Shown: positions 1 to 64,000 of the stretch, one piece after another
Layout of the letters: every line of letters starts with the position of its first letter
How positions within the stretch are numbered: the first letter of the stretch is position 1
From: an uncultured Poribacteria bacterium
Lineage (GTDB): Bacteria > Poribacteria > WGA-4E > WGA-3G
Assembly: GCA_958295855.1 (NCBI GenBank)
Contig: OY282383.1
Coordinates: forward strand, 183,178 to 247,177
Reading direction: 5' to 3'
Length of the DNA: 64,000 nucleotides
Notes under the pieces: generated by a model
What the model saw: only the letters and a program-made list of their open reading frames with translations
Told to the model about the DNA's origin: nothing
The model's database searches: none
Made by a program: the position numbers and the translations under genes

Positions 1-80
1 AAAAATGCCGACCCCGCGAGGCCCCAAAATCCGCGTAATCCGTGTAATCCGCGTAAATCCGCGATTCAGACGAGAAGTTG
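1..80. repeat. Direct repeat copy A (about 75 bp; AAAAATGCCGACCCCGCGAGG...CCGCGTAATCCGTGTAATCCGCGTAAATCCGCGATTCAGACGA), left flank of the Rpn gene
   Basis: Near-identical copy at 1372-1450; shorter CCGCGTAATCCGCGATTCAGAC units recur at 1451-1530 and 3564-3604. Confidence 0.8.
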
Positions 81-81
81 G

Positions 82-110
82 TTGACATGACCGGCCATTC
101 TTGTTATACT
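82..110 (+). promoter_or_regulatory. Sigma70-type promoter: TTGACA (82-87), 17-bp spacer, TATACT (105-110)
   Basis: Consensus -35 and near-consensus -10 with ideal spacing, about 45 nt upstream of the Rpn ATG at 158. Confidence 0.6.
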
Positions 111-157
111 ATTTGTCTATGACAAAAAATCTACCAAACAAAGGAGATAACAAACAG

Positions 158-1243
158 ATGACTATAGAAACCGATGCGCGCGACCTGCTGCATTTTCTGA
201 CTGTGTCGGTTGAACACTTCCCAGACAGGAGTGCGCGCAAGTTGCTAGAAAATAAGGAAAACGTGCGGGGGTTGCTACAAATCCTCGCCGGGGACCTCGC
301 CGGGCAGATAGATTTTAGCCGGCTTGTGTCCCTGAACCGGAGTTTTATCCCGGACATGCTGCGGGAACAGGAGTCGGATCTCGTTTTTCAGGTGCCGTTT
401 ACCAGTCGTGCAGGCACCGATGATGAAGTACTGATCTATATCCTGATTGAACACCAATCGACGGTAGACCCGCTGATGGATTTCCGTGTGTTGTTTTACA
501 TGGTGCTGATTTGGGATGCACAACGCAGAGAGTGGGATCGGGACGATGTGCCGCGCGGTAAGCGTAAGTTACGTCCGATTCTGCCGATAGTCTTTTACAC
601 CGGGGAGCGGCGTTGGGAGCTCCCGCTGTCTCTGGATACGATGATGGACATTCCGGAGGAGCTGTCGCGGTTTGTTCCCCGATTTGACACACTGTTTCTG
701 AACGTCAAGGGGACGGATGCATCGGTGCTCACCGAAAACGATCATCCGTTTGGGTGGTTGATGACGGTTCTTCAAAAGGAGGGTGCTTCGCCTGAGACGC
801 TCAAGCGCGCGTTAATAGAGGCGATGGTGCACTTAGATTCGCTGGATGCGGCGCAAGCAGGTCAAAGGCGCGAGGCCATCCTGTATCTGCTGTCGCTGAT
901 ATTGTATCGTCGTCCGACAGCCGAGCACCAAGAACTTGTGAGGGTTGTAGACCGGCATACGCCGGACATGGAGGTAGAAACTATGGCGCAGTCGATGGCA
1001 GAGGTGCTGATAGAGCGTGGCATGGCACGCGGCATTGCGCAAGGTAAAGCAGAAGGGGAGACAGCGGCCAAACAGATGGCCCTCCTCAAACTGCTGCGGT
1101 TCCGTTTTGATCCCATTCCGCAGGCACTGACCCACCAGATTCGTTCAATCCGAAGCCTCGCCTTGCTTGATGCGCTCTTTGAACAAGTACTCGCTGCACA
1201 GACGCTTGAGGACATTAACTGGCAAAATCACAACGAAGGGTAG
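158..1243 (+). CDS. Rpn-family recombination-promoting nuclease / putative transposase (Transposase_31, PDDEXK_7-like)
   Basis: ORF 101..1243. Start moved to the ATG at 158 (AAGGAG upstream) because the ORF start at 101 overlaps the promoter. The Rpn/YhgA-like assignment rests on overall similarity of the conserved N-terminal block (about the first 150 aa) as recalled from memory. Alternative start at ATG 119. Confidence 0.6.
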   Translation: MTIETDARDLLHFLTVSVEHFPDRSARKLLENKENVRGLLQILAGDLAGQIDFSRLVSLNRSFIPDMLREQESDLVFQVPFTSRAGTDDEVLIYILIEHQSTVDPLMDFRVLFYMVLIWDAQRREWDRDDVPRGKRKLRPILPIVFYTGERRWELPLSLDTMMDIPEELSRFVPRFDTLFLNVKGTDASVLTENDHPFGWLMTVLQKEGASPETLKRALIEAMVHLDSLDAAQAGQRREAILYLLSLILYRRPTAEHQELVRVVDRHTPDMEVETMAQSMAEVLIERGMARGIAQGKAEGETAAKQMALLKLLRFRFDPIPQALTHQIRSIRSLALLDALFEQVLAAQTLEDINWQNHNEG

Positions 1244-1372
1244 GCACAAGGCCTACCCCTACAAAACAACCTTAGTCCCGTAGGGGCGGGGTTTCCCCGC
1301 CCGATTGGGCGAGTAGAGACACATGTCGCCTCGCTGGGGCTAAAGGGTAGGCACAAGGCCTACCCCTACAAA
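1240..1372. repeat. Two copies of the hairpin GGGTAGGCACAAGGCCTACCCCTACAAAA (at 1240-1268 and 1344-1372)
   Basis: Stem GGTAGGC/GCCTACC. Related to the GGGCAGGCACAAGGCACTGCCCCTAC family seen throughout the window. Located just after the Rpn stop codon. Confidence 0.8.
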
Positions 1373-1530
1373 AAATGCTGACCCGCGAGGCACCCCAAAA
1401 TCCGCGTAATCTGTGTAATCCGCGTAAATCCGCGATTCAGACGAAAAAAATCCGCGTACTTCTGTGTAATCCGCGTAAATCCGCGATTCAGAAGAGAAAA
1501 ATCCGCGATAATCCGTGATTCAGATGGGCA
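1372..1530. repeat. Direct repeat copy B plus two additional CCGCGTAATCCGCGATTCAGA units, right flank of the Rpn gene
   Basis: Matches positions 1-80 with a few substitutions. Confidence 0.8.
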
Positions 1531-1671
1531 CCCGAACCCGTTCGGGAAACTTTCTCGCACAAATTGTTGGAAAACTAAATAATTCTATCGGTTTTCCCTT
1601 GATAACTTAAAAATTGTTGTTACTTTTTGTCGAAAAATTCGTTAAACCTTTTAAGAGAAAGGAGGCAAACA

Positions 1672-2463
1672 ATGCTCGAACTGACACGGAAAGATATGGA
1701 ATTTTTCAAAACCGAAGGCTACTTGGTGAAACGAAAAGTGCTGGATGCGGAACTGATGGAACGAGCCCGGGCAAGACTGTGGGACAGCGCACCAACAGGA
1801 AGGTGTCGCGAAAATCCCGACACATGGGTGGGGCCCTTCAGACCGGAAGAGGAGAACCATGAAAAGTCAAATCACCGACGAGGCTTTCGATGGAACTTCC
1901 GGGAGCCCGGCGGCGAAGAATGGATGATCCGACTTCTCGCCACCGATCCAAATGTGTGGCACATGGCAGAGCAGCTTTTAGGCACGGGAAATCTTGTGCA
2001 ACCCGACCGTGTGCGCGGCATCTATTGCACCCTACCATACGGGGATGTGCCCAAAAAATCTATCGGGTGCCACGTTGACGCACATCCGTTCCATCTGGGG
2101 GCTGTCGGTTATATCGATGATGTTCCACCGGAAGGAGGCGGCTTTACTGTGTGGCCGGGAAGCCACCAGACCTTCTATTATGACTACCGTTCGCAGTACA
2201 AGAATGAGCCGACACCACAATATGATGTCGACAGGGAACGCATCAGCAGAGGCCCGGGCATTGAATGCTACGGCAATGCAGGTGACGTTGTGTTCTGGCA
2301 TCATCGTATCGGGCACGCTGCCGGGCATAATCACTCATGGCAGATTCGGCAGGCGGTACTGTACGATTTCAGAAAAACGGAGTTGGTGAAAACACAGGAA
2401 GAACCGCCTAACGAAGATATGTGGCAAGATTGGCCGGGGATTAAGGCGTTGGATTACGAGTAA
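1672..2463 (+). CDS. Phytanoyl-CoA dioxygenase (PhyH) family Fe(II)/2-oxoglutarate oxygenase
   Basis: ORF 1627..2463. HxD...H iron-binding pattern (CHVDAHP ... WHHRIGHAAGHN). AAGGAGG precedes the ATG at 1672. Confidence 0.6.
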   Translation: MLELTRKDMEFFKTEGYLVKRKVLDAELMERARARLWDSAPTGRCRENPDTWVGPFRPEEENHEKSNHRRGFRWNFREPGGEEWMIRLLATDPNVWHMAEQLLGTGNLVQPDRVRGIYCTLPYGDVPKKSIGCHVDAHPFHLGAVGYIDDVPPEGGGFTVWPGSHQTFYYDYRSQYKNEPTPQYDVDRERISRGPGIECYGNAGDVVFWHHRIGHAAGHNHSWQIRQAVLYDFRKTELVKTQEEPPNEDMWQDWPGIKALDYE

Positions 2464-2499
2464 TGGTAGGATTTCTCTCTCAACCCAAAAACGGGTGGC

Positions 2500-2560
2500 A
2501 GAGTGGCAGGGTGGCAGCCGCACTCTTCCACCCTTGCCCCCTTCCATTTTTTGTCAAGGC
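2500..2560. terminator. Putative bidirectional terminator (GGGTGGCAG...CCACCC stem followed by a T-run) between convergent genes
   Basis: Inverted repeat followed by CCATTTTTTG; lies between the + strand PhyH gene and the - strand isomerase gene. Confidence 0.35.
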
Positions 2561-2566
2561 TATCTG

Positions 2567-3388
2567 TCATCTTAGCCCCAACTCCTTCAACGTCTCCGCC
2601 ATCATGTCATAAGCAATCTGTGCCTTCTCCATTCGCATGTGCGGAAAGGTTTCCACCGAAATATACTTATCGTAGCCGCTCTTCCCTAAACTCGCTGCAA
2701 AGGTTCGGAAATCCAATTCATCACCCTCCTCGCCGGGAATCAGAAACGTGCTATATGGATACATACCCCTCACGCCTTTCACGTGGCAGTGCGCGGTGAG
2801 CGGTCCCAGCTTTTCAGTGACTTCGGCGATGTCCTCACCGAGGTGATAGAAATTGGTGATGTCGTTGAGCGCTTTGAGGGCATGGGATGCCACGTGCGCA
2901 ATTAGCAGTGTGACCTTCGACGGCGCGTCAATCGTCGTTGCCTCGTGGTTGTGGATGTTCATCGTAATGCCAAGTGCCTCAGCACGGCGGCAGAGCGGCT
3001 TTAGCACGTCAACGAGGAGTCGCCAGGCGAACGCGTCGCCATTGTCGCCACCATAGCCGGTGAGGAAGTTAACTCCGTGTGCACCGAGCGCAACTGCGAC
3101 ATCCTGAAGGAGGGCGTAGTGGTCCATCGCGCCCTGTTTGTCCTCCAGTGCCAATTGATACAAGCCTTTTCCGGTAAACGGATTAATCACGGAGACCTTT
3201 AATCCGTGGTCGGCTGTCCTGGCTTTGACCTCTTTGAGCAGGCTGTCCGTAACTTCGCCGGAGGGGATGTGGGCTTCGGGACCGCACATCATCTCAATTG
3301 CGTCGTAGCCGGCTTCGGAGAGAAGGGTGATAACTTCGTGTAGGCGGAGATCTTTCATCCCGCCAGCGTGATAAGAGATGCCGATCAT
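2567..3388 (-). CDS. Sugar phosphate isomerase/epimerase (xylose-isomerase-like TIM barrel)
   Basis: 273-aa ORF with family-typical His/Glu/Asp metal-ligand pattern. Confidence 0.55.
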   Translation of the reverse strand: MIGISYHAGGMKDLRLHEVITLLSEAGYDAIEMMCGPEAHIPSGEVTDSLLKEVKARTADHGLKVSVINPFTGKGLYQLALEDKQGAMDHYALLQDVAVALGAHGVNFLTGYGGDNGDAFAWRLLVDVLKPLCRRAEALGITMNIHNHEATTIDAPSKVTLLIAHVASHALKALNDITNFYHLGEDIAEVTEKLGPLTAHCHVKGVRGMYPYSTFLIPGEEGDELDFRTFAASLGKSGYDKYISVETFPHMRMEKAQIAYDMMAETLKELGLR

Positions 3389-3563
3389 TGGGGGTGTCTC
3401 CTTTCATTGCGTTGCGTGGCTATAAACATTTCGCCCCTAACGGGGCTAAAGATGTGAACTTGCTAAACAAAGGCGTGCTTACAAGCAGAAGTCGGCGCGC
3501 TTGACTCAGCATAAATAATTGCTAAGGCTATCAGAACAGTTGCCAATGCCTAAGACGCTCTTC

Positions 3564-3604
3564 TCCGCGTAATCCGCGTAATCCGCGTAATCCGCGATTC
3601 AGAC
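3564..3604. repeat. CCGCGTAATCCGCG (x3) ATTCAGAC repeat, same family as the Rpn-flanking repeats
   Basis: Direct sequence match to positions 30-76 and 1396-1530. Confidence 0.8.
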
Positions 3605-3610
3605 AATAGA

Positions 3611-3642
3611 GGTCACGGCACACGGAGTGTGCCTACTACCTT
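3611..3642. repeat. Hairpin module (GGTCACGGCACACGGAGTGTGCCTACTAC) overlapping the 3' end of the RM gene
   Basis: Same family as 14592-14702 and 47276-47392. In the gene's frame it encodes VVGTLRVP plus the stop codon. Confidence 0.8.
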
Positions 3643-6600
3643 AGGTAACCCTTCAATAACCTTCACCGTCTCTAAACTGACTGTGATTACCTGGCCAAGC
3701 AAACGGAGGATATACTCCCCATCATCATCGCGATTTGGGTCGTTGAGGATGCCGCTCCGTTTGTCTATTTTGACGCGGTACCCATCCACTACCCACTCCA
3801 ACGCTGAGCGGTTTCCTAACCGATACGCAAACACCTCCGCAGGGATGCCCGCTAATGTGAGGAAGTCGTTGTATTTCAACTGCGTTTTGTCTTTGGAGAG
3901 TTTCATTCTCTCTACCCGCCAATCTACCTGCATACCCGGCGTTTCAATCGGCTCGAGTTTGTCATATTCGGGCTGTGTCTCATAGTTGACGTGCAAATCT
4001 GCGAGCTGCGCCCCTGCCACCGCAAACGCCCAGAAGTCTTCGGCGAAGGGGATATGCGGTAAATCGCGCTTGAGATTTTCCTGATACCGCTCGCGATAGT
4101 CAGGATGGTGCAGGAGTCCGTAAGTATAGTGGAAGATGTCCCACTTGCTGATAGTGTTGTCTTGGTAGTGCGTGCGGAACTGCGCCAATGCCCACTCGGT
4201 GATGTTTTCTTGTCGGTTTGTGCCATCCTCATTGTAGGTGTAGAAAGGGAAGCATTGAGCACCACAACCTGGGCCTACAACATGACTATCTGTTAATTGG
4301 TTGCTCATAAGAATCATGAAAGGTTTTTCAGATCCTTTATCCGTTAGACAAATCACTTGATTTTCCGTTTCTGTCTCAGGTGTAGGAAAGATGGAGGGAA
4401 ACACATATACGCATTCGTTCATCATTCTATGAAAGTATAGGTGCGATTTTGTAAACGGGCGATAGAGTGAAAATCGCACATTTTCAGTTGAGAATTTAGC
4501 CAGTTTGCCCTGTCTCAAGTTTGACTTCAGGCTTCGGGTCCACTTGAGCTTCGTATCATCAATTTCTATAAAATCATTGACGTTGATGTTTCTGTCACTT
4601 CGTCGCTCCCATTTAGACACTTGCCCATTGTAAGTTTCCATCATCGCTTGCATATTTTCGGTAAGCGCCTTGAAATTAAAATTGTAAGTCCACGTGTCGC
4701 GATTCGTTATCACACCGAGGCTATAGGTTTTAAAAAGCGTTCCCTCCACATCCCCTTTGCTCGCCTTCGCCGCTTTGCTTCCTATCGGGATAAAGGTGTC
4801 AAAGTCGGAGTGAAGCCCTTCGGTGAGCCACGTATACCTTTTATCGGGTATCAACTCTTGCCACGCTACATCGCCTAAGTGCTGCTTTTCTTCCAAAAAC
4901 GCAAACGTCCGTTCTTTACTCCACACCGTCGTTTCACCGTTATAGAGAATTCGCACAGGCTGCCCTCGGTGCGGGTTTGATTTGACGAGGAGATTGATGC
5001 TCACCCCAACCTGAATCCCAAACACGTTGGAGTCCCCAGGCTGCCCTTTGCGGATGTTCCCACCTAAATCCAGAATATAGAGCGTGTCAAACTCATCGGC
5101 GAGATGGCGCCGCATGCCATCAAACGATCTTCCATCAATAAAACTGTGATTAGTGATAAAAACGATAATCCCTTCCGCTCCTAACTTATCCGTTGCCCAG
5201 CGGATTGCCTTGACGTACGGGTCATAAAGCGAATTTTTCAGTTGCGCGCTGGATGCTGCAGCGTACGTCGCGCGGACCCGCGCATCAACCGCCTCGTGCT
5301 GCCGATTCTTGTTGTTATCGTTTTCGTTTTTCTGTCCAGCATTGTAGGGCGGATTGCCAATGATAACAGTCATCGGTGTCGCTTTCTGCTCCTCAACCCG
5401 CTGTGTGTTTTCGGGCGTGAAATAGGCAAACTCCCCGGTTTCGTGCGGTGCATCCATCAGACCGAAGGTATCAAAAGTATCCACGAAGCAGATATGCGGG
5501 AACGGCTCGTAGGTGCCGGTTCTCTCAAAATAGGCGTGTTCAATGTTGAGACTGGCGATGTAGTAAGGGAGCAGCATCACTTCATTGCAGTGCAGTTCCT
5601 CGCGATATTTCTGCGGCAACCTTCTGCCCTGAATGTCTTGCATCAGGCGCACGATGAAGTTGCCAGTGCCGACGAACGGATCGATGATGTGCACACCCGT
5701 ATCTGATAGCGAACGCCCGAATTCTGTTTTGAGGAGATGCTCAACACTGTTCACCATGAAGTCCACAATCGGTTGTGGCGTATAGACGATGCCGTGTGTA
5801 TCTGCAACATCAGCGGAAAATCCCTGAAAGAACTGCTCGTAGACGGTGTTAAGGAAATGCTGTTTCTGTGAGTAGTCAGTGAGGGTCGCGGCGGTTTTCT
5901 CAATCGCAACGTAGAACGGATTCAAGGGACGGAGGAACTCGGAACGACTCAGGGAGCGGTGCGTGAGGATACGGATAACCTTCTCAATTTCAACGGCGAT
6001 GATGTTCCTGTTCGTAAAATCGGGATTGTCAAAGATGGTGCGAAAAATCCGCTCGGTGAGTAGGTGTTGGATGAGCATCTCCTCTACCTCTGCCGCAGTG
6101 AGGTTTGGGTTAATGGCCGCTTGGCACTGCCGATGGAAATTCGCAAACGCCTCCCGAAACGGGGGGTTATCTCGCCGCTCGCTTTGGATGCGCTTCGCGA
6201 CACCACGCCCAAGCACCGGCACTTTTTCTTTAAATTCTTCCACCGCTGCGTACCAATCGGCGATGTTTTCTTCCTGATACCCAAAGAAGGTGTCCAGCAG
6301 ATGGATAAGATTTTCCGGTTCGCTCACGTCTACATCAAGGCGGAGGGTGCCGTTTTGATAGAGGAGGGCATGGGTGGGCGATTGAATGATGATATTTTTG
6401 AACGGGTACCCGGCTTCCGATTTCTTCTGTGCTTCGGTGGGGAGAGCGTCTTGTGTATCTTTCGCTTCCCAATGTCCGTGTGGCAAGCCGAACGCATCGA
6501 CGACTTCGCCATCTAACCGGATGCGTCTGTTCTGTTTTGTGTGGCGTGTCTTTTCGCACACGAGAATGAGGTCTACCTGTCTGCAATAGTGTTGGAGGAG

Positions 6601-6720
6601 GTTTTGGAATGCGGTTCGGACAGCGCCTTCATGTTCTGCCCCGATTTTTGTGTATGCATCGAGTTCTGCGTAGTAGTTTTTGATTGGCTTGTGTGTCGGT
6701 TTGATGTTGAGTGCTGGCAT
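3613..6720 (-). CDS. Single-polypeptide Type IIL/IIG restriction-modification enzyme (MmeI-like): N-terminal PD-(D/E)xK nuclease plus gamma-class N6-adenine DNA methyltransferase
   Basis: 1035-aa ORF. D...EAK motif near the N-terminus, FxGxG motif I (DPFVGTGNF) preceding NPPY (GNPPYN), long C-terminal region consistent with a target-recognition domain. Confidence 0.6.
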   Translation of the reverse strand: MPALNIKPTHKPIKNYYAELDAYTKIGAEHEGAVRTAFQNLLQHYCRQVDLILVCEKTRHTKQNRRIRLDGEVVDAFGLPHGHWEAKDTQDALPTEAQKKSEAGYPFKNIIIQSPTHALLYQNGTLRLDVDVSEPENLIHLLDTFFGYQEENIADWYAAVEEFKEKVPVLGRGVAKRIQSERRDNPPFREAFANFHRQCQAAINPNLTAAEVEEMLIQHLLTERIFRTIFDNPDFTNRNIIAVEIEKVIRILTHRSLSRSEFLRPLNPFYVAIEKTAATLTDYSQKQHFLNTVYEQFFQGFSADVADTHGIVYTPQPIVDFMVNSVEHLLKTEFGRSLSDTGVHIIDPFVGTGNFIVRLMQDIQGRRLPQKYREELHCNEVMLLPYYIASLNIEHAYFERTGTYEPFPHICFVDTFDTFGLMDAPHETGEFAYFTPENTQRVEEQKATPMTVIIGNPPYNAGQKNENDNNKNRQHEAVDARVRATYAAASSAQLKNSLYDPYVKAIRWATDKLGAEGIIVFITNHSFIDGRSFDGMRRHLADEFDTLYILDLGGNIRKGQPGDSNVFGIQVGVSINLLVKSNPHRGQPVRILYNGETTVWSKERTFAFLEEKQHLGDVAWQELIPDKRYTWLTEGLHSDFDTFIPIGSKAAKASKGDVEGTLFKTYSLGVITNRDTWTYNFNFKALTENMQAMMETYNGQVSKWERRSDRNINVNDFIEIDDTKLKWTRSLKSNLRQGKLAKFSTENVRFSLYRPFTKSHLYFHRMMNECVYVFPSIFPTPETETENQVICLTDKGSEKPFMILMSNQLTDSHVVGPGCGAQCFPFYTYNEDGTNRQENITEWALAQFRTHYQDNTISKWDIFHYTYGLLHHPDYRERYQENLKRDLPHIPFAEDFWAFAVAGAQLADLHVNYETQPEYDKLEPIETPGMQVDWRVERMKLSKDKTQLKYNDFLTLAGIPAEVFAYRLGNRSALEWVVDGYRVKIDKRSGILNDPNRDDDGEYILRLLGQVITVSLETVKVIEGLPKVVGTLRVP

Positions 6721-6923
6721 AGTGTTTTCTCCGTGTGTTGTCGGTGATTGAATTTAGATAACGCGAATTATACACGGATTAGGGAAGAATTGCAAGGGAA
6801 AAATTCGTAGTTGCAAACTAAATATTTCTGTGGATTTTAGATAGAAATTATGTTATAATTTTTACTGAGGTCAACCGATTACCGAAAATTAAACACCCGT
6901 ATACACGAGAGGGAACCATTTGA

Positions 6924-7865
6924 ATGAAACAGATAAAGATTCCCGGAGTCAGTCAAGGGATTTCACAACTGATTCTGGGGAGCATGATGTATTCACCTGT
7001 GCGATTTGACTACAGCACGGAAATGCTTGACGCATTTTTTGATGCGGGCGGGAATGCCTTCGACACCGCGCATGGCTACGGCGGCGGTGCTAGTGAAATG
7101 CTAATCGGGCTTTGGATGCGCCAACGCGGTAACCGAGACGAGGTGTTTCTGATAGATAAAGGAGGACACCCACAGGGACGCGTCCCGCGCCCGCGCATTT
7201 CGCCTGAAGAACTAAAACGCGACCTCGATGAGAGCCTCATCCGGCTCAACACCGATTACATTGACCTTTATATGCTCCATCGAGACGACCCGGGCATCCC
7301 GGTGGGCACGATTATAGATTACTTGAACCAAGAGATAGGGGCGGGACGCATCCGCGCTATTGCTGCCTCTAACTGGGAACCGCAACGCATCATTGATGCC
7401 AATGCTTACGCTGCGGCACGCGAATTAAACGGATTTGTTGCTTGTAGCAATAACATTAGTTTGGCTGTACCCATGGAACCGATGTGGGGCGGGTGTGTGT
7501 GCGTTGACGATGCGGCACGCCGCTGGCATAAAGAGAGCCAATTTCCGTTGATGCCCTGGTCGTCTCAAGCACGCGGTTTCTTCAGCGGCGCGTTTACACC
7601 GGAGAACCGGGAGAACCAGGATATGGTGCGCGTCTATTACAACGACGACAACTTTGAACGGCTTGCCCGCGCAACAGAATTGGGCTCCAAATACGGCTAT
7701 TCCGCAATTCAGGTCTCGCTTGCTTATGCGTTGAATCTTCCCTTTCCGATTTTTCCAATTGTTGGCCCGGCAACCTTAGCGGAGCTGGACTCTTCCCTGG
7801 GCGCGGTGGCACTTGCGCTCTCTGATGATGAAATGGAGTGGCTGAACCTCGAGACCGAATTGTAA
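6924..7865 (+). CDS. Aldo/keto reductase family oxidoreductase
   Basis: 313-aa ORF with AKR-typical DTAHGYGGGASE and later family motifs. Confidence 0.65.
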   Translation: MKQIKIPGVSQGISQLILGSMMYSPVRFDYSTEMLDAFFDAGGNAFDTAHGYGGGASEMLIGLWMRQRGNRDEVFLIDKGGHPQGRVPRPRISPEELKRDLDESLIRLNTDYIDLYMLHRDDPGIPVGTIIDYLNQEIGAGRIRAIAASNWEPQRIIDANAYAAARELNGFVACSNNISLAVPMEPMWGGCVCVDDAARRWHKESQFPLMPWSSQARGFFSGAFTPENRENQDMVRVYYNDDNFERLARATELGSKYGYSAIQVSLAYALNLPFPIFPIVGPATLAELDSSLGAVALALSDDEMEWLNLETEL

Positions 7866-7978
7866 GGGTGGAGCCCCGTCTCCGCTCGCTCAGCGTTGCG
7901 TCCGAAGTCTCCAACGAGATTTCCACTGTATTTTAGACTTGGCCTGCAACCAAACACACAGCAAGGAGTGCTAGAAGA

Positions 7979-9067
7979 ATGAAAAACCGAATCTTTTACG
8001 CAATACTTATCCTTCAATTGCTTTTTCTCCCCAGCGTATATAATGTCTTTGCGCAAGAGAGCTGAGGTGCCTGAAGCAATCCCGCTATCCCTAGTGGTGG
8101 GATGGGTGAAGTCAGGTTGGCTTCAGAGGAAAACAAGAAATTTCAGGCAGATTTCAGTATGATGCGCTCGTTCGATGCACAAGGCGGACACTTAGAGACA
8201 AAAGGGATTTCCCCGGAAGGAGCCGTGATAGACGTGCCACTGCATCGACACCATGTCACGCTCAATATTTTTCGCGTTGATGTCGGGTTAAAGTATCACC
8301 TCAGGCCTCGGTGGAGGCTGGAAGCGAATGTATCCTACGAGACCAAAACCCAAGAGGCAACGATTGAGGAGATTAAGCAGGTCTCGCCCGCGCAGCGGGA
8401 AGCAATTTTGCATAATCAGAATAATCATCACCGAAGCGAAACCTACACTGGGCCCACAGATATGAATGTTTTGCTGGGGCATCAGGTGCAAGGGCTATTC
8501 AGGGAAAACGACTTTTTATTAGGGCGCATCGGGACAACAATTCCGCTTGGCAAAACCGAAGAAGATCCGTGGAAGTTAGGAGATGCAGGACTTGAGCATC
8601 TTCATATCCAGTTCGGCACCGGCACCTTTAACCCCATCGCAGATGTGCGTTATAGCCTGCCCGTTTACGGTGGGGTGGCAGCAGATGTGAGCCTCCGCGG
8701 GAAGTTACCCTTCTATGAAAACAGCAAAACCTATCGCGGTTCTCGGGAGGTTACCTATACAGCGGGGCTGAATTATCGCTTGAATGCCTGGCTTTCGTTG
8801 CGAACAAGCTACCTTGGATTTTATCAATCTTATGCATATTGGGCAGGGGAACGCGACATCAATACCGGACTCCGTTTCAGCATGGCATCGGTGGGGGCAT
8901 CCGTTGTGACTCCATACAACATCCCGCTGTCTATTACGTTTGTGCTGCCGTTGCAACAGGAGACGCTCTACGATGACAGCAACGCTTTTGTAGATGACAG
9001 ATATGAGGAAAGCGATGCCTTTGAACTCGGTCCCTTGGTATCGCTAACGGTCTCGTATCCATTTTAA
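7979..9067 (+). pseudogene. Possible disrupted gene: a 28-codon signal-peptide ORF (MKNRIFYAILILQLLFLPSVYNVFAQES) is in the same frame as the downstream 321-aa ORF but separated from it by two in-frame TGA codons (8063-8065 and 8072-8074)
   Basis: Frame arithmetic on the sequence. TGA is used as a genuine stop elsewhere in the window, for example the permease stop at 12456-12458. Confidence 0.4.
8102..9067 (+). CDS. Hypothetical secreted or outer-membrane-like protein (C-terminal ...VSYPF); lacks its own signal peptide as called
   Basis: 321-aa ORF with beta-rich composition and a C-terminal aromatic residue. The signal peptide lies upstream beyond two stop codons. Confidence 0.4.
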   Translation: MGEVRLASEENKKFQADFSMMRSFDAQGGHLETKGISPEGAVIDVPLHRHHVTLNIFRVDVGLKYHLRPRWRLEANVSYETKTQEATIEEIKQVSPAQREAILHNQNNHHRSETYTGPTDMNVLLGHQVQGLFRENDFLLGRIGTTIPLGKTEEDPWKLGDAGLEHLHIQFGTGTFNPIADVRYSLPVYGGVAADVSLRGKLPFYENSKTYRGSREVTYTAGLNYRLNAWLSLRTSYLGFYQSYAYWAGERDINTGLRFSMASVGASVVTPYNIPLSITFVLPLQQETLYDDSNAFVDDRYEESDAFELGPLVSLTVSYPF

Positions 9068-9125
9068 GATGAAGGATGTGCGCCTGTCCCATGCGCGATG
9101 AATTGCGCTACAAGGAGGATGCCAA

Positions 9126-11342
9126 GTGCTTTATAGAAAATTGCTGAAGATGTCCGACAAATCTTACGACTACAGGGCTCCTGCTTTTGGCCACAGAAAA
9201 CGGGGAACTGAATGGCACTACAGGCACCCCCTATACGGCTCGGCTGTTTTCCTAACCCTGTTCGCATTTTTTATCGGATGTGGCGTGCCGAATAATCCCT
9301 ATCCGAAATCTGAACAGAACAAGCAAATCTACTACAGTACGTTTGATGAAGAGCCGAAGCACTTTGACCCGGCGGTGGCTTACAGTTCGGACGAATACAA
9401 TTTCATCCAGCAAATTTATGAGCCGCCTGTGCAATACCATTACCTGAAAAGGCCCTACGAACTGATTCCATTGACAGCGGAGGCGGTGCCGCAACCGCTT
9501 TATTTAGATGCCAGCGGGCTAAAATTGCCGCCAGATACCCCGGCTGAATCGGTGGCACGCGCTATTTATGACATCCGCATCCGCCCAGGAATTATGTATC
9601 AGCCACATCCCTGTTTCGCGAAGACAGAAGACGGTGAGTGGCGTTACCGCAATTTGATAAAAGCAGACGTGAAGGGTTTTACCGAGATTAAAGATTTCGA
9701 GATGACAGGCACTCGCGAGCTCATCGCCGCGGATTATGTCTACCAAATCAAGCGCATGGCAGACCCAAATGTCTCCTGCCCTATTTTCAGTACGCTAAAG
9801 AATTATATCCTTGGCATGGAGACGTATTCCGCTGCGCTTGCGAAGGGACAAGAGGATGCCCCTTTTCCCGGTGTTGAAGTCGTAGACCGGTACACCTATC
9901 GGGTTATCCTCAAGGAGAAGTATCCGCAGTTTGTCTATTGGTTAGCGATGCCGTTCTTTTCACCAATGCCTCAGGAGGCCATTGATTTTTACAAGCAACC
10001 CGTGCTGAAGGAGCGGAACATCGTAATTGATAGGTTTCCGGTGGGAACAGGGCCCTATCGGATAGAGACGCTCGCCCCTAACAAAGAGATAGTTCTCGTC
10101 AAGAATGAGAATTTTCGGATAGAACGTTATCCATCAAGTGGGGAATCGGGGGATAGAGAAGCCGGGCTTTTGGCGGATGCGTGGGAAATCATTCCGTTTG
10201 TTCCCAAAGCGGTTTACAAATTAGAAAAAGAGTACATTCCGCGCTGGAATAAGTTCTTGCAAGGCTACTACGATACCTCCGGTATCTCCTCAGATACATT
10301 TGACAGTGCTATCACCTTCAGCGATGCAGGGGATGCGTCAGCAAGCGAGGCGTTGAAAGCGAAAAGTATCGTGCTGCGCACCAGCGTCAGCCCAACAACG
10401 GTTTACCTCGCATTCAATATGCTGGACGATACCGTCGGTGGTTACACGGAAGCGAAACAGAAACTCCGACAAGCAATTTCCATCGTGTTAGATTACGAAG
10501 AGTACATTGAAATTTTTCTCAATGGACGTGGCGTTGCTTCACAGAGTCCTATTCCGCCAGGCATCTTCGGCTACGAGGAAGGCGAAGTCGGCATGAACCC
10601 TTATGTGTATCACTGGCATGCAGCCACCAGCCGTCCAATTCGCAAATCCGTTGACACCGCGCGGCGCCTCCTCGCTGAAGCCGGTTACCCCGGTGGGCAA
10701 GATAGCAAGGGCAACCCACTCATCCTCCATTTTGACAACGCATGGACGTCGGCAGGGGCCACTTCAATCTTAACATGGATACGCAATAGGTTAGATGAGC
10801 TCGGCATCACGATGCAAAGCCGGACTACCGATTACAATCGTTTTCGCGACAAAGTGAAGAACGCGAACTTCCAAATAATCTCGTGGGGGTGGCACGCCGA
10901 CTACCCCGATGCGGAAAATTTCTTGTTCCTTCTCTATGGCCCAAATAGCAGGGCAACACATGGTGGGGAAAACACTGCCAACTACGATAATCCGGCCTAC
11001 AACCGCCTGTTTGAAAAAATCAAAAATATGGAAAATTCGCCAGAGCGGTTGACACTCATTCGCGAGATGAAAGACATCTTACAACGAGATGCACCGTGGG
11101 TTTTTACCTATCACCCTGTCTCTTTTGGCCTGGCGCATGAGTGGGTGAAAAACAGCAAACCGCGCGGCTTGGGCGGGGGTACTTTGAAATATCTCCGTAT
11201 TGATGCCAGCGAACGGGTGCAAAGTCGTCAGGCGTGGAATCAGCCTGTCATCTGGCCCATTTGGGCATGCGTGGGGTTTCTGATTCTCGGCACGATTCCC
11301 GCGGTTATCACAATTTGGAAACGAGAACGAGGCACCGGCTAG
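9126..11342 (+). CDS. ABC transporter substrate-binding protein, family 5 (oligopeptide/dipeptide-type), lipoprotein with C-terminal membrane helix
   Basis: 738-aa ORF. Lipobox FFIGCG, SBP_bac_5-like core, followed by a permease gene. Confidence 0.6.
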   Translation: MLYRKLLKMSDKSYDYRAPAFGHRKRGTEWHYRHPLYGSAVFLTLFAFFIGCGVPNNPYPKSEQNKQIYYSTFDEEPKHFDPAVAYSSDEYNFIQQIYEPPVQYHYLKRPYELIPLTAEAVPQPLYLDASGLKLPPDTPAESVARAIYDIRIRPGIMYQPHPCFAKTEDGEWRYRNLIKADVKGFTEIKDFEMTGTRELIAADYVYQIKRMADPNVSCPIFSTLKNYILGMETYSAALAKGQEDAPFPGVEVVDRYTYRVILKEKYPQFVYWLAMPFFSPMPQEAIDFYKQPVLKERNIVIDRFPVGTGPYRIETLAPNKEIVLVKNENFRIERYPSSGESGDREAGLLADAWEIIPFVPKAVYKLEKEYIPRWNKFLQGYYDTSGISSDTFDSAITFSDAGDASASEALKAKSIVLRTSVSPTTVYLAFNMLDDTVGGYTEAKQKLRQAISIVLDYEEYIEIFLNGRGVASQSPIPPGIFGYEEGEVGMNPYVYHWHAATSRPIRKSVDTARRLLAEAGYPGGQDSKGNPLILHFDNAWTSAGATSILTWIRNRLDELGITMQSRTTDYNRFRDKVKNANFQIISWGWHADYPDAENFLFLLYGPNSRATHGGENTANYDNPAYNRLFEKIKNMENSPERLTLIREMKDILQRDAPWVFTYHPVSFGLAHEWVKNSKPRGLGGGTLKYLRIDASERVQSRQAWNQPVIWPIWACVGFLILGTIPAVITIWKRERGTG

Positions 11343-11477
11343 GGCGCGGTAGTACGATGTCCATCTCGAAGTAGCCACCACTTAAAAACAGCGGCAGGCG
11401 GCGGAGTGCCGCCCTGACAAGCAGCTGGAAGGTGTTTGCCACTATTTTCAATAGTGGTGAAAATCACTGGGAAAAAA

Positions 11478-12458
11478 ATGCTTACCTACATTATCCGACG
11501 AATCTTTTACGCTATCCCAATTTTAATCGGCGTGAACCTGATAGTCTTTTTTCTGTTCTTTGTTGTGAATTCGCCAGACCAGATGGCGCGCACTATCCTC
11601 GGAGAGAAGAATATCACACAAGAAGATGTAGACAATTGGAAGAGACAGAACGGCTATCACCTGCCGCTATTCCTCAATCAGGAAGAATCTGGCGGCGCGC
11701 GCTTTACACAGACCACTTTTTTCCAGAAATCTGTCAGGCTCTTTCTCTTTGATTTTGGTACATCAGATGCCAACAACATTGACATCACTTCCCAAATTTC
11801 GCAACGGATGTGGGCAAGTTTCGCAATTGCATTGCCGACGTTTCTCATCGGCCTCTTGGTAAATATTACCATCTCAATGATTGTCGCTTACTACCGTGCC
11901 ACCTACGTAGATTTTTGGGGGACAATCGTCGCTGTCATTATCATGTCCATCTCCCAGCTCTTCTATATTATCGGTGGGCAGTGGGTGTTCGGAAAAATGT
12001 TGCGTCTCTTCCCGATTTCCGGGTACGATTCCGGTGCCAACATGCTGAAATTCGTGATTCTGCCGGTAATCATCGGTATCCTGAGTGGCATCGGCGGCGG
12101 TATCCGCTTTTATCGGACGATATTTCTGGAAGAGGTCAATCGTGACTATGTGCGAACGGCGCGCGCGAAAGGATTAAGCGAAACGGTTGTTCTTTTTAAG
12201 CACGCACTGAAAAATGCGATGATTCCGATTCTGACAAACGTGGTGCTGGCCATTCCGTTCCTCTTTATGGGCAGTTTGGTTATGGAAGCCTTCTTCGCCA
12301 TTCCGGGGCTGGGTGGGTTCATGATTGACGCAATTCAGGCACAAGATTTCGCCATTGTGCGGAGCATGGTCTACCTCGGATCGGTGCTGTACATTATCGG
12401 CTTTCTGTTGACAGATATTAGCTACACCTTAGTCGACCCGCGCATCCGATTTGATTGA
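11478..12458 (+). CDS. ABC transporter permease (OppB/DppB-like)
   Basis: ORF 11436..12458. Start moved to the ATG at 11478 (MLTYIIRRIFYAIP, the typical OppB N-terminus). Multi-TM protein with an EAA-like loop (RTARAKGLSE). Confidence 0.65.
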   Translation: MLTYIIRRIFYAIPILIGVNLIVFFLFFVVNSPDQMARTILGEKNITQEDVDNWKRQNGYHLPLFLNQEESGGARFTQTTFFQKSVRLFLFDFGTSDANNIDITSQISQRMWASFAIALPTFLIGLLVNITISMIVAYYRATYVDFWGTIVAVIIMSISQLFYIIGGQWVFGKMLRLFPISGYDSGANMLKFVILPVIIGILSGIGGGIRFYRTIFLEEVNRDYVRTARAKGLSETVVLFKHALKNAMIPILTNVVLAIPFLFMGSLVMEAFFAIPGLGGFMIDAIQAQDFAIVRSMVYLGSVLYIIGFLLTDISYTLVDPRIRFD

Positions 12459-12548
12459 GTGATACCAGATTAACTGCATTTATAAGCGCGGAGCCCTGTC
12501 TTTGTCTGGAAACCTCCGCATAAAAAAAATAATACAAATTGGGTTAAA

Positions 12549-12986
12549 ATGATCTCAGAAAATAGGACTTTTCAAATTATTCAAGGGCTAATTAGCCTCG
12601 CTTTGGGGAGCATCAGTATTGTATTACTGGTGACACTTCGGCGTTTAGGGTATCCTACGGCTATCTTGTCAACTTTTCTTGTTGTAGGGCTAACCCTGAT
12701 TTTCACAGGCGACTACCTCATCAACCTATTTAAATTGCCAGTAACCCCTCGAAAGCAGGAGATTGCGAGCGATGTTGGCCTGATGGCTTACGGGGTGTTT
12801 TACCTGGGCATTGCGATGTCAAAACTTCTACAGCCACACTGGATAACCGGTGGATTTCCGCTGTTCTTTCAACCGATTTGGGTACGGCGAGGCTTAGCGG
12901 GGGTTGGAATTGTGCTGATTCTGGCGGGTGCTTACGGCATTTATCAATTACAAAACGGACAATTGCCAGAAAAACCGTCAGAATAA
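12549..12986 (+). CDS. Hypothetical small integral membrane protein (4 predicted TM segments)
   Basis: 145-aa hydrophobic ORF. Confidence 0.4.
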   Translation: MISENRTFQIIQGLISLALGSISIVLLVTLRRLGYPTAILSTFLVVGLTLIFTGDYLINLFKLPVTPRKQEIASDVGLMAYGVFYLGIAMSKLLQPHWITGGFPLFFQPIWVRRGLAGVGIVLILAGAYGIYQLQNGQLPEKPSE

Positions 12987-13028
12987 GCAGGCACGCTATC
13001 CTAAGCGCGCCTACATGAAGCGTGCTGT

Positions 13029-13334
13029 TCAACGTGCAATAATCACTGCATAGCGGAGGGGCGTGTCGCCTACATTCCGGATGCCGTGTAAAACCCGGCA
13101 ATCCACATGGATAGCTTGGTTGTCGGTGAGACGGTGCTTCTGCTCGCCAAAAACGACTTCGCCTTCGCCGGAGAAAACGTAGAAAATTTCCTGTCCATCG
13201 TGCTGATGCGGCGGATGCGCGCGAGTCCCGGGTGCCACCTCCGAGATATGGAGATGGAGCTGCTCGCTGTCTGCCCCCGCTTCAAAAATAAAGCGATCAA
13301 TTCCTTTGATGTCGCTTCTCACGTCTGTTCCCAT
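13029..13334 (-). CDS. Cupin domain protein
   Basis: 101 aa. HPPHQHDGQEIFYVFSGEG cupin motif 1 and HGIRNVG motif 2. Confidence 0.65.
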   Translation of the reverse strand: MGTDVRSDIKGIDRFIFEAGADSEQLHLHISEVAPGTRAHPPHQHDGQEIFYVFSGEGEVVFGEQKHRLTDNQAIHVDCRVLHGIRNVGDTPLRYAVIIAR

Positions 13335-13501
13335 GACAATTCCTCTCTTTTCGTGCTGTGCCCAATCCGAAGACTGGTTCTAAAAATTTTGAGATTGTAA
13401 AATCTAAGCATAAGTGGACACGCTCTTGTAGGCGCGGTTTTTAACATGCAGCGTTAATTCCTAATTATAATGTAGCGTGCCTGTCGAAAATTGTCAAGTT
13501 G

Positions 13502-13530
13502 TTGACTCAAAATCGAGATTTTGCTATACT
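13502..13530 (+). promoter_or_regulatory. Sigma70-type promoter: TTGACT, 17-bp spacer, TATACT
   Basis: Near-consensus hexamers with ideal spacing, about 165 nt upstream of the aquaporin ATG. The long leader contains repeat modules. Confidence 0.5.
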
Positions 13531-13694
13531 TTTGCCGATACGGGCTTAGGGCTATTTAGTTTTCAGTTTTTTGTTGCATCTACGGAATAAGTCGGGATTC
13601 GGACATCCCTCCTACGGGAGAACTAAATGCCCTATATGGACTTGCAAGTTATGTCCTTGATAGGCTAACATTTTCAAATTCAAGGGGGAGTTTC

Positions 13695-14363
13695 ATGAAT
13701 ACGAAGAACTTAGTTGCTGAATTTATCGGCACCTTCGCGCTCATTTTTATTGGTGCAGGCGCGTTGGCACTCACGCAGGCAAATTTAGTGGGTGTCGCAC
13801 TTGCCCACGGCTTAGTTATTGTGACGTTTGCGTATGCTTATGGCCACATTTCCGGCACGCATATCAACCCGGCTGTGACACTTGGACTCCTGATAGCGGG
13901 AGAGATCCAAATCGCCGCAGCTGTAGGGTATTGGATTGCTCAGTTTATTGGCGGAATTTTGGGGGCAGTGGTACTCAATGCAGTGCTACCGAATGCGGGC
14001 GACCTCGGTGTGACAATTTTAACAACGGAGGCTAATGGCGGGCCCTTCACGGTGACTGCCACGCAAGGGCTCATCGTCGAAATCGTGCTCACCTTTTTCC
14101 TCGTCAATACGATTTTCAATACGGCTGTAAGCGGAAAAGCGGGGAATTTTGCGGGGCTCGCCATTGGACTAACTTTGGTGCTTTGCATTCTCATGGGCGG
14201 TCCGTTGACACGTGCTTCCCTCAATCCTGCGCGGACGTTGGGCCCTGCGATTGTCAGCGGCAATTACGCGGATATCTGGCTATATTTCGTGGGTCCGTTT
14301 GTGGGAGGGGCGCTCGCCGCGCTGCTCTATATTGGCGTTTTGAAAGAGAAAGAAGCAGATTAG
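13695..14363 (+). CDS. Aquaporin / MIP-family channel (AqpZ/GlpF-like)
   Basis: Two NPA boxes (HINPAVTLG and SLNPARTLG). 222 aa. AAGGGGGAG SD. Confidence 0.85.
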   Translation: MNTKNLVAEFIGTFALIFIGAGALALTQANLVGVALAHGLVIVTFAYAYGHISGTHINPAVTLGLLIAGEIQIAAAVGYWIAQFIGGILGAVVLNAVLPNAGDLGVTILTTEANGGPFTVTATQGLIVEIVLTFFLVNTIFNTAVSGKAGNFAGLAIGLTLVLCILMGGPLTRASLNPARTLGPAIVSGNYADIWLYFVGPFVGGALAALLYIGVLKEKEAD

Positions 14364-14591
14364 TGCATGGGCGGGCATCCGTTCCTTGGGGGCATTTAGG
14401 GGGCGTTCCGGCCCTGCTGCGGGAAATCGTAGCGGGAGGTCGCCGTGCGTCGCCAGCGGATGTGGGCGGACATGAGGGCGCGCCGTTAGAATGCACGTCG
14501 CATTTGGGCGAATTACGCCGCAAAACCGCGTCTACAAGAAGAGATAAAGGCAGAAAAAAGAGAGGCTGGTGCGGTAAGGCACCAGCCCTTT

Positions 14592-14702
14592 CTCTGTCTG
14601 CTAACGGCACGCGGAGCGTGCCTGCTACTTTGTCTGCTAACGGCACGGCGGAGCGTGCCTGCTACTTTGTCTGCTAACGGCACGGCGGAGCGTGCCTGCT
14701 AC
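14592..14702. repeat. Three tandem copies of the hairpin module TGTCTGCTAACGGCACG(G)CGGAGCGTGCCTGCTACTT
   Basis: Stem GGCACGC/GCGTGCC with loop GGA. Lies between convergent genes and is terminator-like. Confidence 0.8.
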
Positions 14703-14722
14703 TTTGTCCGCCCCGAAGCCGA

Positions 14723-15175
14723 TTAAGCGTTGACGCGGATCGGAATTTCCGTAGGCTTGGCTTCTTCCGCTTTCGGAATGTCAAGCGTCAGAACACCATC
14801 TTTGAACTCGGCTTTGATATCATCCGCCTTGACTGTCGGCGGGAGCGTAAATGCCCGTTGGAACCTTCCATAGGGGCGTTCGACTCGGCGGTAGTTTTTG
14901 CTGTCGTCCACCTGTTCCTGACGCTTTTCGCCTTTGAGCGTCAAGCGGTTCTCTTTTACGGAGACCTGGATATCGTCCTGAGTGACACCCGGGAGTTCGG
15001 CGCGAACTTCAAAACTATCGTCCGTTTCAGCAATATCAACGGAGGGGGACCAGTTGTGTTCGCCTGCTACGGTTCGCATGCCCTGATAGACAAATGGGTG
15101 CTGGAAAATTCGCCAGGGTCTGTTGTGAAGTTTGAACAGATTTGCTGCCGGTCGACGTAAGGTTACATAAGTCAT
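14723..15175 (-). CDS. Hsp20/alpha-crystallin family small heat-shock protein
   Basis: 150 aa with an alpha-crystallin domain (SVDIAETDDSFEVRAELPGV...). Confidence 0.85.
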   Translation of the reverse strand: MTYVTLRRPAANLFKLHNRPWRIFQHPFVYQGMRTVAGEHNWSPSVDIAETDDSFEVRAELPGVTQDDIQVSVKENRLTLKGEKRQEQVDDSKNYRRVERPYGRFQRAFTLPPTVKADDIKAEFKDGVLTLDIPKAEEAKPTEIPIRVNA

Positions 15176-15336
15176 TTTGGATTCTCCTTTTTGTATTCTG
15201 TTTTCTGTCCGCTCGTCGCGGTGGTTTGATGACGAGTGGTGTAACTATCCTACCGTGATACTGGTGGGGCCAGCCCCGTGTGCTATCCTTTCGCTTGCAA
15301 CAGCCAGCAGACGGGGCTGATTCCGAGGTACCTTGG

Positions 15337-15789
15337 TTAAGATTTCACCGTAATCGGGATGTGCGTCTGTTTTGCCTCTTCTGCTTTGGGAATTGTCACC
15401 CTTAAGACACCATCGCCGAATTTTGCTGTGATAGCCGTGGATTCAACGTTCCGTGGCAAGGTGAATGTCCTTTGGAAGCTACCATACCGCCGTTCGACGC
15501 GGTGGTAGTTTTTGTCCTCAGTTTCTGCTTCCTGTCTTTTTTCGCCCTTGATTGTCAGCACGTTGTCGATTACTGAAACATGGACATCGCTTTCCGTAAC
15601 ACCGGGGAGTTCTGCGCGAACTTCAAAACTATTGTCCGTTTCAGAAATATCAACGGAAGGCCTCCAAGGGGTGTCACCGGCATCAGTTCTGCCTTCTCGA
15701 GACTCAAACAGGTCTTCAAAAGTACGTCCCATTTCGGAGTGAAGGTTGAACAGGTTACCGATGGGGCTGCGTGTGGTTAAGAATGCCAT
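15337..15789 (-). CDS. Hsp20/alpha-crystallin family small heat-shock protein (tandem paralog)
   Basis: 150 aa, highly similar to the adjacent gene at 14723..15175. Confidence 0.85.
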   Translation of the reverse strand: MAFLTTRSPIGNLFNLHSEMGRTFEDLFESREGRTDAGDTPWRPSVDISETDNSFEVRAELPGVTESDVHVSVIDNVLTIKGEKRQEAETEDKNYHRVERRYGSFQRTFTLPRNVESTAITAKFGDGVLRVTIPKAEEAKQTHIPITVKS

Positions 15790-15819
15790 TTTTATTCTCC
15801 TTTTGGATTTTGTTATGTT

Positions 15820-16100
15820 AATAACACTATGTGCAAGTTCTATGCCAACTTCTTAAGGTGCAAGCAAATAAGGCTATTAACCCCCGCTTTGCGGGGGCAA
15901 ATACCACAGATGCTCGCGATTTATTAACATATAAGCAAGTTCTGTGCCAAACCAGTACAGGTTGTGGGCAAACACTGCGGCCCTGCCTGTACTGGTTGTA
16001 CTGGTGATAGGCAGGCACTGCGGAAACCCTGCCTGTCCGTGTACAGGTGATGGGCAGGCACTACGGCACCCCTGCCGTTTTTGGCACAAGCGTGCCACTA
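15820..16100. repeat. Repeat-rich region upstream of the Hsp20 pair: two copies of a 25-bp motif (A[CT]A[CT][AT]A[GT]TGCAAGTTCT[AG]TGCCAA), a palindromic element, and tandem GGCAGGCACTGCGG...CCTGCC units
   Basis: Direct reading of the sequence; possible regulatory region. Confidence 0.5.
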
Positions 16101-16150
16101 TGGAGTGGTGGGGATGTCAAAAAGACACACCGAGAGGGAGGAAGGGAGAG

Positions 16151-16801
16151 CTACCGGGACAAGTTTTCATGGATGCGGGCGCGGATACCAGCGGCAAGCG
16201 TGTGCAATGCAACCGGATTTTCGTCCTGAAACGGGATAACCAGGTCAGCGTACTTTTTGCAAGGTTCCGTGTAAACGGGAAAGTTGGGTAGCACATCTCG
16301 CCGGTACCAGTTGATTGCCCATTCCAGGTCGCCGCCGCGTTGCGCGACATCGCGGAGCATCCGTCGCAGTACCCGTTCATGCGCATCTACATCAAGGAAC
16401 AGCTTAATATCCATCAAGTCTCGCAAGGGTTCGCTCCAGAAGATGAGGTGGCCTTCCACAATAACGATGTCGCTCGGTTGCACGCACGAATTTTCGTCAG
16501 CGCGCTGCGCTGCACGTGTACCGGGGGTAGGTATTTTAATAGCCTCGCGCGCCCGGAGTTTCTCAATGTCTGTGATGAGAGCATCCCATAGTACTACATC
16601 CGGGTGATTAGCGGTGATGACGCGCTCCCGCTCTGCTGGTGAATATTCTGCCCAGTCGCGAAAATAGGAGTCTTGGTTTAGCACGACCGGCGCGAACTCA
16701 GCGAGTTGTTCTGCCAAAGCACTTGCAAACGTCGTTTTCCCAGAGGCGGAACCGCCCATAATCCCAACAGTGATAGGGGTGAAACGCTCATTTTTATTCA
16801 T
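16151..16801 (-). CDS. udk: Uridine kinase (uridine/cytidine kinase family)
   Basis: ORF 16151..16882. Start moved to MNKNERF (AAAGGAGAAAAAATG). P-loop GGSASGKTT and Udk-like downstream motifs. Confidence 0.65.
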   Translation of the reverse strand: MNKNERFTPITVGIMGGSASGKTTFASALAEQLAEFAPVVLNQDSYFRDWAEYSPAERERVITANHPDVVLWDALITDIEKLRAREAIKIPTPGTRAAQRADENSCVQPSDIVIVEGHLIFWSEPLRDLMDIKLFLDVDAHERVLRRMLRDVAQRGGDLEWAINWYRRDVLPNFPVYTEPCKKYADLVIPFQDENPVALHTLAAGIRARIHENLSR

Positions 16802-17047
16802 TTTTTCTCCTTTCCTTCCCATTTGATGCAGGAACCTGAACCGATACGTCCCAAATGAAAACCAGAGTGTCCCTAGGGACATCTTTCCATGCTTTAGTCC
16901 CGTAGGGCCAATATCTGTCTAGAAACCGAATGCTTTAGTCCCATAGAACGGAGCAACGAATGAGCATTTTGATTAAGAATACGGGCGGGCACTTCGGCCT
17001 CGCCCGTATAGTTCAGTTGTATGACACTGCAATCCACTCCCGACAGT

Positions 17048-19504
17048 TCATCGGACGAAGAGGAAGGCACGCGATGAAATGAGTGCCCATAGCAAATCCT
17101 CGCATCCTGCGCGGCGCCTCGGGCTCTCCGCAAGATACGCTTCGGCAGTTTCAATCTCCTCGTCTGATGGGAACCGACTCAACGTAGTGAGGTACAGCAC
17201 CCTAATTAATTCCTGGTTGTCCAGTTTCGCCTCTATCAAACGGGTAAGCATCCCTTCGCCGCTTTTCAACTTTTTATGGACATAAGGGGCGTTAATCATG
17301 TGGAGTGCTTGGGCGAGCGTCGGTTCAAGTGTCGGTTCTAAATCGCCGAGGAATTCCCTATCGGAACGTCCGTACAAGGCCAAGAAGCGTGAGCTCACTG
17401 GCAGCGGCAGTTGAACAGACCGGGTGCCGAGCGGGTAACGCCCATATTTTTCTTGGGTACCTGTAACATCGTTTAGGACATCCAGCAACACCTGCGCGAC
17501 CATGGGACGCGGATAGAATCGCGAGAAAAACCGGTCATCCAACTGATTTGTCTCATTCGGTACTGCGGAGAGTTGGTAGGTACGCGAATTGAGAATCTGT
17601 TTAATCAGGTGTTTGGTATCAAACCCACTTTGGACAAAATCGTCTGCCAACGCCTCCAAGAGTCCTTCAACACTCGGTGGGGTTGTCGCCCGCATATCGT
17701 CAACCGGGTCAACGATGCCTCTGCCAAAATAGTGGCTCCATAGCCGGTTCACAGTTGCTTTCGCGAAGTAGGGGTTCGTCGAGGAGGTCATCCAGTCCGC
17801 CAGCAGTTGTAGTACATCTCCCTGATAATTCGCAGAAAGCGTTTCACCGCCGAGGAAGGTTGGTAAGGCCACCTCACCACGGTTTCCCTGTACGGATTGG
17901 TTGATAACGCGGCCAGTGGGATCGTAGTAGACAACCTGCTCGTTGTAGAGTTCGCCGGGTCGGGTACCTACTTTTCCTGTGAAGGCGGCAAAGTTCCAAT
18001 AATCATCAGTTGTCCATCTGTCAAAAGGATGTTTATGGCATCTGGCGCAACTGAGACGGATGCCCAGGAACACCTGTGCAGTTGTTTCAGCTCTGCCTGC
18101 GGGTTGTTGCTCAATTCGGTAGTAGTTTGCCGGTCCGTGCTGATAGGTGCTGCCTCTTGCGGCTATGAGTTCTCGGACAACCTCGTCGTAAGGTCTGTTT
18201 CGTGCGGCAGCGTCCCACACCCATTCGTGAAAGAGAGTTGCGCCGCGTTCTCCGAAAGCACCGTTCCCCAATGCACGGGGGTGGATGCGTAACATATCCG
18301 CTAATTTGAGCGTGCGCAAGTCTACCCATTCTGGTGTCTCAAGGAGCATATCGATGAGGTTTGCGCGTTTGTCGGGATGCGTATCGGCAAGGAATGCTTT
18401 CACCTCATCAACTGTCGGGAGCCTCCCGACAGTATCCAGATAGACTCTGCGAATAAACGTGGCATCGGTTGACAGGGCAGAGGGGCTCACATTCAACTTT
18501 TTCAGTTTCGCCAGGACGAATTCATCAATAAAGTTGTTGGTTACAAATTCTTGTAAGGGCGGATTTTCATATTCGTCTGCCCGCGGAATTGTCACGAAAG
18601 ATGCTGTAACAACGCCTAAGAATCGTGCAATAACCGCTGTGCCGCCCCATCGCACGCTTGTCACTTCACCTGTCTCAGAGACCTCCGCCACAGGTGTATC
18701 TTTGGATTCATAAACAGTCTGCGCGGTTACATCTTCAACGGCCCCGTCGGTAAAATAGGCGAGTACTTTGAGTTGTTGAGTTTCCCCCACATCAGACAGG
18801 ACAAACGTCTCTGGCTGGACTTCAAGTTTCATAAGCCGCGGTTCGTCTTCGGAGAAGGGGGCCCCTGCTTCAATCCAGCGAAGAATGGTTAATGCCTCCT
18901 CCGAATTGGGTTCAAACCGCAATCCGCCTTCATGCGGCACCTGCGCGGTGGGTTTGAGGAGAAAAAGGCTCTGATCCGGTTCAAGCAGGTTAATCCTTCT
19001 GCCGCGGTTATGATGGACAATCGGTTCATAATCTGATTCCGGATTTAATGTCAGCAAAGAGAGATTCAATCCGCCTTGGCCACCGAATTTTCCGTGGCAC
19101 ATGCCAGCGGAGCACCCCTGTTTATCAAGAATAGGTGCAATGTCTTTGAGGAAGCGCGGCGGCCCACCCGTTTCCGAGGAAGATGTAGGGCCGGTGCCTG
19201 CTTCGCCGATTCCCGCATCTGCTATCGGGGCCGGCCCGCCCTTTTCCTGCCTGTCCGCTGATGTGCCGGTTATGTTCGCCTGTGCGGCGAGCGTTATCGC
19301 AAACAAAAACAAAATCACGCTATGAATTAGTGGCCCGCCCACCCGTTTCCGAACTCGGTGCTGAGCTATGGGTTTGTTTGTAGCTGGTGCTTTTCGCGCA
19401 ACTGCCACAAACCGATGGCTGACGGTTGGCGTATGGGGGTTCCAAACCTGTCCCGTAATGCCACTCGATGTTCCGATTAAGTTCTTTGCAGTTAAGTTTT
19501 TCAT
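17048..19504 (-). CDS. DUF1549/DUF1553 (PSD1-type) domain protein, secreted or membrane-anchored
   Basis: 818 aa. Characteristic CARCHKHPFD motif and DUF1553-like C-terminus. Its ATG overlaps the lon stop (ATGA). Confidence 0.6.
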   Translation of the reverse strand: MKNLTAKNLIGTSSGITGQVWNPHTPTVSHRFVAVARKAPATNKPIAQHRVRKRVGGPLIHSVILFLFAITLAAQANITGTSADRQEKGGPAPIADAGIGEAGTGPTSSSETGGPPRFLKDIAPILDKQGCSAGMCHGKFGGQGGLNLSLLTLNPESDYEPIVHHNRGRRINLLEPDQSLFLLKPTAQVPHEGGLRFEPNSEEALTILRWIEAGAPFSEDEPRLMKLEVQPETFVLSDVGETQQLKVLAYFTDGAVEDVTAQTVYESKDTPVAEVSETGEVTSVRWGGTAVIARFLGVVTASFVTIPRADEYENPPLQEFVTNNFIDEFVLAKLKKLNVSPSALSTDATFIRRVYLDTVGRLPTVDEVKAFLADTHPDKRANLIDMLLETPEWVDLRTLKLADMLRIHPRALGNGAFGERGATLFHEWVWDAAARNRPYDEVVRELIAARGSTYQHGPANYYRIEQQPAGRAETTAQVFLGIRLSCARCHKHPFDRWTTDDYWNFAAFTGKVGTRPGELYNEQVVYYDPTGRVINQSVQGNRGEVALPTFLGGETLSANYQGDVLQLLADWMTSSTNPYFAKATVNRLWSHYFGRGIVDPVDDMRATTPPSVEGLLEALADDFVQSGFDTKHLIKQILNSRTYQLSAVPNETNQLDDRFFSRFYPRPMVAQVLLDVLNDVTGTQEKYGRYPLGTRSVQLPLPVSSRFLALYGRSDREFLGDLEPTLEPTLAQALHMINAPYVHKKLKSGEGMLTRLIEAKLDNQELIRVLYLTTLSRFPSDEEIETAEAYLAESPRRRAGCEDLLWALISSRAFLFVR

Positions 19505-21900
19505 GAGAATACCTCCGTAAACACTTCAGTGACGTGTTCAACAAACAGAAACTCAACCCCGGCTTGAATATCTTCGGGGACTTCCACAAAATGTTTTTTG
19601 TTGCCTTGCGGCACAATGACTTTCTTGATACCAGCCTGTTTGGCAGCAAGAATCTTTTCCTTCACACCGCCAATAGGTAACACCCGGCCTCTGAGGGTTA
19701 GCTCACCTGTCATAGCGATTTCCGGGCTAATCCGTTTATGTGTTGCGATAGAAGCGAGGGCAGTTGCAATGGTAATGCCTGCTGAGGGCCCGTCTTTCGG
19801 AATTGCACCCGCAGGGACATGGATATGAATGTCGCTCTCCAACACATCGGGATCGAATTTGAGCGCGCTTGCCTGGGATTTGACATAACTGAGCGCAGTC
19901 TGTGCGGATTCCTGCATGACATTGCCGATCTGCCCGGTGACTTGAAGCCGCGTCCGGATATCTGTTCTCTTCGTAGCGGTTGCCTCAACGAAAAGGATTT
20001 CACCCCCCGCCGGTGTGACAGATATCCCCGTTGCGACACCGATGTCGGCTTTGCGCCCTGCGATTTCGGAATGGAATTTGACAGGGCCCAAATAAGTCGG
20101 AATGTTTTTCGCCTCAATGGCTGTCGCGTCGGTGTGCCCTTCGGCAACGCGCCGCGCCACTTTTCGGCAAATCGTTCCCAACTCGCGTTCCAAATTCCGG
20201 ACACCTGCTTCACGGGTATACTCCGTAATCACCCGGTCAACCGCTGCATCTTCAATGGCAATCTGTTCTGTTGTAAGGCCGTTTGCTGACAACTGCCGCG
20301 GGATAAGATACTGTTTCGCGATAATCTGTTTCTCGTTGGCGGTGTAACCGGGGAGTTCTATCGTCTCCATACGGTCGCGCAATGGCGGCGGAATCGTGTC
20401 AAGCTGATTCGCTGTCGTGATAAACATCACCTTCGCGAGATCGAAAGGGACATCAATGTAGTTATCCGTGAACGAGTGGTTCTGCTCCGGATCAAGGACT
20501 TCTAACAATGCAGATGCCGGGTCTCCGCGAAAATCTGTGCCGAGTTTGTCAATCTCATCAAGCATAAAAACGGGATTGTTCGATTCGGCTTGTCGTAACC
20601 CTTTAATAATTTGCCCCGGCATGGAGCCGATGTACGTCCGTCGGTGCCCGCGGATTTCTGCTTCATCGTGCATGCCGCCTAATGAGATGCGGACAAATTT
20701 TCTATCTATGGCACGCGCAATGGATTTCCCAAGCGAGGTCTTCCCAACGCCGGGCGGCCCGACAAAGCAGAAGATTGGCCCTTTCATATCCGCTTTAAGC
20801 ATACGCACTGCTAAATGCTCCAAAATTCGCTCTTTTATCTTTATCAAGTCGTAATGGTCTGCATCAAGCACTTCTTGCGCCACGGTGAGGTCCAAAGCAT
20901 CCTCAGTACTCACACACCAAGGGAGGTTCATCAGCCAATCCAGGTAAGTTCGGGACACAGTGGATTCCGGGGAGAAAGACTGCATTCTAGAGAGGCGTTT
21001 GAGTTCTTTTTCCGCAGTCTGCTTCGCTTTATCAGGCATCTCCACCTTTTGTAGCTGTTCCCGCAGTTCCTCAATTTCCAGCGTGATGTCTTCTGCTTCG
21101 CCGAGTTCCGTTTGAATGGCTTTGAGTTGCTCGCGTAGAAAGTATTCGCGTTGCCCTTTGTTAATAACAGCTTGGGCATTGTTTTGGATGCGACTCTCCA
21201 ATTCGTGGAGGTCGAGTTCCTTTGCGAGGATAATGGCGAGTGTATTCAACCGTTTTTGGATAGACACAGTTTCTAAAATTAACTGTTTATCGCTCGGCTT
21301 TAGATGCAAAACGGCGGCGATGTAGTCGGCTTGTCGGCCCGGTTCATCAATGTTTCTCGTTAAGCCGGCGTATTCCTCTTGGTAGCGCGATGACATCTGA
21401 ACAATTCGCTGAAACATTTCATCGTTGCTACGCACAAGTGCTTCCAGTTCCAAATCCAATCCTACGTCCTGTCTGCCCTTTCCAAGGAGATGGAGTTCGC
21501 GCTCATCGCTATCGATGACCTTTACACGAGCCTTAATAAAAGGTTCGGTGTGCAAAATTTCCTCAATTTCTACCCGTTCCCTGCCATGCGCGAGGAATAA
21601 CACGTCTTCATCATCTTTTTTGCAGCGCAGGATATGAACCAAGCTCCCGACTGGGCTGAAATCATCCTGCGTAATGTCTTTGATACTCTCAGCCGCACTA
21701 TCCATTTTGGGTCGAAAGATACAGAGTCCTCTTTCACCATCCATCGCCTCATTGACGGCAGCAATCGCCATCTTTCCAGAGAGTGCAACATGGTGCGGTG
21801 GAAATGGTGGTACCGGCGGCATATATGGAAAAACGACGACATCATCCAACGGGAGGACCGGGAGTTCTTGTGTCAGTTCATCTTCTGTGTTTTCATTCAT
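19501..21900 (-). CDS. lon: ATP-dependent protease Lon (La)
   Basis: 799 aa. Lon N-domain, AAA+ Walker A (GPPGVGKTS), and C-terminal Ser-Lys protease domain (PKDGPSAG). Confidence 0.9.
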   Translation of the reverse strand: MNENTEDELTQELPVLPLDDVVVFPYMPPVPPFPPHHVALSGKMAIAAVNEAMDGERGLCIFRPKMDSAAESIKDITQDDFSPVGSLVHILRCKKDDEDVLFLAHGRERVEIEEILHTEPFIKARVKVIDSDERELHLLGKGRQDVGLDLELEALVRSNDEMFQRIVQMSSRYQEEYAGLTRNIDEPGRQADYIAAVLHLKPSDKQLILETVSIQKRLNTLAIILAKELDLHELESRIQNNAQAVINKGQREYFLREQLKAIQTELGEAEDITLEIEELREQLQKVEMPDKAKQTAEKELKRLSRMQSFSPESTVSRTYLDWLMNLPWCVSTEDALDLTVAQEVLDADHYDLIKIKERILEHLAVRMLKADMKGPIFCFVGPPGVGKTSLGKSIARAIDRKFVRISLGGMHDEAEIRGHRRTYIGSMPGQIIKGLRQAESNNPVFMLDEIDKLGTDFRGDPASALLEVLDPEQNHSFTDNYIDVPFDLAKVMFITTANQLDTIPPPLRDRMETIELPGYTANEKQIIAKQYLIPRQLSANGLTTEQIAIEDAAVDRVITEYTREAGVRNLERELGTICRKVARRVAEGHTDATAIEAKNIPTYLGPVKFHSEIAGRKADIGVATGISVTPAGGEILFVEATATKRTDIRTRLQVTGQIGNVMQESAQTALSYVKSQASALKFDPDVLESDIHIHVPAGAIPKDGPSAGITIATALASIATHKRISPEIAMTGELTLRGRVLPIGGVKEKILAAKQAGIKKVIVPQGNKKHFVEVPEDIQAGVEFLFVEHVTEVFTEVFS

Positions 21901-22049
21901 TTTACTTACTCCTTTGGGAGGAAACAGGGCTCCTCCCCTACGTGTTCAACGGGGTGATGAGGAGAACTAGAACACACATCAAAGATGCGTGTTGCATTCC
22001 GCTCGGGGTTACAAACTCCGCCTACCTCTTCCCGCCCGCCCTTTCCTTA

Positions 22050-23978
22050 TCAGGGCCAGAATTGATAGAGTGTCGTGTTCGCCAGGATGCTACTAATGCT
22101 CCACAGACTTCCGCATAAATAGTCACCCAGCGCGAGCCCTAAAAACAGCGGCACAGCCTGCCTGTAAGCTTTGAGGCCGCCTTGGTGCAACACAAGTGCC
22201 TTGGCTATCCACGCTACAAACAGACAACTCCAGAGATTGGACATCCCCCAGCTGTTCGCCATGGCATATCCAAGGGGGTGCAAGGGCCACCATAAAAACC
22301 GGGTTCGCAGAAACATCAGCCCCATTGCGACAGCACTTCCGCCGCCGATAAAGGCAAGCGCAGGGACATCGGTTTCTTGCGGATAATTCAACCAATTTTC
22401 GAGCTGCCGGTAAACGCCCCTGCCAAATCCTAATGCCCAAGGGCCATAATAGCCTGTTTCGGCACCATGCCGGTAATAACTATCTAACAGCAACCAGAAG
22501 ACGACGACCGCCCCCACTACCGTTGCGATTAAAATGGCGGCTGCTGTGTGGCGCGGGTTTATTTGCCGGCGCTCTGAAATTTTTAACGCTTCCAGTTCCT
22601 GCGGCATAGGATGCGCGCGATATGCCCGGTTAAAAAACATGTACAGTGAAAACACCGCTTTCGTACGAGTGTTCAGACGCTGAGAGCCAAACGCTGTCAC
22701 TATAAGCCCGTGCGGGTCGACTCGGTGTAAATCATGCACCAAAAATCCCAATTCTGCGCGAAACCGAGCAATCATCGTAGCCAGCAGGAAGTAAATGCCG
22801 AAAAAGAAGGGAATCACCCACAACGACATTCCTGCCTTATACGAGAACAATGTCAAAAACAGCAGGCCACCCACAATACCGAGAAAGGCAATGTGATAAG
22901 GCATCGGTTCGCGCTGCATCTCCGGTTGAGGTCTTCCGCGGAATCCATCTGAGATACCCGCAAAAATCTGTCGGACATGTGTTCTGCCGACCCAGGCAGC
23001 AGTGCCGAGGAGTACCATATACGCGCCGAAGCTTTGCGCGTCCGCATAAGGAAACCCCGGTAGATTCCGCATGCCGAAAACACTACCTGCCATGAGTTCC
23101 AGTTTGTACAGCCAATAGAATGCCCAACATGAGAAGAGCAGATCGAGCGGGATAAGAAAACTAATCCCAATCGCAAACGGATAAAACGAGAGGCGCACGC
23201 CACCCATCGCGTTCCAGGGCCGTCCCGTAAAATACTGATGAATATTTTGCCGTTTGACGGGTAGGTAAGGCACCGCCGGATAAATGGAGTTAAGCAAATT
23301 CAGGAGGCTAATCCCTGCGGCAATGCCGAAACCCAACCACATCAACTTGTTTCTGAAAAAGTCTGTACGTGCCCCAGTCATCGCGAGCGGCAGCTGAATA
23401 ATCGGATATGTAAGCCGTTCACGCTCGGTCCATTGGACCCTGAGCAATGTGTTGATGCACAACATAACAAACATCAACACGAGAATAAAAGCAGTCCACC
23501 AGATGACAGGCACTGCCCATGCCATTAAATGGGCTTTTCGGTAAAGGCTTGATTGCCCCTCATAGTAGCCCGACAAGACACCCGAATCTTGAACTGTCAG
23601 CCATGTCGGGAGTTCTTTCCAAAAAAGTTGTTGCCATTCGTTCTCCGAGGTTGCAAACCGAAACGGATGTCCAAGTATCGTGACTAAAATCTCCATCATA
23701 TCGTGCGAACACAATGAGGAGACAATGCACAACATCACATAGATTGTGAGCAACTCCGCGGGCGTAAGGCTCAGCTTCGTCGACATTTTGCGCAACACCG
23801 CACTCAGCACCATCAGCCAAAAGATGATGAAAATGACATTGGACAGCGGATGGATAAGCGTGGGATGTGTATAGCGGACTACCTCTAATTGGATAATCCA
23901 GAAAACGTTCACCGGAATCAGAATCAGCGCAATGACATAAGCTTTAGGCGTGAGGCCGGGTTCAAAATTGTTTGTCAT
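22050..23978 (-). CDS. Large polytopic integral membrane protein of unknown function (more than 12 predicted TM segments)
   Basis: 642-aa highly hydrophobic ORF. Confidence 0.4.
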   Translation of the reverse strand: MTNNFEPGLTPKAYVIALILIPVNVFWIIQLEVVRYTHPTLIHPLSNVIFIIFWLMVLSAVLRKMSTKLSLTPAELLTIYVMLCIVSSLCSHDMMEILVTILGHPFRFATSENEWQQLFWKELPTWLTVQDSGVLSGYYEGQSSLYRKAHLMAWAVPVIWWTAFILVLMFVMLCINTLLRVQWTERERLTYPIIQLPLAMTGARTDFFRNKLMWLGFGIAAGISLLNLLNSIYPAVPYLPVKRQNIHQYFTGRPWNAMGGVRLSFYPFAIGISFLIPLDLLFSCWAFYWLYKLELMAGSVFGMRNLPGFPYADAQSFGAYMVLLGTAAWVGRTHVRQIFAGISDGFRGRPQPEMQREPMPYHIAFLGIVGGLLFLTLFSYKAGMSLWVIPFFFGIYFLLATMIARFRAELGFLVHDLHRVDPHGLIVTAFGSQRLNTRTKAVFSLYMFFNRAYRAHPMPQELEALKISERRQINPRHTAAAILIATVVGAVVVFWLLLDSYYRHGAETGYYGPWALGFGRGVYRQLENWLNYPQETDVPALAFIGGGSAVAMGLMFLRTRFLWWPLHPLGYAMANSWGMSNLWSCLFVAWIAKALVLHQGGLKAYRQAVPLFLGLALGDYLCGSLWSISSILANTTLYQFWP

Positions 23979-24028
23979 ATTTCGTAACTTGGCTTCCCGC
24001 CCGCCTTTCCCGCAACTATACGAAAAGA

Positions 24029-25354
24029 TCAGATTGTCCCTTTAATCCACCCGCGTTCTGCTTCAATCAACACCTCCGTTTTGAGTTTTGCGCACCGTTT
24101 CTTATAGTCTAGCAAAGCCTCTGTCGCCGCCTCTCCTGTGAGAACGCTCGGCTGATGTACAGTGTAGCTTGCAGCTTTGCCATCTTGCGCCGAGGCGTTA
24201 GGGGCATCTGTCAAGATCGGAATCAACTCAATTGATGTCAGAATTCTGTCCTCAAACGTTACCTTGGGCATGACTATGCGCGAATGCTGTTTATGATATG
24301 TATCATAGATGAAATCGGCGAGGCTGTAAACTATCGGTTTGCCCTGATACAGTTCAATGCCGCCAAGGGTATGAAGTTGTTGACACAACACCAGATCTGC
24401 GCCTGCATCAATCAATGCGTGTGCAAAAATCCGTTGTCGCCCGATTGATTCCTCTAATTGCGTTGGCGCGTGGTTTCCAGGTGCATCCTTGCCCCAGTGT
24501 AGCCAGACAATCACCAATTCTGCCCTTTGCCGTGCCTGCGTTACTGCATCCACCATTTGGCTATAAACCGCGTAGGCGAGCGGATCTGCTGTGTAGCGCG
24601 CAAATTCATTCACGCGATAATACGCTAACAACGCCACCTCGACAGTGGAAGCAGAATCCGTTCCGACATGGACCGGCACCCACGCAGGAAGCTGTGCAGC
24701 TTCTGCAGTTATACCCGCGCCTATCGGTTTGACGTTATACCATTCCAATTCGGTGATTGTATCTTCTAACGCCTCAAGGCCAAAGTCCATTATGTGCGGG
24801 GTGGCTAAGGATACAGCATCAAACCCTGCATTTGCGAGGGCCCTTGCCAACCCCGGTGCCGCCCGAAAGGGGTGCTCAATGCCGTATCGCGGCTCCCCCC
24901 GCTCCGAGATACTCGTGTTTAGCGAAGCAGTGGCAACATCTGCCGACTGAATCAGGGCAGCAGTTCCCTCAAAAAACACACCGGCCCCCTCACTTTCAAT
25001 GAGCGGTGTCATGCGGCTCCCGATGGTAATATCACCGACAGCAATAACGGAGAGCTCACTTGCCGCAACCGTCAAAATGGTTATGCATAACAAACCGCAC
25101 GTCGCTATAAACACTTGCAAACTGCGCAAGAAACCAAAGATTGGATGACTGGCAGTAGGAGCGATCTCCGAATCGCGATGGAGCCATTTGCTGCGCTTTT
25201 TCCATCCTTTCCGCCTTCCATGCTTCCAGCCAAGTCCTCTGGCAACAGAAGCACACGAACTTGCTTCCCGCCCACCCGTTTCCGATCTTGTATGCGAAAC
25301 GTTTATAAACGAAGAGTTCTCATAGAAAAATGGTAGAATTTGGCTGATTTTCAT
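24029..25354 (-). CDS. CapA/PgsA-family metallophosphoesterase-like protein (poly-gamma-glutamate synthesis family)
   Basis: 441 aa with a CapA-like core (VAVGDITIG..., WLHWGKD..., LVLCQQLH). The N-terminal extension contains the CCCGCCCACCCGTTTCCG repeat. Its ATG overlaps the upstream gene's stop (ATGA). Confidence 0.5.
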   Translation of the reverse strand: MKISQILPFFYENSSFINVSHTRSETGGREASSCASVARGLGWKHGRRKGWKKRSKWLHRDSEIAPTASHPIFGFLRSLQVFIATCGLLCITILTVAASELSVIAVGDITIGSRMTPLIESEGAGVFFEGTAALIQSADVATASLNTSISERGEPRYGIEHPFRAAPGLARALANAGFDAVSLATPHIMDFGLEALEDTITELEWYNVKPIGAGITAEAAQLPAWVPVHVGTDSASTVEVALLAYYRVNEFARYTADPLAYAVYSQMVDAVTQARQRAELVIVWLHWGKDAPGNHAPTQLEESIGRQRIFAHALIDAGADLVLCQQLHTLGGIELYQGKPIVYSLADFIYDTYHKQHSRIVMPKVTFEDRILTSIELIPILTDAPNASAQDGKAASYTVHQPSVLTGEAATEALLDYKKRCAKLKTEVLIEAERGWIKGTI

Positions 25355-25983
25355 TCTTCTGGTGCCTCTAAGACCTCATCCAGGTCGATGTCCGCCTCGA
25401 ATTCATTAAATAGGCTTTCCTCTTTCAATTTCATCCCGAGCGTAATGAGTGCCTCAGATAAGGTTAGCCTATCGACCTTCGCGGTTTCAAGAGTTTCGGT
25501 TTCAGAAGTCAAGTCTGCTCGCAGCGACTCATGGTTCCGGCGTGTCTGTTCTTGAAGGAGCTTCGCCTCGCTACTGAGCCGGTCGATTTGTGCCTGAAAG
25601 TCGCGGGCGAAGTCATTTATTAGCGTTGACAGTTTCTGCAGATCTGCCTCGCCTCGCCCCACGAATCCATCAAGTTGGGTATCCACTCGGATATCGACCA
25701 GGCTTTCGATTTCGTCTGGTAGCTTGCGAATCTCGGCTTTAACGCCCTCGATTTCGTCGGTGAGCCGTCTCTCAATATTAGCAAGTCTTTCGTCAAACTG
25801 CTGTCGCGTGTCTTCCAACTCCTTGCTTAGCGTTCGCAACCGCTTGTTGTAGATACGGATGTACCTTCCGATTACACTTGCTTCCAACTCCTGTTGTCGG
25901 GGTTCTGGTTTATCTCTCTCTGCAATCTCACGCTCGTCGGTGTCGACCGGTGTTTGCATGTGTGTGTCAATCTTTAATGGCAT
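25351..25983 (-). CDS. Hypothetical coiled-coil protein
   Basis: 210 aa, acidic, with heptad-like composition. Confidence 0.4.
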   Translation of the reverse strand: MPLKIDTHMQTPVDTDEREIAERDKPEPRQQELEASVIGRYIRIYNKRLRTLSKELEDTRQQFDERLANIERRLTDEIEGVKAEIRKLPDEIESLVDIRVDTQLDGFVGRGEADLQKLSTLINDFARDFQAQIDRLSSEAKLLQEQTRRNHESLRADLTSETETLETAKVDRLTLSEALITLGMKLKEESLFNEFEADIDLDEVLEAPEE

Positions 25984-26030
25984 CAGTCTCTCCTAAATTT
26001 TTGCAAACGTTGCTATTATTTATCAACAAC

Positions 26031-27116
26031 CTAAGGATAATTGTAGACATTTTCAGACTCTGTGGTGAAGGTATTTACCCCGCTTTGCGGGGCAGATACC
26101 ACCTCATCAGGACTCTGGTTGGCATCCGGTTGTTCGCCCCTCTCACGGTTCGCATTAAATTCGCGCAAAATACAGTTGACAATCTCCTCAGTATACGCTT
26201 GCGCGTCTACATTGTGCTGATTTGCCTCCCAGGCCATCCTCGCTGCTGCCTCGAAGTACTCTGCATGCTTATAGGCATCTAAGATGTCTGTGCCTCGTGA
26301 AAATGTTCCGTGCCCGACCCAATAGAGAATATAGCGCTCTGGGCTGCCGCCATTCTGAAAAAGCCGTAGACTCTCATAAGATAATTCGGGAATACCCGGT
26401 GCCCGCTCTTGCACAAACCCGATGCCGCTAGACGCATCGTATATAATCGGGGTTTCGGGTTCATACCCTCTGAGAAAATTATAAAACAGGTCGGGATGTC
26501 CATGCTCTGTTCGAGAGATTAGGTTCAAGAACTTCGGCTGCAGATGGACAAGTGCATTAAACCCGTGTGGCTCTAGCTGTTCAAAAATGAGCAGGTAGTG
26601 GAACATCTCACTCGTTGGAACGGGTGGTGCAACGCCGTTTGCATGTCGATTCAAAACAGACTGCTCCGGTGTGCCGAAACGCATCCGATAATGCATACCG
26701 TCCGGTTCAACCTCAATGAGCGTTAAATTGAGCGCAGGATGCTCACTCCCAATCATGTCCAAACGCGAACCCGATTTTGTCAGCAGGACGTGTCTCCCGG
26801 CCAGCTCTTTAACGACAATCTGTGGTGGTAATTGGTAACGTGGCGACTCATCATAAGGGATGAGGCATGGGTTCTCAACTGTTTCCGTTAAAACGGCGCC
26901 CATATTGCCAGCAGTTGCCCACAAATATTCGTGAGCGTGTGCATGTGCACCGACCCAGCCCATCTGCCCTATCAAGGTACCACATTCACTGTCAGGTGAA
27001 ATAGGGCGCAGGTCGGGATGATAGCCCCTCTCACGCCAGCGTTCGTAACGATAACTCTGGGGCGGGGGTGCTGTTAACGCATTTATCAAATATGGATTGG
27101 CTAATGTTAAATGCAC
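26031..27116 (-). CDS. Class II aldolase/adducin-like protein (tentative)
   Basis: 361 aa. HAHAHE and GHGTF motifs reminiscent of class II aldolases. The C-terminal tail is encoded by a palindromic element. Confidence 0.35.
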   Translation of the reverse strand: MHLTLANPYLINALTAPPPQSYRYERWRERGYHPDLRPISPDSECGTLIGQMGWVGAHAHAHEYLWATAGNMGAVLTETVENPCLIPYDESPRYQLPPQIVVKELAGRHVLLTKSGSRLDMIGSEHPALNLTLIEVEPDGMHYRMRFGTPEQSVLNRHANGVAPPVPTSEMFHYLLIFEQLEPHGFNALVHLQPKFLNLISRTEHGHPDLFYNFLRGYEPETPIIYDASSGIGFVQERAPGIPELSYESLRLFQNGGSPERYILYWVGHGTFSRGTDILDAYKHAEYFEAAARMAWEANQHNVDAQAYTEEIVNCILREFNANRERGEQPDANQSPDEVVSAPQSGVNTFTTESENVYNYP

Positions 27117-27176
27117 TCGCTGTTCTATTCCTCGCTTAAGATACTCTATATCTTAACTATACCATGTTTACCAGAA

Positions 27177-27790
27177 GATAGCAAGCTTTTCGTCATTCCT
27201 TGCGGAGTAATCAGGTTGCAAGACGCATCGCGCAATGCACTGTAGATCTCGTCGGAGGTTTCTGATGCCTTAATTGTTTGTAGGGGCAGTGCCTTGTGCC
27301 TGCCCTTCCCCTCCGAATCGCAACACTTTTACAAAAAAGTTGAATATTCCGCTGACATGTGGTAAAATTCGTATTTTCGTCATTCCTTGCGGAGAATTCA
27401 GGTCGCAAGACGCATCTGGCAATGCACTGTAGATCTCGTCGGAGGTTTCTGATGCCTTAATTGTTTGTAGGGGCAGTGCCTTGTGCCTGCCCTTCCCCTC
27501 CGAATCGCAACACTCTTACAAAAAAGTCGAATATTCCGCTGACATGTGGTAAAATTCGCCTTTTCGTCATTCCTTGCGGAGTAATCAGGTTGCAAGACGC
27601 ATCTGGCGCTGCACTGTAGCTCTCGTCGGAGGTTTCTGATGCCTTAATTGTTTGTAGGGGCAGTGCCTTGTGCCTGCCCTTCCCCTCCGAATCGCAACAC
27701 TTTTACAAAAAAGTTGAATATTCCGCTGACATGTGGTAAAATTTGCGGCGTAATGGCATTAACCCCCTGCAAAGCAGGGGCAAATACCCT
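27177..27790 (+). repeat. Three tandem copies of a composite unit of about 184 bp, then a palindromic element
   Basis: Tandem periodicity starting at about 27177, 27361 and 27545. Module order: TTTTCGTCATTCCTTGCGGAGTAATCAG; CTGTAGATCTCGTCGGAGGTTTC; GGGCAGTGCCTTGTGCCTGCCC; promoter-like TTGAATATTCCGCTGACATGTGGTAAAAT. Confidence 0.9.
27714..27742 (+). promoter_or_regulatory. Promoter-like element TTGAAT, 17-bp spacer, TGgTAAAAT (extended -10); promoter-proximal copy of three
   Basis: Identical elements at about 27346-27374 and 27530-27558. Oriented toward fumC. Confidence 0.5.
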
Positions 27791-27831
27791 AAAAAAAATT
27801 CCGAAAAATGAAAGGAACAGACAGACATACA

Positions 27832-29217
27832 ATGCGAACTGAAACAGATAGCATGGGCAGCCTCCAGGTCCCAGCCGACCGGTACTGGGGCGCACAGACA
27901 CAACGCGCCCTCCAAAATTTTAGAATCGGCGATGAACGTCTGCCACGCGCGGCGATATGGGCACTCGGCACTGTGAAACAGGCAGTCGCGCACGTGAATG
28001 CGGACCTCGGTTTGCTTGAACCTCGGCTTGCGGATGCAATCAGCACTGCAGCACAGGAGGTTATTGATGGCACATTGGATGACCATTTTCCGCTCCGAAT
28101 TTGGCAGACAGGCAGCGGAACACAGACAAATATGAACGTGAATGAAGTCATTGCAAATCGGGCAATTGAGCAACTGGGTGGCGAAATGGGCAGCAAGCAT
28201 CCCATCCACCCCAACGACCACGTCAATAAGTCTCAATCAACAAACGACGTTTTTCCGACAGCTATCCATTTGGCGCTCTTAAAGCAGATTCGGGAGTTTA
28301 TGTTGCCGCGCCTTAGCGCACTACGAGATGCGTTTGCAGAGAAGGCATCCGCCTTCGAGGAAATTGTTAAGATCGGGCGAACGCATCTGATGGATGCAAC
28401 ACCGCTCACGCTTGGACAGGAGTTCAGCGCCTATACACAACAACTTACTCATGCAGAGACGCGCATAACCGATTCCCTCCCACACCTCTCTGAGCTTCCA
28501 ATTGGCGGCACGGCTGTCGGGACAGGATTAAATACGCATCCAGACTATACGGCGCGCGTGGTGGCGAGGCTGGCGGAGATGACCGGATATCCACTCCAGC
28601 GTGCCTCAAACGCGTTTGAAGCACTTGCATGCAGGGATGCCGTGGTGAGTGCGAGTGGCGCGTTGAAGACGCTGGCGGTTGGCCTGTTTAAGATAGCAAA
28701 CGACATCCGGTGGCTCGCCTCGGGGCCGCGGTGTGGACTGGGTGAGTTGCAGTTGCCTGAGATGGAACCAGGAAGCTCAATTATGCCGGGGAAGGTGAAT
28801 CCAACACAGTGTGAGGCTGTGACAATGGTGTGTGCACAGGTGCTCGGGAACGACACGACGCTGACGTTTGCAGGTGCCAACGGGGCGTTGCAACTGAATG
28901 TGTTTATGCCTGTGATTGCGTATAACGCTTTGCAATCCATACAACTTCTCGGTGACGCGTGCGAATCATTCCGCAAAAACTGTGTGGAAGGCATCGTGCC
29001 GAACAAGGAAGCGATTGGGCAGCACCTCTCGGAATCGCTGATGCTCGTTACGGCGTTAACACCGCATATTGGCTACGATAGGGCAGCAAAGGTAGCACAA
29101 TACGCGCATGAGCAGGGCTGCACGCTCCGCGAAGCTGCTATTGCCCTGGAGGTATTAACGGCAGAGGCGTTTGATGAATTTGTCGTGCCGGGGGACATGA
29201 CGAAGCCGAATCTATAA
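27832..29217 (+). CDS. fumC: Class II fumarate hydratase
   Basis: ORF 27808..29217. Start set at [27 protein letters not shown] by alignment to the canonical FumC N-terminus. [16 protein letters not shown] signature. Confidence 0.9.
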
Positions 29218-29396
29218 TTGGTTGCAGGCTGTCGACATACTGCCCATCAGCCCCCCGCACCCCGACACAGGCAACAATGAAAAATTTTTTGTCGTGCCGG
29301 GGGACATGACGAAGCCGAATCTATAATTGGTTGCAGGCTGTCGACATACTGCCCATCAGCCCCCCGCACCCCGACACAGGCAACAATGAAAAATTT
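29181..29396 (+). repeat. Tandem duplication of about 108 bp spanning the fumC stop codon
   Basis: The segment 29181-29289 is repeated almost exactly at 29290-29396. The first copy includes the last 12 codons of fumC. Confidence 0.85.
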
Positions 29397-29399
29397 ACT

Positions 29400-29752
29400 G
29401 ATTTTTCATTTAGGGTAATGCCCCGCAAAGCGGGGAATCACCCTGTCACCTGTGTTGCGACGTGCATTCAGATGTAACCTTAGCCCCAGCGGGGCGACAT
29501 GTGTATAGCCGCGCATGCCGACCCTCCTCCTTAGCCCCAGCGGGGCGACAGGTGCTAAGGGTGCATAAGAAACCTCCGACGACATCTACTGTAGCGGCAG
29601 TGCCTTGTGCCTGCCCATCTACATCGTCAGAACACTCCTGCCAATGGTATTTGCCCCTGCTTTGCAGGGGTTTCATACCAAGTTGTGAATGGCCAATGAA
29701 CAACTTTTTTATTTCTTACTTATGCTGATTACTCCGCAAGGAAAGACAAAAA
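29400..29752. repeat. Mosaic of intergenic repeat modules (palindromic element, GCCCCAGCGGGGC hairpin x2, GGCAGTGCCTTGTGCCTGCC, CTCCGCAAGGAAAGACAAAAA)
   Basis: Module families recur across the window. Confidence 0.8.
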
Positions 29753-32700
29753 TTAGTCATCATCGTCACTTGCGGTATCAAGCGGTTGTCCCTGATAGGC
29801 AACTTCTATGTTCTGGAAGTCGGAGAAGCCGCTTCCCGCTGGGATAAGCCTACCGAGGATGACGTTTTCTTTTAGCCCGAAGAGCCTGTCGGTTTGACCG
29901 CTCACTGCCGCGTCTGTGAGCACTTTGGTCGTCTGCTGGAAGGAGGCCGCTGAGATAAAACTATCTGTGCTCAAGGAGGCTTTGCTGATGCTCTGGAGTA
30001 TGGGTTCTCCTGTGGCGGGTGTGCCGCCTGCGGTGTCGATGGCACTGTTTTGACGCTGGAACTTGTCGCGGGCGACTTCTTCGTTCGGGTAGAAGGCTGT
30101 ATCGCCGGACTCGGTGACGCGTATCTTTGTCAGCATCTGCCGGACGATGGCTTCGATATGCTTGTCGTTGATGACTCTTGCACCGTAGACTTTCTGGACT
30201 TCATCGACAAGGTATGCCCACACGGCTTCTTCGCCTTCGACGGGTACGCCGTTTATGAGGGTACGCCCGATTCTTAAAATATCGTGCGGGTTGAGGAATC
30301 CATCTGTGAGCGGTTGGCCTGCATCTACCCAGTCGCCTTCGGTGACTCGCCGTTTTTCATCAGGGATGGCATAGACTCTGCTGGTATGCCCTTCATCTAT
30401 GATGCGGTATGTGGGTACGCCTGCCTTGGTGCCTACGGCTTGTACGTGTCCCTCAATTTCGGCGATTTCTGCGGCATTTTCTCGCTTGGGACGCCGGGCT
30501 TCAAACAGTTCTGTGACGCGGGGTATGCCTGCTACGATGTCTCGGTTCGCGGTTTTCTCATGCAGTTCTGCGAGGGTGTCTTCTGCATCAATGCTATCCC
30601 CTTCTTCGACGGAGAAGGAGTAACCGAGAGGTATGAGATGCGGCACGTAAGCACCCTGACTGTTCACGATTTCGATATGCATGCGCATGTCGAGCTCGGC
30701 TGTTTCAAAGCCGGCGTATTGTGCAAAAGTTGTCTTGTATGCTTCTTCAGTCAATACCTCGCCGACGGTATGCCCACAATTGGGATGGAAGACATCCGTG
30801 ACGGTGTAGGTTTTCCGCTGGTTCTCCTTCTGTAGCTTGCGGTATTCCTTTTCGCCTAGAATGTGCCCAGGGTCGAACTGAGGGACAGAGGAATCTGTCC
30901 TTTCGTCCCGGGTGACCTGATTGACGCGTTCGACATCAAACGCTTTGTACTGCCGCTGGTATGATCGGTATTCCTTTTCAGTTAACTCGGTTCCGACTTC
31001 CAACTGCAGGTCGGGGTGATGTACACTAACGACGACATATAGACTCGTGAATTTTCCCGAAATTTCGGGATCTTCTTTACGCAACGACTTATACTGGGCT
31101 TCGCTTAAGCGCTGTCGCGATTCGGAGATCGCTCCTACCTCCTCGTAGTAGCGTTGCACTTCAAACCCCTTGTACTGTCGGCGGTGTGCGCTTGACGCTT
31201 TTTGTGTCAACAATTCACCAGGCTGTAGCGGGCACTCGGGGTGATTGACAGCAGTCACGTGATAGAGTCGTTCCGCCTCAAAGGGTCCCATTGTATTAAC
31301 AGCGGAGGAGGCTGTGATACCTGGGAAAGTGGCTCTGAACTGTTTCTCCTCACCATCGCTGAGCAAGTCACCTGGTTTGAGGGTGCAGTCCGGATGATGC
31401 ACATGGATGACGCGGTGCTTCAACTTTTGAACATTGAACCCAGGAAACCGCTTGTGTTCCTTACGTGCCGCGTCTGTTGTTAGCACGTCGCCGACCTTGA
31501 GGGGGAACTCGGGGTGATAGACTGCGGTGACAACATGCTTCGGGGCATCCAATTCTTTAACCTGAAACGCCCGATACTTTAGACGGGCCTCCTCGTAGGC
31601 GCGTTCGGTTAATTCTCTTCCAATCTGATACTCGGCTGGATCCAGCCCCGAGTTTGCGTCTCCTGTTATCTCAGTATGCATAACGTAGACAGGCTTTGAC
31701 TCCAAGTCAAAGGGGGTAAGCCACGAGGCGATGTCTGAAGCCGACACTTCCTCTCCAACCTCATAAGGGAAGTCTGCCCGAGTGCGCTCGGTTATGCGGT
31801 AGACACGTTCGAAGTGAGAATCCCGGGCGGAGTGGGTATGTTCCCCGCTTTGCGGGGAGAAGGGTTTTGCCCTGCTTTGCAGGGAATTACCCTCTTCACC
31901 CTTTTCAGACTCGCCTCCCTGGGTCGCGCCGACTGAGGCAAGTTCTGTCTCTGTAAAGAGCTGCCCTGTCTCTGAATCTCGGGAAAGCCATTCACCATCA
32001 AACCCTGTGTGCATCTTGGCCTTCAACTCATCTGCTTTTTCGAGTGTGAGCAGCTCCCTCGGTGTAACAGCAATGTCGGGGTGAAGCACTTGCGTCACAC
32101 GGTATTTCTGCGTTACAAAGCGGCCGAAGCCGTATTGCTTCCGGGCCTTGTCATATTGTGCCTGTGACAGCCGGGCGCCTTCCTGAAGGTGGCAGGCATG
32201 CTCCGATACAGCTGCCTCACTTAACTTTTCAACATGTTGAAAAAACGTCTCTTCAATCTCAGGCTCAAGTGAATCAATCTCACTGACGAGGGTTTCACTT
32301 GGTTGACGTACATTGCCGTATTTTTCTGTAAATTGTCGATACTCATCAGAGCTGCTGAACTTTTGGTGGCCTTCTCCGGGTTGTTCCGCATGGCAACCAA
32401 TGCAGAGTGCCGCCAGGTCCCTGGGTTCGTTATGCTTCGTTCCCCGCCGATGGTGGACATGGAGAAACTGTTTATCATCCTTAAGGGCTACACCACACTG
32501 CTCGCACTGCCAACCGGCCCTATCACGATATTTCTCTGAGAGAAACTTCCAAGCGTCTGATGAATAATCAAAATGCTGTCCGAGAACGCTATAACCGTTA
32601 TTTACTTTAGCACGCTCCGATACAGCAGTTACCTCATACTGCCAGGTCTCGGTCTCAAAGCCTTTATAACGTTGTGCGTTTTCAGTGTACTGCTTCTCAC

Positions 32701-35700
32701 TCAACAACTCACCTGGGAGCAATGGGCACTCAGGGTGGTTAACCTGGGTGACCTTGTAAGCAGGTGCATCAAGCTTTGCGCTAGAGGGATGAACCCCCTG
32801 CTTTGCAGCGGCAGACTGACCGATTGTGTTCATCATATCTACTTTGTTGTCGGTTTCCCATGCAGAAGATGGACTGTCGGAGCCGATGGCTATCCAGAGA
32901 TTTCCTTCTTGGCGCACTGTGCTGCCGGGGCGGAAATCGCGGAACCGCACGGTTCCCTTAACTTTCGCAAGAACTTTGCGCTGGCGCGCTTCTGAAATGG
33001 CCTCAACAGCCCCACCGGTGTGGAACGTCCGCATCGTTAGCTGCGTGCCGGGTTCACCAATGGATTGTGCAGCGATGATACCGATGGCTTCGCCGACATT
33101 GACAAGATTGTTGGTCGTCAAATCAATGCCGTAGCACTTTGAACAGACACCTTCGTCGGCTTGACAGGTGAGTACGGAACGCACTTTTACGACTTTGATG
33201 CGCGCGGCCTCAATCTGTGTGGCTTCTTCCTCGGATATCAATTGCTCGCTGGCTTTAAGCACTTGGCCTGTATCTGGGTGGATGATGTCTTCGGCGGCGG
33301 TTCGCCCTCTGATTTTAAATGCAAGGCTGCCGCCTTCAGTTGTAAACTTCTGAATGCTGTTCAGTGTCTTGCAATCTTCAGTGGTAACGCGGACATCTTG
33401 GGCAACATCTACTAACTTCCGGGTTAGATACCCGGATGCGGCGGTTTTCATTGCGGTATCTACTAAGCCTTTGCGCGAGCCGTAGGTGGAGTTGAAATAG
33501 TCTAACACATCTAAGCCTTCGCGATAGGAGGCGGTTATCGGTGTAGAGAGAATGTTGTTGCTCTGATCGGATTTCAAGCCGACAATTGCACTAATTTGCA
33601 TAAATGGGTTCTTCCGCGCGCGCGCTCCACTATCCGCCATAATATGCACTGGACTGAAACCTTTGACGGTTTCAGCGCCTATCTCTACGCCATCAGCATC
33701 TACGTTTGGATGAATCTTACGCGAGTCGCCGCGTTCAACGAGTGATGTCTCTAATTCGGGTAAGGCGGAGAACATCCTTTTCTCAACCTGTTCAATCGCT
33801 TCGAGCCAGATGCGAATTCGCTCATTCTCTAACTCGCCTGTGTCTGTAGCAGAGGTTGTCGCAAGGAGGTTATCCACTTCGGACTGGGCTTTGCTCACTA
33901 AAGCATCCCGGTTGTCGGGCCTGAGGTAATCTGTTATGCAGGGCGATATGCCGCTCAGGGTTGCATAGTGGAAGGCAAGTTTTTGGATTTCCTCAAGCAT
34001 GTTGACTGTAACACGCGTTCCTAATTCGTTGAAACAGTCGTAGACTATCTTGGATAACTCGCGTCCGCTGGCTTCGGCGTTGAAAAAAGGCACCTGCTGC
34101 CGGGAATGCTCGTCTATCCACGCATCCTCGGACGAACTTCCTTTGATTTTCTTGAGTTTATCTGGCAGTACTTCGTTGAAAATAACTCTGCCTACTGTCG
34201 TGAGTATGGGGCTGGCTGTGGCACGCGGCCTGCTACTTTCGTGCTTGCTACTTTCCCCAAAAAAGAGTTGGAGGCTATCGTGTAGTTTGAGTTGGCCGGC
34301 TGCGTGCGCGGCGATAACTTCTTCTGTATTTGAATAGCGACGGTGGTACCAAGGTTTTTGGCGGAGCTCATCCAGTCGCGATTCGGAGATGGCTCCTACC
34401 GATTGCGCGATAAACTCATGCAACAACTTTGCATCCTCAGCATGTCCCGGCAGTTCCTTCGTCAGGAAACTCGGCCCTAGCACCATGTCAAGCTCCGGTA
34501 CTGCAATTGGACCGCCGTGGGATGGCTTGAGGATATTATGACTGCTGAGCATTAGCAGCTTTGCCTCTGCCTGTGCCTCTACTGTGAGTGGCACATGCAC
34601 TGCCATCTGGTCGCCGTCAAAATCGGCGTTGAATGCCTTACACACAAGGGGAGGTATCCGTATCGATTTGCCTTCTACTAACACTGGCAGAAATGCCTGA
34701 ATGCCAAGCCGATGCAACGTGGGTGGGCGATTCAGTAACACGGGATGGTCGGCTATGACTTCCTCTAAGACTTCCCAGACAGGTGAATTGGACTCCACAT
34801 GCTCGGCGATGTGCTTCGCACGTTTTATCGTCTGCGTATAGTTATACGCTTGCAGCCTCTCGATAATAAATGGCTTGAACAATTCTACGGCCATTCGCTT
34901 GGGCAAACCGCATTGGTGGAGTCCCAGTTCGGGGCCGACGACGATGACGCTTCGCCCAGAGTAATCGACGCGTTTTCCGAGCAGATTCTGACGGAAGCGC
35001 CCGACTTTGCCTTTGAGGATATCGGAGAGTGACTTGAGCGGTCGGTTGCCAGGGCCGGCAACACGCCTGCCGTGCCGCCCGTTGTCAAAGAAGGCATCAA
35101 CGGCTTCTTGTAACATCCGTTTTTCGTTGCGCAAAATGACTTCGGGGGAACGGAGCTGTATTAACTTACGCAGCCGGTTGTTACGATTGATGACGCGGCG
35201 ATACAGATCGTTCAAGTCGCTTGTGGCAAAACGCCCGCCTTCGAGGGAAACAAGGGGCCGTAAGTCCGGGGGAATGACGGGTATCACATCCATAATCATC
35301 CACTCGGGGCGCTGTTCAGATGCGGCAAAGTCAGACAACTGTTTGAGCTGTTTGGATATCTTGAGCTTTTTCTGATGGCTTGTTGTTTCCGAAAGCAGTT
35401 CGGTGAGTTTCTCTTTCTCTGCCTGCAGGTCGATGCTGTTCAGAATCTCAGAAATGACTTCGGCGCCAGTCCCTGCGCGAAATTGACCGGGGTACTGGTG
35501 TTTCGCTTGCTCGTATTCTAATTCTGTTAGGACCTGACGCGGCTGCAGCGGACAGTCCGGGTCGCTGACGGATACAACAACAAAGGCTTCAAAATAGATG
35601 ATGCGTTCTACTTGGCGTGAGGAGAGATTACAAAAGGTGCCGATTCGTGACGGTATGCCTTTGAAGAACCAGATGTGGGAAACTGGGGCGGCGAGCTGGA

Positions 35701-36058
35701 TATAACCGAGGCGCTGCCTGCGTACGCGCTGCTGCGTTACCTCAACTCCACACCGGTCGCATATCACTCCCTTGTGCTTTATCCGTTTATATTTCCCACA
35801 ACTACACTCAAAGTCTTTTTGCGGGCCGAAGATGGCTTCGCAGAATAGCCCTTCCGGTTCTGGCCGGAGGGAGCGATAATTAATGGTTTCTGCCTTCCTC
35901 ACTTCGCCGCAGTTACACCTTCCCATCTCCGGACAGATAAAGGGTTCTCTTGTGGATTGGGATGTGCTACGACGCTTACAACAGGTTTGCTTGGCTAATG
36001 CTTTTATCTCCTGGGGTGAGGCTATTTTTATCGAAATACTGTCAAACGCTGTTTTCAT
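29753..36058 (-). CDS. rpoC: DNA-directed RNA polymerase subunit beta' with a very large trigger-loop insertion (SI3-like, about 800 aa) containing SBHM-type repeats, an HNH motif and in-frame repeat elements
   Basis: 2101 aa. Canonical beta' blocks: NADFDGDQM and MRTFHTGGA, then an insertion, then GIPRVTELFEARRP. RBS AGGAA within the upstream repeat. Confidence 0.95.
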   Translation of the reverse strand: MKTAFDSISIKIASPQEIKALAKQTCCKRRSTSQSTREPFICPEMGRCNCGEVRKAETINYRSLRPEPEGLFCEAIFGPQKDFECSCGKYKRIKHKGVICDRCGVEVTQQRVRRQRLGYIQLAAPVSHIWFFKGIPSRIGTFCNLSSRQVERIIYFEAFVVVSVSDPDCPLQPRQVLTELEYEQAKHQYPGQFRAGTGAEVISEILNSIDLQAEKEKLTELLSETTSHQKKLKISKQLKQLSDFAASEQRPEWMIMDVIPVIPPDLRPLVSLEGGRFATSDLNDLYRRVINRNNRLRKLIQLRSPEVILRNEKRMLQEAVDAFFDNGRHGRRVAGPGNRPLKSLSDILKGKVGRFRQNLLGKRVDYSGRSVIVVGPELGLHQCGLPKRMAVELFKPFIIERLQAYNYTQTIKRAKHIAEHVESNSPVWEVLEEVIADHPVLLNRPPTLHRLGIQAFLPVLVEGKSIRIPPLVCKAFNADFDGDQMAVHVPLTVEAQAEAKLLMLSSHNILKPSHGGPIAVPELDMVLGPSFLTKELPGHAEDAKLLHEFIAQSVGAISESRLDELRQKPWYHRRYSNTEEVIAAHAAGQLKLHDSLQLFFGESSKHESSRPRATASPILTTVGRVIFNEVLPDKLKKIKGSSSEDAWIDEHSRQQVPFFNAEASGRELSKIVYDCFNELGTRVTVNMLEEIQKLAFHYATLSGISPCITDYLRPDNRDALVSKAQSEVDNLLATTSATDTGELENERIRIWLEAIEQVEKRMFSALPELETSLVERGDSRKIHPNVDADGVEIGAETVKGFSPVHIMADSGARARKNPFMQISAIVGLKSDQSNNILSTPITASYREGLDVLDYFNSTYGSRKGLVDTAMKTAASGYLTRKLVDVAQDVRVTTEDCKTLNSIQKFTTEGGSLAFKIRGRTAAEDIIHPDTGQVLKASEQLISEEEATQIEAARIKVVKVRSVLTCQADEGVCSKCYGIDLTTNNLVNVGEAIGIIAAQSIGEPGTQLTMRTFHTGGAVEAISEARQRKVLAKVKGTVRFRDFRPGSTVRQEGNLWIAIGSDSPSSAWETDNKVDMMNTIGQSAAAKQGVHPSSAKLDAPAYKVTQVNHPECPLLPGELLSEKQYTENAQRYKGFETETWQYEVTAVSERAKVNNGYSVLGQHFDYSSDAWKFLSEKYRDRAGWQCEQCGVALKDDKQFLHVHHRRGTKHNEPRDLAALCIGCHAEQPGEGHQKFSSSDEYRQFTEKYGNVRQPSETLVSEIDSLEPEIEETFFQHVEKLSEAAVSEHACHLQEGARLSQAQYDKARKQYGFGRFVTQKYRVTQVLHPDIAVTPRELLTLEKADELKAKMHTGFDGEWLSRDSETGQLFTETELASVGATQGGESEKGEEGNSLQSRAKPFSPQSGEHTHSARDSHFERVYRITERTRADFPYEVGEEVSASDIASWLTPFDLESKPVYVMHTEITGDANSGLDPAEYQIGRELTERAYEEARLKYRAFQVKELDAPKHVVTAVYHPEFPLKVGDVLTTDAARKEHKRFPGFNVQKLKHRVIHVHHPDCTLKPGDLLSDGEEKQFRATFPGITASSAVNTMGPFEAERLYHVTAVNHPECPLQPGELLTQKASSAHRRQYKGFEVQRYYEEVGAISESRQRLSEAQYKSLRKEDPEISGKFTSLYVVVSVHHPDLQLEVGTELTEKEYRSYQRQYKAFDVERVNQVTRDERTDSSVPQFDPGHILGEKEYRKLQKENQRKTYTVTDVFHPNCGHTVGEVLTEEAYKTTFAQYAGFETAELDMRMHIEIVNSQGAYVPHLIPLGYSFSVEEGDSIDAEDTLAELHEKTANRDIVAGIPRVTELFEARRPKRENAAEIAEIEGHVQAVGTKAGVPTYRIIDEGHTSRVYAIPDEKRRVTEGDWVDAGQPLTDGFLNPHDILRIGRTLINGVPVEGEEAVWAYLVDEVQKVYGARVINDKHIEAIVRQMLTKIRVTESGDTAFYPNEEVARDKFQRQNSAIDTAGGTPATGEPILQSISKASLSTDSFISAASFQQTTKVLTDAAVSGQTDRLFGLKENVILGRLIPAGSGFSDFQNIEVAYQGQPLDTASDDDD
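32380..32515 (-). other. HNH nuclease motif embedded in the rpoC trigger-loop insertion
   Basis: Motif: CEQCG, then LHVHHRRG, then N, then LCIGCH, spaced as in HNH domains. No intein splice-block signatures nearby. Confidence 0.6.
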
Positions 36059-36462
36059 ATTTTCGCTATTCCTTGCGGTGTAATCAGGTTGTAAGGTTCA
36101 TCGAGGGTTACACTGTAGATCTCGCTGGAGGTTTTCGCTATTCCTTGCGGAGTAATCAGGTTTTCGCTATTCCTTGCGGTGTAATCAGGTTGTAAGGTTC
36201 ATCGAGGGTTACACTGTAGATCTCGCTGGAGGTTTTCGCTAAAAGGGTTCGAAGGTGCCAAGAATTTTGACACCTTGTTCCTGTCTGTAATTTGCGGAGA
36301 ATTCAGCATGGGCAGGCACAAGGCACTGCCCCTACAGATACAAGCCTTGCATCAAAAACCTCCGACGAGATCTCTAATGCGATGACAACTACATAATGCC
36401 AATGGTATTTGCCCCTGCTTTGCAGGGGTTTTATACCAATTCGAGTTCTCCGCAAGGAATGA
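36059..36462. repeat. rpoB-rpoC intergenic mosaic: two copies of TTTTCGCTATTCCTTGCGGTGTAATCAGGTTGTAAGGTTCATCGAGGGTTACACTGTAGATCTCGCTGGAGG, plus GGGCAGGCACAAGGCACTGCCCCTACAG and a palindromic element
   Basis: Direct reading of the sequence. Provides the rpoC SD and the rpoB stop codon. Confidence 0.85.
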
Positions 36463-39400
36463 CTAAAGGTCTGAGTCGCGATTGAGTGTCACGTTCAGAC
36501 CAAGGCTCTGGAGTTCTCGCACGAGCACGTTAAACGATTCGGGCGTGCCGGGCGGGTTTGGGTTCAGCCCCTTAACTATGGATTCATAGATTTCCGATCT
36601 GCCTGCCACGTCGTCCGATTTGAGGGTGAGCATCTCCTGGAGCGTATGCGCAGCGCCATAGGCTTCAAGTGCCCACACTTCCATTTCACCGAGTCGCTGG
36701 CCGCCATGTTGCGCCTTACCGCCCAGAGGTTGCTGGGTGACAAGCGAGTAAGGGCCTGTGGAGCGCGCATGCATCTTGTCTGCTACAAGATGGTTCAGTT
36801 TAAGGAAATAGACGTAGCCGACTGTGACTTCTTGGGCAAAGGGTTCACCTGTCCTGCCATCATAAAGTACGCTTTTCCCTGTCTTTTTACTGCGTTCGGG
36901 GAGGTTCGTTTTTCCGAGCAGTTCAAAGATTTCAGTCTCTGTTGCTCCGTCAAATACGGGGGATTCTGCGCGTATGCCTAATGCGTGGCACGCCCATCCG
37001 AGGTGAATTTCTAAGATTTGCGCGACATTCATTCGTGATGGGACGCCTAAGGGGTTCAGCACGATTTCAACGGGTGTGCCATCTGGCATATAGGGCATAT
37101 CTTCAGCTGGCAGGATTTTTGCCACAACGCCTTTATTGCCATAACGGCCTGCCATTTTATCGCCAACGGAAATGGGACGTTTACTCGCGATATAAACTTT
37201 GACGCGTTTGATAACACCGGGTTTGAGTTCATCTCCCATCTCCAATTGCTTGAGGGCGCGTTCTTTCTCCTCTGTGTAGGCGGCTATCCTGCCTTGCGCC
37301 ATCTCCTCAACGCGGCGAATGTGTTCCATTGCGGCAGCATCCGTTACGCAAACGGATGATAACGCTATGCCAGGTGTGTCTAATAGCTCAGCTGTCACTG
37401 TGTCACCCGCAGCAAACGACGTTGGGGCAGCACTTTGTTCGGAATTCCCGCCCTGCCCCTTTGCCTCTTCACTGCTTTGCTTCCCGCCCGGTTTCCCATC
37501 ATGGGCAACCAGGAGGATAGCCTCCGCGTTGGTATGTTCCCCACTTTGCTTCCCGCCCTGCCCCTTTGCCTCTTCACCCTTTTCCCCATCGTGCCTAACC
37601 TGTGCCACTACAGGCAATGCAAGTTCACAACCAAGGAGCATGTTGCGTATTTCTTCGTCCTTCCGGTGGCGTATGGATGCGATGTGCGTCCTCCACGTCT
37701 CCTCGCTCTGCTTACGTTTGGATTCATAGCGCAATTCTTCAATTCTTGATGCGCCTGTTTCCGAACGTGTCCAGCCGCCGCGGCGTTGCAATCCATCTGG
37801 CTTTCGGGAAAACACTTTGACATCAATTACTATGCCTTCAACGCCGGGGCGGATGTAGGTGGAGGCATCGCGGACATCTCGTGCTTTTTCGCCGAAGATG
37901 GCGTGCAGCAGTTTTTCTTCGGGGCCATACTCACTTTCGCCTTTGGGCGTAATTTTTCCCACGAGGATACTGCCGGCACTGACAACACTGCCAACGCGGA
38001 TGATGCCTTCCTCATCAAGCTGCAAAAGGCGTTGCTCGCTCATGTTCGGAATGTCGCGCGTTATCTCCTCTGGGCCCACCTTCGTTTCGCGTGCCTCTAC
38101 TTCGACTTCTTCAATATGAATAGAGGTAAAGGTGTCCTTGCGGATGAGGGTTTCACTAATGAGGATAGAGTCCTCATAGTTGTGCCCGCCCCAGGGCATA
38201 TAGGCGCACAAGATATTTCTGCCGAGGGCGAGTTCACCTCCGTCGGTGGATGTGCCGTCGGCAATAACATCGCCTGCTTGCACTTTATCGCCTACAGAAA
38301 CGATTGGATGCTGGTGGATACAGGTGCCACTGTTACTGCGCTTGAAAGTCTGGAGTTTGTACTGGTCGTATCCCATTTCGCTAAATCCATGCTCGCCGGT
38401 GTCGGTATGCAGCACTTCGCCGGTGTGTATGAGGATTTCGTCAGCGGAGATACTTGCGACGGTGCCGCTGCGGATGGCGGTTCGGAGGGCTCCGGAGTCC
38501 AGTGCGGCGCGGGTTTCCATGCCTGTAGCTACAAGAGGGGCTTCCGGACGGATGAGGGGGACGGCTTGGCGTTGGTGGTTGGCTCCCATCAATGCGCGGT
38601 TCGCGTCTTCGTGCTCGAGGAACGGAACAAGGGAGGCAGAAACGCCAACTATCTGTTGCGGCGCGATGCCAACATAGTCAATTTCAGTGGATTTCGTTTC
38701 TTTGAATTCTATGACGTCGCCCTCTTTGGCATCGTTCCAGCGTCGCATGGCACGGACAGAATAGCCATGGCGGTTTTTCTTTCCTGCTTTATGGAAAGCA
38801 TCTGCGGATGCAATGGTACAGCCCAGCTCTGCATCTGCAGTCAAATACTCAATCCGGTCAGTGAGCTTACCCTCAACAATGACTTGATAGGGCGTTTCCA
38901 AGAACCCGTAGCGATTGACGCGTGCGAATGTAGCGAGCGATACAATCAGCCCGATTGAGGGCCCTTCTGGGGTTTCAAGCGGACATACACGCCCGAAATG
39001 CGTTTCGTGAACGTCGCGGACAGCTGCGGTTGCCCTGTCGCGATGTAGTCCGCCGGGCCCGATTGCGGAGATGCGGCGTTTGTGCGTCAACTCATCCAGG
39101 GGATTGATTTGTTGCATAAACTGCGAGAGTTGGTTAGAGCCAAAAAACTCACGGAGTGCCATCATGAGTGGTTTGGGGTTCACCAATGCGCCGGGTGTTG
39201 CTTTGGCGCGGTCCTTGAGGATATCGACAGCACTGAGGCGTTCGCGTGTCGTTCTACGGATTTGGAATAATCCCATTCTGAATTGGTTTTCTAGCAGTTC
39301 CCCGATAACTCTGACGCGCCGATTTTCGAGATTGTCCTGGTCGTCCTTGGGTACAAGTTTGTTCTGCACCTGTATGAGGTATGCCAGTGTTGCGGTGATA

Positions 39401-41013
39401 TCCTCTCCGGTGCGGCGGAGTGTGCGGACGCTTTCGTCTGGCATTGTCCATTTCCCCTGCGTGCGTGCTGCGGTATATCCATCAAGCGTGCGGGGTGTTC
39501 CGTCGGGTACCTCTCCATAAATAGGTAGTTCTCCCAATTTCTGATTGAGTTTGTATCTGCCGACAACGCCGAGGTCGTAGCGTTGTGGGTCGAAGAGTAG
39601 CCAATCGAGTTGTCGTTGTGCATTCTCTAGGGTAGCGGAATCCCCCGGTCTGAGGGTTCGGAAGATCTCCAGTCGTGCGGCGTCGCCTAGGGTATGCTGG
39701 GAGGCGTATTCAGATTCCCGGTCTTTTTCAAGGGTGTTGCGTAAAAATCGGATACGTTGGCAATCCTCTGGATGGAGGACGGTGAGTGCTTGGATGCCGG
39801 CTTCGGTGAGGCGGTCCAACTCAGTCTGGGTGAGTAGGGTATTGGCTGTGATGAGGCATTCACCAGTGTCGGGTGAAATGACTGGTTCAGCACAGACGCG
39901 CTCGACCTGGTTCTGAATATCCGTGGGTTGCAGGGGTGTAGCCGTAAACATTGCGTCTCCGTCATGGTAACCGTATCTGGCTCTCGCTTCTAGGTATTCG
40001 GCTTGGGTTAAGATTTGCCCGGGAGTCAACTCACATCCGGAGTTTTGAATAGCCAGGATGCGGTGGAGAGGTTCGGTCTGAAAGCCCTTGGATTTTCTGC
40101 GGGAGCTTGCGCGTTCTTTCTCGGTTATAATTTGTCCCTGCTCCAAGGGGCAGTCTGCGTCTGTGACTTCGGTAACGCGATGGCATTTTTCGGTGTCAAT
40201 CCCGTTATATTGCTTGCGTGCGTGCCTCAGTTCAGTGCTCGTTAGCAGTTGCCCGGGCGTGAGGGGACATTTGGCAAGGGAGACTTCTGTGACGCGCCAG
40301 CCTTGAAGTACGAGGCGTTCGGTTTTGGCATAAAGTTTCAAGATGTCGGCATCAGTTTCCCAGCCGAGGGCGCGGAGGAGTACGGTTGCTGGGAGTTTCT
40401 TGCGCTTGTCCATGCGGACATAGATTTGCTCCTTGGTATCCACCTCAAACTCTACCCATGCGCCGCGGTAAGGGATAATTTGTGCTGTGGGGCTTCGTTC
40501 GGTTGTCAAAGCTTTGTCTTTGGCACTCTCGAGGAAGATAACGCCCGGTGAGCGATGCAACTGACTGACTATGACTCTTTCGCTGCCATTAATAATAAAA
40601 CTTCCGCTCTCCGTCATCAATGGGACTTCTCCGAGATAGACGTCGGATTCTCGGATATCGACGACGTGGGGTTCGGTTGCATCCGGGTCTGCCTCGCGTA
40701 TGACGAGCATGACGCGTGCAGTAAGGGATACCTGATAACTCATCCCGCGTGCGACGCATTCTTGTAAGGTATATTTCGGCGTACCCAGGGAGTAGTGGAC
40801 AAATTCAAGGGTGTTGACTTCTGAGAAGTCCCGGATAGGGAACACCTCACGAAAAACGGCTTCAAGCCCATAATTTTCGCGTTTTTGGCCCTTGGTGGGT
40901 TCGACATGTCGCTGTAAGAAGTCTGCATAAGCTCGCTGTTGGGTTTCTATAAGATTCGGAAGCGGGGTTTGAACCTGTGTTTTGGCAAAAGAGATCCTGG
41001 GTTGTTTGTTCAC
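36463..41013 (-). CDS. rpoB: DNA-directed RNA polymerase subunit beta with lineage-specific insertions (BBM2/SBHM-like repeats in the N-terminal third; low-complexity tandem repeat in the SI2 region)
   Basis: ORF 36463..41166. Start moved to the GTG at 41011-41013 (AAGGAGA 7 nt upstream) because the ORF's upstream extension runs through a repeat element. Canonical beta blocks present, for example GDKMAGRYGNKGVVAKI. Confidence 0.9.
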   Translation of the reverse strand: MNKQPRISFAKTQVQTPLPNLIETQQRAYADFLQRHVEPTKGQKRENYGLEAVFREVFPIRDFSEVNTLEFVHYSLGTPKYTLQECVARGMSYQVSLTARVMLVIREADPDATEPHVVDIRESDVYLGEVPLMTESGSFIINGSERVIVSQLHRSPGVIFLESAKDKALTTERSPTAQIIPYRGAWVEFEVDTKEQIYVRMDKRKKLPATVLLRALGWETDADILKLYAKTERLVLQGWRVTEVSLAKCPLTPGQLLTSTELRHARKQYNGIDTEKCHRVTEVTDADCPLEQGQIITEKERASSRRKSKGFQTEPLHRILAIQNSGCELTPGQILTQAEYLEARARYGYHDGDAMFTATPLQPTDIQNQVERVCAEPVISPDTGECLITANTLLTQTELDRLTEAGIQALTVLHPEDCQRIRFLRNTLEKDRESEYASQHTLGDAARLEIFRTLRPGDSATLENAQRQLDWLLFDPQRYDLGVVGRYKLNQKLGELPIYGEVPDGTPRTLDGYTAARTQGKWTMPDESVRTLRRTGEDITATLAYLIQVQNKLVPKDDQDNLENRRVRVIGELLENQFRMGLFQIRRTTRERLSAVDILKDRAKATPGALVNPKPLMMALREFFGSNQLSQFMQQINPLDELTHKRRISAIGPGGLHRDRATAAVRDVHETHFGRVCPLETPEGPSIGLIVSLATFARVNRYGFLETPYQVIVEGKLTDRIEYLTADAELGCTIASADAFHKAGKKNRHGYSVRAMRRWNDAKEGDVIEFKETKSTEIDYVGIAPQQIVGVSASLVPFLEHEDANRALMGANHQRQAVPLIRPEAPLVATGMETRAALDSGALRTAIRSGTVASISADEILIHTGEVLHTDTGEHGFSEMGYDQYKLQTFKRSNSGTCIHQHPIVSVGDKVQAGDVIADGTSTDGGELALGRNILCAYMPWGGHNYEDSILISETLIRKDTFTSIHIEEVEVEARETKVGPEEITRDIPNMSEQRLLQLDEEGIIRVGSVVSAGSILVGKITPKGESEYGPEEKLLHAIFGEKARDVRDASTYIRPGVEGIVIDVKVFSRKPDGLQRRGGWTRSETGASRIEELRYESKRKQSEETWRTHIASIRHRKDEEIRNMLLGCELALPVVAQVRHDGEKGEEAKGQGGKQSGEHTNAEAILLVAHDGKPGGKQSSEEAKGQGGNSEQSAAPTSFAAGDTVTAELLDTPGIALSSVCVTDAAAMEHIRRVEEMAQGRIAAYTEEKERALKQLEMGDELKPGVIKRVKVYIASKRPISVGDKMAGRYGNKGVVAKILPAEDMPYMPDGTPVEIVLNPLGVPSRMNVAQILEIHLGWACHALGIRAESPVFDGATETEIFELLGKTNLPERSKKTGKSVLYDGRTGEPFAQEVTVGYVYFLKLNHLVADKMHARSTGPYSLVTQQPLGGKAQHGGQRLGEMEVWALEAYGAAHTLQEMLTLKSDDVAGRSEIYESIVKGLNPNPPGTPESFNVLVRELQSLGLNVTLNRDSDL

Positions 41014-41039
41014 TTGATGCGGTCTCCTTTTGGTACCGG

Positions 41040-41739
41040 ACTCTGGTGGTGGGCAGGCACAAGGCACTGCCCGTACGGCGCAATGAAATCCCGAGAATAA
41101 AAAAGTTGTTTGCTTTTCGCGCACAACTTGGCTTGCAAGCTTCGCCAAAAAGTGGTGGGCAGGCACAAGGCACTGCCCCTACGGACGCGCCGCCTTTTAA
41201 CCTATTGGCAATAGCATAACAGAATATTATACACTATAATTAGGGGAAAGTCAAGAAAAAATGCATTTTTGTTATTCCTTGCGGAGTAATCAGCATAAGT
41301 AAGAAATAAAAAAGTTGTTCATAAAAATTCACAACTTGGTATGAAACCCCTGCAAAGCAGGGGCAAATACCATTGGCAAGACACATCCAGCAATGCACTG
41401 TAGCTCTCGTTGGAGGTTTCTTATGCAACCTTTCGGGCCAATGGCTGCCCGCCCACCCGTTTCCGTATTGTGGCTAAAAAAGGGGGTGCTTGTTTTTGAC
41501 GTTAATCAAGCTAGGGCATTTAGTTTTCAGTAGTTTTGAGTAAGGGGCGTGGTTGGGTGAGGATTAAGAATTTTCGTCTATGCCTAGTATTTTGATTGGA
41601 TTATGTGGTGTTAATGGCATTGGAGCTCTCGTCGGAGGTTTTGGTCTATGTCTAGTATAATGTGGTATAAAGGTTGACACACCACGTTAACTTGGTATAC
41701 TGTATTAAGGTACGGAAACCCCGTGCTACGGGAGACAAA
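41040..41739. repeat. Repeat-dense intergenic region (GGGCAGGCACAAGGCACTGCCC x2, palindromic element, CCCGCCCACCCGTTTCCG, GGGCATTTAGTTTTCAG, and others)
   Basis: Module families shared with other intergenic regions. Confidence 0.8.
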
Positions 41740-42270
41740 ATGGGAACAATTACAGTACCAGCACCTGTCAAAGCTATCATCGGTGTGTTGACAGGGGACG
41801 CGCTTCTTCTGCCAACTGTCTATCAGGAATTGACAGCTCAGCTCGGGCACATTGACTTCACGAGTGAACTTTTGCCTTTCACCAGCACAACCTATTATGA
41901 AGCTGAGATGGGACGAGGGCTCCAACGGCAGTTTATTAGCTTTGAAAGGCTCATCGATGCAGGGACATTGGCAGAGATGAAACTGTTTACAAATCAGGTG
42001 GAGCAGGCGTTTGCAGAAGAGAAAACCTCGCGACGGCGCGTCAATTTAGATGCAGGTTATGTGTGCTCAGCGAAGTTGGTACTCGCCTCAACGAAAGATC
42101 ACGCGCACCGTATCTACCTCCGCGCCGGTATCTATGCGGAAATGACGCTCCGATTCTATCGCAAAACCTTCCAACCGTGGGAATGGAGTTATCCTGACTA
42201 CCGTTCCCCGGACTACATCGCTATTTTTAATCACATTCGCACAATCTATAGGGAGCAACTCAACGCATGA
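41740..42270 (+). CDS. Hypothetical protein (possibly DUF4416-like)
   Basis: ORF 41674..42270. Start moved to MGTITVPAP (AAAATG). The stop overlaps the next gene's ATG (ATGA). Confidence 0.35.
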   Translation: MGTITVPAPVKAIIGVLTGDALLLPTVYQELTAQLGHIDFTSELLPFTSTTYYEAEMGRGLQRQFISFERLIDAGTLAEMKLFTNQVEQAFAEEKTSRRRVNLDAGYVCSAKLVLASTKDHAHRIYLRAGIYAEMTLRFYRKTFQPWEWSYPDYRSPDYIAIFNHIRTIYREQLNA

Positions 42271-43574
42271 ACAGATATTATGAGAGAAACCTCACCGCTA
42301 GTCCCAGTGACTCGGCTGGAAGACAAGAAGGGTGGAAGAAGGGAAAAAACACCGCCCCCCAACCTTACTGTCTTCCATACTGTCTGCCATTTTTCCAATC
42401 TTCAAAAATACTAGTCTGTTGCATCATTTGTGCTTTTTGGTTAGTGGTATTTACCCCTGCTTTGCAGGGGCAGATACCCGGTCAAGGTTTTGCCGGGGCG
42501 CAATCGACTGAGTCACCCCGAGCGCGGGCGCGCGAGCTCGGCATCTATATCGGGAGCCTTCCTACCGGTGAGTACAACGCAATCACCGACGTGCCCGGGG
42601 TCAAAGTAGGACACGTCACCCTGAAGCAGGGGGAGTCAATTCGCACTGGTGTCACCGCTATCCTTCCGCGCGATGATATTTGGGAAGCGCGTCTGTTTGG
42701 CGCAGCACATACCATTCATGGCAACGGTGAAGCCACCGGCATCGCCCGAATTAATCAAGCCGGGTGGATTGAGTCCCCGATTTTGTTGACAAATACCCTG
42801 AGTGTCGGGGCTGTTCACGATGGTGTTGTCCGGTACATTGTCAAGCGGTATCCGGACAATAACATTGTGCTGCCGATTGTGGCAGAGTGTTACGATGGCG
42901 GCTTGAACGACATCAGCGGGCTCCATGTAACTGCACAGCATGCCATTGAATCCATTGAGAACGCCACCTCCGGTAAGGTAGCAGAGGGCAGTGTAGGCGG
43001 CGGTACAGGTATGCGATGCTACGGGTTCAAAGCCGGTATCGGTACTGCCTCGCGGGTACTCCCACCAAACAGGGGCGGATGGAAAGTCGGGGTACTCGTC
43101 AACGCAAACGGCGGACGACGACATCAGTTACGCATTGATGGCGTGCCGGTGGGTAAGGTACTTGATGATGCCCAGCAGAACCCAGGCAGGGACGGCTCGT
43201 TTATCATCGTTATCGCGACGAACGCGCCGTTAACGCATCGGCAGTTGAAACAGCTGGCGATGCGTGCAACGCACGGCCTCGCCCGCACAGGCACACCAAG
43301 CACAGATGGCAGTGGTGAGTTCGTTATCGCGTTTTCTACCGCCAATATTTTTCCACGCGGCACAGAAACAGGTACCTTTCACATCCAGATGGTAGTCAAC
43401 TCACGCTTGAATTCTCTCTTTCAAGCTGTCATTGAGGCAACAGAGGAGGCTATTGTGAATTCAATGACGATGGCAACCACAACCACTGGCCGCAACGGCA
43501 GAACAATGCACGCGATTCCATTGGATGGGTTGCAACAGGTGATGCAGCAGTTTTCGTCATTCCTTGCGGAGTAA
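42267..43574 (+). CDS. Peptidase family S58 / P1 (DmpA-like L-aminopeptidase / D-Ala esterase-amidase family)
   Basis: 435 aa with a DmpA/ArgJ-like fold signature. A palindromic element sits inside the N-terminal hydrophobic region. The C-terminal FSSFLAE* is encoded by a repeat module. Confidence 0.55.
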   Translation: MNRYYERNLTASPSDSAGRQEGWKKGKNTAPQPYCLPYCLPFFQSSKILVCCIICAFWLVVFTPALQGQIPGQGFAGAQSTESPRARARELGIYIGSLPTGEYNAITDVPGVKVGHVTLKQGESIRTGVTAILPRDDIWEARLFGAAHTIHGNGEATGIARINQAGWIESPILLTNTLSVGAVHDGVVRYIVKRYPDNNIVLPIVAECYDGGLNDISGLHVTAQHAIESIENATSGKVAEGSVGGGTGMRCYGFKAGIGTASRVLPPNRGGWKVGVLVNANGGRRHQLRIDGVPVGKVLDDAQQNPGRDGSFIIVIATNAPLTHRQLKQLAMRATHGLARTGTPSTDGSGEFVIAFSTANIFPRGTETGTFHIQMVVNSRLNSLFQAVIEATEEAIVNSMTMATTTTGRNGRTMHAIPLDGLQQVMQQFSSFLAE

Positions 43575-43826
43575 TCAGCATGGGTATGAAACCCCTGCTT
43601 TGCAGGGGCAAATACCATTGGCAGGATAGTTCTGACGGGCAGGCACAAGGCACTGCCCCTACAGTAGATCTCGTCGGAGGTTTCTGATGCAAGTTTTTTA
43701 ATGCTTAATTAGCAGGGAACACACTACAACTCATGTCGGAGGTTTCTGACGCAATGTTCGTAGGGGTGGTGCCTTGTGCCTACCCACATACTGGAGTATA
43801 TCGCGATTCGGACATCGCTCCTACGT
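43555..43826. repeat. Intergenic mosaic (TTTTCGTCATTCCTTGCGGAGTAATCAG, palindromic element, GGGCAGGCACAAGGCACTGCCCCTACAG x2, GATTCGGACATCGCTCCTACG)
   Basis: Module families shared across the window. Confidence 0.85.
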
Positions 43827-45953
43827 CTACCTCTGTCCGCCGGGGGCAAGTGCCGCCGGTACCACCTCATGATGTGAAAACTCAAGCGTGAACGCCCCGC
43901 GCCCCTGCGTCATTGAGCGGAGCTGGGTTGTATATTGGAACGTTTTTGCTAACGGGATAAAAGCACTGACAAAGTTGAACGCACCTTGCGTACCGCTTTC
44001 GTTAATCTGGGCGCGGCGTGCATTCAGGTCGCCGATAACCTTTCCGACGTGTTCATCTGGTGCCGTGATATGTATCCGCATAATCGGTTCAAGGAGCAGG
44101 GGTTTCGCCGTTCTGACCGCGTTTTCAAAGGCGAGCACAGCCGCCGCCTCAAAGGCGACTTCTGAGGAATCTGTTGAATGACAGGAACCACCGGTGAGCG
44201 TTACCTTGATGTCTTGCAGTGGGTATCCGATGAGCGCACCGCTTCCCATCGCACCTTTGAGCGCGTTCTGAATGGCAGGAATGTATTGCCGTGGAATCTG
44301 CGTCTCATCCGTCTCATCCGCAAACTGAAACCCGCCGTCTCGTTCCAATGGGGCAACAGTGAGTACCACATCGCCATAAATGCCTTCCTCATCTGTTTTA
44401 TGGATGTGTGTGCCTCGCGCTTCAGCAGGCGTGCTGATAGTCTCCCGATATGCCACCTGTAGTTTGCTCACGCGCGCGTTCACACCAAACTCGCGGCGCA
44501 TCCGGTCGGTGAGAATTTCTAGGTGGAGTTCGCCCATCCCAGAGATAATCCGTTGCCCCGTCTCTTTATCAATACCGACGGTGAACGTCGGGTCTTCGTC
44601 CATTAATTTTTGGAGTGTCTCCTCCAGTGTGTCTGCATCACTGGCGCGTTCAGGTTCAATTGCGATGGAGATAACGGGCTGTGGAAAAGTGATGGATTCT
44701 AACAGGATAGGATGCTTCGCATCTGCCAATGTATCGCCTGTTTTCGTATCCCGAAGCCCGACGAGGGCAACGATGTCTCCTGCGTAAGCGGCATCACAAA
44801 CCGCCTCTTTGTTGGCATGCATCTGTAGAATGCGGTTCACCCGCTCCCGTTTGCCGGAACCGACGTTATAGATGACTTCCCCACGTTTCAGGGTGCCTGA
44901 ATAGATACGGCAATAGACCAGTTTGTCCACAGTGGGGTGGCTTGCGACTTTAAAGGCTAACGCTGCAAACGGGGCAGTATCATCTGAGTAGCGGGTGGTA
45001 TTTGCCCCCGCTTTGCGGGGCAGATTCTTGGTGGCTTTATTGTGGCTGGAGGTTGTTCTCACAGAAGAGGTATTTGGCACTTCACCTTCAATTGGGGGTA
45101 GGTCGACAGGCGAAGGCAGAAAATCAATGATTGCATCAAGCAGGGGTTGAACGCCCCGATTTTTGAGGGAACTTCCGCATAATACAGGGACTAACGTTCC
45201 CTTCAAAGTAGCAGTACGAATGCCTGCCACTAACTCGGCGGAGGTTATCTCCTGGCCCTCCAAGTATTTTTCAAGCAACGCGTCCTCTTCAACAACGACG
45301 CTCTCAAAAAGGGTTTCTCGGGCGAGTGCCACTTCGGCGTGAAACTCATGTGGAATTTCGGATTCTTGATAGGTCTGCCCGAGGTTTGCCGCATCCCAAT
45401 GCATCGCCTTCTGTCTTACCAGGTCAACAACCCCTGCGAAATCGGTTCCCTCACCAATTGGCAATTGGAGGGGCACCGGATTGGTGCCGAGTCGCTCCTT
45501 CATCATCTCAAGCACGCGAACGAAATTGGCACCGACCCTATCCATCTTATTGACGAAGATGATGCGCGGTACATCGTAGCGTTCAGCTTGATGCCAGACA
45601 GTTTCTGACTGTGGCTCCACACCGCCAACAGCACAAAAAAGTGCAACAGCACCATCTAACACGCGCAAGGAACGTTCCACTTCTACTGTGAAATCGACAT
45701 GGCCGGGCGTATCAATCAGGTGAATCGCGTGTTCTCTCCAGAAACAGGTTGTTGCGGCGGCGGTAATCGTCACCCCGCGTTCTCGTTCTTGCGCCATCCA
45801 ATCCATTTCTGCAGTGCCGTCATCTACTGCACCAATCTTATGCTTTTTGCCAGTATAGAAGAGAATTCGTTCGGTTGTGGTTGTTTTGCCTGCATCGATG
45901 TGCGCTGTAATACCGATGTTGCGCACGTTTTCAATAGAATATTCGCGTGCCAT
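43827..45953 (-). CDS. fusA: Elongation factor G (fusA-type; could be a paralog, as no rpsL/rpsG precede it)
   Basis: 708 aa with canonical G-domain motifs: [21 protein letters not shown]. Carries an in-frame insertion from a palindromic element in the G' region. Confidence 0.9.
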
Positions 45954-46097
45954 TTTTTTGTCATTCCATTAATTGGGTTTCTGCTCCGATTTTTCCGTTG
46001 TCAAAATCGGGTTTCTTACTCATTGTAGTGTGTTCCCTGCTAATTAAGCATTAAAAAACTTGCAATTGAAAATAGTGGCAAACATCGGAGCGCGCGC
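45954..46097. repeat. Intergenic repeat modules (GGAATGACAAAAAAA SD-bearing module, CATGCGGAAAAATCGGAGCAGAAACC-like, GTTCCCTGCTAATTAAG, CCACTATTTTCAATAGTGG-like)
   Basis: Shared with 50200-50550 and 57360-57775. Confidence 0.75.
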
Positions 46098-47102
46098 CTA
46101 TGGGTCGTTATGCCATTGCAGCACAACACCCAGTAAGTTGGGATTCCACGCCATGAGCAGTTGATATGCCTTGGGTGCGTCGTGCCCGGCCACTCGATGG
46201 CTTATCAACGGGGTAACCGTAAAGCGTTTCTGTGCGATGAGCGATAACATCAATAGACTGTCCTCTTCAAGCGTCCAGAAATTCGGTGAGGACTCTTGGC
46301 GAGGCCGAATCGAATTGTGGGCACCATAGAGAATCAGTCCTTTTTTATGCACATCGCGATAGAAGTTAACGTTCGGTGTCTCACCACGCGTACTTGCCAA
46401 CAGCACCACCCGAGCTCCCCAACCTGCCACATCTAAGGCAGTGCTAATCGCCTCGGGGTGGCCTGTTGCCTCAATGACAACTGTGGGGCCTTTGCCTTTG
46501 GTAGCGTCACCTAACTGTTCGGCGAAATTAGCATCTTCAGGGTTTAGCGTGCAGTCTGCTCCAATGCTTTTAGAGATGTCGAGGCGACAATCGGTCAGAT
46601 CTGCCGCAATGACAGGCAGTGCCCCGCTCAGCTGCGAGAGTTGCAGCGCAAGCAAGCCGATAAGTCCCTGCCCTAAAACTAATGTTGCCTCTCCCAATTC
46701 AATTTGTGCCTTGCGTACACCTTGTAATGCAATCGCGCCGAGGTTAAAAAAGACAGCTTCTTCGGCTGGTACATCCGGCGAATCCACCTTTAGTAGCCGA
46801 TTGGGGGACGTTACAAAGTGACTGGTATGTCCTTGTGTTGAGGCGACACGCTCGCCTATCTCACATTCAGTCACATGCTTTCCGACTGCTATTACCTTGC
46901 CGATGTTGCTGTAACCTGGGCGCGATGGATACCTACCTCGCGCATTGGGAAGCCCTAATAAAAATGCGCGTTCTGTGCCCGGGCTGATGAGTGTGCATTC
47001 GGTCGCGACAAGCACCTCGTCATCCGAGATCGACGGTACTTCAAACGTTTCAACCTCAACTTTGGCACGACTCGGCCAAACAACCCGTTGTCCTTTCATC
47101 AC
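46098..47102 (-). CDS. Zinc-binding alcohol dehydrogenase family (MDR superfamily) oxidoreductase
   Basis: 334 aa. GLIGL Rossmann motif and an N-terminal GroES-like domain. Confidence 0.6.
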   Translation of the reverse strand: MMKGQRVVWPSRAKVEVETFEVPSISDDEVLVATECTLISPGTERAFLLGLPNARGRYPSRPGYSNIGKVIAVGKHVTECEIGERVASTQGHTSHFVTSPNRLLKVDSPDVPAEEAVFFNLGAIALQGVRKAQIELGEATLVLGQGLIGLLALQLSQLSGALPVIAADLTDCRLDISKSIGADCTLNPEDANFAEQLGDATKGKGPTVVIEATGHPEAISTALDVAGWGARVVLLASTRGETPNVNFYRDVHKKGLILYGAHNSIRPRQESSPNFWTLEEDSLLMLSLIAQKRFTVTPLISHRVAGHDAPKAYQLLMAWNPNLLGVVLQWHNDP

Positions 47103-47275
47103 TCTTCGGACTGGCGACTCCTGCCTTTAGGTAGAAGAGGAAAGTCCGCCTCCTGTTAAATTCCCTTTTCAGCATGTGGTATTTAACTCTGCAAAGCAGG
47201 AGCAGATACCCTGTGCCGTTTTTGGGGAGTATACTACAAAAACAACTATCCTTCAAGCCCTAAATTGTACAAACG

Positions 47276-47392
47276 GGTCACGGCACGCGGAGGGCTCCTA
47301 CGACTTTGGTCACGGCACGCGGAGCGTGCCTACTACTTTGTGCCTACTACTTTTGGTCACGGCACGCGGAGCGTGCCTACTACTGTTTCCAT
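47276..47392. repeat. Tandem hairpin modules (GGTCACGGCACGCGGAGCGTGCCTACTACT x3, one degenerate) overlapping the 3' end of the DUF1156 gene
   Basis: Same family as 3611-3642 and 14592-14702. Encodes VVGTLRVP plus the stop codon. Confidence 0.85.
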
Positions 47393-50164
47393 CTGCTGTG
47401 GGGCACCCATCGCGGCAGAGATATACGGCCACTCTGTCACGAGGTTGTTGTACGCCGCAGCACTCGACGCATCGCCACGCACCTCATAGTACGCATACAA
47501 GACGCGCGCCAAACGTTTCGCAGACTCCGAATCGCGCATCGCACGCGCAACACCAGCACAGCCCAAAATACCACCGCTGTGCTCTACGCCCGATAAATGC
47601 CACATCATCCGCAGACACCCCTCCCACGCTGTCATCTCTTTTCGATTTTCACGCTCAGCGTATTCTTCCGCTCGCAACAGCCGAACCTTGCCGCGTGACG
47701 CGATGAGCACTCTGTCGTGCAGCGCGGCGATGTCTACATCCTTCGCTTTTGAAAGCCCCTCTGCATCCCCGAAGTTGCCCGCCATGTAGCCGTGCTGCTG
47801 CAACCACGTCAAACAGAACTGACTCTCCGCATCCAGTTCGCCTGTCTCTTTTTCATGATAGGCGGTGATTTCGTTGTTGATGTGCATGAGTGCCTCGCGG
47901 ATTGGCACAATCTCACCGCTGATTCGCATCACTTTGCTATAGCGGGAGTAGACCTCCATGCCGGGGCCGATGGCGGCTTGTGCTAAATCGACCGGCCTGA
48001 TGTTTGTGATGCGGGTGAGTCTGTCAAGTGCGGGTGGCATCTCTTTTTTCAGTGCTTGTAGAAATTCGTTGCGGGTTATGGTGGGGGCATCCTCAGGGCG
48101 CGGCCGACACACTAACACAACAGAGGATGCCAGCGCGTTTTTAGTCGCCTTAAGAGCTGTTGGCCGCTCTGTCCGCATTGGCCAGGTGCCGGTTACCTGA
48201 AAACCAGCGTTGACGATTGCCGTGAGCATCGTCTCCCAGCCGGTGGAGGTTTTTCCATCCTGTTCCTCTTCCTGCTGTTTGTAGGCGTAGAAAATGGATG
48301 TGGGAAATACATCTGTGCAGTGTTGTCGCATTTGCAGCAATGCCTTGCCGAGCAATTCCTCAAAGTGTTGTGTAGGATCTTTAAATCGAGGACTCGCGGT
48401 TATCTCCTCATCCTTTGGAGTCATCATGCCGGCAAACAGTTCGGTATAGGTATCGCGCAGAAGGGGTCTCAGCCAGACATAGAAGAACTCGGACAAATCT
48501 GCATAGCCGATATTATCGTAGTAGGGCGGATCTGTAATAAAAACAGGCATATCCTGAGCATGCGGCGTAGTACATACATCCGCCTGATACGCTTCACCAG
48601 TGTTCGCTGAGGTAGGGAACCTCTCAACAACCCTTGCAATCCATGCTATCTGCGCCAGCCAGTTTTGCGTTGAAGTTGAGAACGGATTTGCTTCAGCAAA
48701 ATCCCACATCATTGAGATTTTTTGCATGCCGAAAACTGGCATAATACTATTCCCCCCGGTGTCCCATATAGCGAAACTGGAACCACTCTCAGCGGTCCGG
48801 TCAATGGCAAAGGCAAGGTAAGTACAAACAGTTGAGGCGTATTCGGATTCTCCTCCATCTTGCAGGATAAGATTACGGACTTCTCCCAGAAGGTCTTTGA
48901 AAGTAGTGAGAGCCGTTAACTGACGTTCTGTGAAAAGTTGATGCCACTCTGTAAACCCATAATTCTGTATAGCAAAACCTAACGCTCGATGCGGCAGTTT
49001 ACCCCTAGGTTTCCACGTAGGTTGAACAGACTGGGCAGTGTGGATATGCGTATTCGCGGGAGGCACGAATATTTTGGGTTTACCGTCTGCGACTATCGCT
49101 GTCATTACCGCTCCCATCTTTCCTGCTTTCGCTTGTTCTCGGACATAAGGCAACTTGACAGCACTCCCGCACGCAAAGCAGTAGGCACCTGTTCGGCTGA
49201 CTGTAGGCTTCGGCACGCCTTCATTATCGGTTTGCACGACCCATGAAATCGTGTTGGATTCCCGGTCAACAACCGGCTTTGTCCAATGCTCATTACCTTT
49301 CTTTCTTGAGAGTTGGAAGGTTTTCATCAGCGGCATCTGGAGTCCACACGCAGGATTGATACACGGCACTGTGCGCGCCCAGATCCATGCCACAACCGTG
49401 GCAGTTTGCCCTGTGGGCAATTCCACGGGTGGATAGAGATGTCCGATGCGTTTGTGTGCTGCCGCGCGCATCCACGCCCCGTAGTAACGGATGTCGGATG
49501 CCAAGCCTGCGGTGCCTTTCCATGGCACACGCGTTTTCCTTTTACCTGTGCCGGTGAACATTCCCATCGGATCGGCATCAGGATGGACCGGTTTCTGGTT
49601 GTGAAACGTCGGGGGTAATTCAATCATCGCCTTGTTGAGCAGGACAGGCAGCGGATTTAGATCGGAGGCGCGGGCACGTAATCCCAGGCGTTGTGCCTCA
49701 AGCGGGATGGAGCCGCCCCCACAAAACGGATCATAGATTGCGGGGCAGTGGTCGCGGAGGTATTGTAGCACTGCATCGGGATTGTTTTCAAACCGCTGGC
49801 GACAATCCGTTAGGTCTTCGGCGTTGTTGCGTGCGACAGAGATGGCGATTTCACGGCGTGCCTCTGCCAAGAGGTTTTCATCGGTGCTATTTTTCCAGAG
49901 CACGAGTCTCCGGAGGAGGTGATGGAGTCGGTTTCGTTCTGCGTTCTGCTCGGGTTCGGTTGGGAATTCGTCTATGCATTCGGAGGGGTCGTCCACCATG
50001 CTGGCGAAGATAACGGCGCGGCATGCAGCGAGGGGACGACGCGCCCACCACTTGTGCAGTGTTGAGGGGTGTCCATGCGTCAGCGAAGCGTCTTTTGCAG
50101 ACTCTTGGTTGATATCTTGGAGGGGTATATTGACCTCAATGAGTTTTTTGCGGTAAGTCGTCAT
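47357..50164 (-). CDS. DUF1156-domain DNA methyltransferase (putative N6-adenine / N4-cytosine, DPPY motif); orphan, with no DUF499/DUF3780 partners nearby
   Basis: 935 aa. N-terminal HKWWARRPLAA motif typical of DUF1156. FITDPPYYDNIGYADLSEFF catalytic motif. Confidence 0.6.
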   Translation of the reverse strand: MTTYRKKLIEVNIPLQDINQESAKDASLTHGHPSTLHKWWARRPLAACRAVIFASMVDDPSECIDEFPTEPEQNAERNRLHHLLRRLVLWKNSTDENLLAEARREIAISVARNNAEDLTDCRQRFENNPDAVLQYLRDHCPAIYDPFCGGGSIPLEAQRLGLRARASDLNPLPVLLNKAMIELPPTFHNQKPVHPDADPMGMFTGTGKRKTRVPWKGTAGLASDIRYYGAWMRAAAHKRIGHLYPPVELPTGQTATVVAWIWARTVPCINPACGLQMPLMKTFQLSRKKGNEHWTKPVVDRESNTISWVVQTDNEGVPKPTVSRTGAYCFACGSAVKLPYVREQAKAGKMGAVMTAIVADGKPKIFVPPANTHIHTAQSVQPTWKPRGKLPHRALGFAIQNYGFTEWHQLFTERQLTALTTFKDLLGEVRNLILQDGGESEYASTVCTYLAFAIDRTAESGSSFAIWDTGGNSIMPVFGMQKISMMWDFAEANPFSTSTQNWLAQIAWIARVVERFPTSANTGEAYQADVCTTPHAQDMPVFITDPPYYDNIGYADLSEFFYVWLRPLLRDTYTELFAGMMTPKDEEITASPRFKDPTQHFEELLGKALLQMRQHCTDVFPTSIFYAYKQQEEEQDGKTSTGWETMLTAIVNAGFQVTGTWPMRTERPTALKATKNALASSVVLVCRPRPEDAPTITRNEFLQALKKEMPPALDRLTRITNIRPVDLAQAAIGPGMEVYSRYSKVMRISGEIVPIREALMHINNEITAYHEKETGELDAESQFCLTWLQQHGYMAGNFGDAEGLSKAKDVDIAALHDRVLIASRGKVRLLRAEEYAERENRKEMTAWEGCLRMMWHLSGVEHSGGILGCAGVARAMRDSESAKRLARVLYAYYEVRGDASSAAAYNNLVTEWPYISAAMGAPQQMETVVGTLRVP

Positions 50165-50551
50165 AGTGCTTTCTGCGCGCCCCTGAAGCCGGGCGGAGAC
50201 AGGGCTCCGCCCTTACAATTCAAAGCCATTTGATATGCGCCTGCGCGGGCAGGGCGGACCGCATCAGATGCGCCTGGTTTGTGCTCCGCGCAGAGTAATC
50301 AGGAAGTTTAACCACTATTGAAAATAGTGGCAAACGTCAGGATAGTTCTGACGGGCAGGCACAAGGCACTGTTTCCCCTACAGAGTAGATGTCGTTAGAA
50401 GTTTCTTATGCAACCTTAATTAGCAGGGAGTACTCTAGAACTAATAAGAAACCCGATTTTGAACCGGGTATCCGCCCCTGCTTTGCAGGGGTAAATACCT
50501 CATGCGGAAAAATCGGAGCAGAAACCGAATTGATGAAAGACTGCTTGTTAA
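50165..50551. repeat. Intergenic mosaic (CCACTATTGAAAATAGTGG hairpin, GGGCAGGCACAAGGCACTG, CCTTAATTAGCAGGGAG, palindromic element, CATGCGGAAAAATCGGAGCAGAAACCG)
   Basis: Module families shared with 46000-46090 and 57360-57480. Confidence 0.8.
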
Positions 50552-52159
50552 CTACCGGTCTGATGGGTTCAGATTTAAGGTAATGTAACCAGCGCCTTGT
50601 CGGTTTGGCGATTTGACATAAAGGAGCACCCGCTTTTCGTTGTTCGCTTGAACTTGGCGAGCAATCTTCAAATACGTATCAAGATCTTTAATGGTTTCGT
50701 ATTCCATCTCTTGAATGAGCACCCCGGGTTTGATGCCTTTTTCCTCAGCATCGCTACCGCTTGCAACCCATGTGACGATAACCCCTTTTTCATCTGGCGA
50801 GTACCCGTAACGCTCAGCAGACGCGGGAGTCAGGTTTTGGACGCGAAGCCCGGCAAATGCTTGTAGTTCATCAAGTTCTTTCTCCCCTTCTTTAAGCCGC
50901 TTATGAGCATCTCCGGCTCCTTGTACCTGTGCATTGAGTTTTGCAATAACCTCTTCAGTCCGTTTGCCCAACTTCACAGTCAACCGTTTTTCTTCATTAG
51001 CCTCCCGTAGCACTTTCACCTCAACAGATTTACCCACTTCTGTTGCGCCCACAGCATGTATCAGATGATCGGCGTCCCGAATGACTTCGCCAGCAAATTC
51101 AACAATAACATCCGAACGTTGAATACCGGCTTTGTCTGCAGGACTATCTTTGCTAACGCCACTAACAAGGGCACCGCGAGGCGTGTCAAAGTTCAATTTT
51201 TCTGCCAAATCAGCATCAACTGTTTTCATGGTGATGCCGAGCCAACCGCGTTCAACTTTGCCATGTTTAATAAGTTGTGGCAAAACCTGTTGTGCCATTT
51301 TACTTGGAACAGCAAAACCGATGCCGATATTCCCGGTAGTGAATCCACCGGTGGCAATTAAGGTATTAATACCAACCAATTCGCCACGAATGTTAATCAG
51401 CGCGCCGCCGCTGTTTCCTCGATTGATGGGTGCATCTGTTTGTATGAAATTACCGTACTGAATACTGCTAAATCCTGAGCGCCCTTTCGCACTCACAATG
51501 CCGCGCGTTACGGTTTGAGAAAAGTTAAGTGGGGTTCCGATTGCAATCACCCATTCTCCCACTTTAAGGGCATCCGAATCGCCGAACGGAAGTGCCTGAA
51601 GCCCTTCGGCTTCAATTTTGAGAAGTGCCAGATCTGCGCCACTGACACCAGTCCCGGCAGCATCGCGCCCGACTAACTCAGCGTTATATTCTCGACCATT
51701 GGCTAGGATGACTTTAACTTCATCGGTCCCCTCAATGACATGGTTATTCGTCAAAATATAACCGTCGTCACTCACAATCACCCCGGAACCTATTCCTTCG
51801 GCATCCTCTTCATAGTCGCGTGGTGGGTTCCTTTCAAAAAAGTGTCTGAAAAAATCTTCTTCCTCGGGCGACATCCGTCTTCTCTGTGAGCTCCAAACGT
51901 TATTTCGTTTTGTTTTCGTCTTAATTTGCACGACCGAGGGGCGCGTTTGCGCTACCAGATTAATAAACGCCTGATTCGCGCGTGCCAAATACTGAAAATC
52001 GTCTGACTTTTGGAATGTCTCGTTAGTTTGACCGATTGCAGTTTGAAGCGTGAATTCCTCTGCATCGCGGTTCATGAGGAGTCCCGCTACAACAATGAGC
52101 CCTGCGCAAAGCAAAAGTATGCCCACAGGTTTCCGAAGTGTCGCTCTAAATCTGAACAT
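50552..52159 (-). CDS. HtrA/DegP-family periplasmic serine protease with two PDZ domains
   Basis: 535 aa. Trypsin-like catalytic motifs: TNNHV, D, GNSGGAL. Confidence 0.85.
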   Translation of the reverse strand: MFRFRATLRKPVGILLLCAGLIVVAGLLMNRDAEEFTLQTAIGQTNETFQKSDDFQYLARANQAFINLVAQTRPSVVQIKTKTKRNNVWSSQRRRMSPEEEDFFRHFFERNPPRDYEEDAEGIGSGVIVSDDGYILTNNHVIEGTDEVKVILANGREYNAELVGRDAAGTGVSGADLALLKIEAEGLQALPFGDSDALKVGEWVIAIGTPLNFSQTVTRGIVSAKGRSGFSSIQYGNFIQTDAPINRGNSGGALINIRGELVGINTLIATGGFTTGNIGIGFAVPSKMAQQVLPQLIKHGKVERGWLGITMKTVDADLAEKLNFDTPRGALVSGVSKDSPADKAGIQRSDVIVEFAGEVIRDADHLIHAVGATEVGKSVEVKVLREANEEKRLTVKLGKRTEEVIAKLNAQVQGAGDAHKRLKEGEKELDELQAFAGLRVQNLTPASAERYGYSPDEKGVIVTWVASGSDAEEKGIKPGVLIQEMEYETIKDLDTYLKIARQVQANNEKRVLLYVKSPNRQGAGYITLNLNPSDR

Positions 52160-52360
52160 GAGTTAAAACCTCCAATTTGATTTGGCATCCCGAATGGATG
52201 CTTTTTAAGTTTTGGGTGTTCGCGCCTAAAAACACCCCGGTTTCGGGCTGTGAATAGACCGAAACCCTCTTCATTTTTTTAGTTTGGTGCTTACGCTCTA
52301 AAAACACACCTGTTAGCAAATAAAGTTGCAAAAAAATGCATTGGGTTTGAAAATAGCATT

Positions 52361-52708
52361 TCACTGGCCACGCGAAATCCGGTCTACGTGCTCACGAACA
52401 ACAGGTTCTGGACACGACCGAATGAAGAACCATGCTCCCGGGACAAGAATCACAACGCATCCCACGACAATATCGTCAATGCGCCCGAAAATAGGGAGAA
52501 AGTCAAAATCAAGTGGATTCACGAAGTAGGCGATAGCAAAGGCAACAGCGACGAGTTCTGCAAGGACAAGAATCGCCTTCCGGTAGATAGGCACGCGTTC
52601 GTCCCCGAACAGCCGCCACGTCAGCCTAACGAAGTTTGGAAAATGGAGAAAGATGCGTAAAAAGCGGAAGGCACCCCGCCCTTTGCCACCGAATAAAAAA
52701 GAATTCAT
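52361..52708 (-). CDS. DUF1232 (YkvA-like) membrane protein
   Basis: 115 aa; LDFDFLPIFGRIDDIVVG matches the family's conserved DxIPD...DD segment. Confidence 0.5.
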   Translation of the reverse strand: MNSFLFGGKGRGAFRFLRIFLHFPNFVRLTWRLFGDERVPIYRKAILVLAELVAVAFAIAYFVNPLDFDFLPIFGRIDDIVVGCVVILVPGAWFFIRSCPEPVVREHVDRISRGQ

Positions 52709-52892
52709 AGTAGTTTTATTTTACCAAAAATTCGATTTATGTGCAAATCAATTTTCAGATTTTGTGAAGCCTATTCAGTGTTCGGGGAGAACCGAATGCC
52801 TCTGGTAGAATTTTCGCTTGACATTTCCTGTTTTTCTGCATATACTATACTGCAAAGAATACCAAACGAAGGAAAAGTAATCAGGAGAAATT

Positions 52893-53657
52893 ATGGCTAC
52901 ACAACTTGCAGCACAACTGTACACCGTTAGGGAATTCACCAAAACGGAGGCGGGCATTGCCGAAAGTCTAAAAAAGGTTAGACAGCTCGGTTACGAGGCT
53001 GTCCAATGTTCTGCCCTCGGCCCCATTTCGCCAGCGGCACTGAAAAACCTCGTTGATAGTGAAGGCATCACTATATGTGCTACGCATACCGACTACGCAC
53101 GGATGCGCGATGAACCACAAGCCGTTATTGACGAACATCAATTGTGGGGATGCCAGCACGCCGCAATCGGCGGCATCCCCGGCGAATACCGCAGCGCTGA
53201 AGGGTTCGCGACGTTTGCGAAGGAAGCCTCTGAAGTCGCAGCACGCCTTGCTGAAGGGGGCGTAACTTTTTCCTATCACAACCATAGCTTTGAATTGGAA
53301 CGCTTTAACGGACGCACCGGGTTGGAGATTTTATATGCGGAAAGCGATGCGAACTATTTTAAGAGCGAACTAGACACTTATTGGATCCAGCACGGTGGCG
53401 GAGATGCGGCGGATTGGATTCGCAGACTAAAGGGGCGCGCGCAGATCATCCATTTCAAAGATATGGCGATGCGGGGCTCCACCCAGCGCTTTGCTGAAGT
53501 CGGTGAAGGCAACCTCAATTGGCCAGCGATCTTGGATGCTTGTCTATATGCCGGGGTTGAATGGTATATCGTTGAGCAGGATAGCTGCTATGAACGCGAC
53601 CCGTTTGAGAGTTTAGGCATCAGCCTCAGGAATCTTCAAGCGATGGGACTTTCATAG
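52893..53657 (+). CDS. Sugar phosphate isomerase/epimerase (xylose-isomerase-like TIM barrel)
   Basis: 254 aa. AAGGAAAAG SD. Family-typical metal-ligand pattern. Confidence 0.55.
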   Translation: MATQLAAQLYTVREFTKTEAGIAESLKKVRQLGYEAVQCSALGPISPAALKNLVDSEGITICATHTDYARMRDEPQAVIDEHQLWGCQHAAIGGIPGEYRSAEGFATFAKEASEVAARLAEGGVTFSYHNHSFELERFNGRTGLEILYAESDANYFKSELDTYWIQHGGGDAADWIRRLKGRAQIIHFKDMAMRGSTQRFAEVGEGNLNWPAILDACLYAGVEWYIVEQDSCYERDPFESLGISLRNLQAMGLS

Positions 53658-53826
53658 CGCAGCACCTGAAAGGGCAAGATAATCTGGCAGCAACTACCAT
53701 GTCGTCATTCTGCCAGATTTTTTCACGACGTGTTGCGTCCTGAATTCAACAGCGGCAGCCATCAGCGATTTTTATTTGACATTCACCTAAATTTGTGATA
53801 CAATTAACAAAAATTGATGTTGTTAA

Positions 53827-53900
53827 CGGGGCGTGGCGCAGCCCGGAAGCGCGCTTGAATGGGGTTCAAGAGGTCGCTGGTTCGAATCCAGTCGCCCCGA
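53827..53900 (+). tRNA. tRNA-Pro (anticodon GGG)
   Basis: 74-nt cloverleaf. Acceptor stem CGGGGCG/CGCCCCG with C1:G72 (typical of tRNA-Pro). D-stem GCGC/GCGC. Anticodon stem CTTGA/TCAAG with loop ATGGGGT. T-arm GCTGG-TTCGAAT-CCAGT. Discriminator A. Confidence 0.85.
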
Positions 53901-54070
53901 TTTCTGAAATGTAAGAGCAGATTTTCATATCTGCCGTTGCCGGCATGCCGGCTAAAAAATGTGAGAAATAAAAAAATTGCAAAGGTATTTACCCCTGTTT
54001 ATAGGGGCAGATACCCCATTTGGCCATTCACAACTTAGTGAAAATAGACAGAAAAAAGGCAGTTGCGGTA

Positions 54071-55393
54071 GTGGATAAATCTTGTATCAATGTGGGCATC
54101 TTAGGGTGGGGTACGGTTGGCACCGGTGTTTCCAAAATCCTGGTGAATCAGAATGCGCTCATCGCTAGAAACAGCGGCACCCAGTTATGCCTAAAAAAAA
54201 TAGTGAAGCGGACGCTTCCCGCGTCGCGCCCAGGGATTGAACTCCCCACGGACTGTTTGACTACCAGCCCCGCTGACGTGGTTGACAATCCGGACATCGA
54301 TATTGTCGTTGAGCTCATCGGCGGCATCTCGGATGCGCGAGCGTTCATCAGACGTGCTATCCAAAATGGCAAGCATGTTGTGACAGCAAATAAGGCACTG
54401 CTGGCTGAACACGGTGTCGAACTTTTTCAATTGGCTGCACAGCACCAAGTCAGTCTGAATTTTGAAGCCAGCACAGCAGGCGGCATCCCGATTATCAAAA
54501 CGCTACAAGAGAGTTTTGCCGCAAACCAGATTCATTCCCTCTACGGTATTGTCAACGGCACCTGTAACTACATCTTGAGCGAAATGCATGAACACGCTGT
54601 GGATTTTTCAGCAGTGCTTAAAGCCGCGCAAGACAAAGGTTACGCTGAAGCAGATCCAACGCTTGATGTTGAAGGAATTGATGCTGCCCAAAAACTGATT
54701 CTTCTTATCGCCCTTGCCTATCAGAGTAATATCTCACTCGATCAGTTCCATGTCGAAGGCATCACAAACATTACCCAAAAAGAGATACAATATGCACGCG
54801 AACTCGGATATGTCATCAAACTGCTCGCTATCGCGAAGCTAACTGATGAACACCGTGTGGAAGCCCGCGTGCATCCGACGCTTTTGCCGGAGCGAAGCCT
54901 CCTTGCGAACGTCGGTGGTGCGTTTAATGCTGTCTGCGTCATCGGCGATGCCGTCGGGCCAACGCTCTTTTATGGGCAGGGTGCAGGTGAAATGCCTACC
55001 GCCAGCGCAGTTGTCGCGGATATCATTGATGCAGCAAAATCTGTACAACAGGGCGTGAGCACACCGATTTCCCAAGCCTGGCTTGCAGATTCACAGACTG
55101 AAGTTGCTGTCTGTCCTATTGACGACATCGACACGCGTTACTATCTCCGTTTTGTAGTTGTTGACCGGCCGGGTGTCCTGGCAAAAATCGGCGGTATCTT
55201 GGGAAACTGCGAAATTAGTATTGCCTCGGTTATCCAAAAGGAACCGCACGGCACCGATACGGTTTCACTCGTTATGCTTACGCACAAGGCGCGTGAGAAG
55301 AATATGAAAACCGCACTCGCGCAAATTTACACCCTTGAAGACGTTAAAGGCGACGCGCAGCTCATCAGGATTGAAGAAGAAGTCGCTTTTTGA
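54071..55393 (+). CDS. hom: Homoserine dehydrogenase with C-terminal ACT domain
   Basis: ORF 54020..55393 (TTG start) runs through a palindromic repeat. A GTG at 54071 is more plausible as the start but uncertain. NAD-binding GILGWGTVGTGV, and the ACT domain at the C-terminus. Confidence 0.8.
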   Translation: MDKSCINVGILGWGTVGTGVSKILVNQNALIARNSGTQLCLKKIVKRTLPASRPGIELPTDCLTTSPADVVDNPDIDIVVELIGGISDARAFIRRAIQNGKHVVTANKALLAEHGVELFQLAAQHQVSLNFEASTAGGIPIIKTLQESFAANQIHSLYGIVNGTCNYILSEMHEHAVDFSAVLKAAQDKGYAEADPTLDVEGIDAAQKLILLIALAYQSNISLDQFHVEGITNITQKEIQYARELGYVIKLLAIAKLTDEHRVEARVHPTLLPERSLLANVGGAFNAVCVIGDAVGPTLFYGQGAGEMPTASAVVADIIDAAKSVQQGVSTPISQAWLADSQTEVAVCPIDDIDTRYYLRFVVVDRPGVLAKIGGILGNCEISIASVIQKEPHGTDTVSLVMLTHKAREKNMKTALAQIYTLEDVKGDAQLIRIEEEVAF

Positions 55394-55432
55394 AGTGGTT
55401 AATGCCACACCTCTCCATAAAGGTGAATAGAA

Positions 55433-55999
55433 ATGAGGGAAGGCATAAAAGATACGTTGGTGTTCAACGTGAAAGACCTTCAATACGAGGACTCCAAGGT
55501 TTACAAAGCACTCGTGCCACCCAGCGGGCTAGATGTTACTTTTGATGAGGTGGAGTTTATTCATCCCCTCTCATGCACCGTTCACTTACTTCGCCAAGGG
55601 TGCGACAATGTTTATGTCACAGCGGAGATAGTTTCGGCTATTTCCGTGGCGTGTCGCCGATGCCTTAACCCGTTTGAGTCTGGGATTACTACCACGCTTG
55701 AAGTGTTATTTTGCCACAGTAATGAATCGCAAGAACCTGCATCGGAGCTGGTTGAAGGAGAAGAGCGATACTACGATGGGGACACCTTCGATCTTTCAGA
55801 AGATGTACAGCAGGCTCTTGTGCTTGAAATACCGACGTGGCCGCTATGTTCCGAAGCGTGCCAAGGTTTATGTCCTCAGTGCGGAACCGAACTTAATGAG
55901 GGGGCATGTCTCTGTGAGCTAACCGATGAATCGCAGCAGCGCGTCTCCAACCCATTCTCTGTGCTTTCAGAGATGCTACCTGAAGAGAACAAGACTTAG
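55433..55999 (+). CDS. yceD: YceD/DUF177-family protein (large-subunit rRNA accumulation protein)
   Basis: 188 aa with a C-terminal CxxC...CxC cluster. Conserved position upstream of rpmF. Confidence 0.7.
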   Translation: MREGIKDTLVFNVKDLQYEDSKVYKALVPPSGLDVTFDEVEFIHPLSCTVHLLRQGCDNVYVTAEIVSAISVACRRCLNPFESGITTTLEVLFCHSNESQEPASELVEGEERYYDGDTFDLSEDVQQALVLEIPTWPLCSEACQGLCPQCGTELNEGACLCELTDESQQRVSNPFSVLSEMLPEENKT

Positions 56000-56092
56000 T
56001 TGTCAGTGCGGGAGGAGTTTGTAACTCCGATGCGAAGTAGCAGCACCACAAACTGAAAAGATAACCAATAACCATTTCCCAAGGAGGCCTCC

Positions 56093-56272
56093 ATGGCACA
56101 TCCGAAACGGAGAACATCAAAATCGAAAAAAAGAATGCGGAGAAGCCATCATGCGCTCCACGACAAAGCTGTTAACGTTTGTTCACATTGCGGGGAAAAT
56201 CGGATTTCCCACCGTGTTTGTCCGCAATGTGGGTATTACAACGGAACACCTGTGCTAAAAACCGCGGAATAG
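56093..56272 (+). CDS. rpmF: 50S ribosomal protein L32
   Basis: 59 aa: MAHPKRRTSKSKKRMRRSHHALH...CSHCG...CPQCGYY (CxxC...CxxC zinc ribbon). AAGGAGG SD 5 nt upstream. Not in the ORF track because it is under 60 aa. Confidence 0.85.
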   Translation: MAHPKRRTSKSKKRMRRSHHALHDKAVNVCSHCGENRISHRVCPQCGYYNGTPVLKTAE

Positions 56273-56330
56273 GTATCTGCCCCTGTAAGCAGGGATATTC
56301 CTCACGAGCAAAACACTTTGAGAGAAACAC

Positions 56331-57359
56331 ATGAAATCAAGAACCGATAGCCGCGCGCAAGCCGCACAAAAACCTCGATATGCAGCCATTATAGGGACAG
56401 GAGCTTACCTCCCTGAAAGGGTTGTCACCAATTTCGATCTCGAGAAAATGGTGGATACCAGCGACGAATGGATTCGTCAACGCACAGGCATTGCTGAACG
56501 GCGCATCGCGGATGACGATGTCGCCACCTCAGACCTCAGTGTCCATGCTGCCCGATGGGCTATTAAAAACGCGCAAATCGATCCGATTGACATTGACATG
56601 ATTCTCGTCGCGACTGTTACACCCGATACCTTTTTCCCATCAACGGCTTGCTATGTCCAGAAAGGCATCGGTGCAAAGAACGCATCTGCAATGGATATAT
56701 CAGCCGCATGCGCCGGCTTCCTTTATGGCCTTGATTTAGCGGATGGCTTGATTAAATCCGGACGGTACGATACTATCTTGGTTGTCGGGGGCGAAGTTTT
56801 TAACAATATTGTTGACTGGAAAGATAGGAATACATGTGTTCTCTTCGGAGATGGCGCAGGTGCTGCTGTTGTACAAGCCACCGAAGAACCAAAAGGGATT
56901 CTCGCTTCTTACATCGGTTCTGATGGGGATTATGCTGACATTAACCTACTCGGCATCCCTGCTGGCGGTTCCAGAATGCCACTGACAGCAGAAGGAATCG
57001 ACCAGAAACTGGACAAAATTCAGATGAATGGGCGGGAAGTCTTCAAGCTCGGTGTCCGGCTAATGCCTGAAGCCGCACAGCGGGTACTGCGCCAAGCAAA
57101 CGTCCATATTGACGACATTGATTTGTTAATACCCCATCAAGCGAATTTGCGCATCATCGAAGCCGTAGGCGACAGGCTTGGGGTGCCGCGTGAGAAGGTG
57201 TACGTTAACGTTGACAAATACGGCAATACCTCCGCAGCAACAGTGATCATCGCACTAGACGAAGCAATTCGCGAGGGACGCGCCACACCGGGAGACCTCA
57301 TTCTGCTCGTAACTTTCGGCGCAGGCCTGACATGGGGAAGCACACTCTTGCGTCTTTAA
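56331..57359 (+). CDS. fabH: 3-oxoacyl-ACP synthase III
   Basis: 342 aa. Active-site Cys context AACAGF. His/Asn region GNTSAAT. Confidence 0.9.
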   Translation: MKSRTDSRAQAAQKPRYAAIIGTGAYLPERVVTNFDLEKMVDTSDEWIRQRTGIAERRIADDDVATSDLSVHAARWAIKNAQIDPIDIDMILVATVTPDTFFPSTACYVQKGIGAKNASAMDISAACAGFLYGLDLADGLIKSGRYDTILVVGGEVFNNIVDWKDRNTCVLFGDGAGAAVVQATEEPKGILASYIGSDGDYADINLLGIPAGGSRMPLTAEGIDQKLDKIQMNGREVFKLGVRLMPEAAQRVLRQANVHIDDIDLLIPHQANLRIIEAVGDRLGVPREKVYVNVDKYGNTSAATVIIALDEAIREGRATPGDLILLVTFGAGLTWGSTLLRL

Positions 57360-57775
57360 CAATTCGGTTTCCGCTCCGATTTTTCCGCATGAGGTATTAA
57401 CCCCTGCAAAGCAGGGGCGGATACCCGGTTCAAAATCGGGTTTCCGGCAAGTTTGTAGCGTGTTCCCTGCTAATTAAGGTTGCATAAGAAACCTCGGACG
57501 AGAGCTACTGTAGCGGCAGTGCCTTGTGCCTGCCCATCTACATCGTCAGAACACTCCTGCAACCTGATTACTCCGCAAGGAATAACAAAAAGACGAGATC
57601 TGCCACAACGTCACAACAACGAATAATTAAGCGTTAAAATACTTGCATAAGAAACCTCCGACGAGAGCTACTGTAGCGGCAGTGCCTTGTGCCTGCCCAT
57701 CTACATCGTCAGAACACTCCTGCAACCTGATTACTCTGCAAGGAATGACAAAAAACTCTGCAAGGAATGACAAAA
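57360..57775. repeat. Intergenic mosaic between fabH and fabD, including two copies of GAAACCTC(C/G)GACGAGAGCTACTGTAGCGGCAGTGCCTTGTGCCTGCCCATCTACATCGTCAGAACACTCCTGCAACCTGATTACTC(C/T)GCAAGGAAT(A/G)ACAAAAA
   Basis: Duplicate unit of about 110 bp at 57478-57590 and 57645-57758. The last copy supplies the fabD SD (AAGGAATGACAAAAATG). Confidence 0.85.
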
Positions 57776-58756
57776 ATGCAACACGCCTTTATTTTTCCAG
57801 GACAAGGTTCGCAAAAAGTTGGCATGGGCGCTGAATTGGCACGAACCTATCCAATTGCCGAGGACGTTTTTGATGAGGCAGAGACAGTTTTAGGCAGACC
57901 ACTACGGCAGCTCTGTTTCCACGGCCCTGAGGCAGAACTAAAGCGGACAGAAAACACGCAACTTGCCATTTTGGCCTGTAGTGTTGCAACGTTGCGGGTG
58001 TTAGCACAATTAGGGGTTGTGCCGAAAGTAGTTGCAGGGCACAGTTTGGGAGAGTACTCCGCGCTCGTGGCGGCCGGTGTCCTTGAATTTGCCGATGCAT
58101 TGCAGTTAGTGTGCGCACGCGCACACTTCATGGCAGAAGCCGGTGCCAATGGTATAAACCCCTGTTTACAGGGGCAAATACCACCGCAGAACGGCACCAT
58201 GGCAGCAATCCTCGGCATGGAAACGGAACAACTCCAAAATCTTTGTGAGAAAGCTAATGGTGTTGTTAACATCGCCAATTACAACTGCCCCGGGCAATTG
58301 GTAATTTCCGGAGAAGTTGATGCTGTCAACCATGTTATTGCGCTCGCCAAGGGTGAAATCGGCGCAAGACGCTGTCGCACTTTGCCCGTAAGTGGCGCGT
58401 TTCACTCACCGTTGATGGCACCTGCACAACAAAAGTTCGGCGAGGCACTGAATGCAGTGACGTTGCATCCGCCTCAAGTCGCTATCGCGATGAACGTAAC
58501 AGGCGAGTTTGCCACAGATGCAGATAATATCCGAAGCCTCTTGTTTCAACAGATAACGCAACCCGTTCAGTGGGAGAAATCTCTGCACACTATGGCGAAG
58601 GCCGGCATCTCACATTTTGTGGAGGTTGGCCCGGGGAAAGTCTTGTGTGGCTTAGTGAACCGGACGCTCCGTGGCAGCAGTACCGCACATATTGAAGATA
58701 TCGACAGTCTTGAGGTTTTTCGTCATTCCTTGCGGAGTAATCAGGACGCAAGATAG
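57776..58756 (+). CDS. fabD: Malonyl-CoA:ACP transacylase
   Basis: ORF 57767..58756. Start set at MQHAFIFPGQGSQ. GHSLGEYSA active site. In-frame palindromic element at 58151-58182. The last 12 codons come from a repeat module. Confidence 0.9.
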   Translation: MQHAFIFPGQGSQKVGMGAELARTYPIAEDVFDEAETVLGRPLRQLCFHGPEAELKRTENTQLAILACSVATLRVLAQLGVVPKVVAGHSLGEYSALVAAGVLEFADALQLVCARAHFMAEAGANGINPCLQGQIPPQNGTMAAILGMETEQLQNLCEKANGVVNIANYNCPGQLVISGEVDAVNHVIALAKGEIGARRCRTLPVSGAFHSPLMAPAQQKFGEALNAVTLHPPQVAIAMNVTGEFATDADNIRSLLFQQITQPVQWEKSLHTMAKAGISHFVEVGPGKVLCGLVNRTLRGSSTAHIEDIDSLEVFRHSLRSNQDAR

Positions 58757-59075
58757 CTCCCACAATACACTGTAGATCTCGTCGGAGGTTTTCGTCATTC
58801 CTTGCGGAGTAATCAGCATGGGTATGAAACCCCTGCTTTGCAGGGGCAAATACCATTGGCAAGATAGTTCTCACAATACACTGTAGATCTCGTCGGAGGT
58901 TTTCGTCATTCCTTGCGGAGTAATCAGCATGGGTATGAAACCCCTGCTTTGCAGGGGCAAATACCATTGGCAAGATAGTTCTCACAATACACGGTAAATC
59001 TCGTCGGAGGTTTTCGTCATTCCTTGCATGAGAAATCTCCGACGAGATCTGCCACAACGTCACAACTACAACCTT
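58717..59075. repeat. Tandem composite repeats of about 113 bp (TTTTCGTCATTCCTTGCGGAGTAATCAGCATGGGTATGAAACCCCTGCTTTGCAGGGGCAAATACCATTGGCAAGATAGTTCTCACAATACACTGTAGATCTCGTCGGAGG), two full copies plus partials
   Basis: Unit starts at 58717, 58789, 58902 and 59015. Confidence 0.9.
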
Positions 59076-59108
59076 AGAACTAGGCAATGACAAAAGATTA
59101 GGAACGAC

Positions 59109-59846
59109 ATGCTAATAGGAAAAACAGCAATTGTTACAGGTGCGTCGCGCGGCATCGGTGCCGAGATCGCTCGCAAACTTTGTGAGGCCGGTGCAAACGT
59201 TGCTCTCTGTTCGCGTTCCGCCGAGGCGGTTGCACAAATCGCCGATATGTTGCAGAGTGAAGGCCACACCGCTATCCATCAGGCTGCCGATATCTCTCAA
59301 AAAGCAGATGTTGAAGCCTTTATCAAGATGGTGCTTGACCGGTTTTCACAGCTCGACATCCTTGTAAATAACGCTGGTATTACCCGCGATACCTTGCTCA
59401 TGCGCCTCAAAGATGCGGACTGGGATACTGTACTACAGACAAATCTCACAGGCACTATGTATTGCACCCGTGCAGTACTTCGCCCGATGATACGTCAGAA
59501 AAGCGGACGAATTATCAATATTTCGTCAGTGGTTGGCATCGTGGGAAACGCAGGACAAGCGAATTACGCCGCCGCGAAAGCGGGTATCATCGGATTGACA
59601 AAAGCCACCGCGAAAGAGGTTGGCGCGCGCGGCATTACCGTGAACGCTATTGCTCCCGGCTTTATTACCACCGATATGACAGCACAAATACCGGAACAGA
59701 ATCAGAAACAACTGCTTGAACTGATTCCATTACGCGAATTTGGCCGCCCAGAAGATGTGGCAGACGCTGTCTGCTTTTTGGCATCTGATGCCGCACGTTA
59801 CATCACCGGCCAAACCCTCCAGGTTGATGGGGGCATGGTGATGTAG
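59109..59846 (+). CDS. fabG: 3-oxoacyl-ACP reductase
   Basis: 245 aa. TGASRGIG NAD(P)-binding motif. YxxxK catalytic motif. Confidence 0.9.
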   Translation: MLIGKTAIVTGASRGIGAEIARKLCEAGANVALCSRSAEAVAQIADMLQSEGHTAIHQAADISQKADVEAFIKMVLDRFSQLDILVNNAGITRDTLLMRLKDADWDTVLQTNLTGTMYCTRAVLRPMIRQKSGRIINISSVVGIVGNAGQANYAAAKAGIIGLTKATAKEVGARGITVNAIAPGFITTDMTAQIPEQNQKQLLELIPLREFGRPEDVADAVCFLASDAARYITGQTLQVDGGMVM

Positions 59847-59944
59847 TGGTATCTGCCCCTATAAACAGGGGTAAATACCTTTACTGATATAGCCCTAAAT
59901 CCTGCCTGTAAAAGGCAGACAAAGAGGAGATCAAATAACCGATT

Positions 59945-60181
59945 ATGGAAACCACAAACCAAGAACGCCTTACTGAAATTATTGCACAACAACTCGGTGT
60001 TGATGCAGATAACGTAACCCCAGATGCCTCCTTTATGGAAGACCTGGGAGCAGATTCACTTGATACCGTTGAACTGGTTATGGCACTTGAAGAGGAATTC
60101 GATCTCGAAATCCCCGACAGCGATGCTGAGAAAATTCAGACTGTTCAAGATGCCCTCAACTACCTAGACGAACACGTGTAG
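59945..60181 (+). CDS. acpP: Acyl carrier protein
   Basis: 78 aa. [20 protein letters not shown] phosphopantetheine-attachment motif. Confidence 0.95.
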
Positions 60182-60322
60182 CGTCACATTTGACGTATGG
60201 GCAGTGCCACAGTTGCCAATAACCCAACGAAGTTGGGCTATTGCCTTGTGCCTGCCCGCAACTGAACTGGCAATTGCCCCTGCTTTGCAGGGGTTAATAC
60301 CACTAAAAAAAGGATCCGTCTC

Positions 60323-61564
60323 GTGGAGCGTGTAGTTATTACAGGAATCGGCGTTCTCAACGCCATTGGCAACTCGAAAGACGAATTTTGGGAGGCACTT
60401 GCCATCGGTAAAAACGGAATCGGACCTTTAACCCATTTTGATGCCACCGATCATCGCACCCAAATCGCAGGTGAGGTTAAGAATTTTCAACCGGAAAAGT
60501 ACCTGGATAGGAAAGCTACGTCCCGGTACCCGCTTTTCATTCAGTATGCCCTTGTCGCAGCAATCATGGCGTTTGAAGACGCAGAGCTGGAGCTGTCCAA
60601 GGTGAACCCTTACCGTGCGGGAGTCCAAATCGGTTCAGGGATCGGCGGCATCGGTGTCCTTGAAGACAACGCAAAAATCCTCGCTGAAAAGGGGGCCAAA
60701 CGCGTTAGCCCATTTCTTGTGCCGTACATGATCATTAATATGGCAGCGGGCCTGGTCTCCATCCATTTTAATCTCAAAGGACCCAATTCTGCGTCCGTCA
60801 CCGCATGTGCAAGCGCGAACCATTCTATGGGTGATTCGTTTCGCATGATTCAACGCGGTGAAGTAGATGTCATGTTTACTGGCGGTACAGAATCGGCGAT
60901 TACGCCTTTAGCTTTCGCGGGATTCGGTTCCATGCGGGCGATGTCCGCGCGAAACCATGAACCTGAACGCGCCTCGCGCCCCTTCAACAAGGACAGAGAC
61001 GGATTTGTCATGGGCGAAGGGGCGGGAATATTAATCCTGGAATCGCTATCGCATGCTAAAAAGCGGGGTGCCCATATCTATGCCGAAATAATCGGTTATG
61101 GTATGACTTCAGATGCTCACGATATGGTGAGCCCGCCTGAAAACGGTGAAGGCGCCGCGAAAGCGATGGAATTCGCACTCCGAGATGCTGGATTGCCCTT
61201 AGATGCCGTCGATTATATCAATGCTCACGGTACCTCTACCCCAATTGGCGATGTCGCGGAAACCAACGCCATTAAAACCCTTTTCGGCGAGCACGCTTAC
61301 AACATTCCGGTAAGTTCTACTAAATCTATGGTTGGACATCTGCTCGGCGCAGCGGGCTCCGTTGAACTCATTGCCTGCTTAGGCGGAATGGCGAAGGGCT
61401 ATCTGCCACCTACTATCAACTATGACATGCCAGATGAAGCCTGCGACCTGGATTATGTCCCGAACGAAAGCCGCGAGGCAAAGATTGACATCGCGCTCTC
61501 CAATGCGTTCGGATTCGGAGGACACAACACCTCTATCGCCATCCGCAAATTTTCAGGCCTGTAG
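60323..61564 (+). CDS. fabF: 3-oxoacyl-ACP synthase II
   Basis: 413 aa KAS-II. Active-site Cys (ACASANHS), HGTST and GHLLGAAG motifs. Confidence 0.9.
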
Positions 61565-61704
61565 GAGCCATCTCCGAGTGGCATTTAGCCCCTGCAAAGC
61601 AGGAGTATTATCCTTATCGCGACTTAGGATGACATCCATAATCAAGGCCCACTAATTGTTATCTCTGGAAACCTCGGTGGTGATGCCAAACCATTGGAGA
61701 CTCT

Positions 61705-62244
61705 ATGCCTTTAGCATACATCGGCTTCGGAAGCAACATCGGCGACAAACAGAAGTACATTCATAACGCCATCAGGGCCTTATCAAAAGTGGAGGGAATC
61801 GACCTGCAAAAGATTTCCTCCCTCTACAAAACCGACCCCGTAGGATATGAGGCGCAAGCACAATTTCTGAACGGTGTTGCTGCAATTCAAACCTGCCTTC
61901 CTCCACTCCCATTGTTACACACCCTGAAAAACATAGAAACCGAAGTGGGCAGACAACACCGCACCCGTTGGGGCCCAAGAGAGATCGACCTGGATGTGCT
62001 GATGTATGGGGATGTGTGTCTCCGTACGCCTCAGCTCGTTATTCCTCACCCACAGATGCACCTTCGCGGTTTTGTGCTGGTCCCGCTCGCCGACATCGCA
62101 CCGGATGTTGTGCATCCTGTTTTTCAAGAAACCATTTCGTCATTGCTTAGCTCCAGCAGTTTCCGCAGTAGTTGTAACGCAGTGGAAAAAGAGCAGAAAC
62201 CATTGGAACTAGGCATGGACAAAAAAACGAGATCTTCAACGTAG
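61705..62244 (+). CDS. folK: 2-amino-4-hydroxy-6-hydroxymethyldihydropteridine pyrophosphokinase (HPPK), with a C-terminal extension of about 30 aa partly encoded by a repeat copy
   Basis: HPPK motifs: [37 protein letters not shown]. The tail ...[11 protein letters not shown] is read from a CTAGGCATGGACAAAAA repeat copy. Confidence 0.8.
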
Positions 62245-62280
62245 TGTAGGGGTAGGGTTTCCTTGTGCCTACCCTTAACA

Positions 62281-62318
62281 CTACAGAACGCAGTCAACGC
62301 GCTAGGCATGGACAAAAA
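62281..62318. repeat. 38-bp element CTACAGAACGCAGTCAACGCGCTAGGCATGGACAAAAA (left, direct orientation)
   Basis: Partial copies at 62208-62244 and 62598-62637. An inverted copy at 63189-63226. Confidence 0.85.
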
Positions 62319-62342
62319 TGGAGGGCAATACGCTGAAAAAAC

Positions 62343-62371
62343 TTGCAATCTCCACTTCTATGTGGTATAAT
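62343..62371 (+). promoter_or_regulatory. Near-consensus sigma70 promoter: TTGCAA, 17-bp spacer, TGgTATAAT (extended -10)
   Basis: Reads into a 270-nt leader upstream of the Uma2 gene that contains only tiny ORFs. Confidence 0.5.
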
Positions 62372-62643
62372 TTACAACAAAGAGCAATGTTTTTTCCACG
62401 GGTCCCAACTATATGAAGCCGGTAAATATGGTTTTTCTAATCTCCATGAAGAGCACCGGAGTTACAAATAAAGGAGCCGCGTGAGTCCTGAATCAACAAG
62501 ACTTCGTAAGAGTTTTGTAGTACACGCTCAAAAATACGCTTGATACATAGACAAAAAATCAGGAATCTCCGACGAGATTAAAAATGCCATTACCACTACA
62601 TAACGCAGTCAACGCACTAGGCATAGACAAAAAACTCGCTAAG

Positions 62644-63153
62644 ATGACGGTAGAAGAATTCCTTGAAAGCGGCTTAGAGGGATATGAATACGTGAAAGGA
62701 GAATTAGTGCCGATGCCGCCTACCTCATTAGAACACGGGGATATTAGTCTAAACCTCCTTTTGCCTTTAGGTTCATATTGTCGTGAAAATCAACTCGGGC
62801 GTGTCTATAGCTCAGATACAGGCTTCCGAGTCGGCGAACGGGTACTGATGCCAGACATAGCTTTCATCTCAACAGACCGGCTTCCGACTGACCGGAGCAA
62901 AGCTTCCCCGGTTCCCCCAGACCTCGCCGTTGAGGTAGTTTCTCGGACAGATGCATTGCACAGTGTTGAGGAAAAAGCATTTGCCTACCTAGAGGCAGGC
63001 ACACAACTCGTATGGGTGCTTAAGCCACGGTCAAAAACAGTGACGGTGTATCGTTCGGAAACAGACATCACGCTGCTCACACGAAATGACACTCTCACCG
63101 GTGAGAATGTCATCAAAGGGTTTTCTTGTCGGGTAGCCGAAATTTTCCAATAA
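62644..63153 (+). CDS. Uma2-family (DUF820) PD-(D/E)xK endonuclease
   Basis: ORF 62584..63153. Its first 20 codons lie in a repeat copy, so the start is set at MTVEEFLESG. Family hallmarks: PDIAFIS...PDLAVEVVS...K. Confidence 0.6.
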   Translation: MTVEEFLESGLEGYEYVKGELVPMPPTSLEHGDISLNLLLPLGSYCRENQLGRVYSSDTGFRVGERVLMPDIAFISTDRLPTDRSKASPVPPDLAVEVVSRTDALHSVEEKAFAYLEAGTQLVWVLKPRSKTVTVYRSETDITLLTRNDTLTGENVIKGFSCRVAEIFQ

Positions 63154-63188
63154 TAGCAACCTTGCAAGCGTGCCAAAAAAATAGCGTG

Positions 63189-63226
63189 TTTTTGTCCATG
63201 CCTAGTGCGTTGCCTGCGTTCTGTAG
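63189..63226. repeat. Inverted copy of the 38-bp element (TTTTTGTCCATGCCTAGTGCGTTGCCTGCGTTCTGTAG)
   Basis: Reverse complement of 62281-62318 with 3 mismatches; together the two copies bracket the Uma2 gene. Confidence 0.85.
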
Positions 63227-63347
63227 TCTTAACCGCGTTGAAGATCTCGTCGGAGTGTTTTTACGCATTCGCTAATTATTTAACAACAACTTACTCATTT
63301 TCAAGTTTTCAATGCGTGCTGACTTTCTCCTAATTAATGGAAAAAAC

Positions 63348-64000
63348 ATGAACATCCACGAATACCAAGCCAAAGCAATTCTAAAATCTTACGGGGTGAA
63401 CACGGGCCCAGGCAACGTCGCTGAAACGCCTGAGCAAGCGGAAGCGGTTGCAAAGCAGCTTCATTGTGCCCAATACGTCGTCAAGGCACAGATTCACGCT
63501 GGCGGGCGCGGAAAGGGCGGCGGCATCAAACTCGCCAAGAACATCGCCGAAGTTAGACAACACGCGGAAGCTATCCTCGGCATGCAGTTGGTAACACCCC
63601 AAACCGGCCCCGAAGGAAAACGTGTCCGGAAAGTATTCATCACCGAAGCCGCTGAACTTGAGAAAGAGTTCTACCTCGCCATTCTGCTGGATCGGGAGAC
63701 CTCAAAACTCACTTTAATAGGAAGTGCCGAGGGGGGTGTCAACATTGAGGAGGTTGCAGCCCGAACCCCCGAAAAGATTATTAGGTTGCAGATTGATTCC
63801 GACTTCGGTTTGGTGCCATTTCAAGCAAGACAATTCGCGTATAGATTGATAACCTCTGCGCTATATCACGAAGTCATCCCCAAAGCCACCGAGCTCATTC
63901 TATCACTTTACGCTGCCTTTACCGCATGCGATTGCTCGTTAGTAGAGATTAACCCATTGGCAATTGTCAAGACAGATGATGGACTGGACATCGCCGCAAT
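63348..64000 (+). CDS. sucC: Succinate--CoA ligase (ADP-forming) subunit beta, 5' partial (continues past the window end)
   Basis: MNIHEYQAKAILKSYGV...AQIHAGGRGKGGG, the ATP-grasp N-terminus typical of SucC. Confidence 0.85.
   Translation, partial: MNIHEYQAKAILKSYGVNTGPGNVAETPEQAEAVAKQLHCAQYVVKAQIHAGGRGKGGGIKLAKNIAEVRQHAEAILGMQLVTPQTGPEGKRVRKVFITEAAELEKEFYLAILLDRETSKLTLIGSAEGGVNIEEVAARTPEKIIRLQIDSDFGLVPFQARQFAYRLITSALYHEVIPKATELILSLYAAFTACDCSLVEINPLAIVKTDDGLDIAA

Follow-up and report, generated by a model that had tools for sequence, protein, structure and literature searches.

Strain-variable, REP-like repeats between the genes of a sponge-associated Candidatus Poribacteria lineage

The stretch of DNA analyzed here (64 kb; hereafter the window) carries rpoB, rpoC, fusA, and fabH/D/G/F, and short sequence modules recur between these core housekeeping genes, which raises the question of what the modules are and how essential operons tolerate them. 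A prior sequence-only reading had described at least eight such families in this housekeeping context, and all of its listed motifs are present at or near the positions it gave. The repeats are genuine and greatly exceed chance expectation: module A has 14 copies, B 13, and C 11 against 0 expected for each, the D arm has 22 matches (≤2 mismatches) against 0.06 expected, E has 4 copies against 0, and G has 4 (3 of them exact) against 0.01; H1, H2, and H3 have 2, 4, and 2 copies, respectively. Their extragenic bias is clear, with 3,396 of 10,223 non-coding bases (33%) covered compared with 532 of 53,777 coding bases (1%). Within-window repeats touch 20 of the 38 spacers of at least 30 bp and are concentrated at 27–64 kb, with 1–27 kb sparse, so that the earlier phrase “nearly every intergenic region” was an overstatement. 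The 9 kb upstream of the window and a distant 21-kb locus are module-poor too, and repeat density is therefore very uneven. The probable explanation, in our view and with considerable reserve, is that non-autonomous repeats of REP/BIME type have bloomed, variably between strains, in one species-level lineage of Candidatus Poribacteria.

Most modules proved to be parts of one collinear composite with nested GTAG hairpins rather than eight independent “combinatorial” families. A single grammar, A-[T]-[D]-[sp]-[C]-B-[H2]-[C]..K-H3, holds for the window as well as for the sister loci L096, L102, and L110, and its modules are not freely shuffled; the variable order and orientation claimed earlier hold only in part, as both are fixed inside the composite unit. 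The full composite is ~300 bp long, with REP-type units nested within it and no clear terminal inverted repeats (TIRs) at its ends. Whole units are tandemly amplified with periods of 187, 163, 111, and 101 bp, and the arrays take in flanking DNA. Tandem Repeats Finder reported arrays at 27187–27743 (period 187, 3.0 copies, 95% matches), 58748–59027 (period 111, 2.5 copies), 36060–36241 (period 101), and 14595–14708 (period 37, 3.1 copies); the first two match the tandem copies previously noted at 27177–27745 and 58717–59075, and the pair noted at 57478–57758 was recovered as B, C, and A each recurring at a distance of 163 bp. C has one orientation per unit in arrays (27190–27788 being A sp B C, three times), and its two orientations occur only at different composite slots. 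A and B do not fold and are thus not REPs, and D is a 33-bp perfect palindrome without a GTAG tag. The D palindrome described earlier does exist, but both arms lie within two mismatches of the arm given for it in four copies only, and most other copies have a divergent second arm, GCAGGGGTTTCATACC. An imperfect inverted pair of 10–14 nt, GCATAAG(TA)AGAAA and TTTCTTATGC, bounds a ~150-bp T-D-sp-B segment in two copies; this TIR-like pair is more in keeping with a MITE than with a REP. No Rfam family matches the modules, and module A is lineage-restricted, with only four unrelated chance matches among 241 million metagenome records. A CRISPR array was considered and rejected, since what lies between the repeats is again made up of repeated modules, and no cas genes were found in the window.

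The hairpin modules carry the main evidence for REP-type elements. C and its variants, E, and S each combine an unpaired GTAG tag with a hairpin, and R does so less clearly. Folded as single-stranded DNA, C, C'', S, and E gave −7.7 to −10.8 kcal/mol (z −3.3 to −3.9) with 7–8 bp stems and GTAG unpaired, forming the stem-loops from 20–40 nt imperfect palindromes with terminal GTAG/CTAC that define REPs; the C stem has a single bulged T, and R folds weakly (z −1.15). The tag of E takes the form TACTAC or TGCTAC, and S and R also carry a tag. Stem changes are compensatory (GGGCAG/CTGCCC versus GGGTAG/CTACCC; GGCACGC/GCGTGCC versus GGCACAC/GTGTGCC). The C family has 15 copies in the window and 1 in the distant 21-kb locus, and GTAG is present in every copy except two, namely that at 41051–41076 (GTAC) and the C' variant at 62246–62274, which the regular-expression match spans only in part. 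C and D were also found 4.2 Mb away in a sister genome, which points to genome-wide dispersal. Beyond this lineage, at least 12 other phyla include bacteria with exactly the same C 26-mer; in Chloroflexota genomes C is paired tail-to-tail with another GTAG hairpin of different sequence (GTAGGGGCGAyCCCTTGTGGTCGCCC), and in one Anaerolineae genome the C doublet is bordered by inverted repeats. GTAG REPs are on record from the PVC superphylum, Chloroflexi, and Cyanobacteria. The combination of a hairpin with an unpaired GTAG characterizes REP elements, on which RAYT (HUH-Y1) transposases act.

Features described below lie on the plus strand unless stated otherwise. In the sparse first part of the window, the left copy of a ~75-bp direct repeat (1..76) lies upstream of an Rpn-like gene and recurs at 1373–1450; it contains module F as 9-bp units AATCCGCGT followed by ATTCAGAC. 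The 22-mer by which F was first described occurs only once in full, while its 9-bp unit TCCGCGTAA recurs in arrays (28–63, 1397–1517, and 3564–3596; Tandem Repeats Finder). Directly 3' of the Rpn-like gene are three GTAG-tagged hairpins (1238..1369; fold z −3.6 in this group), comprising C'' GGGTAGGCACAAGGCCTACCCCTAC at 1238–1262 and 1345–1369 (GTAG unpaired, 8-bp stem) and S GTAGGGGCGGGGTTTCCCCGCCC at 1280–1302 (8-bp stem). Module F arrays follow at 1373..1524 (51-bp period, 2.4 copies), with a copy number unlike that of the sister strain. At 3564..3639, 3.7 copies of the 9-mer precede an E hairpin, GGCACACGGAGTGTGCC-TACTAC, with compensatory stem changes, and the sister strain has one 9-mer fewer. 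Three tandem 37-bp units at 14595..14708, each an E hairpin plus TGCTAC, come after a terminator-like hairpin downstream of aqpZ. On the minus strand, module R (25155–25177; GTAGGAGCGATCTCCGAATCGCG as read on the plus strand) and module G (25267–25284) both fall in the PGA_cap ORF, in its 5' part; they are probably upstream of the true PGA_cap start, the Pfam domain starting at residue 103.

Comparison of three co-occurring strains from one metagenome, 97–99% identical in most shared genes, revealed that every compared spacer differs by module-scale insertions, deletions, or copy-number changes. Upstream of fumC, the window has three tandem 187-bp units (A-sp-B-C) and then one D (27187..27788), and the sister strains have 819–829 bp with a different unit including D. 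Two small hairpins TTAGCCCCAGCGGGGCGACA and a composite B-C-D-T-A occupy 29478..29752, ending exactly at the rpoC stop codon; this content is missing in L102 (232-bp spacer, other content), and the L110 spacer is 233 bp. The rpoC-rpoB spacer is filled by A-B-A-A-B followed by C, B, D, and an A remnant at the rpoB stop (36060..36462), the first A abutting the rpoC start codon, while that of the sister strains is 222 bp without the A-B array. Upstream of rpoB lie two C hairpins (41051–41076 and 41157–41182), a composite A-T-D-sp-B (41266–41420), and module G (41448–41465), together with a strong promoter-like site for this gene at 41254–41226. A full D palindrome (42446..42478, no strand assigned) sits within the S58 peptidase ORF, in its 5' part as annotated, and is also present in L102. 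In the S58-fusA spacer, the composite A-D-C-B-H2-B'-C'''-R (43551..43824) has the S58 stop codon inside A; ~155 bp of it (D through B') is missing in both sister strains, and L110 has a multiplied R+C''' unit instead. At 45954..46064, an A-like leader abuts the fusA start and is followed by H3, K, H2, and H1; stepwise insertion into a hairpin loop was seen between strains here, the GCTCC-GA-GGAGC loop (fusA-ADH) being empty in L102 and extended by 32 bp in L110 and by 100 bp in the window. Farther on, a D-like palindrome precedes an E hairpin array (47190..47383), and the D-like part is missing in both sister strains.

Further such differences lie toward and within the fab cluster. The DUF1156-htrA spacer holds an A remnant, H1, sp, C, B, H2, K, D, and H3 in that order (50290..50532), where the sister strains have two R hairpins instead. 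The whole fabH-fabD spacer is filled by H3-D-K-H2 and two copies of B-C-A (57360..57775), from H3, 6 nt past the fabH stop, to a 22-bp A sub-repeat (2 copies) that reaches the fabD start at 57776; L096 has 80 bp more (D+T), one C fewer, and three copies of the 22-mer. The fabD-fabG spacer carries A-B, then 2.5 copies of A-D-sp-B at a 111-bp period and an inverted B pair (58717..59066), with fewer units in L096. The last 13 fabD codons and the stop codon sit within this array, and FabD is 325–328 aa long in the sister sequences versus 309–312 aa in most other Poribacteria. A D-like palindrome lies in the fabG-acpP spacer (59848..59882, no strand assigned), and a C hairpin with a D palindrome lies upstream of fabF (60198..60301), this C (60198–60257, read directly) having a 35-nt hairpin set into its loop. 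At 62246..62274, upstream of Uma2, lies a C' hairpin (GTAGGGGTAGGGTTTCCTTGTGCCTACCC) that L096 lacks at this site; L096 has a C' copy between Uma2 and sucC instead, where the window has none.

Repetitive arrays from a metagenome assembly could in principle be collapsed or chimeric artefacts, but this seems scarcely credible. The modules recur between unique flanking sequences in three different long contigs (4–5.5 Mb), three further contigs are 100% identical to the window over 6.7–11.2 kb, and the arrays, at 0.2–0.8 kb, are short compared with long reads (a long-read assembler being suggested by the ptg contig names). Outside the strain group, Poribacteria at 75–85% FabD identity have the same gene order, empty sites, and none of the modules, their fabH-fabD-fabG gaps being 0–77 bp (0–31 bp for fabH-fabD). 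Together with the module-scale indels between near-identical strains, these empty sites support the mobile-element reading offered earlier; of the two signs for which a check had been proposed, empty sites were found in relatives, and target-site duplications were absent from the strain-polymorphic junctions.

That absence bears on the type of element. A conventional MITE, that is, an internally deleted IS with TIRs mobilized by a DDE transposase in trans, might constitute the composite or its T-D-sp-B core, with the GTAG hairpins as later passengers. The inverted pair around T-D-sp-B, the 80-bp D+T block that acts as a single indel between strains, and the constant internal order of the composite would all fit such an element, yet this pair is internal, sub-modules are gained and lost singly (C alone, D alone, T within D), and no matching transposase was found in the fetched DNA. 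Moreover, module A always precedes the MITE-like element, so no independent insertion sites are seen for it, and on balance we consider this origin unlikely. The REP/BIME reading has difficulties of its own: A and B do not fold, R folds weakly, D is untagged, no RAYT was seen in the window or the fetched loci, and density is uneven.

Could the modules instead have been selected by the host as regulatory cassettes (promoters, ribosome-binding sites, terminators, mRNA-stabilizing hairpins, or protein-binding sites)? Several placements are suggestive. Module A carries an AAGGAA Shine-Dalgarno-like motif 9–10 nt before the rpoC and fabD start codons, as does the A-like leader at fusA, and A begins at the stop codon, or extends over it, in rpoC, S58, and fabD. 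Each 187-bp unit upstream of fumC ends in a promoter-like TTGAAT-17-TAAAAT segment with a TG extension, thus triplicated (the scan calls units 1 and 3), and D lies ~20 nt upstream of the start in both fumC and fabF. Against this, promoter-like (16 versus 14.5 expected) and terminator-like (21 versus 22.5 expected) sites are not enriched in the region, Rfam offers no match, and the modules are missing at the same gene boundaries in relatives and variable among near-identical strains, which also speaks against a programmed boundary role as the primary function. We therefore hold this possibility to be more doubtful still than the MITE one, while secondary effects on the expression of neighboring genes are plausible from these sequence signals.

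Returning to REP/BIME-type repeats, the module structure, its grammar, the variation among strains, the empty sites, and the lineage restriction are observed directly; we infer a RAYT enzyme, a mechanism acting on single-stranded DNA, and effects on expression. In other bacteria, a single-copy RAYT (TnpA-REP) HUH-tyrosine transposase binds and cuts such hairpins as single-stranded DNA. The E. coli enzyme depends on a 5' GTAG and on a base in the stem that is not complementary, and it cuts between C and T, also within CTAC (PMC3333891); in our strain comparison, clean indel junctions are not at obvious sites of either kind. A domain search of the window gave no RAYT/Y1_Tnp match, and no HUH...Y..NP ORF was found in the fetched loci (most of ~0.75 Mb); the window encodes no transposase genes, and the repeats are therefore non-autonomous. 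The core units would be the short tagged hairpins, with GTAG/CTAC left unpaired (the C family, E, S, and, less clearly, R), set inside the collinear composite A-T-D-sp-C-B-H2-K-H3, some parts of which do not fold on their own and in this resemble the non-REP linkers in BIMEs of E. coli. Arrays may have grown by insertion of new hairpins beside or within existing ones and by tandem amplification of whole units plus neighboring DNA, and may have changed by deletion or recombination between copies. Essential operons might tolerate them where the terminal A provides the ribosome-binding motif before the downstream start. The arrays are probably co-transcribed, and the mRNAs would thereby gain hairpins and, at one locus, repeated promoter-like sites.

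Our literature search found no paper describing such repeats in Candidatus Poribacteria, and several known systems can be compared. Bacterial MITEs (Correia/NEMIS, ERIC, RUP, Nezha) are likewise non-autonomous units of 100–300 bp beside coding regions, likely co-transcribed and able to supply expression signals, but the composite here lacks clear end inverted repeats and target-site duplications. REPINs are REP doublets forming hairpins (Bertels and Rainey 2011, PMC3116915), resembled by the C doublet of Chloroflexota, whereas C in the window is mostly single within the composite and not a symmetric doublet; REPIN-RAYT systems are described as mostly vertically inherited, in contrast to a C 26-mer identical across phyla. 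Closer are the GTAG-tagged REPs and their RAYT/TnpA-REP transposases (Nunvar 2010, PMC2817692; Di Nocera 2013, PMC3733652; Ton-Hoang 2012, PMC3333891), with which the 23–29 nt hairpins here share the unpaired terminal GTAG/CTAC, GC-rich 7–8 bp stems, a bulge (in C), compensatory variants, an extragenic location, several families per genome, occurrence as singles, dimers, and tandem clusters, and strain-dependent abundance; they differ in that REP units are a minority of the repeated DNA and that no RAYT gene lies in the window or fetched loci. Tandem arrays including flanking DNA are described for large REP clusters (PMC3733652) and in the BIME amplification model (PMC3333891). Like E. coli BIMEs, the repeats combine REP hairpins and specific non-palindromic linkers in a fixed syntax, are amplified in tandem as whole units, are polymorphic between strains, and lie between operon genes. 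Classical BIMEs, however, alternate two REP types in inverted orientation at regular spacing with short linkers, while the unit here (~110–300 bp) consists mostly of modules other than REPs (A, sp, B, H2, K, H3, T), to which are added one or two REPs, a separate 33-bp palindrome, and, unlike in BIMEs, a Shine-Dalgarno-like motif at one end; with C in one orientation per array unit, it is therefore BIME-like and not a BIME in the strict sense. Such clusters have long been known in other bacteria (PMC3733652, PMC3333891), and what had been called unusual is thus not so in kind: the class is a known one of selfish type, and what is new is its occurrence in sponge-associated Candidatus Poribacteria and some unusual features.

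Short repeat modules occurred in the window far above expectation. With mismatches allowed, the arm of the 33-bp palindrome (module D) matched 22 times against 0.06 expected, and modules C, A, B, and E were found in 11, 14, 13, and 4 copies, respectively, against 0 expected for each. Module G gave four matches (3/4 exact), and the small modules H1, H2, and H3 had two, four, and two copies. Tandem Repeats Finder located arrays at 27187-27743 (187-bp period, 3.0 copies) and 58748-59027 (111-bp period, 2.5 copies), with further arrays at 36060-36241, 14595-14708, and 47276-47340, while modules B, C, and A each recurred at 163-bp distance within 57478-57758. These counts and periods bear out the motifs and tandem arrays that a sequence-only reading of this DNA had listed, except for one proposed 22-mer, which is present only once in the window and whose repeated part is a 9-bp unit. 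Self-comparison of the window returned 51 repeated segments (3.9 kb in total), and, on a gene map built from Pfam and NCBIfam, repeats covered 3,396 of 10,223 non-coding bases versus 532 of 53,777 coding bases. The view that modules fill nearly every intergenic region was overstated, since repeats touched 20 of the 38 spacers of at least 30 bp and were concentrated at 27-64 kb, with only scattered copies at 1-27 kb.

Module C (GTAGGGGCAGTGCCTTGTGCCTGCCC; variants C', C'', and C'''), S (GTAGGGGCGGGGTTTCCCCGCCC), and E (GTAGTAGGCACGCTCCGCGTGCC) fold with GTAG left unpaired ahead of a 7-8 bp stem (z -3.3 to -3.9), the C stem having a single bulged T and stem variants being compensatory among the GTAG hairpins. 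Module R (GTAGGAGCGATCTCCGAATCGCG) carries the GTAG tag and folds weakly, the D palindrome folds strongly (-17.4 kcal/mol, z -8.7), and modules A and B did not fold on their own in the folding test. A strict perfect-stem hairpin census was set aside as evidence: CTAC ranked only fourth among flanking tetramers, because the bulged C hairpin is missed and D flanks dominate. The modules followed one another in a single order and with constant orientation to each other, A-[T]-[D]-[sp]-[C]-B-[H2]-[C]..K-H3, in the window and in three sister-strain loci (L096, L102, and L110). The longest copy of this composite spans ~300 bp (L096 9526-9831), and the other copies, judged from sequence, resemble partial or amplified forms of it. 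The initial observation was real, but its "combinatorial" character was overstated, as the modules are not freely shuffled. The window was not taken for a CRISPR array, since what separates the repeats is itself repeated sequence. A full D palindrome also lies at 42446-42478, in the window and in L102, within the N-terminal part annotated for the S58 peptidase ORF and ahead of the S58 Pfam domain, which starts at residue 104; either the start of this gene is wrongly called or the palindrome undergoes translation.

Among named homologues, the best for FabD and RpoB belong to Candidatus Poribacteria, and contigs of ENA sample ERZ19489113 match the window at 100% over 6.7-11.2 kb. The same sample contains two sister genomes (contigs of 5,509,395 and 3,984,061 bp) whose shared genes mostly have 97-99% nucleotide identity to the window; more distant Poribacteria with conserved gene order had FabD identities of 84% (a TARA scaffold) and 75% (a 1.28-Mb contig). 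In these 75-85% relatives the fabH, fabD, and fabG gaps are 0-77 bp, versus 407 and 352 bp in the window, and 21 kb of their syntenic DNA contained no modules, i.e., empty sites were found. Among the three near-identical strains, all compared spacers differed in length: for the window, L102, and L110, respectively, the S58-fusA spacer measured 252, 96, and 294 bp, fusA-ADH 144, 47, and 79 bp, rpoB-rpoC 404, 222, and 222 bp, rpoC-fumC 535, 232, and 233 bp, and fumC-aldolase 691, 829, and 819 bp. In alignments the changes were on the scale of modules: L096 alone has an 80-bp D+T block, the window alone has one of the C hairpins, a C' hairpin occupies a different site in each of the two genomes aligned, and copy numbers of the 111-bp, 37-bp, 22-bp, and 9-bp units vary. 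The fusA-ADH palindrome GCTCC-GA-GGAGC was captured in three states (intact in L102, loop enlarged by 32 bp in L110 and by 100 bp in the window), and at 60198-60257 a C hairpin is interrupted in its loop by a 35-nt hairpin. The empty sites and module-scale indels support the suggestion that the modules form a mobile-element system. Target-site duplications, which that suggestion had also led one to look for, were not seen in the strain comparisons; an apparent insertion of C with a GTAGAT duplication at 57665-57700 was dismissed, as this C copy arose by tandem duplication of its neighbour and its upstream sequence differs from that of the empty allele. An imperfect inverted pair, GCATAAG(TA)AGAAA / TTTCTTATGC, bounds T-D-sp-B, and it is possible that this core is of MITE origin.

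It is still a matter of debate in E. coli and Pseudomonas how REP/BIME clusters (hairpin repeats and their mosaic clusters) expand, become nested, and contract. Three near-identical strains from one metagenome, differing in all compared spacers, constitute a natural time series of repeat turnover from which these processes can be read off. Such turnover between co-occurring strains is extreme and of more than routine interest.

Modules abut genes closely. Module A, which on the gene's sense strand ends in ...CCGCAAGGAATGACGAAAA, adjoins the ATG of rpoC and that of fabD, and the composite bears its own Shine-Dalgarno-like motif at its end. The true fabD start is 57776, consistent with the 326-aa FabD (P0243) on a 5,501,248-bp contig carrying a 100%-identical RpoB. 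An A-like leader directly adjoins the fusA ATG in all three strains, with other leaders in the 75-85% relatives. In the opposite orientation, module A begins directly after the rpoC stop and overlaps the S58 and fabD stops; because of the latter overlap, FabD is 325-328 aa in sister sequences, most other Poribacteria having 309-312 aa. Upstream of fumC, the 187-bp unit carries a promoter-like site (TTGAAT-17-TAAAAT with a TG extension), which has therefore been multiplied, and no overall enrichment was found for promoter-like or terminator-like sites. The one Rfam match in the window was tRNA-Pro. At 29179-29396, a perfect tandem duplication of 109 bp (2.0 copies, 100% identical) includes the last 39 nt of fumC with its stop and leaves a second, orphan copy of the fumC 3' end. 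Because of the empty sites and strain variability, a programmed role at gene boundaries, the other function initially suggested, is unlikely to be primary; secondary effects (i.e., Shine-Dalgarno replacement, promoter multiplication, and hairpins within operon mRNAs) are plausible. Selfish repeats can fill the spacers of the most essential operons, at the cost of replaced native ribosome-binding sites and altered C-termini of FabD and the S58 peptidase. Such arrays will confound gene calling (false rpoB and fabD starts, spurious ORFs) and strain-resolved binning of Poribacteria.

Several coding regions also differed or contained repeats. RpoC is 2,101 aa in the window versus 1,946 aa in the sisters (L110 being the same as L102) and has a 138-aa in-frame insertion (32198-32611, - strand, codons ~1150-1287), absent from L102, with Cys/His motifs that recall an HNH nuclease (CEQCG...HVHH...CIGCH) and no Pfam family match. 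Module R sequence occurs in frame twice inside rpoC (31116-31138 and 34377-34399), encoding VGAISESR both times, with no gap around either copy in the alignment to L102. RpoB, only 89% identical between strains with 97-99% identical flanking genes, has a 37-aa insertion relative to L102 (QVRHDGEKGEEAKGQGGKQSGEHTNAEAILLVAHDGK; 37492-37602, - strand) that adjoins a 28-bp internal repeat (37445-37472 and 37550-37577). The DUF1156 gene (47357-50164) is ~85% identical to L096 and ~92% to L102 (aligned part), with neighbours at 94-99%, and has the appearance of a defence-type gene, fast-evolving or exchanged, among housekeeping genes; a type ISP restriction-modification gene lies at 3613-6720. On s18.ptg000019c, the sister contig holding L110 and L115, the Rpn/type ISP restriction locus is ~440 kb from the rpoB locus, versus 36 kb in the window, and synteny is lost directly after the restriction gene, which indicates a large rearrangement between co-occurring strains. 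The Rpn-like gene (101-1243; Pfam Transposase_31, PD-(D/E)XK) is bracketed by ~75-bp direct repeats (1-76 and 1373-1450) holding the 9-bp-unit module F, and GTAG hairpins C'', S, and C'' directly follow its stop codon. Its family is large in Poribacteria (831 matches at E 1e-10 or better), and the paralogue locus L111 has no adjoining modules; its candidacy as the mobilising enzyme found no support.

Module A is lineage-specific: across 241 million metagenome records, a 19-mer from it matched only four times, each time in unrelated sequence that differed in GC content and carried none of the other modules. Within the lineage, a sister-genome locus 4.2 Mb away held one C, two D-like palindromes, and one small hairpin without A/B arrays, and the 9 kb upstream of the window were also module-poor; the modules are therefore dispersed, with the housekeeping stretch as a hotspot. 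Beyond the right end of the window, the stretch with sucC, pgk, proS, and sucD in L096 is also module-rich. Modules C and D were absent from viral contigs, and phage carriage is thus not supported.

Module C is shared far more widely. The first 21 nt of GGGCAGGCACAAGGCACTGCCCCTAC matched exactly in at least 95 stretches from at least 50 assemblies, all species representatives, spread over at least 12 named phyla besides Poribacteria (among the matches listed, Chloroflexota, Latescibacterota, Cyanobacteria, Bacteroidota, Desulfobacterota, Pseudomonadota, Nitrospirota, Acidobacteriota, Deinococcota, Campylobacterota, Cloacimonadota, and Patescibacteria), compared with ~0.27 matches expected by chance (596 Gb as the stated collection size, two strands, 4^21 possible 21-mers). 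Among the matches listed, C in other phyla almost always ended in CCCTAC and was often paired with an inverted GTAGGGGCGAyCCCTTGTGGTCGCCC or had its 5' arm iterated, and no other Poribacteria module lay beside it except for one D-arm match at one locus. At six loci in unrelated genomes (L007, L045, L050, L054, L076, and L080) head-to-tail runs of 3-4 copies of the 5' arm GGGCAGGCACAAGG, or close variants, precede a single complete hairpin that ends in CCCTAC; elsewhere the whole C 26-mer occurs four times (L067) or three times with a 30-bp period (L003). Across the 95 loci listed in other phyla, the only recurrent neighbours were common families (PAS sensor proteins, ABC transporters) and no transposase adjoined C; as these are random REP sites, this speaks only weakly for the absence of such an enzyme. 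A literature search with the C sequence returned only unrelated primer matches. REP-RAYT systems (RAYT being the HUH-Y1 transposase of REPs) are currently viewed as mostly vertically inherited. If the pattern is true, it would reflect either repeated inter-phylum REP-RAYT transfer or sequence constraint from a conserved partner, both of which run against that view, and the C hairpin offers a concrete handle on whether these systems move horizontally. The joint proposition, that one REP hairpin is shared across phyla and that the composite's own Shine-Dalgarno motif perhaps enables colonisation of, and persistence in, the essential operons (rpoB-rpoC, fabH-D-G, and fusA), is tentative and in our judgement rather doubtful.

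The main weakness of a REP reading is that the search for a RAYT gene was limited to the window and fetched loci (most of ~0.75 Mb; signature regular expression on fetched DNA), where none was found. A literature search for Poribacteria and repeats returned nothing relevant. In known systems, E. coli TnpA-REP (RAYT) acts on single-stranded DNA, which it cuts at C|T (sites within CTAC among them); the enzyme needs an unpaired GTAG beside a bulged hairpin, and a role in diversifying BIMEs and amplifying them in tandem has been proposed for it (PMC3333891). GTAG REPs have been described in several families per genome, in clusters reiterated with flanking DNA, and as intragenic copies, with the PVC superphylum included (PMC3733652). 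Given the hairpin type and these described clusters, we read the window as probable REP-type hairpins embedded in a BIME-like composite that nested insertion, tandem amplification, and deletion would have shaped. The element class is already known and the lineage is new; two further points go beyond the routine, namely that essential operons have been colonised with a portable Shine-Dalgarno-like motif and that a REP hairpin is identical across many phyla. The window departs from a strict BIME in lacking alternating REP orientation, and its C hairpin has the unpaired GTAG and the bulge that E. coli TnpA-REP needs.

Follow-up and report, generated by a model that had tools for sequence, protein, structure and literature searches.

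The stretch of DNA analysed here, referred to as the window, comprises 64,000 nucleotides of an uncultured Poribacteria bacterium and stems from the long-read metagenome assembly ENA ERZ19489113. It represents ordinary chromosome, as it encodes domains of RNA polymerase subunits, a translation GTPase and the Lon protease among others, and its GC content is about 0.50-0.52. The sole Rfam match within the window is a tRNA gene (53827-53900, plus strand, 58.8 bits). The two genes that are central to this study both encode DNA-modification enzymes:

3613-6720, minus strand: gene A, a single-chain restriction-modification enzyme (Type IIL/IIG) of 1035 aa, TGA stop
47357-50164, minus strand: gene B, a DUF1156/HmaB-type DNA adenine methylase of 935 aa, TGA stop

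A sequence-only reading had noticed that both genes end in codons for VVGTLRVP followed by TGA, and translation of the two open reading frames confirmed it. Protein A ends in ...KVVGTLRVP* (...EGLPKVVGTLRVP, the asterisk denoting the stop) and protein B in ...ETVVGTLRVP (...QQMETVVGTLRVP*). The accompanying claim, that the codons of the tail are read from a hairpin module, also held: the 25-nt core of the module is found at 3615-3639 and at 47359-47383, and at both genes its last base is the T of the TGA. More specifically, residues 1027-1035 of protein A (KVVGTLRVP) are encoded by the module together with the gene-module junction, with the codons for VVGTLRVP at 3616-3639 and the TGA at 3613-3615. 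In gene B the final eight residues, VVGTLRVP, are module-encoded (47360-47383, with the TGA at 47357-47359). The reading frame in question, frame a of the module, is open for 1038 codons upstream at gene A and for 943 at gene B. On the gene strand the module reads GTAGTAGGCAC(A/G)CTCCG(T/C)GTGCCGT at both genes and is followed by GACC. Just two positions distinguish the copies from each other (ACA/ACG and CGT/CGC), and both differences are synonymous as well as mutually compensating within the stem of the hairpin.

The shared tail is neither a coincidence nor a sign of protein homology: copies of one repeated module encode it. Coincidence is ruled out by the frequency of the module pattern in the window, which lies far above expectation, with eight matches to the 17-nt stem-loop pattern where 0.19 are expected and four matches to a 23-nt pattern where 0.01 are expected. 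Moreover, identical gene ends were recovered on independent contigs of the same metagenome, six for gene A and one for gene B, and the arrangement is therefore no assembly artefact.

The module copies in the window, and the features that adjoin them, are the following:

3615-3639, minus strand: copy at gene A, sense GTAGTAGGCACACTCCGTGTGCCGT, stem GGCACAC/GTGTGCC with loop TCC, nhmmer E = 2.3e-10
3555-3600, plus strand: a different repeat directly after the gene A copy, a block of 9-mers (TCCGCGTAA)n and then TCCGCGATTCAGA, families D13 and D20
14595-14708, minus strand: tandem array of three units with period 37, GTAGCAGG variant
14723-15175, minus strand: HSP20 gene preceding the array (PF00011, E = 3.2e-26), stop at 14723-14725
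47359-47383, minus strand: copy at gene B, sense GTAGTAGGCACGCTCCGCGTGCCGT
47340-47353, minus strand: 14-nt fragment repeating the head and left arm of the module, plus strand GTGCCTACTACTTT, period 14, 2 copies
47312-47336, minus strand: second full copy after gene B, non-coding, from pattern and profile search
47280-47304, minus strand: chimeric copy, sense GTCGTAGGAGCCCTCCGCGTGCCGT, repeat family D14, 79%

A profile search of the window returned copies only at gene A, at gene B and at 14595-14708, all on the minus strand, and six full copies are present in the 64 kb. Two of the three clusters are thus on the methylase genes, for which the naive chance is about 0.003. Further copies had been announced behind gene B, and indeed one full, one partial and one chimeric copy were found there. 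In the chimera the left arm comes from a second variant (GTAGGAGCCC..GGGTTCTCC) and the right arm from the main one, and the hairpin cannot form.

The array at 14595-14708 had been described as standing after an aquaporin gene. The tandem array itself is present, with cores at 14604-14628, 14640-14665 and 14677-14702 of the variant GTAGCAGGCACGCTCCGC(C)GTGCCGT, followed by TAGC and without TGA. The tie to the aquaporin gene had to be abandoned: that gene is on the plus strand and ends at 14363, about 232 nt off, and the array is sense-oriented to the HSP20 gene, starting 18-20 nt after its stop. This HSP20 gene is the downstream one of two in tandem (14723-15175 and 15337-15789, minus strand), which are about 74% identical over 161 nt. 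A separate hairpin, flanked by A and T runs, is found at 14566-14590 between the array and the aquaporin gene. The array is not a CRISPR array, its gaps being 7-22 nt long and identical from unit to unit, and no cas genes were seen among the first 25 of the 96 Pfam families listed for the window.

Together with the repeat at 3555-3600, the copy at gene A gives that gene end a mosaic, BIME-like composition. At the end of gene B, too, other repeat families are interspersed with the module. Blocks of (TCCGCGTAA)n plus TCCGCGATTCAGA also occur at 22-76 and 1393-1498, where they flank a Transposase_31 gene on both sides in the same orientation as at 3555-3600; the (TCCGCGTAA)n block may represent an end sequence or a satellite of Transposase_31. 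Other hairpin mosaics are found between genes at 27187-27743, 29179-29396, 36060-36277, 41036-41650, 43510-43790, 57480-57776 and 58748-59027. The mosaics of the window contain at least two further GTAG-headed modules, GTAGGGGCAGTGCCTTGTGCCTGCCC (11 copies) and CTGTAGATCTCGTCGGAGGTTT (15 copies), as well as a 33-nt palindrome, GGTATTTGCCCCTGCTTTGCAGGGGCAAATACC, and the hairpin modules combine into tandem composite units of 187, 111, 109 and 101 nt.

Judged by its sequence, the module can be classified as a GTAG-type REP (repetitive extragenic palindrome) of the form GTAG-YA-GGCACRC-TCC-GYGTGCC-GT. It consists of an unpaired GTAG head followed by a 7-bp stem with a 3-nt loop, and a GTAG head with a short stem-loop is the defining architecture of the GTAG-type REPs (PMC3733652, PMC2817692). 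The hairpin folds on either strand. Among 29 distinct variants the stem is paired in 95.6% of the cells and both sides change in five of the seven pairs. Eight fully compensated stem types were counted. The covariation score of the stem is 0.302 versus 0.142 for shuffled alignments, none of 500 shuffles reaching the observed value, and it collapses when the register is slid. The module is a short palindromic unit with compensatory stem changes, and it forms inverted dimers and BIME-like clusters. GTAG stands at the start of all window copies and of all 45 Poribacteria profile matches, an invariance that is not independent evidence and is partly there by construction, GTAG having been demanded or favoured by both the search patterns and the profile. 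No Rfam family matches the module, neither at gathering thresholds over the whole window nor at E values up to 10 in the region 47150-47450.

The distribution of the module is wide. Taking one genome per species, exact copies of GTAGYAGGCACRCTCCGYGTGCCGT were found in at least 119 stretches, with at least 167 copies. Among the listed stretches are 19 Poribacteria loci, many orders of the Planctomycetota, two loci of one Verrucomicrobiales MAG and one 'Alcaligenaceae' MAG; the locus with the last label (L059) may be a mis-binned contig. No long ORF runs into 110 of the 167 listed exact copies, most of the 29 clusters analysed in Poribacteria sit between ORFs, and beyond the approximately 27 nt of the module the sequence is not conserved between loci. 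In the Planctomycetota, inverted pairs at distances of 7-60 nt are frequent. The Poribacteria copies are mainly single or in direct tandem, commonly with TTAAAA or TTAATA just before them. With respect to the neighbouring genes, a co-oriented ORF precedes 17 of the 29 clusters in Poribacteria, and in 7 of these 17 the module overlaps the ORF end or is at most 15 nt away, while 8 of the 29 are antisense at a 3' end. The co-orientation is therefore a tendency and not a rule, and we rejected a strict sense orientation to the upstream gene.

REPs are associated with RAYTs, the REP-associated tyrosine (HUH/Y1) transposases, and a RAYT together with its REPs is called a REPtron (PMC3733652). A RAYT HMM was derived from Additional file 5 of PMC3733652, which contains RAYT and TIRYT sequences, and was used to search the six-frame ORFs of the window and of the loci collected for comparison (995 kb). 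The ORFs of the 64-kb window yielded no RAYT. The Transposase_31 gene at 101-1243 (PF04754, YhgA-like) belongs to a different family. The single RAYT-like match in the 995 kb was L102:1053-1703(-) (E = 1e-17), on the Poribacteria chromosome OZ244950.1. Its product has the HUH motif (VIMPNHVHLLV) and the WQ..F.DH..R box. It scores 21 bits against Pfam Y1_Tnp, for which the cut-off is 23, and in NCBIfam it matches NF047646 alone (REP-associated tyrosine transposase; E = 3e-14, 53 bits versus an equivalog cut-off of 80). Module copies in opposite orientations surround the gene: one side has them at 979(+) and 1026-1051(-), the other side at 1690(+) and 1776-1800(-). A RAYT flanked by its repeats, i.e. 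the REPtron arrangement, is thus found on the chromosome of a relative. The stop of this RAYT gene reads TAA AGTAGTAGG. The next gene, encoding a RecD2-type helicase of 728 aa, stops at the TAG of a module copy and does not have the VVGTLRVP tail. A special link of the module to defence genes, which had been proposed on the basis of genes A and B, is not borne out in view of this helicase stop and of the array behind the HSP20 gene. At the same locus, four tandem 121-nt units with one REP each (L102:540-1010) adjoin the RAYT gene, and the start region of the latter overlaps an opposite-strand REP.

The RAYT at L102 has 1790 homologs in all, some of which are called RayT by JGI. For the best 120 of these 1790 the identity is 72-95% among the closest (the one with a name is from Poribacteria) and about 60% to those of Planctomycetota. 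None of the best 120 is encoded on the contigs of 5,501,248 or 5,509,395 bases. The cross-phylum likeness of the RAYT parallels the cross-phylum identity of the repeat, and a 25-nt core and a RAYT that are common to both phyla point to either an old shared REP/RAYT system or horizontal transfer.

The state of the two enzymes could be established by comparison with solved and profiled relatives. Protein A contains the Pfam domains ISP_coupler, N6_Mtase, Eco57I and Type_ISP_C, the last of which is complete (residues 662-1006, profile positions 2-341 of 342). Chain 7lo5_A, a solved homolog of 1029 aa, pairs through its residues 18-1025 with residues 24-1026 of protein A (E = 1.7e-210), and the PADLOC profile REase_MTase_IIG covers residues 13-1028. 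At the C-terminus, essentially the nine module-encoded residues alone are outside these alignments. The enzyme has the nuclease region, the gamma-class N6-adenine methylase and a full-length C-terminal target-recognition domain of a Type IIL/IIG enzyme, and it matches the Type IIL enzymes of the MmeI/DrdV type (7lo5) end to end. Likewise, protein B, in which Pfam recognizes the DUF1156 domain, matches PADLOC HmaB end to end (residues 5-924, profile positions 7-964 of 973, E = 1e-275). Gene B is not part of an Hma defence system, as the helicase/ATPase partner genes are not alongside. Its neighbours encode a trypsin/PDZ protease and a zinc-type dehydrogenase, and it is therefore considered an orphan methylase gene.

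The possibility that the two genes had been truncated, as the sequence-only reading had put forward, could be checked against 240 homologs, and no C-terminal domain is missing. In both families the tail replaces only the final 2-5 residues, which are naturally variable. Members of family A usually end in ...SLETVxIVxxLPAL* or ...LPALKS*, and the window protein in ...EGLP plus KVVGTLRVP*; a paralog with the same downstream gene context as gene A of the window (P0004) ends in KVVGDLRMP*. Members of family B have a variable tail of 5-9 residues after ...SPEQ, for instance MEMETAL* or ITADI*. The near relatives of protein B form two groups, one ending in ...HQMRLK* (P0123, P0127, P0128 and P0129) and the other in ...QQ(ME)TVVGTLR(V/L)P* (P0121, P0122, P0124, P0125, P0126 and P0131). 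On the evidence of these alignments, both enzymes should be treated as intact.

How a repeat can contribute such a tail becomes apparent from its reading frames. In gene sense, frame b meets an immediate stop at the TAG(TAG) of the head. Frame a runs as VVGTLRVP through the hairpin to a TGA, TAA or TAG stop that begins at the last core base, the TGA being the form in this lineage. Frame c is open (SRHAPRAVT). We considered whether the stop directly after the core in frame a is a designed feature and make no such claim: such a stop is present in 58 of 201 copies (TAA 33, TAG 25) versus a naive 19%, an enrichment that is weak and confounded by descent.

The nearest tail-less homologs of both families have the module at the equivalent place, and their stop is the TAG derived from GTAG (...RLK* and ...ALKS*). 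In family B, L011 (P0123) ends in CAC CAG ATG AGA CTA AAG TAG, and this stop coincides with the first of the TAG triplets in its copy of the module (AAAGTAGTAGGCACGCTCCGCGTGCCGTGACC). In family A, L008 (P0002) ends in CCT GCG TTA AAG TCG TAG, with the TAG inside a second variant, AAAGTCGTAGGAGCTCTCCGTGGGTTCTCCGTGCCC, that also has a GTAG head and a hairpin. Relative to L008, gene A of the window and L012 are without 5 nt (TGCGT) directly upstream of the module. From the ATG to GTAGTAGG there are 6 nt in gene B of the window versus 8 in L011, a difference of 2 nt. An insertion of the module into the 3' ends of genes A and B, which had been suggested from the shared tail, is not borne out by these paralogs, since those without the tail already have the module there in another frame. 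Comparison of the junctions indicates that the shared tail most likely arises from length differences of 5 nt (A) and 2 nt (B) that shift the frame, rather than from a truncating insertion. Both states of the tail probably coexist in the genome of the window itself, with P0006 (...LPALKS*) and P0127 (...HQMRLK*) as its tail-less members.

The REP of gene A and that of L012 have themselves diverged. At 3611-3642 of the window and L012:5575-5606, near-identical flanks enclose REPs that are unlike at 7 of 32 positions. The L012 REP joins the left arm of variant 2 to the right arm of variant 1 and cannot fold; the hairpin at gene A of the window is intact. The same type of chimera stands after gene B (47280-47304). 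The differences between L012 and the window suggest turnover of the REP or gene conversion in place.

Taken together, we consider it very probable that a GTAG-type REP, spread by a RAYT, was acquired at the ends of methylase genes and that frame-shifted junctions yield the shared tail as a by-product. A RAYT would spread and maintain the module. An ancestral copy in each methylase family would have gained a REP abutting its stop codon, and the REP would have travelled along as the methylase genes multiplied in the genome. Changes in the length of the junction (5 nt in A and 2 nt in B) would then have moved some copies from frame b to frame a, the frame-b copies ending in ...ALKS* and ...RLK* and the frame-a copies in ...KVVGTLRVP* and ...ETVVGTLRVP*. 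The tail would thus be a by-product of the junction frame that takes the place of 2-5 variable residues. That the junctions changed in this direction is read from the majority state of the homologs and is to be taken as probable. A single ancestral acquisition per family, followed by toggling of the frame at the junction, is suggested by the homologs, most of which stop before the hairpin is reached, by the order of variant 1 and then variant 2 that L011 has in common with the window, and, in family A, by three paralogs in which the module occupies the same codon position. Separate insertions of REPs at slightly shifted sites may have occurred, especially in family B.

The main alternative is the one of the original suggestion, in which the module, as a mobile element, entered the 3' coding end of each gene in a separate insertion and truncated it, so that the tail would mark damaged or shortened enzymes. 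REPs are thought to be mobile, gene B of the window exceeds its paralog L011 by one module copy, and its QQMET resembles the ...EQMEMETAL* of distant relatives, such that the module could have landed right after MET. Nevertheless, we regard this explanation as unlikely. [quoted passage not shown] In addition, the 240 homologs revealed neither a longer, uninterrupted C-terminal domain nor an empty site with a target duplication.

It is considerably less likely that the module is an intrinsic transcription terminator that overlaps the stop codons by chance. A GC-rich hairpin at the 3' ends of genes, in the window mostly co-oriented with them, would fit such a role, but the module is not followed by a T-tract on either strand, the hairpin being succeeded by GTGACCAAAAG or GTGACCTCTAT. 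A terminator would also not be expected to occur in tandem arrays and inverted pairs, antisense at the ends of other genes (8 of 29 clusters) and around a RAYT gene. A scan returned no terminator-like sites at the ends of genes A and B, and the proposal that the two genes share a terminator is not borne out as far as a canonical intrinsic terminator is meant.

Hardly credible is the reading under which both methyltransferases convergently recruited the tail as a peptide under selection, for example as a tag for localisation, degradation or interaction. In its favour, both genes encode DNA-modification enzymes that hold two of the three window clusters, and neither nucleotide difference between the copies alters an amino acid. 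The same differences are, however, compensatory in the stem, and across phyla the identical sequence abounds in non-coding DNA and in other frames. With the decay of the hairpin the peptide has drifted as well (KVVGDLRMP in L012, ..TLRLP in P0126), the RecD2 and HSP20 genes use or adjoin the module without the tail, and no credible further VVGTLRVP* proteins were found in 33 metagenome loci. The long ORFs that run into the module in these 33 high-GC loci, which a scan for the TGACC variant gave, are rich in Arg and Pro, look spurious and were not counted.

The presence of the module at both methylase genes relates to the way in which these genes are organized. Both families are multi-copy and scattered in Poribacteria genomes. 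For instance, one contig of 5,509,395 bases holds P0003, P0004 and P0005 of family A as well as P0124, P0125, P0129 and P0131 of family B. In family A the homology between paralogs extends from about 85 nt upstream of the ATG (near 6804) to the exact end of the module, and the flanking genes differ. The other boundary of the unit is the following:

6767-6804, minus strand: 5' edge of the gene A cassette, where the window aligns with L012 and L008; further upstream the sequences are unrelated

Within this edge is a promoter-like sequence, TTGCAA (6790-6795), a 17-nt spacer and TATAAT (6767-6772), after which comes the ribosome-binding site GGAGAAAACACTATG. The cassette spans 3613-6804 (-) in the window, L012:2416-5650 and L008:2416-5600. 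Paralogs of family B resemble each other from about codon 5 up to the point where the module cluster ends (47357-50164 of the window versus L011:2501-5368). Because the homology between paralogs ends with the module, the module is part of the duplicated unit, and this explains, only in part, why two of the three window clusters are on methylase genes.

These boundaries allow a more far-reaching scenario, in which REP-tipped cassettes (promoter, methylase ORF and REP) are the units that multiply and relocate via the RAYT or via REP-REP recombination, the hairpin that overlaps the stop tunes the expression of potentially toxic enzymes, and junction indels switch between a TAG before and a TGA behind the hairpin. 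We mention it as a speculation of low probability. By analogy with REPs of E. coli near stop codons, the hairpin may have an effect on mRNA stability or translation termination, and protection of the 3' end of the RNA or slowed termination are possible forms of it. For enzymes A and B the biological consequence is probably small.

In practical terms, the finding clears up what appeared to be a protein motif shared by two enzymes or a pair of damaged defence genes: the identical tails are a by-product of a REP at the level of annotation, and genes A and B are merely its hosts. A REP/RAYT family with an identical 25-nt core in Poribacteria and many Planctomycetota should help the annotation of repeat-rich genomes, in which spurious ORFs and odd C-termini are likely. 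Moreover, a family that crosses phyla bears on the age and the mobility of REP systems.

The closest known systems are the GTAG REPs and REPtrons (Nunvar et al. 2010, PMC2817692; Di Nocera et al. 2013, PMC3733652), which have been reported in Proteobacteria, Cyanobacteria, Chloroflexi and the PVC superphylum, with several REP families per genome that are located mainly downstream of coding regions (PMC3733652). The module described here shares with them the unpaired GTAG head and a stem-loop of 6-9 bp, the coexistence of families, the inverted dimers, the REP-flanked RAYT and, probably, a high copy number with positions mostly behind genes, also with regard to the Planctomycetes and Verrucomicrobia covered there. 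It has been noted in the same study that the GTAG termini provide flanking ORFs with TAG stops and that some REPs are read as C-terminal residues (PMC3733652); the phenomenon at genes A and B is therefore known in kind. Differences exist as well. Poribacteria are not covered in PMC3733652, and in this phylum direct tandem and single copies outnumber inverted doublets. The exact 25-mer of the present module is common to several phyla, while many other REP families do not extend beyond one species or genus. We found no description of the module sequence in the searched literature. The module could nevertheless be one of the families GTAG-1 to GTAG-24 of Di Nocera et al., in whose supplements there is no GTLRVP peptide and the one 'GTRS' match is an unrelated peptide of P. 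entomophila. This REP family, its occurrence in Poribacteria and the cross-phylum identity of its 25-mer may be new.

Two further systems resemble specific aspects of genes A and B. According to Liang, Rudd and Deutscher (2015), as cited in PMC12306157, REPs of E. coli that are at most 15 nt from a stop codon stall ribosomes and lower translation. The likeness, as far as that citation describes it, is the stable hairpin at or next to the stop codon; at genes A and B, however, the hairpin is part of the ORF, a single base separates its stem from the stop codon, and stalling or down-regulation could here be expected only by analogy. The palindromic elements of Rickettsia (RPE), in the account cited by PMC3733652, are similar in being selfish palindromes that are translated within proteins that are probably still functional. 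Unlike the 25-nt GTAG REP, which here replaces the extreme C-terminus only, they are longer, belong to a CGTC-tagged or another class and usually lie within the protein.

Follow-up and report, generated by a model that had tools for sequence, protein, structure and literature searches.

Three tandem copies of a predicted native fumC promoter, embedded in REP-like repeat modules, form a strain-variable array in an uncultured Poribacteria bacterium

Tandem promoters occur naturally, as in the P1-P2 pairs of rrn operons, and several families of modular intergenic repeats are known to influence neighboring genes, among them the pneumococcal BOX elements (boxA-boxB(n)-boxC), the Correia elements of Neisseria and the enterobacterial ERIC sequences. 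The mycobacterial MIRU-VNTR loci are long-period intergenic VNTRs that sometimes lie in promoter regions. The described systems closest to the locus reported here are the clusters and mosaic elements formed by GTAG-tagged REPs (Di Nocera et al. 2013, PMC3733652; Nunvar et al. 2010, PMC2817692). The GTAG-tagged REPs are defined by an unpaired GTAG at one end, a stem of 5–13 bp and a loop of 2–20 nt, and GTAG repeats have been reported in the PVC superphylum (PMC3733652). In E. coli, engineered tandem core promoters, the MCPtac clusters, raise transcription in a stepwise manner up to five copies (Li et al. 2012, PMC3293061). A search for publications on Poribacteria intergenic repeats, on Poribacteria-1 and on promoter effects of VNTRs found none directly relevant.

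Here we describe a head-to-tail array of three units located at 27187–27747, upstream of fumC, in a stretch of 64,000 nucleotides of Poribacteria DNA (the window). Our reading, which we consider probable, is that the array is genuine and varies between strains, that recombination or slippage amplified the native fumC promoter in tandem between the repeats that bracket it, and that the result would be a modest rise in fumC transcription. The features of the locus are as follows.

26031–27116, minus strand: Aldolase_II-family gene, divergent from fumC.
27156–27184, minus strand: predicted divergent promoter of the aldolase-like operon, TTGCTA-17-TGgTATAGT, found by the consensus scan and kept in all syntenic relatives.
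27187–27373, plus strand: unit 1, comprising modules A-B-C and the native promoter segment (Tandem Repeats Finder, repeat search and unit comparison).
27374–27560, plus strand: unit 2, with 9 differences from unit 1, including a T-to-C change in the −35 element (TCGAAT).
27561–27747, plus strand: unit 3, proximal to fumC, with 8 differences from unit 1 and 10 from unit 2.
27187–27214, also at 27374 and 27561, plus strand: module A (TTTTCGTCATTCCTTGCGGAGTAATCAG; blastn-short module map).
27218–27268, again at +187 and +374, plus strand: module B (..CACTGTAGATCTCGTCGGAGGTTTCTGATGC; repeat families and blastn-short map).
27280–27305, also at 27467 and 27654, plus strand: module C, a GTAG-tagged, REP-like palindrome.
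27314–27371, again at +187 and +374, plus strand: putative native fumC promoter segment, unique to its three copies in the window and present as a single orthologous copy in L097, L082, L083 and L001.
27340–27368, plus strand: predicted promoter P1, TTGAAT-17-TGgTAAAAT, 464 nt from the end of the −10 to the ATG at 27832.
27527–27555, plus strand: predicted promoter P2, TCGAAT-17-TGgTAAAAT, with a mutated −35, 277 nt from the end of the −10 to the ATG; missed by the consensus scan.
27714–27742, plus strand: predicted promoter P3, TTGAAT-17-TGgTAAAAT, 90 nt from the end of the −10 to the ATG; the ancestral position relative to fumC.
27744–27788, plus strand: truncated module A and D palindrome (CCCCTGCAAAGCAGGGG, 27764–27780; local alignment and hairpin fold).
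27832–29217, plus strand: fumC, encoding a class II fumarate hydratase of 461 aa (homology, and Pfam domains of its homologues).

Tandem Repeats Finder (TRF) assigns the array a period of 187 nt in 3.0 copies at 27187–27743 (95% matches, score 1030), and the repeat search returns three 184-nt copies (27186–27369, 27373–27556 and 27560–27743) that are spaced 187 nt apart and share 96–97% identity. The initial annotation had described three near-identical tandem units of 184 bp occupying 27177–27790. Three such units are indeed present, with pairwise differences of 8–10 substitutions per 187 positions, but 184 nt is the gap-free matching core and 187 nt the true period of the fumC array. The extent is likewise narrower, as the array begins at 27187 and not at 27177, and the sequence at 27744–27788 is a truncated A plus D that lies outside the units. 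Within each unit, the first ~129 nt consist of the dispersed intergenic modules A, B and C, and the last ~58 nt correspond to the promoter segment. The two inter-unit junctions are unlike, one reading ...TAAAATTCGTA before TTTT... and the other ...TAAAATTCGCC before TTTT... (TCGTA versus TCGCC). At its fumC-proximal end, the stretch 27744–27788 aligns to an A-D composite with 42 of 45 matches and one 7-nt gap (local alignment); its A module lacks the first 14 nt, and the 3′ half of A is fused to D. Because the array ends in this truncated A-D composite, direct copies of A bracket the promoter block, the composite being the downstream direct repeat and lying within the predicted 5′UTR of the P3 transcript.

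The downstream gene encodes a class II fumarase. Homologues at 98–68% identity all contain PF00206 (Lyase_1) and PF10415 (FumaraseC_C), and the window FumC aligns over its full length with the products of Acinetobacter and Neisseria fumC loci at 60–64% identity. The start common to all orthologues is the ATG at 27832 (MRTETDSMG...), not the in-frame upstream ATG at 27808. The gene order DUF6785-PGA_cap-(210 aa)-aldolase_II <> fumC < rpoC is conserved at orthologous loci, and module A of unit 1 starts only 2 nt from the −35 element of the divergent aldolase promoter. On the far side of the gene, the 3′ end of fumC carries an exact 109-bp duplication, and the fumC-rpoC spacers are wholly different between strains.

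The ~58-nt segment takes the form CGAATCGCAACACTTTTACAAAAAAG-TTGAAT-17 nt-TAAAAT-TCG, that is, an A/T-rich upstream tract, a −35 element, a spacer, an extended −10 element and TCG. Its 29-nt string TTGAATATTCCGCTGACATGTGGTAAAAT is confined within the 64 kb to three sites, 27340, 27527 (where TCGAAT creates one mismatch) and 27714, against a chance expectation of 0.00. The cores of P1 and P3 are identical and intact, their TTGAAT-17-TAAAAT arrangement scoring 9 of 12 sigma-70 matches in the consensus scan, and all three copies have a 17-nt spacer and a TG one base 5′ of TAAAAT, the extended −10 configuration. The data support the prediction that the segment in each unit is a sigma-70-type extended −10 promoter, with sigma-70 specificity assumed for this uncultivated host; this organism appears to use consensus-like sigma-70 promoters elsewhere, for example TTGACT-17-TATAAT upstream of a 1567-aa ORF read as rpoB. 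All three units had initially been credited with TTGAAT, a 17-bp spacer and TGgTAAAAT. This description fits copies 1 and 3, whereas copy 2 reads TCGAAT and shares only the TGgTAAAAT, which is present in all three. A T-to-C change at the second position of the −35, as in P2, is expected to give a weaker sigma-70 promoter. The annotated orientation is correct, all three promoters being co-directional with fumC on the plus strand, and so is the distance of about 90 nt between the last promoter and the start codon, since the P3 −10 ends 90 nt before the ATG at 27832.

The closest fumC loci all belong to Candidatus Poribacteria and derive mostly from sponge-type metagenomes. L097, a Logan locus with FumC 97% identical to that of the window, has one promoter, the string GTTGAATATTCCGCTGACATGTGGTAAAATTCGTC of which is identical to the window, followed by ordinary unique DNA and no module. 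In the TARA scaffolds L082 and L083 (FumC 94%), the 223-nt intergenic region holds only two back-to-back promoters. The promoter core in L097 and L082/L083 is identical or nearly so to that of the window units. A single promoter is also present in L084/85 (FumC 90%), L086 (86%), the MAG locus L001 (84%) and L088 (79%). These loci keep only TTGAAN or TTGCAT, a spacer of 17–18 nt and TGnTAAAAT, TAAATT or TAAACT, and their spacer and flanking sequences have diverged; −35 forms among the more distant loci are TTGAAT, TTGCAT and TTGAAA. In the orthologue alignment (A1), GTTGAA and TGTGGTAAAATT are invariant and the TGn is kept in all orthologues. Indeed, at the orthologous position of seven other Poribacteria loci, conservation is limited to the −35 and TGnTAAAAT elements. 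The hexamers and their spacing are thus kept and the spacer sequence is not, a phylogenetic footprint of the kind that a sigma-70 promoter should leave.

Because the ~58-nt segment stands in single copy at the same site in relatives that are free of modules, it is, judged by sequence comparison, DNA native to fumC that does not belong to the repeat family, a point that the initial annotation did not make. The same comparison bears on the notion that the promoter is non-native, an outward-facing element delivered by a mobile repeat in the manner of IS elements or Neisseria Correia elements. Such an origin would account for the physical contiguity of the promoter with A-B-C in every unit. However, the promoter string is found nowhere else in the 64-kb window despite ~15 other module clusters, and the module-free relatives have it as one copy at the orthologous position; we regard delivery by a mobile repeat as extremely improbable.

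The number of promoter copies at this position is one in L097, L082, L083, L001, L084–L086 and L088, two in L081 and L096, and three in the window. The initial annotation had raised the possibility of variable copy number and named comparison among strains as a check; run here, this comparison bears the suggestion out, with one, two and three units at the orthologous site. A single long-read metagenome assembly supplied both L081, on a contig of 3.98 Mb, and L096, on a circular contig of 5.51 Mb. They encode FumC proteins 98–98.5% identical to that of the window, and the DNA flanking the L081 locus is 97–98% identical to the window. Each has two promoter units followed by a promoter-less third composite that opens with an A variant; the two-unit array of L081 was missed by TRF and was established by reading and alignment. 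The second units of L081 and L096 share a derived disruption of palindrome C (GTGCC-GGT-TTCCC), and the duplication therefore predates their split. A 39-nt D block is present within both units of L081 and within unit 2 only of L096, and within none of the window units. Substitutions in the promoter core are carried by unit 2 of L081 and unit 2 of L096, and the −10 and TG elements are intact in all seven of the seven units across strains.

These long-read contigs also speak to the possibility that the assembler created the array out of one unit. Mis-assembly is a well-known problem with tandem repeats, but here the units differ at 8–10 of 187 positions and their junctions are distinct (TCGTA versus TCGCC). 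Moreover, two independent megabase-scale contigs, one of them circular, contain the same composite in two copies, and a protein identical to the window FumC (P0121) is recorded on a 5.5-Mb contig, implying long-read assembly. There is accordingly almost no likelihood that the array is an assembly artefact.

The remainder of each unit belongs to a family of modules that are scattered over both strands of the window, their order differing from place to place. Module C, which consists of GTAG followed by GGGCAGTGC CTTGT GCCTGCCC (GTAG + GGGCAG T GC CTTGT GC CTGCCC), has a stem of 6+2 bp and a short loop, and thus displays the tag, the stem, the loop and the many extragenic copies in both orientations that characterize GTAG-REPs at the sequence level. 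There are ~15 copies of C in the window, three of them within the array, on both strands and all outside ORFs of at least 130 aa. Module A is likewise found elsewhere in both orientations (for example at 29725 and 57564 on the minus strand and at 36068, 41274, 43551 and 58717 on the plus strand), module B contains a weak hairpin and a GGAGG-6 nt-ATG-CCT-TAA element, and module D, a long palindrome of the form GGTATTTGCCCCTGC-TTT-GCAGGGGCAAATACC, is even more widespread in the window than A, B and C. Clusters of modules lie at 29563–29752, 36060–36463, 41051–41641, 43551–43781, 50353–50499, 57401–57776 and 58717–59050, all between ORFs. Some of these are themselves tandem arrays of the same modules (111 nt × 2.5 at 58748, 101 nt × 2 at 36060 and a 163-nt spacing at 57480), and no repeated promoter-like site was found in the module arrays at 58748–59027, 36060–36241 and 57480–57754. 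As regards the hallmarks of a MITE, which are terminal inverted repeats and a target-site duplication, A-type modules are inverted at both ends of the composite at 36060–36468, where no target-site duplication was seen by eye; the fumC units have module A at one end only.

Beyond the window, blastn-short at E < 0.01 against 88 loci (0.98 Mb) matched the modules in L081 only; L096, read by eye, also has them. At the same threshold none of the other 87 loci, among them the 9-kb syntenic regions of the relatives at 94%, contained a module. In JGI metagenomes the promoter string gave 0 matches, and the module A core gave seven, which were set aside as chance, since each fell within unrelated coding sequence and had none of the other modules in its neighborhood. 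Within the sequences sampled here, the module family would appear to be confined to one Poribacteria species, represented by the window, L081 and L096. At the Rfam gathering threshold only a tRNA passed in the whole window. At E ≤ 1, the locus and whole window gave sX14, MIR394 and SOX2OT at E ~0.7–0.8, which were treated as noise, as their scores are far below the family thresholds. GTAG-tagged REPs are further defined by their link to a cognate RAYT, a Y1 HUH transposase whose gene the REPs flank. A search of the window for a RAYT gene by tblastn with an approximate E. coli YafM query gave a best E of 0.28, and Pfam analysis of 10 small ORFs revealed none. Two other descriptions of the array were considered and discarded: a CRISPR-like array, as there are no spacers, and coding ORFs, as only 50–65-aa TTG-started ORFs repeating with the unit are present.

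As to how such an array could arise, modules A, B, C and D have settled on either side of the ~58-nt promoter segment, on one side in the gap between the back-to-back aldolase and fumC promoters and on the other immediately downstream of the fumC −10. Direct A(-B) copies would then have undergone unequal homologous recombination or replication slippage, which reiterated the A-B-C-promoter block, twice in some strains and three times in the strain of the window. We infer this recombination route from the end-points only: as the array ends in a truncated A, recombination or slippage between promoter-flanking A copies is the best explanation for it.

Whether P1 and P2 could contribute to fumC expression depends on read-through across the hairpins of the intervening modules. 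The B hairpin, which was flagged by the terminator scan, is weak (−6.5 kcal/mol, z = −0.41) with an interrupted, poor U-tract. The C hairpin is more stable (−14.9 kcal/mol, z = −2.7), has no U-tract and is followed by UUCCCCUCC. Assessment of the B and C hairpins thus revealed no convincing intrinsic terminator between the promoters or before fumC, and read-through from P1 and P2 into fumC is therefore likely. Up to three nested fumC transcripts are plausible, of which those from P1 and P2 would be long-leader mRNAs, with leaders of roughly 460 and 270 nt that include the REP-like hairpins.

The same hairpins might instead mark each unit as an sRNA gene or cis-regulatory RNA, in which a promoter-driven A-B(-C) transcript would terminate at the hairpin of B or C, making the array a tandem sRNA family. 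Each promoter is indeed followed, after ~85–130 nt, by hairpins, one of which (B) the terminator scan flags, and a T-run follows the same hairpin in another copy (43672). Yet the fold of the whole unit is no more stable than that of shuffled sequence (z = −0.42), B forms a weak hairpin (z = −0.41), no Rfam score at E ≤ 1 comes near a family threshold, and the occurrence of the modules in both orientations and variable order fits repeats that act at the DNA level. An RNA gene is therefore very unlikely, and we return to the interpretation of the units as reiterated fumC promoters.

On that interpretation, our best guess for the net result would be a modest, copy-number-dependent increase in fumC transcription, by analogy with the stepwise effect of engineered tandem promoters in E. 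coli. The initial annotation had likewise proposed that the tandem promoters could raise or modulate fumC expression. There could also be no net effect, since a promoter can be occluded by another one upstream of it and mRNA yield can fall when the leader is long and structured. Related to this is a rival with the same origin and a different outcome, namely that the extra copies are functionally neutral, decaying by-products of array-forming repeats with little or no effect on fumC. That reiteration needs no selective benefit is indicated by the promoter-less arrays of the same modules at 58748–59027 and 36060–36241, and the 109-bp duplication together with the wholly different fumC-rpoC spacers points to high neutral intergenic turnover. 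The TCGAAT of P2 and the promoter-core substitutions in the second units of L081 and L096 fit relaxed constraint on the extra copies, and in the latter two the C palindrome is broken as well. Nor do the promoter cores show excess conservation, with substitutions at 3 of 203 positions (1.5%) in the cores versus 30 of 1104 (2.7%) in the rest of the units (Fisher p = 0.46); selection on the extra copies therefore cannot be demonstrated. Against neutrality, two of the three window promoters are intact, as are the −10 and TG elements in 7/7 units across strains, and no terminator separates the promoters from fumC. In addition, a promoter that is intact and close to the consensus normally fires, and in E. 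coli the effects of tandem promoters add up (PMC3293061). The present data do not separate a gain in expression from neutrality; we favor the former and view neutrality as the less likely outcome, albeit one with a real chance of being correct.

The locus offers a clearly resolved natural example of closely related genomes with one, two or three copies of a promoter at one orthologous site, and a concrete case of intergenic repeats rewiring the promoter region of a housekeeping gene of the TCA cycle, here in a sponge symbiont that is uncultivated. The data also reveal an apparently undescribed module family that has expanded very recently in Poribacteria. Should the extra promoters be active, their number would act as a simple, heritable control of fumC expression; if they are inactive, the locus would serve as a strain-typing marker and would urge caution in predicting promoters and assembling short reads from such genomes. 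A more ambitious proposal, which we think improbable, is that the repeat family acts as a general recombinational "rheostat" that brackets native promoters and builds copy-number-variable arrays tuning central-metabolism genes such as fumC. Were this true, unit number would be heterogeneous within sponge-symbiont populations and under selection, and an uncultivated phylum would have a counterpart of contingency loci that works through promoter dosage.

Comparison with the known systems places the array among familiar kinds of repeats. Like the BOX, Correia and ERIC elements, the modules are modular or mosaic, intergenic, variable in copy number and, as predicted here, co-transcribed with flanking genes. 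Unlike those families, with which they share no sequence similarity, they have no demonstrated TIR/TSD structure, and in contrast to Correia elements, which bring promoter parts of their own, the repeats at this locus carry none. The array resembles MIRU-VNTR loci in being an intergenic tandem repeat whose period lies in the range of tens to hundreds of nucleotides and whose copy number varies with the strain, the unit number differing among close strains (three in the window, two in L081/L096 and one in L097 and L082/L083). It differs in that the unit is a composite of dispersed modules and unique promoter DNA and not a member of a dedicated VNTR family. As in the MCPtac clusters, several co-directional sigma-70 promoters are predicted upstream of one gene. 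However, the engineered copies are closely packed, whereas the copies here are predicted promoters, spaced 187 nt apart with hairpin-forming repeat DNA between them, and one is mutated. The modular mosaics also recall the BIMEs of E. coli, which are distinguished by regularly alternating REPs with conserved linkers. In contrast, the C copies of the array have the same orientation and lie 187 nt apart, and elsewhere in the window the order and orientation of the modules vary without regular alternation.

The strongest likeness is to REP clusters, in which GTAG palindromes and other conserved motifs form mosaics at many intergenic sites in both orientations, are reiterated in tandem together with flanking DNA segments, and vary strongly in content between strains. 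The locus departs from them in several respects. The REP-like copies of the array are all head-to-tail, an arrangement seldom seen among the families described so far. A, B and D do not qualify as REPs, no described family matches the sequences, and the searches of the window yielded no RAYT gene to link with the repeats. The array is thus a known type of repeat-driven rearrangement, already described for REP clusters, and not a new mechanism. What stands out is the nature of the flanking DNA that was reiterated along with the REP-like mosaic: a dispersed family of such elements has captured and multiplied a complete native promoter, that of fumC.

Within otherwise orthologous units of the fumC promoter array, a 39-nt block carrying the palindromic module D shows a clean presence/absence polymorphism between the window and two close Poribacteria relatives, L081 (FumC ~98% identical) and L096. 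Units with the block read …TCAG, CATTGGCAT(G/A)AAACCCCTGCAAAGCAGGGGCAAATACCATTG, GCAAGAC, while those without it read …TCAG, GT(C/T), GCAAGAC. The positions are as follows.

L081 3270-3311 and 3496-3537, D block present
L096 1966-2007, D block present
Window 27214-27218, corresponding site, D block absent

This polymorphism in orthologous units suggests that module D moved or was converted independently of the remaining modules. In some copies, module C (the GTAG-tagged REP-like palindrome) is nested within module B (43633-43690, 57505-57535 and 57668-57698). There it lies directly beside B's own GTAG and takes the place of ~8 nt, an arrangement that hints at GTAG-directed insertion. An A-D-B-C' composite also occurs in frame at L081 1205-1376, within the variable N-terminal region of a PGA_cap-family gene, where it substitutes for 196 nt of unrelated sequence; the gene encodes 432 aa in L081 versus 441 aa in the window. 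This composite is an intragenic repeat insertion that leaves the ORF open.

Module B of the fumC array contains a two-codon mini-ORF behind a Shine-Dalgarno-like site (GGAGG, a 6-nt gap and ATG-CCT-TAA; 27256-27275 and the equivalent positions at +187 and +374). This site might bind ribosomes in the long fumC leaders. The mini-ORFs differ or are missing in other copies of module B.

Further repeats comprise a second palindromic family of the form GGCACGCGGAGCGTGCC followed by T(G/A)CTAC, its CTAC tag being the reverse complement of GTAG, and a dispersed family made up of arrays of the 9-mer AATCCGCGT and its variants.

Window 14595-14708, 47273-47384 and 3608-3640, CTAC-tagged family
Window 28-63, 1397-1517 and 3564-3596, 9-mer arrays
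L081 5440-5490, 9-mer array

The CTAC-tagged family contains one head-to-tail 37-nt × 3.1 array. A 9-mer array lies 3' of fumC in L081, and none lies 3' of fumC in the window. Elsewhere, two tandem HSP20 paralogues of 150 aa each (14723-15175 and 15337-15789) have a 161-nt stretch in common at 74% identity.

At 29179-29396, a 109-bp tandem duplication with two 100% identical copies spans the final 13 codons of fumC, its stop codon and 70 nt of 3' sequence. This duplication is not present in the three relatives compared (L081, L082 and L097). It either arose very recently or may be an artefact. The fumC-rpoC spacer measures 535 nt in the window, and those of L081 (233 nt), L082 (72 nt) and L097 (~150 nt) are wholly unlike it.

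The spacer on the other side of rpoC is made entirely of A/B/C/D-family mosaic modules, with inverted A-type modules at its two ends and a 101-nt tandem repeat within.

29753-36058, rpoC ORF, 2101 aa
36059-36462, mosaic spacer
36463-41166, 1567-aa ORF, presumably rpoB from its position and size

These modules lie inside an essential operon and must share a transcript with the genes for RNA polymerase. Both ORFs are unusually long for bacteria; the beta' proteins of relatives range from 1908 to 2234 aa.

Follow-up and report, generated by a model that had tools for sequence, protein, structure and literature searches.

Palindromic repeats probably inserted in frame into rpoC and other genes of an uncultivated Poribacteria sponge symbiont

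In a 64-kb window of one Poribacteria genome (a sponge symbiont represented by a metagenome assembly; the window is the whole stretch of DNA that was analysed, and all positions refer to it), the gene for the β′ subunit of RNA polymerase, rpoC, carries two short palindromic repeats that are read in frame, and we consider it very probable that they are members of a mobile repeat family and entered the gene by insertion in frame. The original prediction of two such repeats within rpoC was borne out, since an intact 2101-aa ORF contains the cores CCCTGCAAAGCAGGG and CCCCGCAAAGCGGGG in one frame and at a distance of 27 nt, and both cores are perfect in the window gene. The hairpin-bearing sequence, which had been placed at 31845-31892, is indeed there; its limits were slightly off, the actual segment being 31835-31891 on the minus strand, with 57 nt (19 codons, GGT..ACC) read as GNSLQSRAKPFSPQSGEHT. 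A length of about 33 nt per copy had also been proposed, and element 1 is a complete palindrome of 33 nt; in element 2 the left arm is non-canonical. The right half of element 2, GCAAAGCGGGGAACATACC, is common to the window rpoB gene and to rpoC of two genomes closely related to the window genome and found in its sample (loci L060 and L061). As predicted, the segment lies in a linker of the trigger-loop insertion, a stretch of about 825 aa between the helices GEPGTQLTMRTFHTGG (aa 1001) and IVAGIPRVTELFEAR (aa 1841); an insertion between the two trigger-loop helices is in the position of β′ SI3. The coordinates of all features are collected in Table 1.

Table 1. Positions of rpoC, of its palindromic elements and of family copies elsewhere in the 64-kb window.
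Feature	Position	Strand	Description
rpoC (RNA polymerase β′)	29753..36058	-	Intact 2101-aa ORF; Pfam Rpb1 domains 1-5
rpoC target-site insertion	31826..31891	-	66 nt, 22 codons GNSLQSRAKPFSPQSGEHTHSA, relative to GEE/RD-junction orthologues (L007, L062, L060 and L061 alignments)
Hairpin element 1 (rpoC)	31861..31893	-	Complete 33-nt palindrome AGGGTAATT-CCCTGC-AAA-GCAGGG-CAAAACCCT, core 31870-31884
Hairpin element 2 (rpoC)	31835..31857	-	Core CCCCGCAAAGCGGGG (31843-31857), then right arm AACATACC; left arm non-canonical
Third rpoC copy, degenerate	32786..32821	-	GGTCAGTCTGC-CGCTGCAAAGCAGGG-GGTTCATCCC; other frame, SAAAKQGVHP; covariance model 30.6 bits
rpoB hypervariable loop	37414..37602	-	Insertion of ~51 aa, QVRHDGEKGEEAKGQGGKQSGEHT...SEEAKGQGGNSEQSA, with modules related to the family
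fusA (EF-G)	44997..45032	-	In-frame 36-nt insertion ACCAAGAATCTG-CCCCGCAAAGCGGGG-GCAAATACC, 12 aa; L064 site empty
Class II aldolase-family gene (26031-27116), near C-terminus	26070..26105	-	In-frame 36 nt, read EVVSAPQSGVNT
DmpA/peptidase S58 gene (42267-43574), signal-peptide region	42444..42482	+	In-frame 39 nt, read VVFTPALQGQIPG
fabD (57767-58756)	58142..58186	+	Sub-family copy, core CCCCTGTTTACAGGGG; adds 12 aa GANGINPCLQGQ; covariance model 33.2 bits
Intergenic copies (17)	starts 15869, 27752, 29408, 29642, 36400, 41335, 43580, 47174, 50463, 53980, 56268, 57389, 58818, 58929, 59844, 60265, 61577		Span 15869..61617

A search with the SI3-region protein gave a best match of about 57% identity, and relatives closer than this were reached indirectly, by way of the neighbouring aldolase and its 90% cluster. 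Alignment of the orthologues, as had been advised, showed that repeat-free relatives lack the peptide: in L062, whose rpoC is 83% identical to that of the window, and in the L007 type the site is empty, and the linker runs directly into RDSHFERVY or RDANFKRVY. L060 and L061 have a variant, homologous insert at the same site, which differs strongly from the window insert between nearly identical flanks and in which both hairpins are broken. These alignments leave the insertion in rpoC with an ambiguous left border: it measures 66 nt if the GEE/RD junction is ancestral, and may reach 31906 (78 nt, EKGEE...HS) if the EKGEE module is counted as inserted. In L058, the closest of the repeat-free relatives whose linker is long, an unrelated expansion of 30 aa occupies this place; the linker is therefore a general hot spot, and part of the extra length of rpoC could predate the elements. 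In the AlphaFold2 model of aa 1285-1500 the pLDDT is 31-43 at aa 1381-1412 and exceeds 90 on either flank, values below 50 being confined to this stretch and to the N-terminal five residues of the modelled segment. The insert residues are thus predicted to be disordered, in line with the surface loop that had been suggested.

The family to which the rpoC elements belong consists of palindromes of 33-39 nt with a 6-bp G+C-rich stem, an AAA loop and an A+T-rich outer stem (GGTAT...ATACC); the 15-nt hairpin core is CCCYGC-AAA-GCRGGG, and the family consensus is GGnATT..CCCCTGCAAAGCAGGGG..AAATACC. The pattern CCCYGCAAAGCRGGG had 17 exact and two one-mismatch matches in the window (19 together) as against 0.03 expected from shuffles, and a covariance model with a stem of 15 bp recovered 24 family loci, or about 0.4 copies per kb. 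The hairpin is maintained by compensatory change, because the paired columns 17-25 of the stem hold UA in 12 copies and CG in five and are unpaired in none. Folded as DNA, the canonical unit reaches -17.4 kcal/mol (z = -8). The window hairpins had no match in Rfam, which identified a single tRNA in the window, and a comparison of the window with a plasmid database showed no similarity. The family had been described as otherwise intergenic, which proved wrong: seven of the 24 window copies lie inside coding sequence. Coding sequence makes up 84% of the window, and the family is depleted from it; the 17 remaining copies are intergenic, many of them less than 70 nt from a gene end. The in-gene copies use at least four combinations of frame and orientation (LQSR/PQSG, AKQG, PRKAG and P[AC]LQGQ), and therefore there is no single conserved peptide. 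A stop-free ‘design’ of the elements was also considered and was dropped, with 4.5 of six frames open as against 4.2 of six in random 33-mers.

The further in-gene copies were compared with orthologues in the same way. The site of the third, degenerate rpoC copy (rpoC site 1) is empty in L058 and L062 and is occupied by a 36-nt copy of C/G type in L060 and L061. The fusA product is 91% identical to EF-G of L064, which has no insert, and the alignment with the T. thermophilus EF-G structure 1DAR has a 21-aa gap. In the aldolase-family gene the insert corresponds to a clean gap in six 349-aa orthologues of 93-95% identity and also in the DNA of L058 and L062, and it is present in both L060 and L061. 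The site in the DmpA gene is empty in L064, where the start codon context is the same, and the fabD insert is an exact 12-residue gap relative to E. coli FabD (1MLA), its only comparison; the EF-G and FabD sites are thus both gaps in alignments to solved homologues. The insertions keep the frame in all five genes besides rpoC. Predicted tryptic junction peptides are GEEGNSLQSR and AKPFSPQSGEHTHSAR for rpoC and NLPR / AGANTTR for EF-G.

Matches to the covariance model were confined, among 12 sources, to the window, L060 and L061. The family core was absent from 55 GTDB Poribacteria rpoC loci and from L058, L062 and L064, which makes 58 rpoC-region loci of other Poribacteria, and JGI metagenome contigs scanned with the element patterns gave no match. 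The family is lineage-specific, occurring in three co-occurring genomes. Among genomes that are 90-98% identical, private indels of 33 nt and 39 nt were found as presence/absence differences, and such precise polymorphisms between close genomes show recent mobility. The different element versions at rpoC site 1 in the window and in L060/L061, between identical flanks, likewise speak for mobility. An indel of the size of the element had been anticipated, and it was found for the subtype of element 1 (AGGGT...ACCCT), which also occurs between genes at 29408-29448 and forms the 33-nt insert private to L060.

The best explanation that we can offer is that very short, lineage-specific palindromic mobile repeats multiplied in this Poribacteria lineage, most copies being intergenic, and that in-gene copies would survive only where the added length is divisible by three, the reading frame gains no stop codon and the insertion falls in a variable loop exposed to solvent. 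One such survivor would be the block in rpoC, whose two elements lie in a predicted-disordered linker that joins folded modules of the trigger-loop insertion; transcription and translation would turn them into 22-26 additional residues. Copying may have taken place in trans, by an enzyme recognising the single-stranded hairpin, and the inserts may later have decayed or been overwritten, through in-frame deletion and through gene conversion of one copy by another; the peptides that they encode would have no function of their own. As likeliest mobiliser we tentatively name a transposase of the RAYT or IS200-IS605 tyrosine type, a choice that falls somewhat short of even confidence and is favoured because the aldolase insertion has no target duplication. 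Pfam analysis of the 38 window genes, taken together with the locus annotations, found no RAYT or other Y1 transposase; the sole transposase-like gene in the window, YhgA/Transposase_31 (101-1243), adjoins no copy.

An origin without transposition, by template-switching at hairpins together with gene conversion or ectopic recombination, would have the rpoC block copied from, for example, rpoB, and positions 37531-37584 of the window rpoB indeed show a single mismatch in 55 nt relative to the rpoC-site insert of L060 and L061. The different element versions that the window and L060/L061 carry at rpoC site 1 between identical flanks fit such an origin, as do the lack of a transposase in the window and of a target-site duplication of consistent length across the filled sites examined (no flanking repeat at the aldolase gene, a possible 5 nt, CCACC, at fusA and 7 nt, GCCAATG, at one intergenic site). 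However, conversion requires a copy already at the site, and the precise insertions of 33, 36 and 39 nt at unrelated sites without flanking homology are what transposition gives, so that we regard this explanation as unlikely, if far from negligible. Transposition and conversion are mutually compatible processes.

Insertion of a mobile repeat was also weighed against co-option, in which the peptide, or the hairpin in mRNA or DNA, would be a selected linker, a translational pause for β′ folding or a regulatory structure. The insert has been kept in three genomes, its mRNA segment folds at -42.6 kcal/mol (z = -3.4) and both window cores are perfect. Against this stand the strong divergence of the insert between the window and L060/L061 despite nearly identical flanks, the broken hairpins of the latter, the predicted disorder of the residues, the different frames in which the element is read in other genes and the repeat-free relatives, which function without the insert; co-option therefore appears very doubtful. 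Finally, a repeat-rich genome from a metagenome assembly invites the suspicion of a repeat wrongly joined into rpoC, or of a pseudogene copy. Such an artefact is extremely improbable given the 2101 uninterrupted codons with all conserved domains, the frame-preserving insertions in five other genes and a second ENA-assembly contig that is 100% identical over 8983 nt; in two other multi-Mb contigs, from the related genomes, the same codon position is occupied by a homologous insert, and the chimera that the original prediction had named as its possible undoing was not found.

Apart from the hairpins, rpoC bears a separate HNH-like nuclease insertion of 414 nt, or 138 aa. In Pfam the 144-aa rpoC insertion gave no match at E <= 0.001, with HNH appearing at E = 0.92 only; it is provisionally called HNH-like from its motif, its homologues and weak fold matches. 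This site holds an HNH-like domain in the window genome and L007 and a domain of the REase_MTES_1575 / DUF559 type in L005 and L051, so that the nuclease domain of the distant relatives is unrelated to the HNH-like one at the same place. One might picture the giant poribacterial trigger-loop insertion as a landing pad on which unrelated mobile DNAs (hairpin repeats in linkers, intein-free nuclease domains at a fixed site) become permanent translated parts of the enzyme, a generalisation that we consider quite unlikely. The nuclease insertions could represent in-frame ‘domain homing’, and, were the HNH domain active, RNA polymerase would itself be equipped with a DNA nuclease.

The repeats form a natural and minimal system in which one can ask what loops of essential proteins can accommodate 11-13 added residues. 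They also matter in practice; rpoB, rpoC and fusA are phylogenomic markers, and in metagenome-assembled genomes inserts of this kind can upset both alignments and gene calling. A search of the literature on palindromic repeats in Poribacteria yielded CRISPR-related papers only.

Set beside known systems, the family resembles REPs and REPINs in its size of about 35 nt, its G+C-rich imperfect palindrome, its high copy number, its position near gene ends and its restriction to a lineage (PMC3184786, PMC3116915). It differs in that REPs are extragenic by definition whereas the Poribacteria copies lie partly in genes, in that the GTAG at the palindrome 5′ end is absent from the consensus, and in that the window yielded neither a RAYT nor regular inverted doublets (REPINs); a REP-sized unit inside genes blurs the ‘extragenic’ definition. 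In-frame gene fusions are on record for MITEs, namely Coxiella QMITEs (PMC5896051), pneumococcal BOX/RUP/SPRITE elements and Anabaena MITEs (PMC3184786). With MITEs the family shares a non-autonomous nature, terminal inverted symmetry (GGTAT/ATACC here) and occasional incorporation into ORFs, but MITEs usually measure 50-400 nt and have target-site duplications, whereas the Poribacteria unit is far shorter and its duplications are inconsistent. The small dispersed repeats of Nostoc and other cyanobacteria are reportedly 21-27 nt long, hairpin-forming and mobile, with filled and empty orthologous sites; they differ from the Poribacteria family in sequence and phylum.

Compared by description, the family appears to be a new one of a known kind, that of the Rickettsia palindromic elements (RPEs). 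Both are selfish palindromic families of host-associated bacteria with in-frame copies in unrelated housekeeping genes that are not destroyed, with insert positions that fit the protein fold and with further copies between genes. RPEs are about 105-150 nt long (Ogata et al. 2000 Science 290:347, as summarised in PMC10969869 and PMC3184786), whereas the Poribacteria units have 33-39 nt. In each RPE a single frame specifies a conserved peptide (PMC10969869), in contrast to the several frame and orientation combinations described above, and about 29% of the Poribacteria copies lie in genes as against nearly half for RPE-1. The host belongs to a phylum unrelated to Rickettsia and is an animal symbiont that has not been cultivated. 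The family provides a second independent case of selfish palindromic DNA in core informational proteins (RNA polymerase β and β′ and EF-G), one that is well documented by empty and filled sites in close relatives, and this suggests that the phenomenon known from RPEs recurs in evolution and is more than a rickettsial oddity.

The ORF at 29753-36058 (- strand) is an intact rpoC gene coding for a 2101-aa RNA polymerase β′ with Pfam Rpb1 domains 1-5 all present. Two hairpins of the palindromic family had been predicted to lie in-frame in this gene at 31845-31892; the sequence in question is indeed found there, but its exact span is 31835-31891 (- strand, 57 nt, i.e., 19 codons), where it translates as GNSLQSRAKPFSPQSGEHT without interrupting the ORF. 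Both of its hairpin cores are perfect and, being 27 nt apart, are in the same frame. Hairpin 1 is a full 33-nt unit of the AGGGT subtype (31861-31893), and a folding energy of -42.6 kcal/mol (z = -3.4) was obtained for the mRNA spanning the insert. An insertion of ~825 aa separates the trigger-loop helix GEPGTQLTMRTFHTGG (aa 1001) from the helix IVAGIPRVTELFEAR (aa 1841), and the hairpin-bearing stretch is located ~390 residues inside it. The label SI3 for this insertion in the original prediction holds by position only; fold matches to solved β′ insertions were marginal.

Analysis of the window showed 17 exact matches to CCCYGCAAAGCRGGG and 2 more with one mismatch, against 0.03 expected. With its flanks, the family consensus is the 33-nt palindrome GGTAT-(TTGC/GAAAC)-CCCYGC-AAA-GCRGGG-(GCAA/GTTTC)-ATACC, and a second subtype has AGGGTAAT...ACCCT arms. 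Among distinct copies, 12 have UA at the Y/R stem pair and 5 have CG, with a mismatch in none, and the DNA of the canonical unit has a folding energy of -17.4 kcal/mol (z = -8). Rfam contained no family matching the hairpins. A covariance model search of the window yielded 24 loci, including a sub-family with core CCCCTGTTTACAGGGG; this core is one base shorter (CCCCTGT-TTA/AAA-CAGGGG) with the GGTAT...ATACC arms unchanged, and one copy overlaps the fabG stop codon while another ends 1 nt ahead of the hom start. The family had been described as otherwise intergenic, which does not hold: in this 84% coding window 17 loci are intergenic, often <70 nt from a gene end, and 7 lie within coding sequence.

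The nearest named proteins to those of the window belong to Candidatus Poribacteria, and the parent contig is 5.50 Mb long. The hairpin core, even with one mismatch allowed, was absent from all 55 GTDB species-representative Poribacteria rpoC loci (~22 kb each), and two scans of JGI metagenome contigs gave no family match. Closer relatives were reached via the neighbouring aldolase gene and via EF-G. The sister genomes L060 and L061 (same ENA sample; 5.51- and 3.98-Mb contigs), whose rpoC is 92% identical to that of the window, carry 8-9 cores per 21 kb; no cores are present in the loci of L062 (Logan; rpoC 83% identical), L058 (TARA; rpoC 82%) and L064 (TARA; EF-G 91%). The rpoC-fumC spacer measures 535 nt in the window, 233 nt in L060 and 63-71 nt in L062 and L058, and the rpoB-rpoC spacer is 404 nt in the window vs. 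~120 nt in repeat-free relatives. The window spacers 29218-29752, 36059-36462 and 27117-27807 are 3-7 times the length of those in L058, L062 and L064, and much of the non-coding DNA at these spacers is repeats.

Alignment with orthologs was used to see whether the rpoC block is an insertion. The linker between the GFDGEW and FxRVYRIT motifs is 72 aa in the window, 48-63 aa in other loci and 74 aa in the relative L048, as measured in the 34 of 56 GTDB-scan loci (55 Poribacteria) where both anchor motifs were found. Removal of GNSLQSRAKPFSPQSGEHTHSA from the window rpoC leaves KGEE/RDSHFERVY, matching SGEE/RDANFKRVY of the relatives L007, L008 and others, and the target site in L062 DNA is empty (...GCATCTGATGCCGACAGGGATTCTCAC). 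Repeat-free orthologs bearing the same peptide would have spoken against an insertion; these orthologs lack it. In L060 and L061 this site is filled by a 48-nt variant whose right part, GCAAAGCG[G/C]GGAACATACCCACTCC, is common with the window, which itself has 66 nt there. L058 contains an unrelated 30-aa expansion at this position, and the linker is therefore a general hot spot. The L060/L061 version of the insert, together with the upstream GAAAAGGGTGAAGAG, reappears with one mismatch in the rpoB of the window; thus, the rpoC insert may include EKGEE, and would then span 78 nt (31829-31906). An artefactual or chimeric origin of the block was rejected, since 8983 nt of a second contig match without a difference and both sister genomes are likewise filled at this codon. 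An AlphaFold2 model of rpoC aa 1285-1500 (mean pLDDT 77.9) gave pLDDT 31-43 for residues 97-128 (aa 1381-1412) between modules of >90, indicating that the inserted residues form a predicted disordered linker, in agreement with the surface loop that the original prediction proposed to check for.

The same element was found in other genes and at a second place in rpoC. At rpoC site 1 (32786-32821), L058 and L062 are empty (GCC AAC CGC), 36 nt with a perfect C/G core, translated as HKAITPQSGEHT, are inserted in L060 and L061, and the copy in the window is of the T/A type, degenerate and read in another frame (AAKQGVHPSS), between flanks identical to those of L060/L061. The window, L060 and L061 all have the aldolase insert, which six orthologs (93-95% identity) and the DNA of L058 and L062 lack; the fusA insert falls inside a gap of 21 aa in the alignment to T. 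thermophilus EF-G. The copies are read in at least four combinations of frame and orientation and hence share no one conserved peptide. A 55-nt sequence, GAAAAGGGTGAAGAGGCAAAGGGGCAGGGCGGGAAGCAAAG[T/C]GGGGAACATACC, occurs in window rpoB (37531-37584) and in the rpoC insert of L060 (5423-5477) and L061 (5414-5468), and this sharing suggests exchange between both genes or a composite mobile module. The start that is conserved in L064 (VKKQPRISF...) lies 51 codons into the mechanical rpoB ORF (1567 aa, 5′ end 41014-41166), and the real protein is probably ~1516 aa.

Coordinates of hairpin copies, inserts and associated features in the window
Feature	Position	Description
rpoC hairpin core 1	31870-31884	CCCTGCAAAGCAGGG, 15 nt
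rpoC hairpin core 2	31843-31857	CCCCGCAAAGCGGGG, 15 nt
Hairpin sub-family copies	53980-54019, 56268-56305, 58147-58186, 59844-59883	covariance model
Aldolase	26070-26105	clean 36-nt insert between codons D and F
fusA	44997-45032	clean 36-nt insert vs. L064
dmpA	42444-42482	39-nt insert, signal-peptide region, vs. L064
fabD	58142-58186	exact 12-residue gap vs. the distant homolog E. coli FabD
rpoB	~37414-37602	~51-aa insert of related modules vs. L058, L062, L064
Larger intergenic repeat	27200-27760, 29179-29396, 36060-36320, 43560-43680, 58780-59000	
Mobile/defence-type genes	101-1243, 3613-6720, 47357-50164, 62584-63153	

The DNA of the window and of L060/L061 is 90-98% identical, yet it is broken by precise private indels, each containing one element (33 nt unique to L060, 39 nt unique to L061 and 62 nt unique to the window). 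The 39-nt events share one position in a larger intergenic repeat, of which filled and empty versions both exist. This larger repeat family (~80-190 nt; ...AGATCTACAGTG...CTTGC.A/CCTGA.T.CTCCGCAAGGAATGACGAAAA...) is partly tandem (109-nt duplication at 29179-29396; 81-nt repeats at 36060-36241), and one of its positions is a recurrent hairpin landing site. Direct repeats flanking the elements vary: the aldolase insert has none, that of fusA has CCACC and the intergenic one has GCCAATG. Together, these data show that a mobile hairpin-dependent repeat family has repeatedly entered coding DNA, and we infer that selection retained only 3n, stop-free insertions in loops. The mobiliser is most likely, although this is unproven, a single-strand transposase that recognises hairpins and is of the RAYT or IS200-IS605 type; the window itself has no gene for a Y1/RAYT transposase. 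Conversion between copies and their decay through in-frame deletions would contribute, given the 55 nt common to rpoB and rpoC and the disrupted hairpins of L060/L061. Mobile or defence-type genes of the window encode a YhgA-like Transposase_31, a Type ISP restriction-modification enzyme, a DUF1156 methylase-like and a Uma2 endonuclease-like protein, none adjoining a hairpin copy so as to suggest a link. Identity to L060/L061 across 16146-38069 is mosaic (rpoB-rpoC 90-93%, adjacent fumC-to-PRK block 95.6-98.4%), which hints at recombination or separate histories of the RNAP operon.

A further in-frame insertion of 414 nt in rpoC (aa ~1147-1284; window ~32213-32626, - strand) is missing in L060, L061, L062 and L058. 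A 13-nt direct repeat, GCTGTATCGGAGC, borders it, and its product has an HNH-like CxxC...HVHH...N...CIGCH motif (CEQCG at CxxC) and free-standing homologs of 150-233 aa, one named McrA by its source. The Pfam HNH model gave E = 0.92 (below threshold) for the window insertion and 0.017 for the distant relative L007, whose rpoC is filled there by a homologous insert; the top PDB matches to an AlphaFold2 model of the insertion (pLDDT 72) were HNH domains, weak at E = 0.02 or weaker. Two other relatives, L005 (OY764016.1) and L051 (OZ220722.1), carry in-frame at this site of the trigger-loop insertion an unrelated REase_MTES_1575 (PF18741)/DUF559 nuclease domain (E = 4e-27); thus, in separate lineages two unrelated nuclease families share one site, which is unoccupied in ~50 other Poribacteria. 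Such patchy, site-specific occupancy resembles intein-free mobility of the homing type.

Rickettsia palindromic elements (RPE), the precedent named in the original prediction, are palindromic repeats of ~150 nt, of which almost half lie in-frame in metabolic genes (PMC10969869, citing Ogata et al., 2000, 2002), and each encodes a conserved peptide (PMC10969869); further repeats internally fused to protein genes have been described (PMC3184786). The hairpin family behaves as RPE do, with in-frame copies in genes, but its unit is REP-sized (33-39 nt), it has no conserved reading frame and its host belongs to another phylum. It departs from REP on two counts, as no GTAG and no RAYT were seen in the window. 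For MITE a fixed target duplication is expected, and with its variable flanking repeats the family may or may not fit this pattern. Given these differences, the hairpin family is classed as a newly found case of protein-coding palindromic repeats, strictly neither RPE, REP nor MITE.
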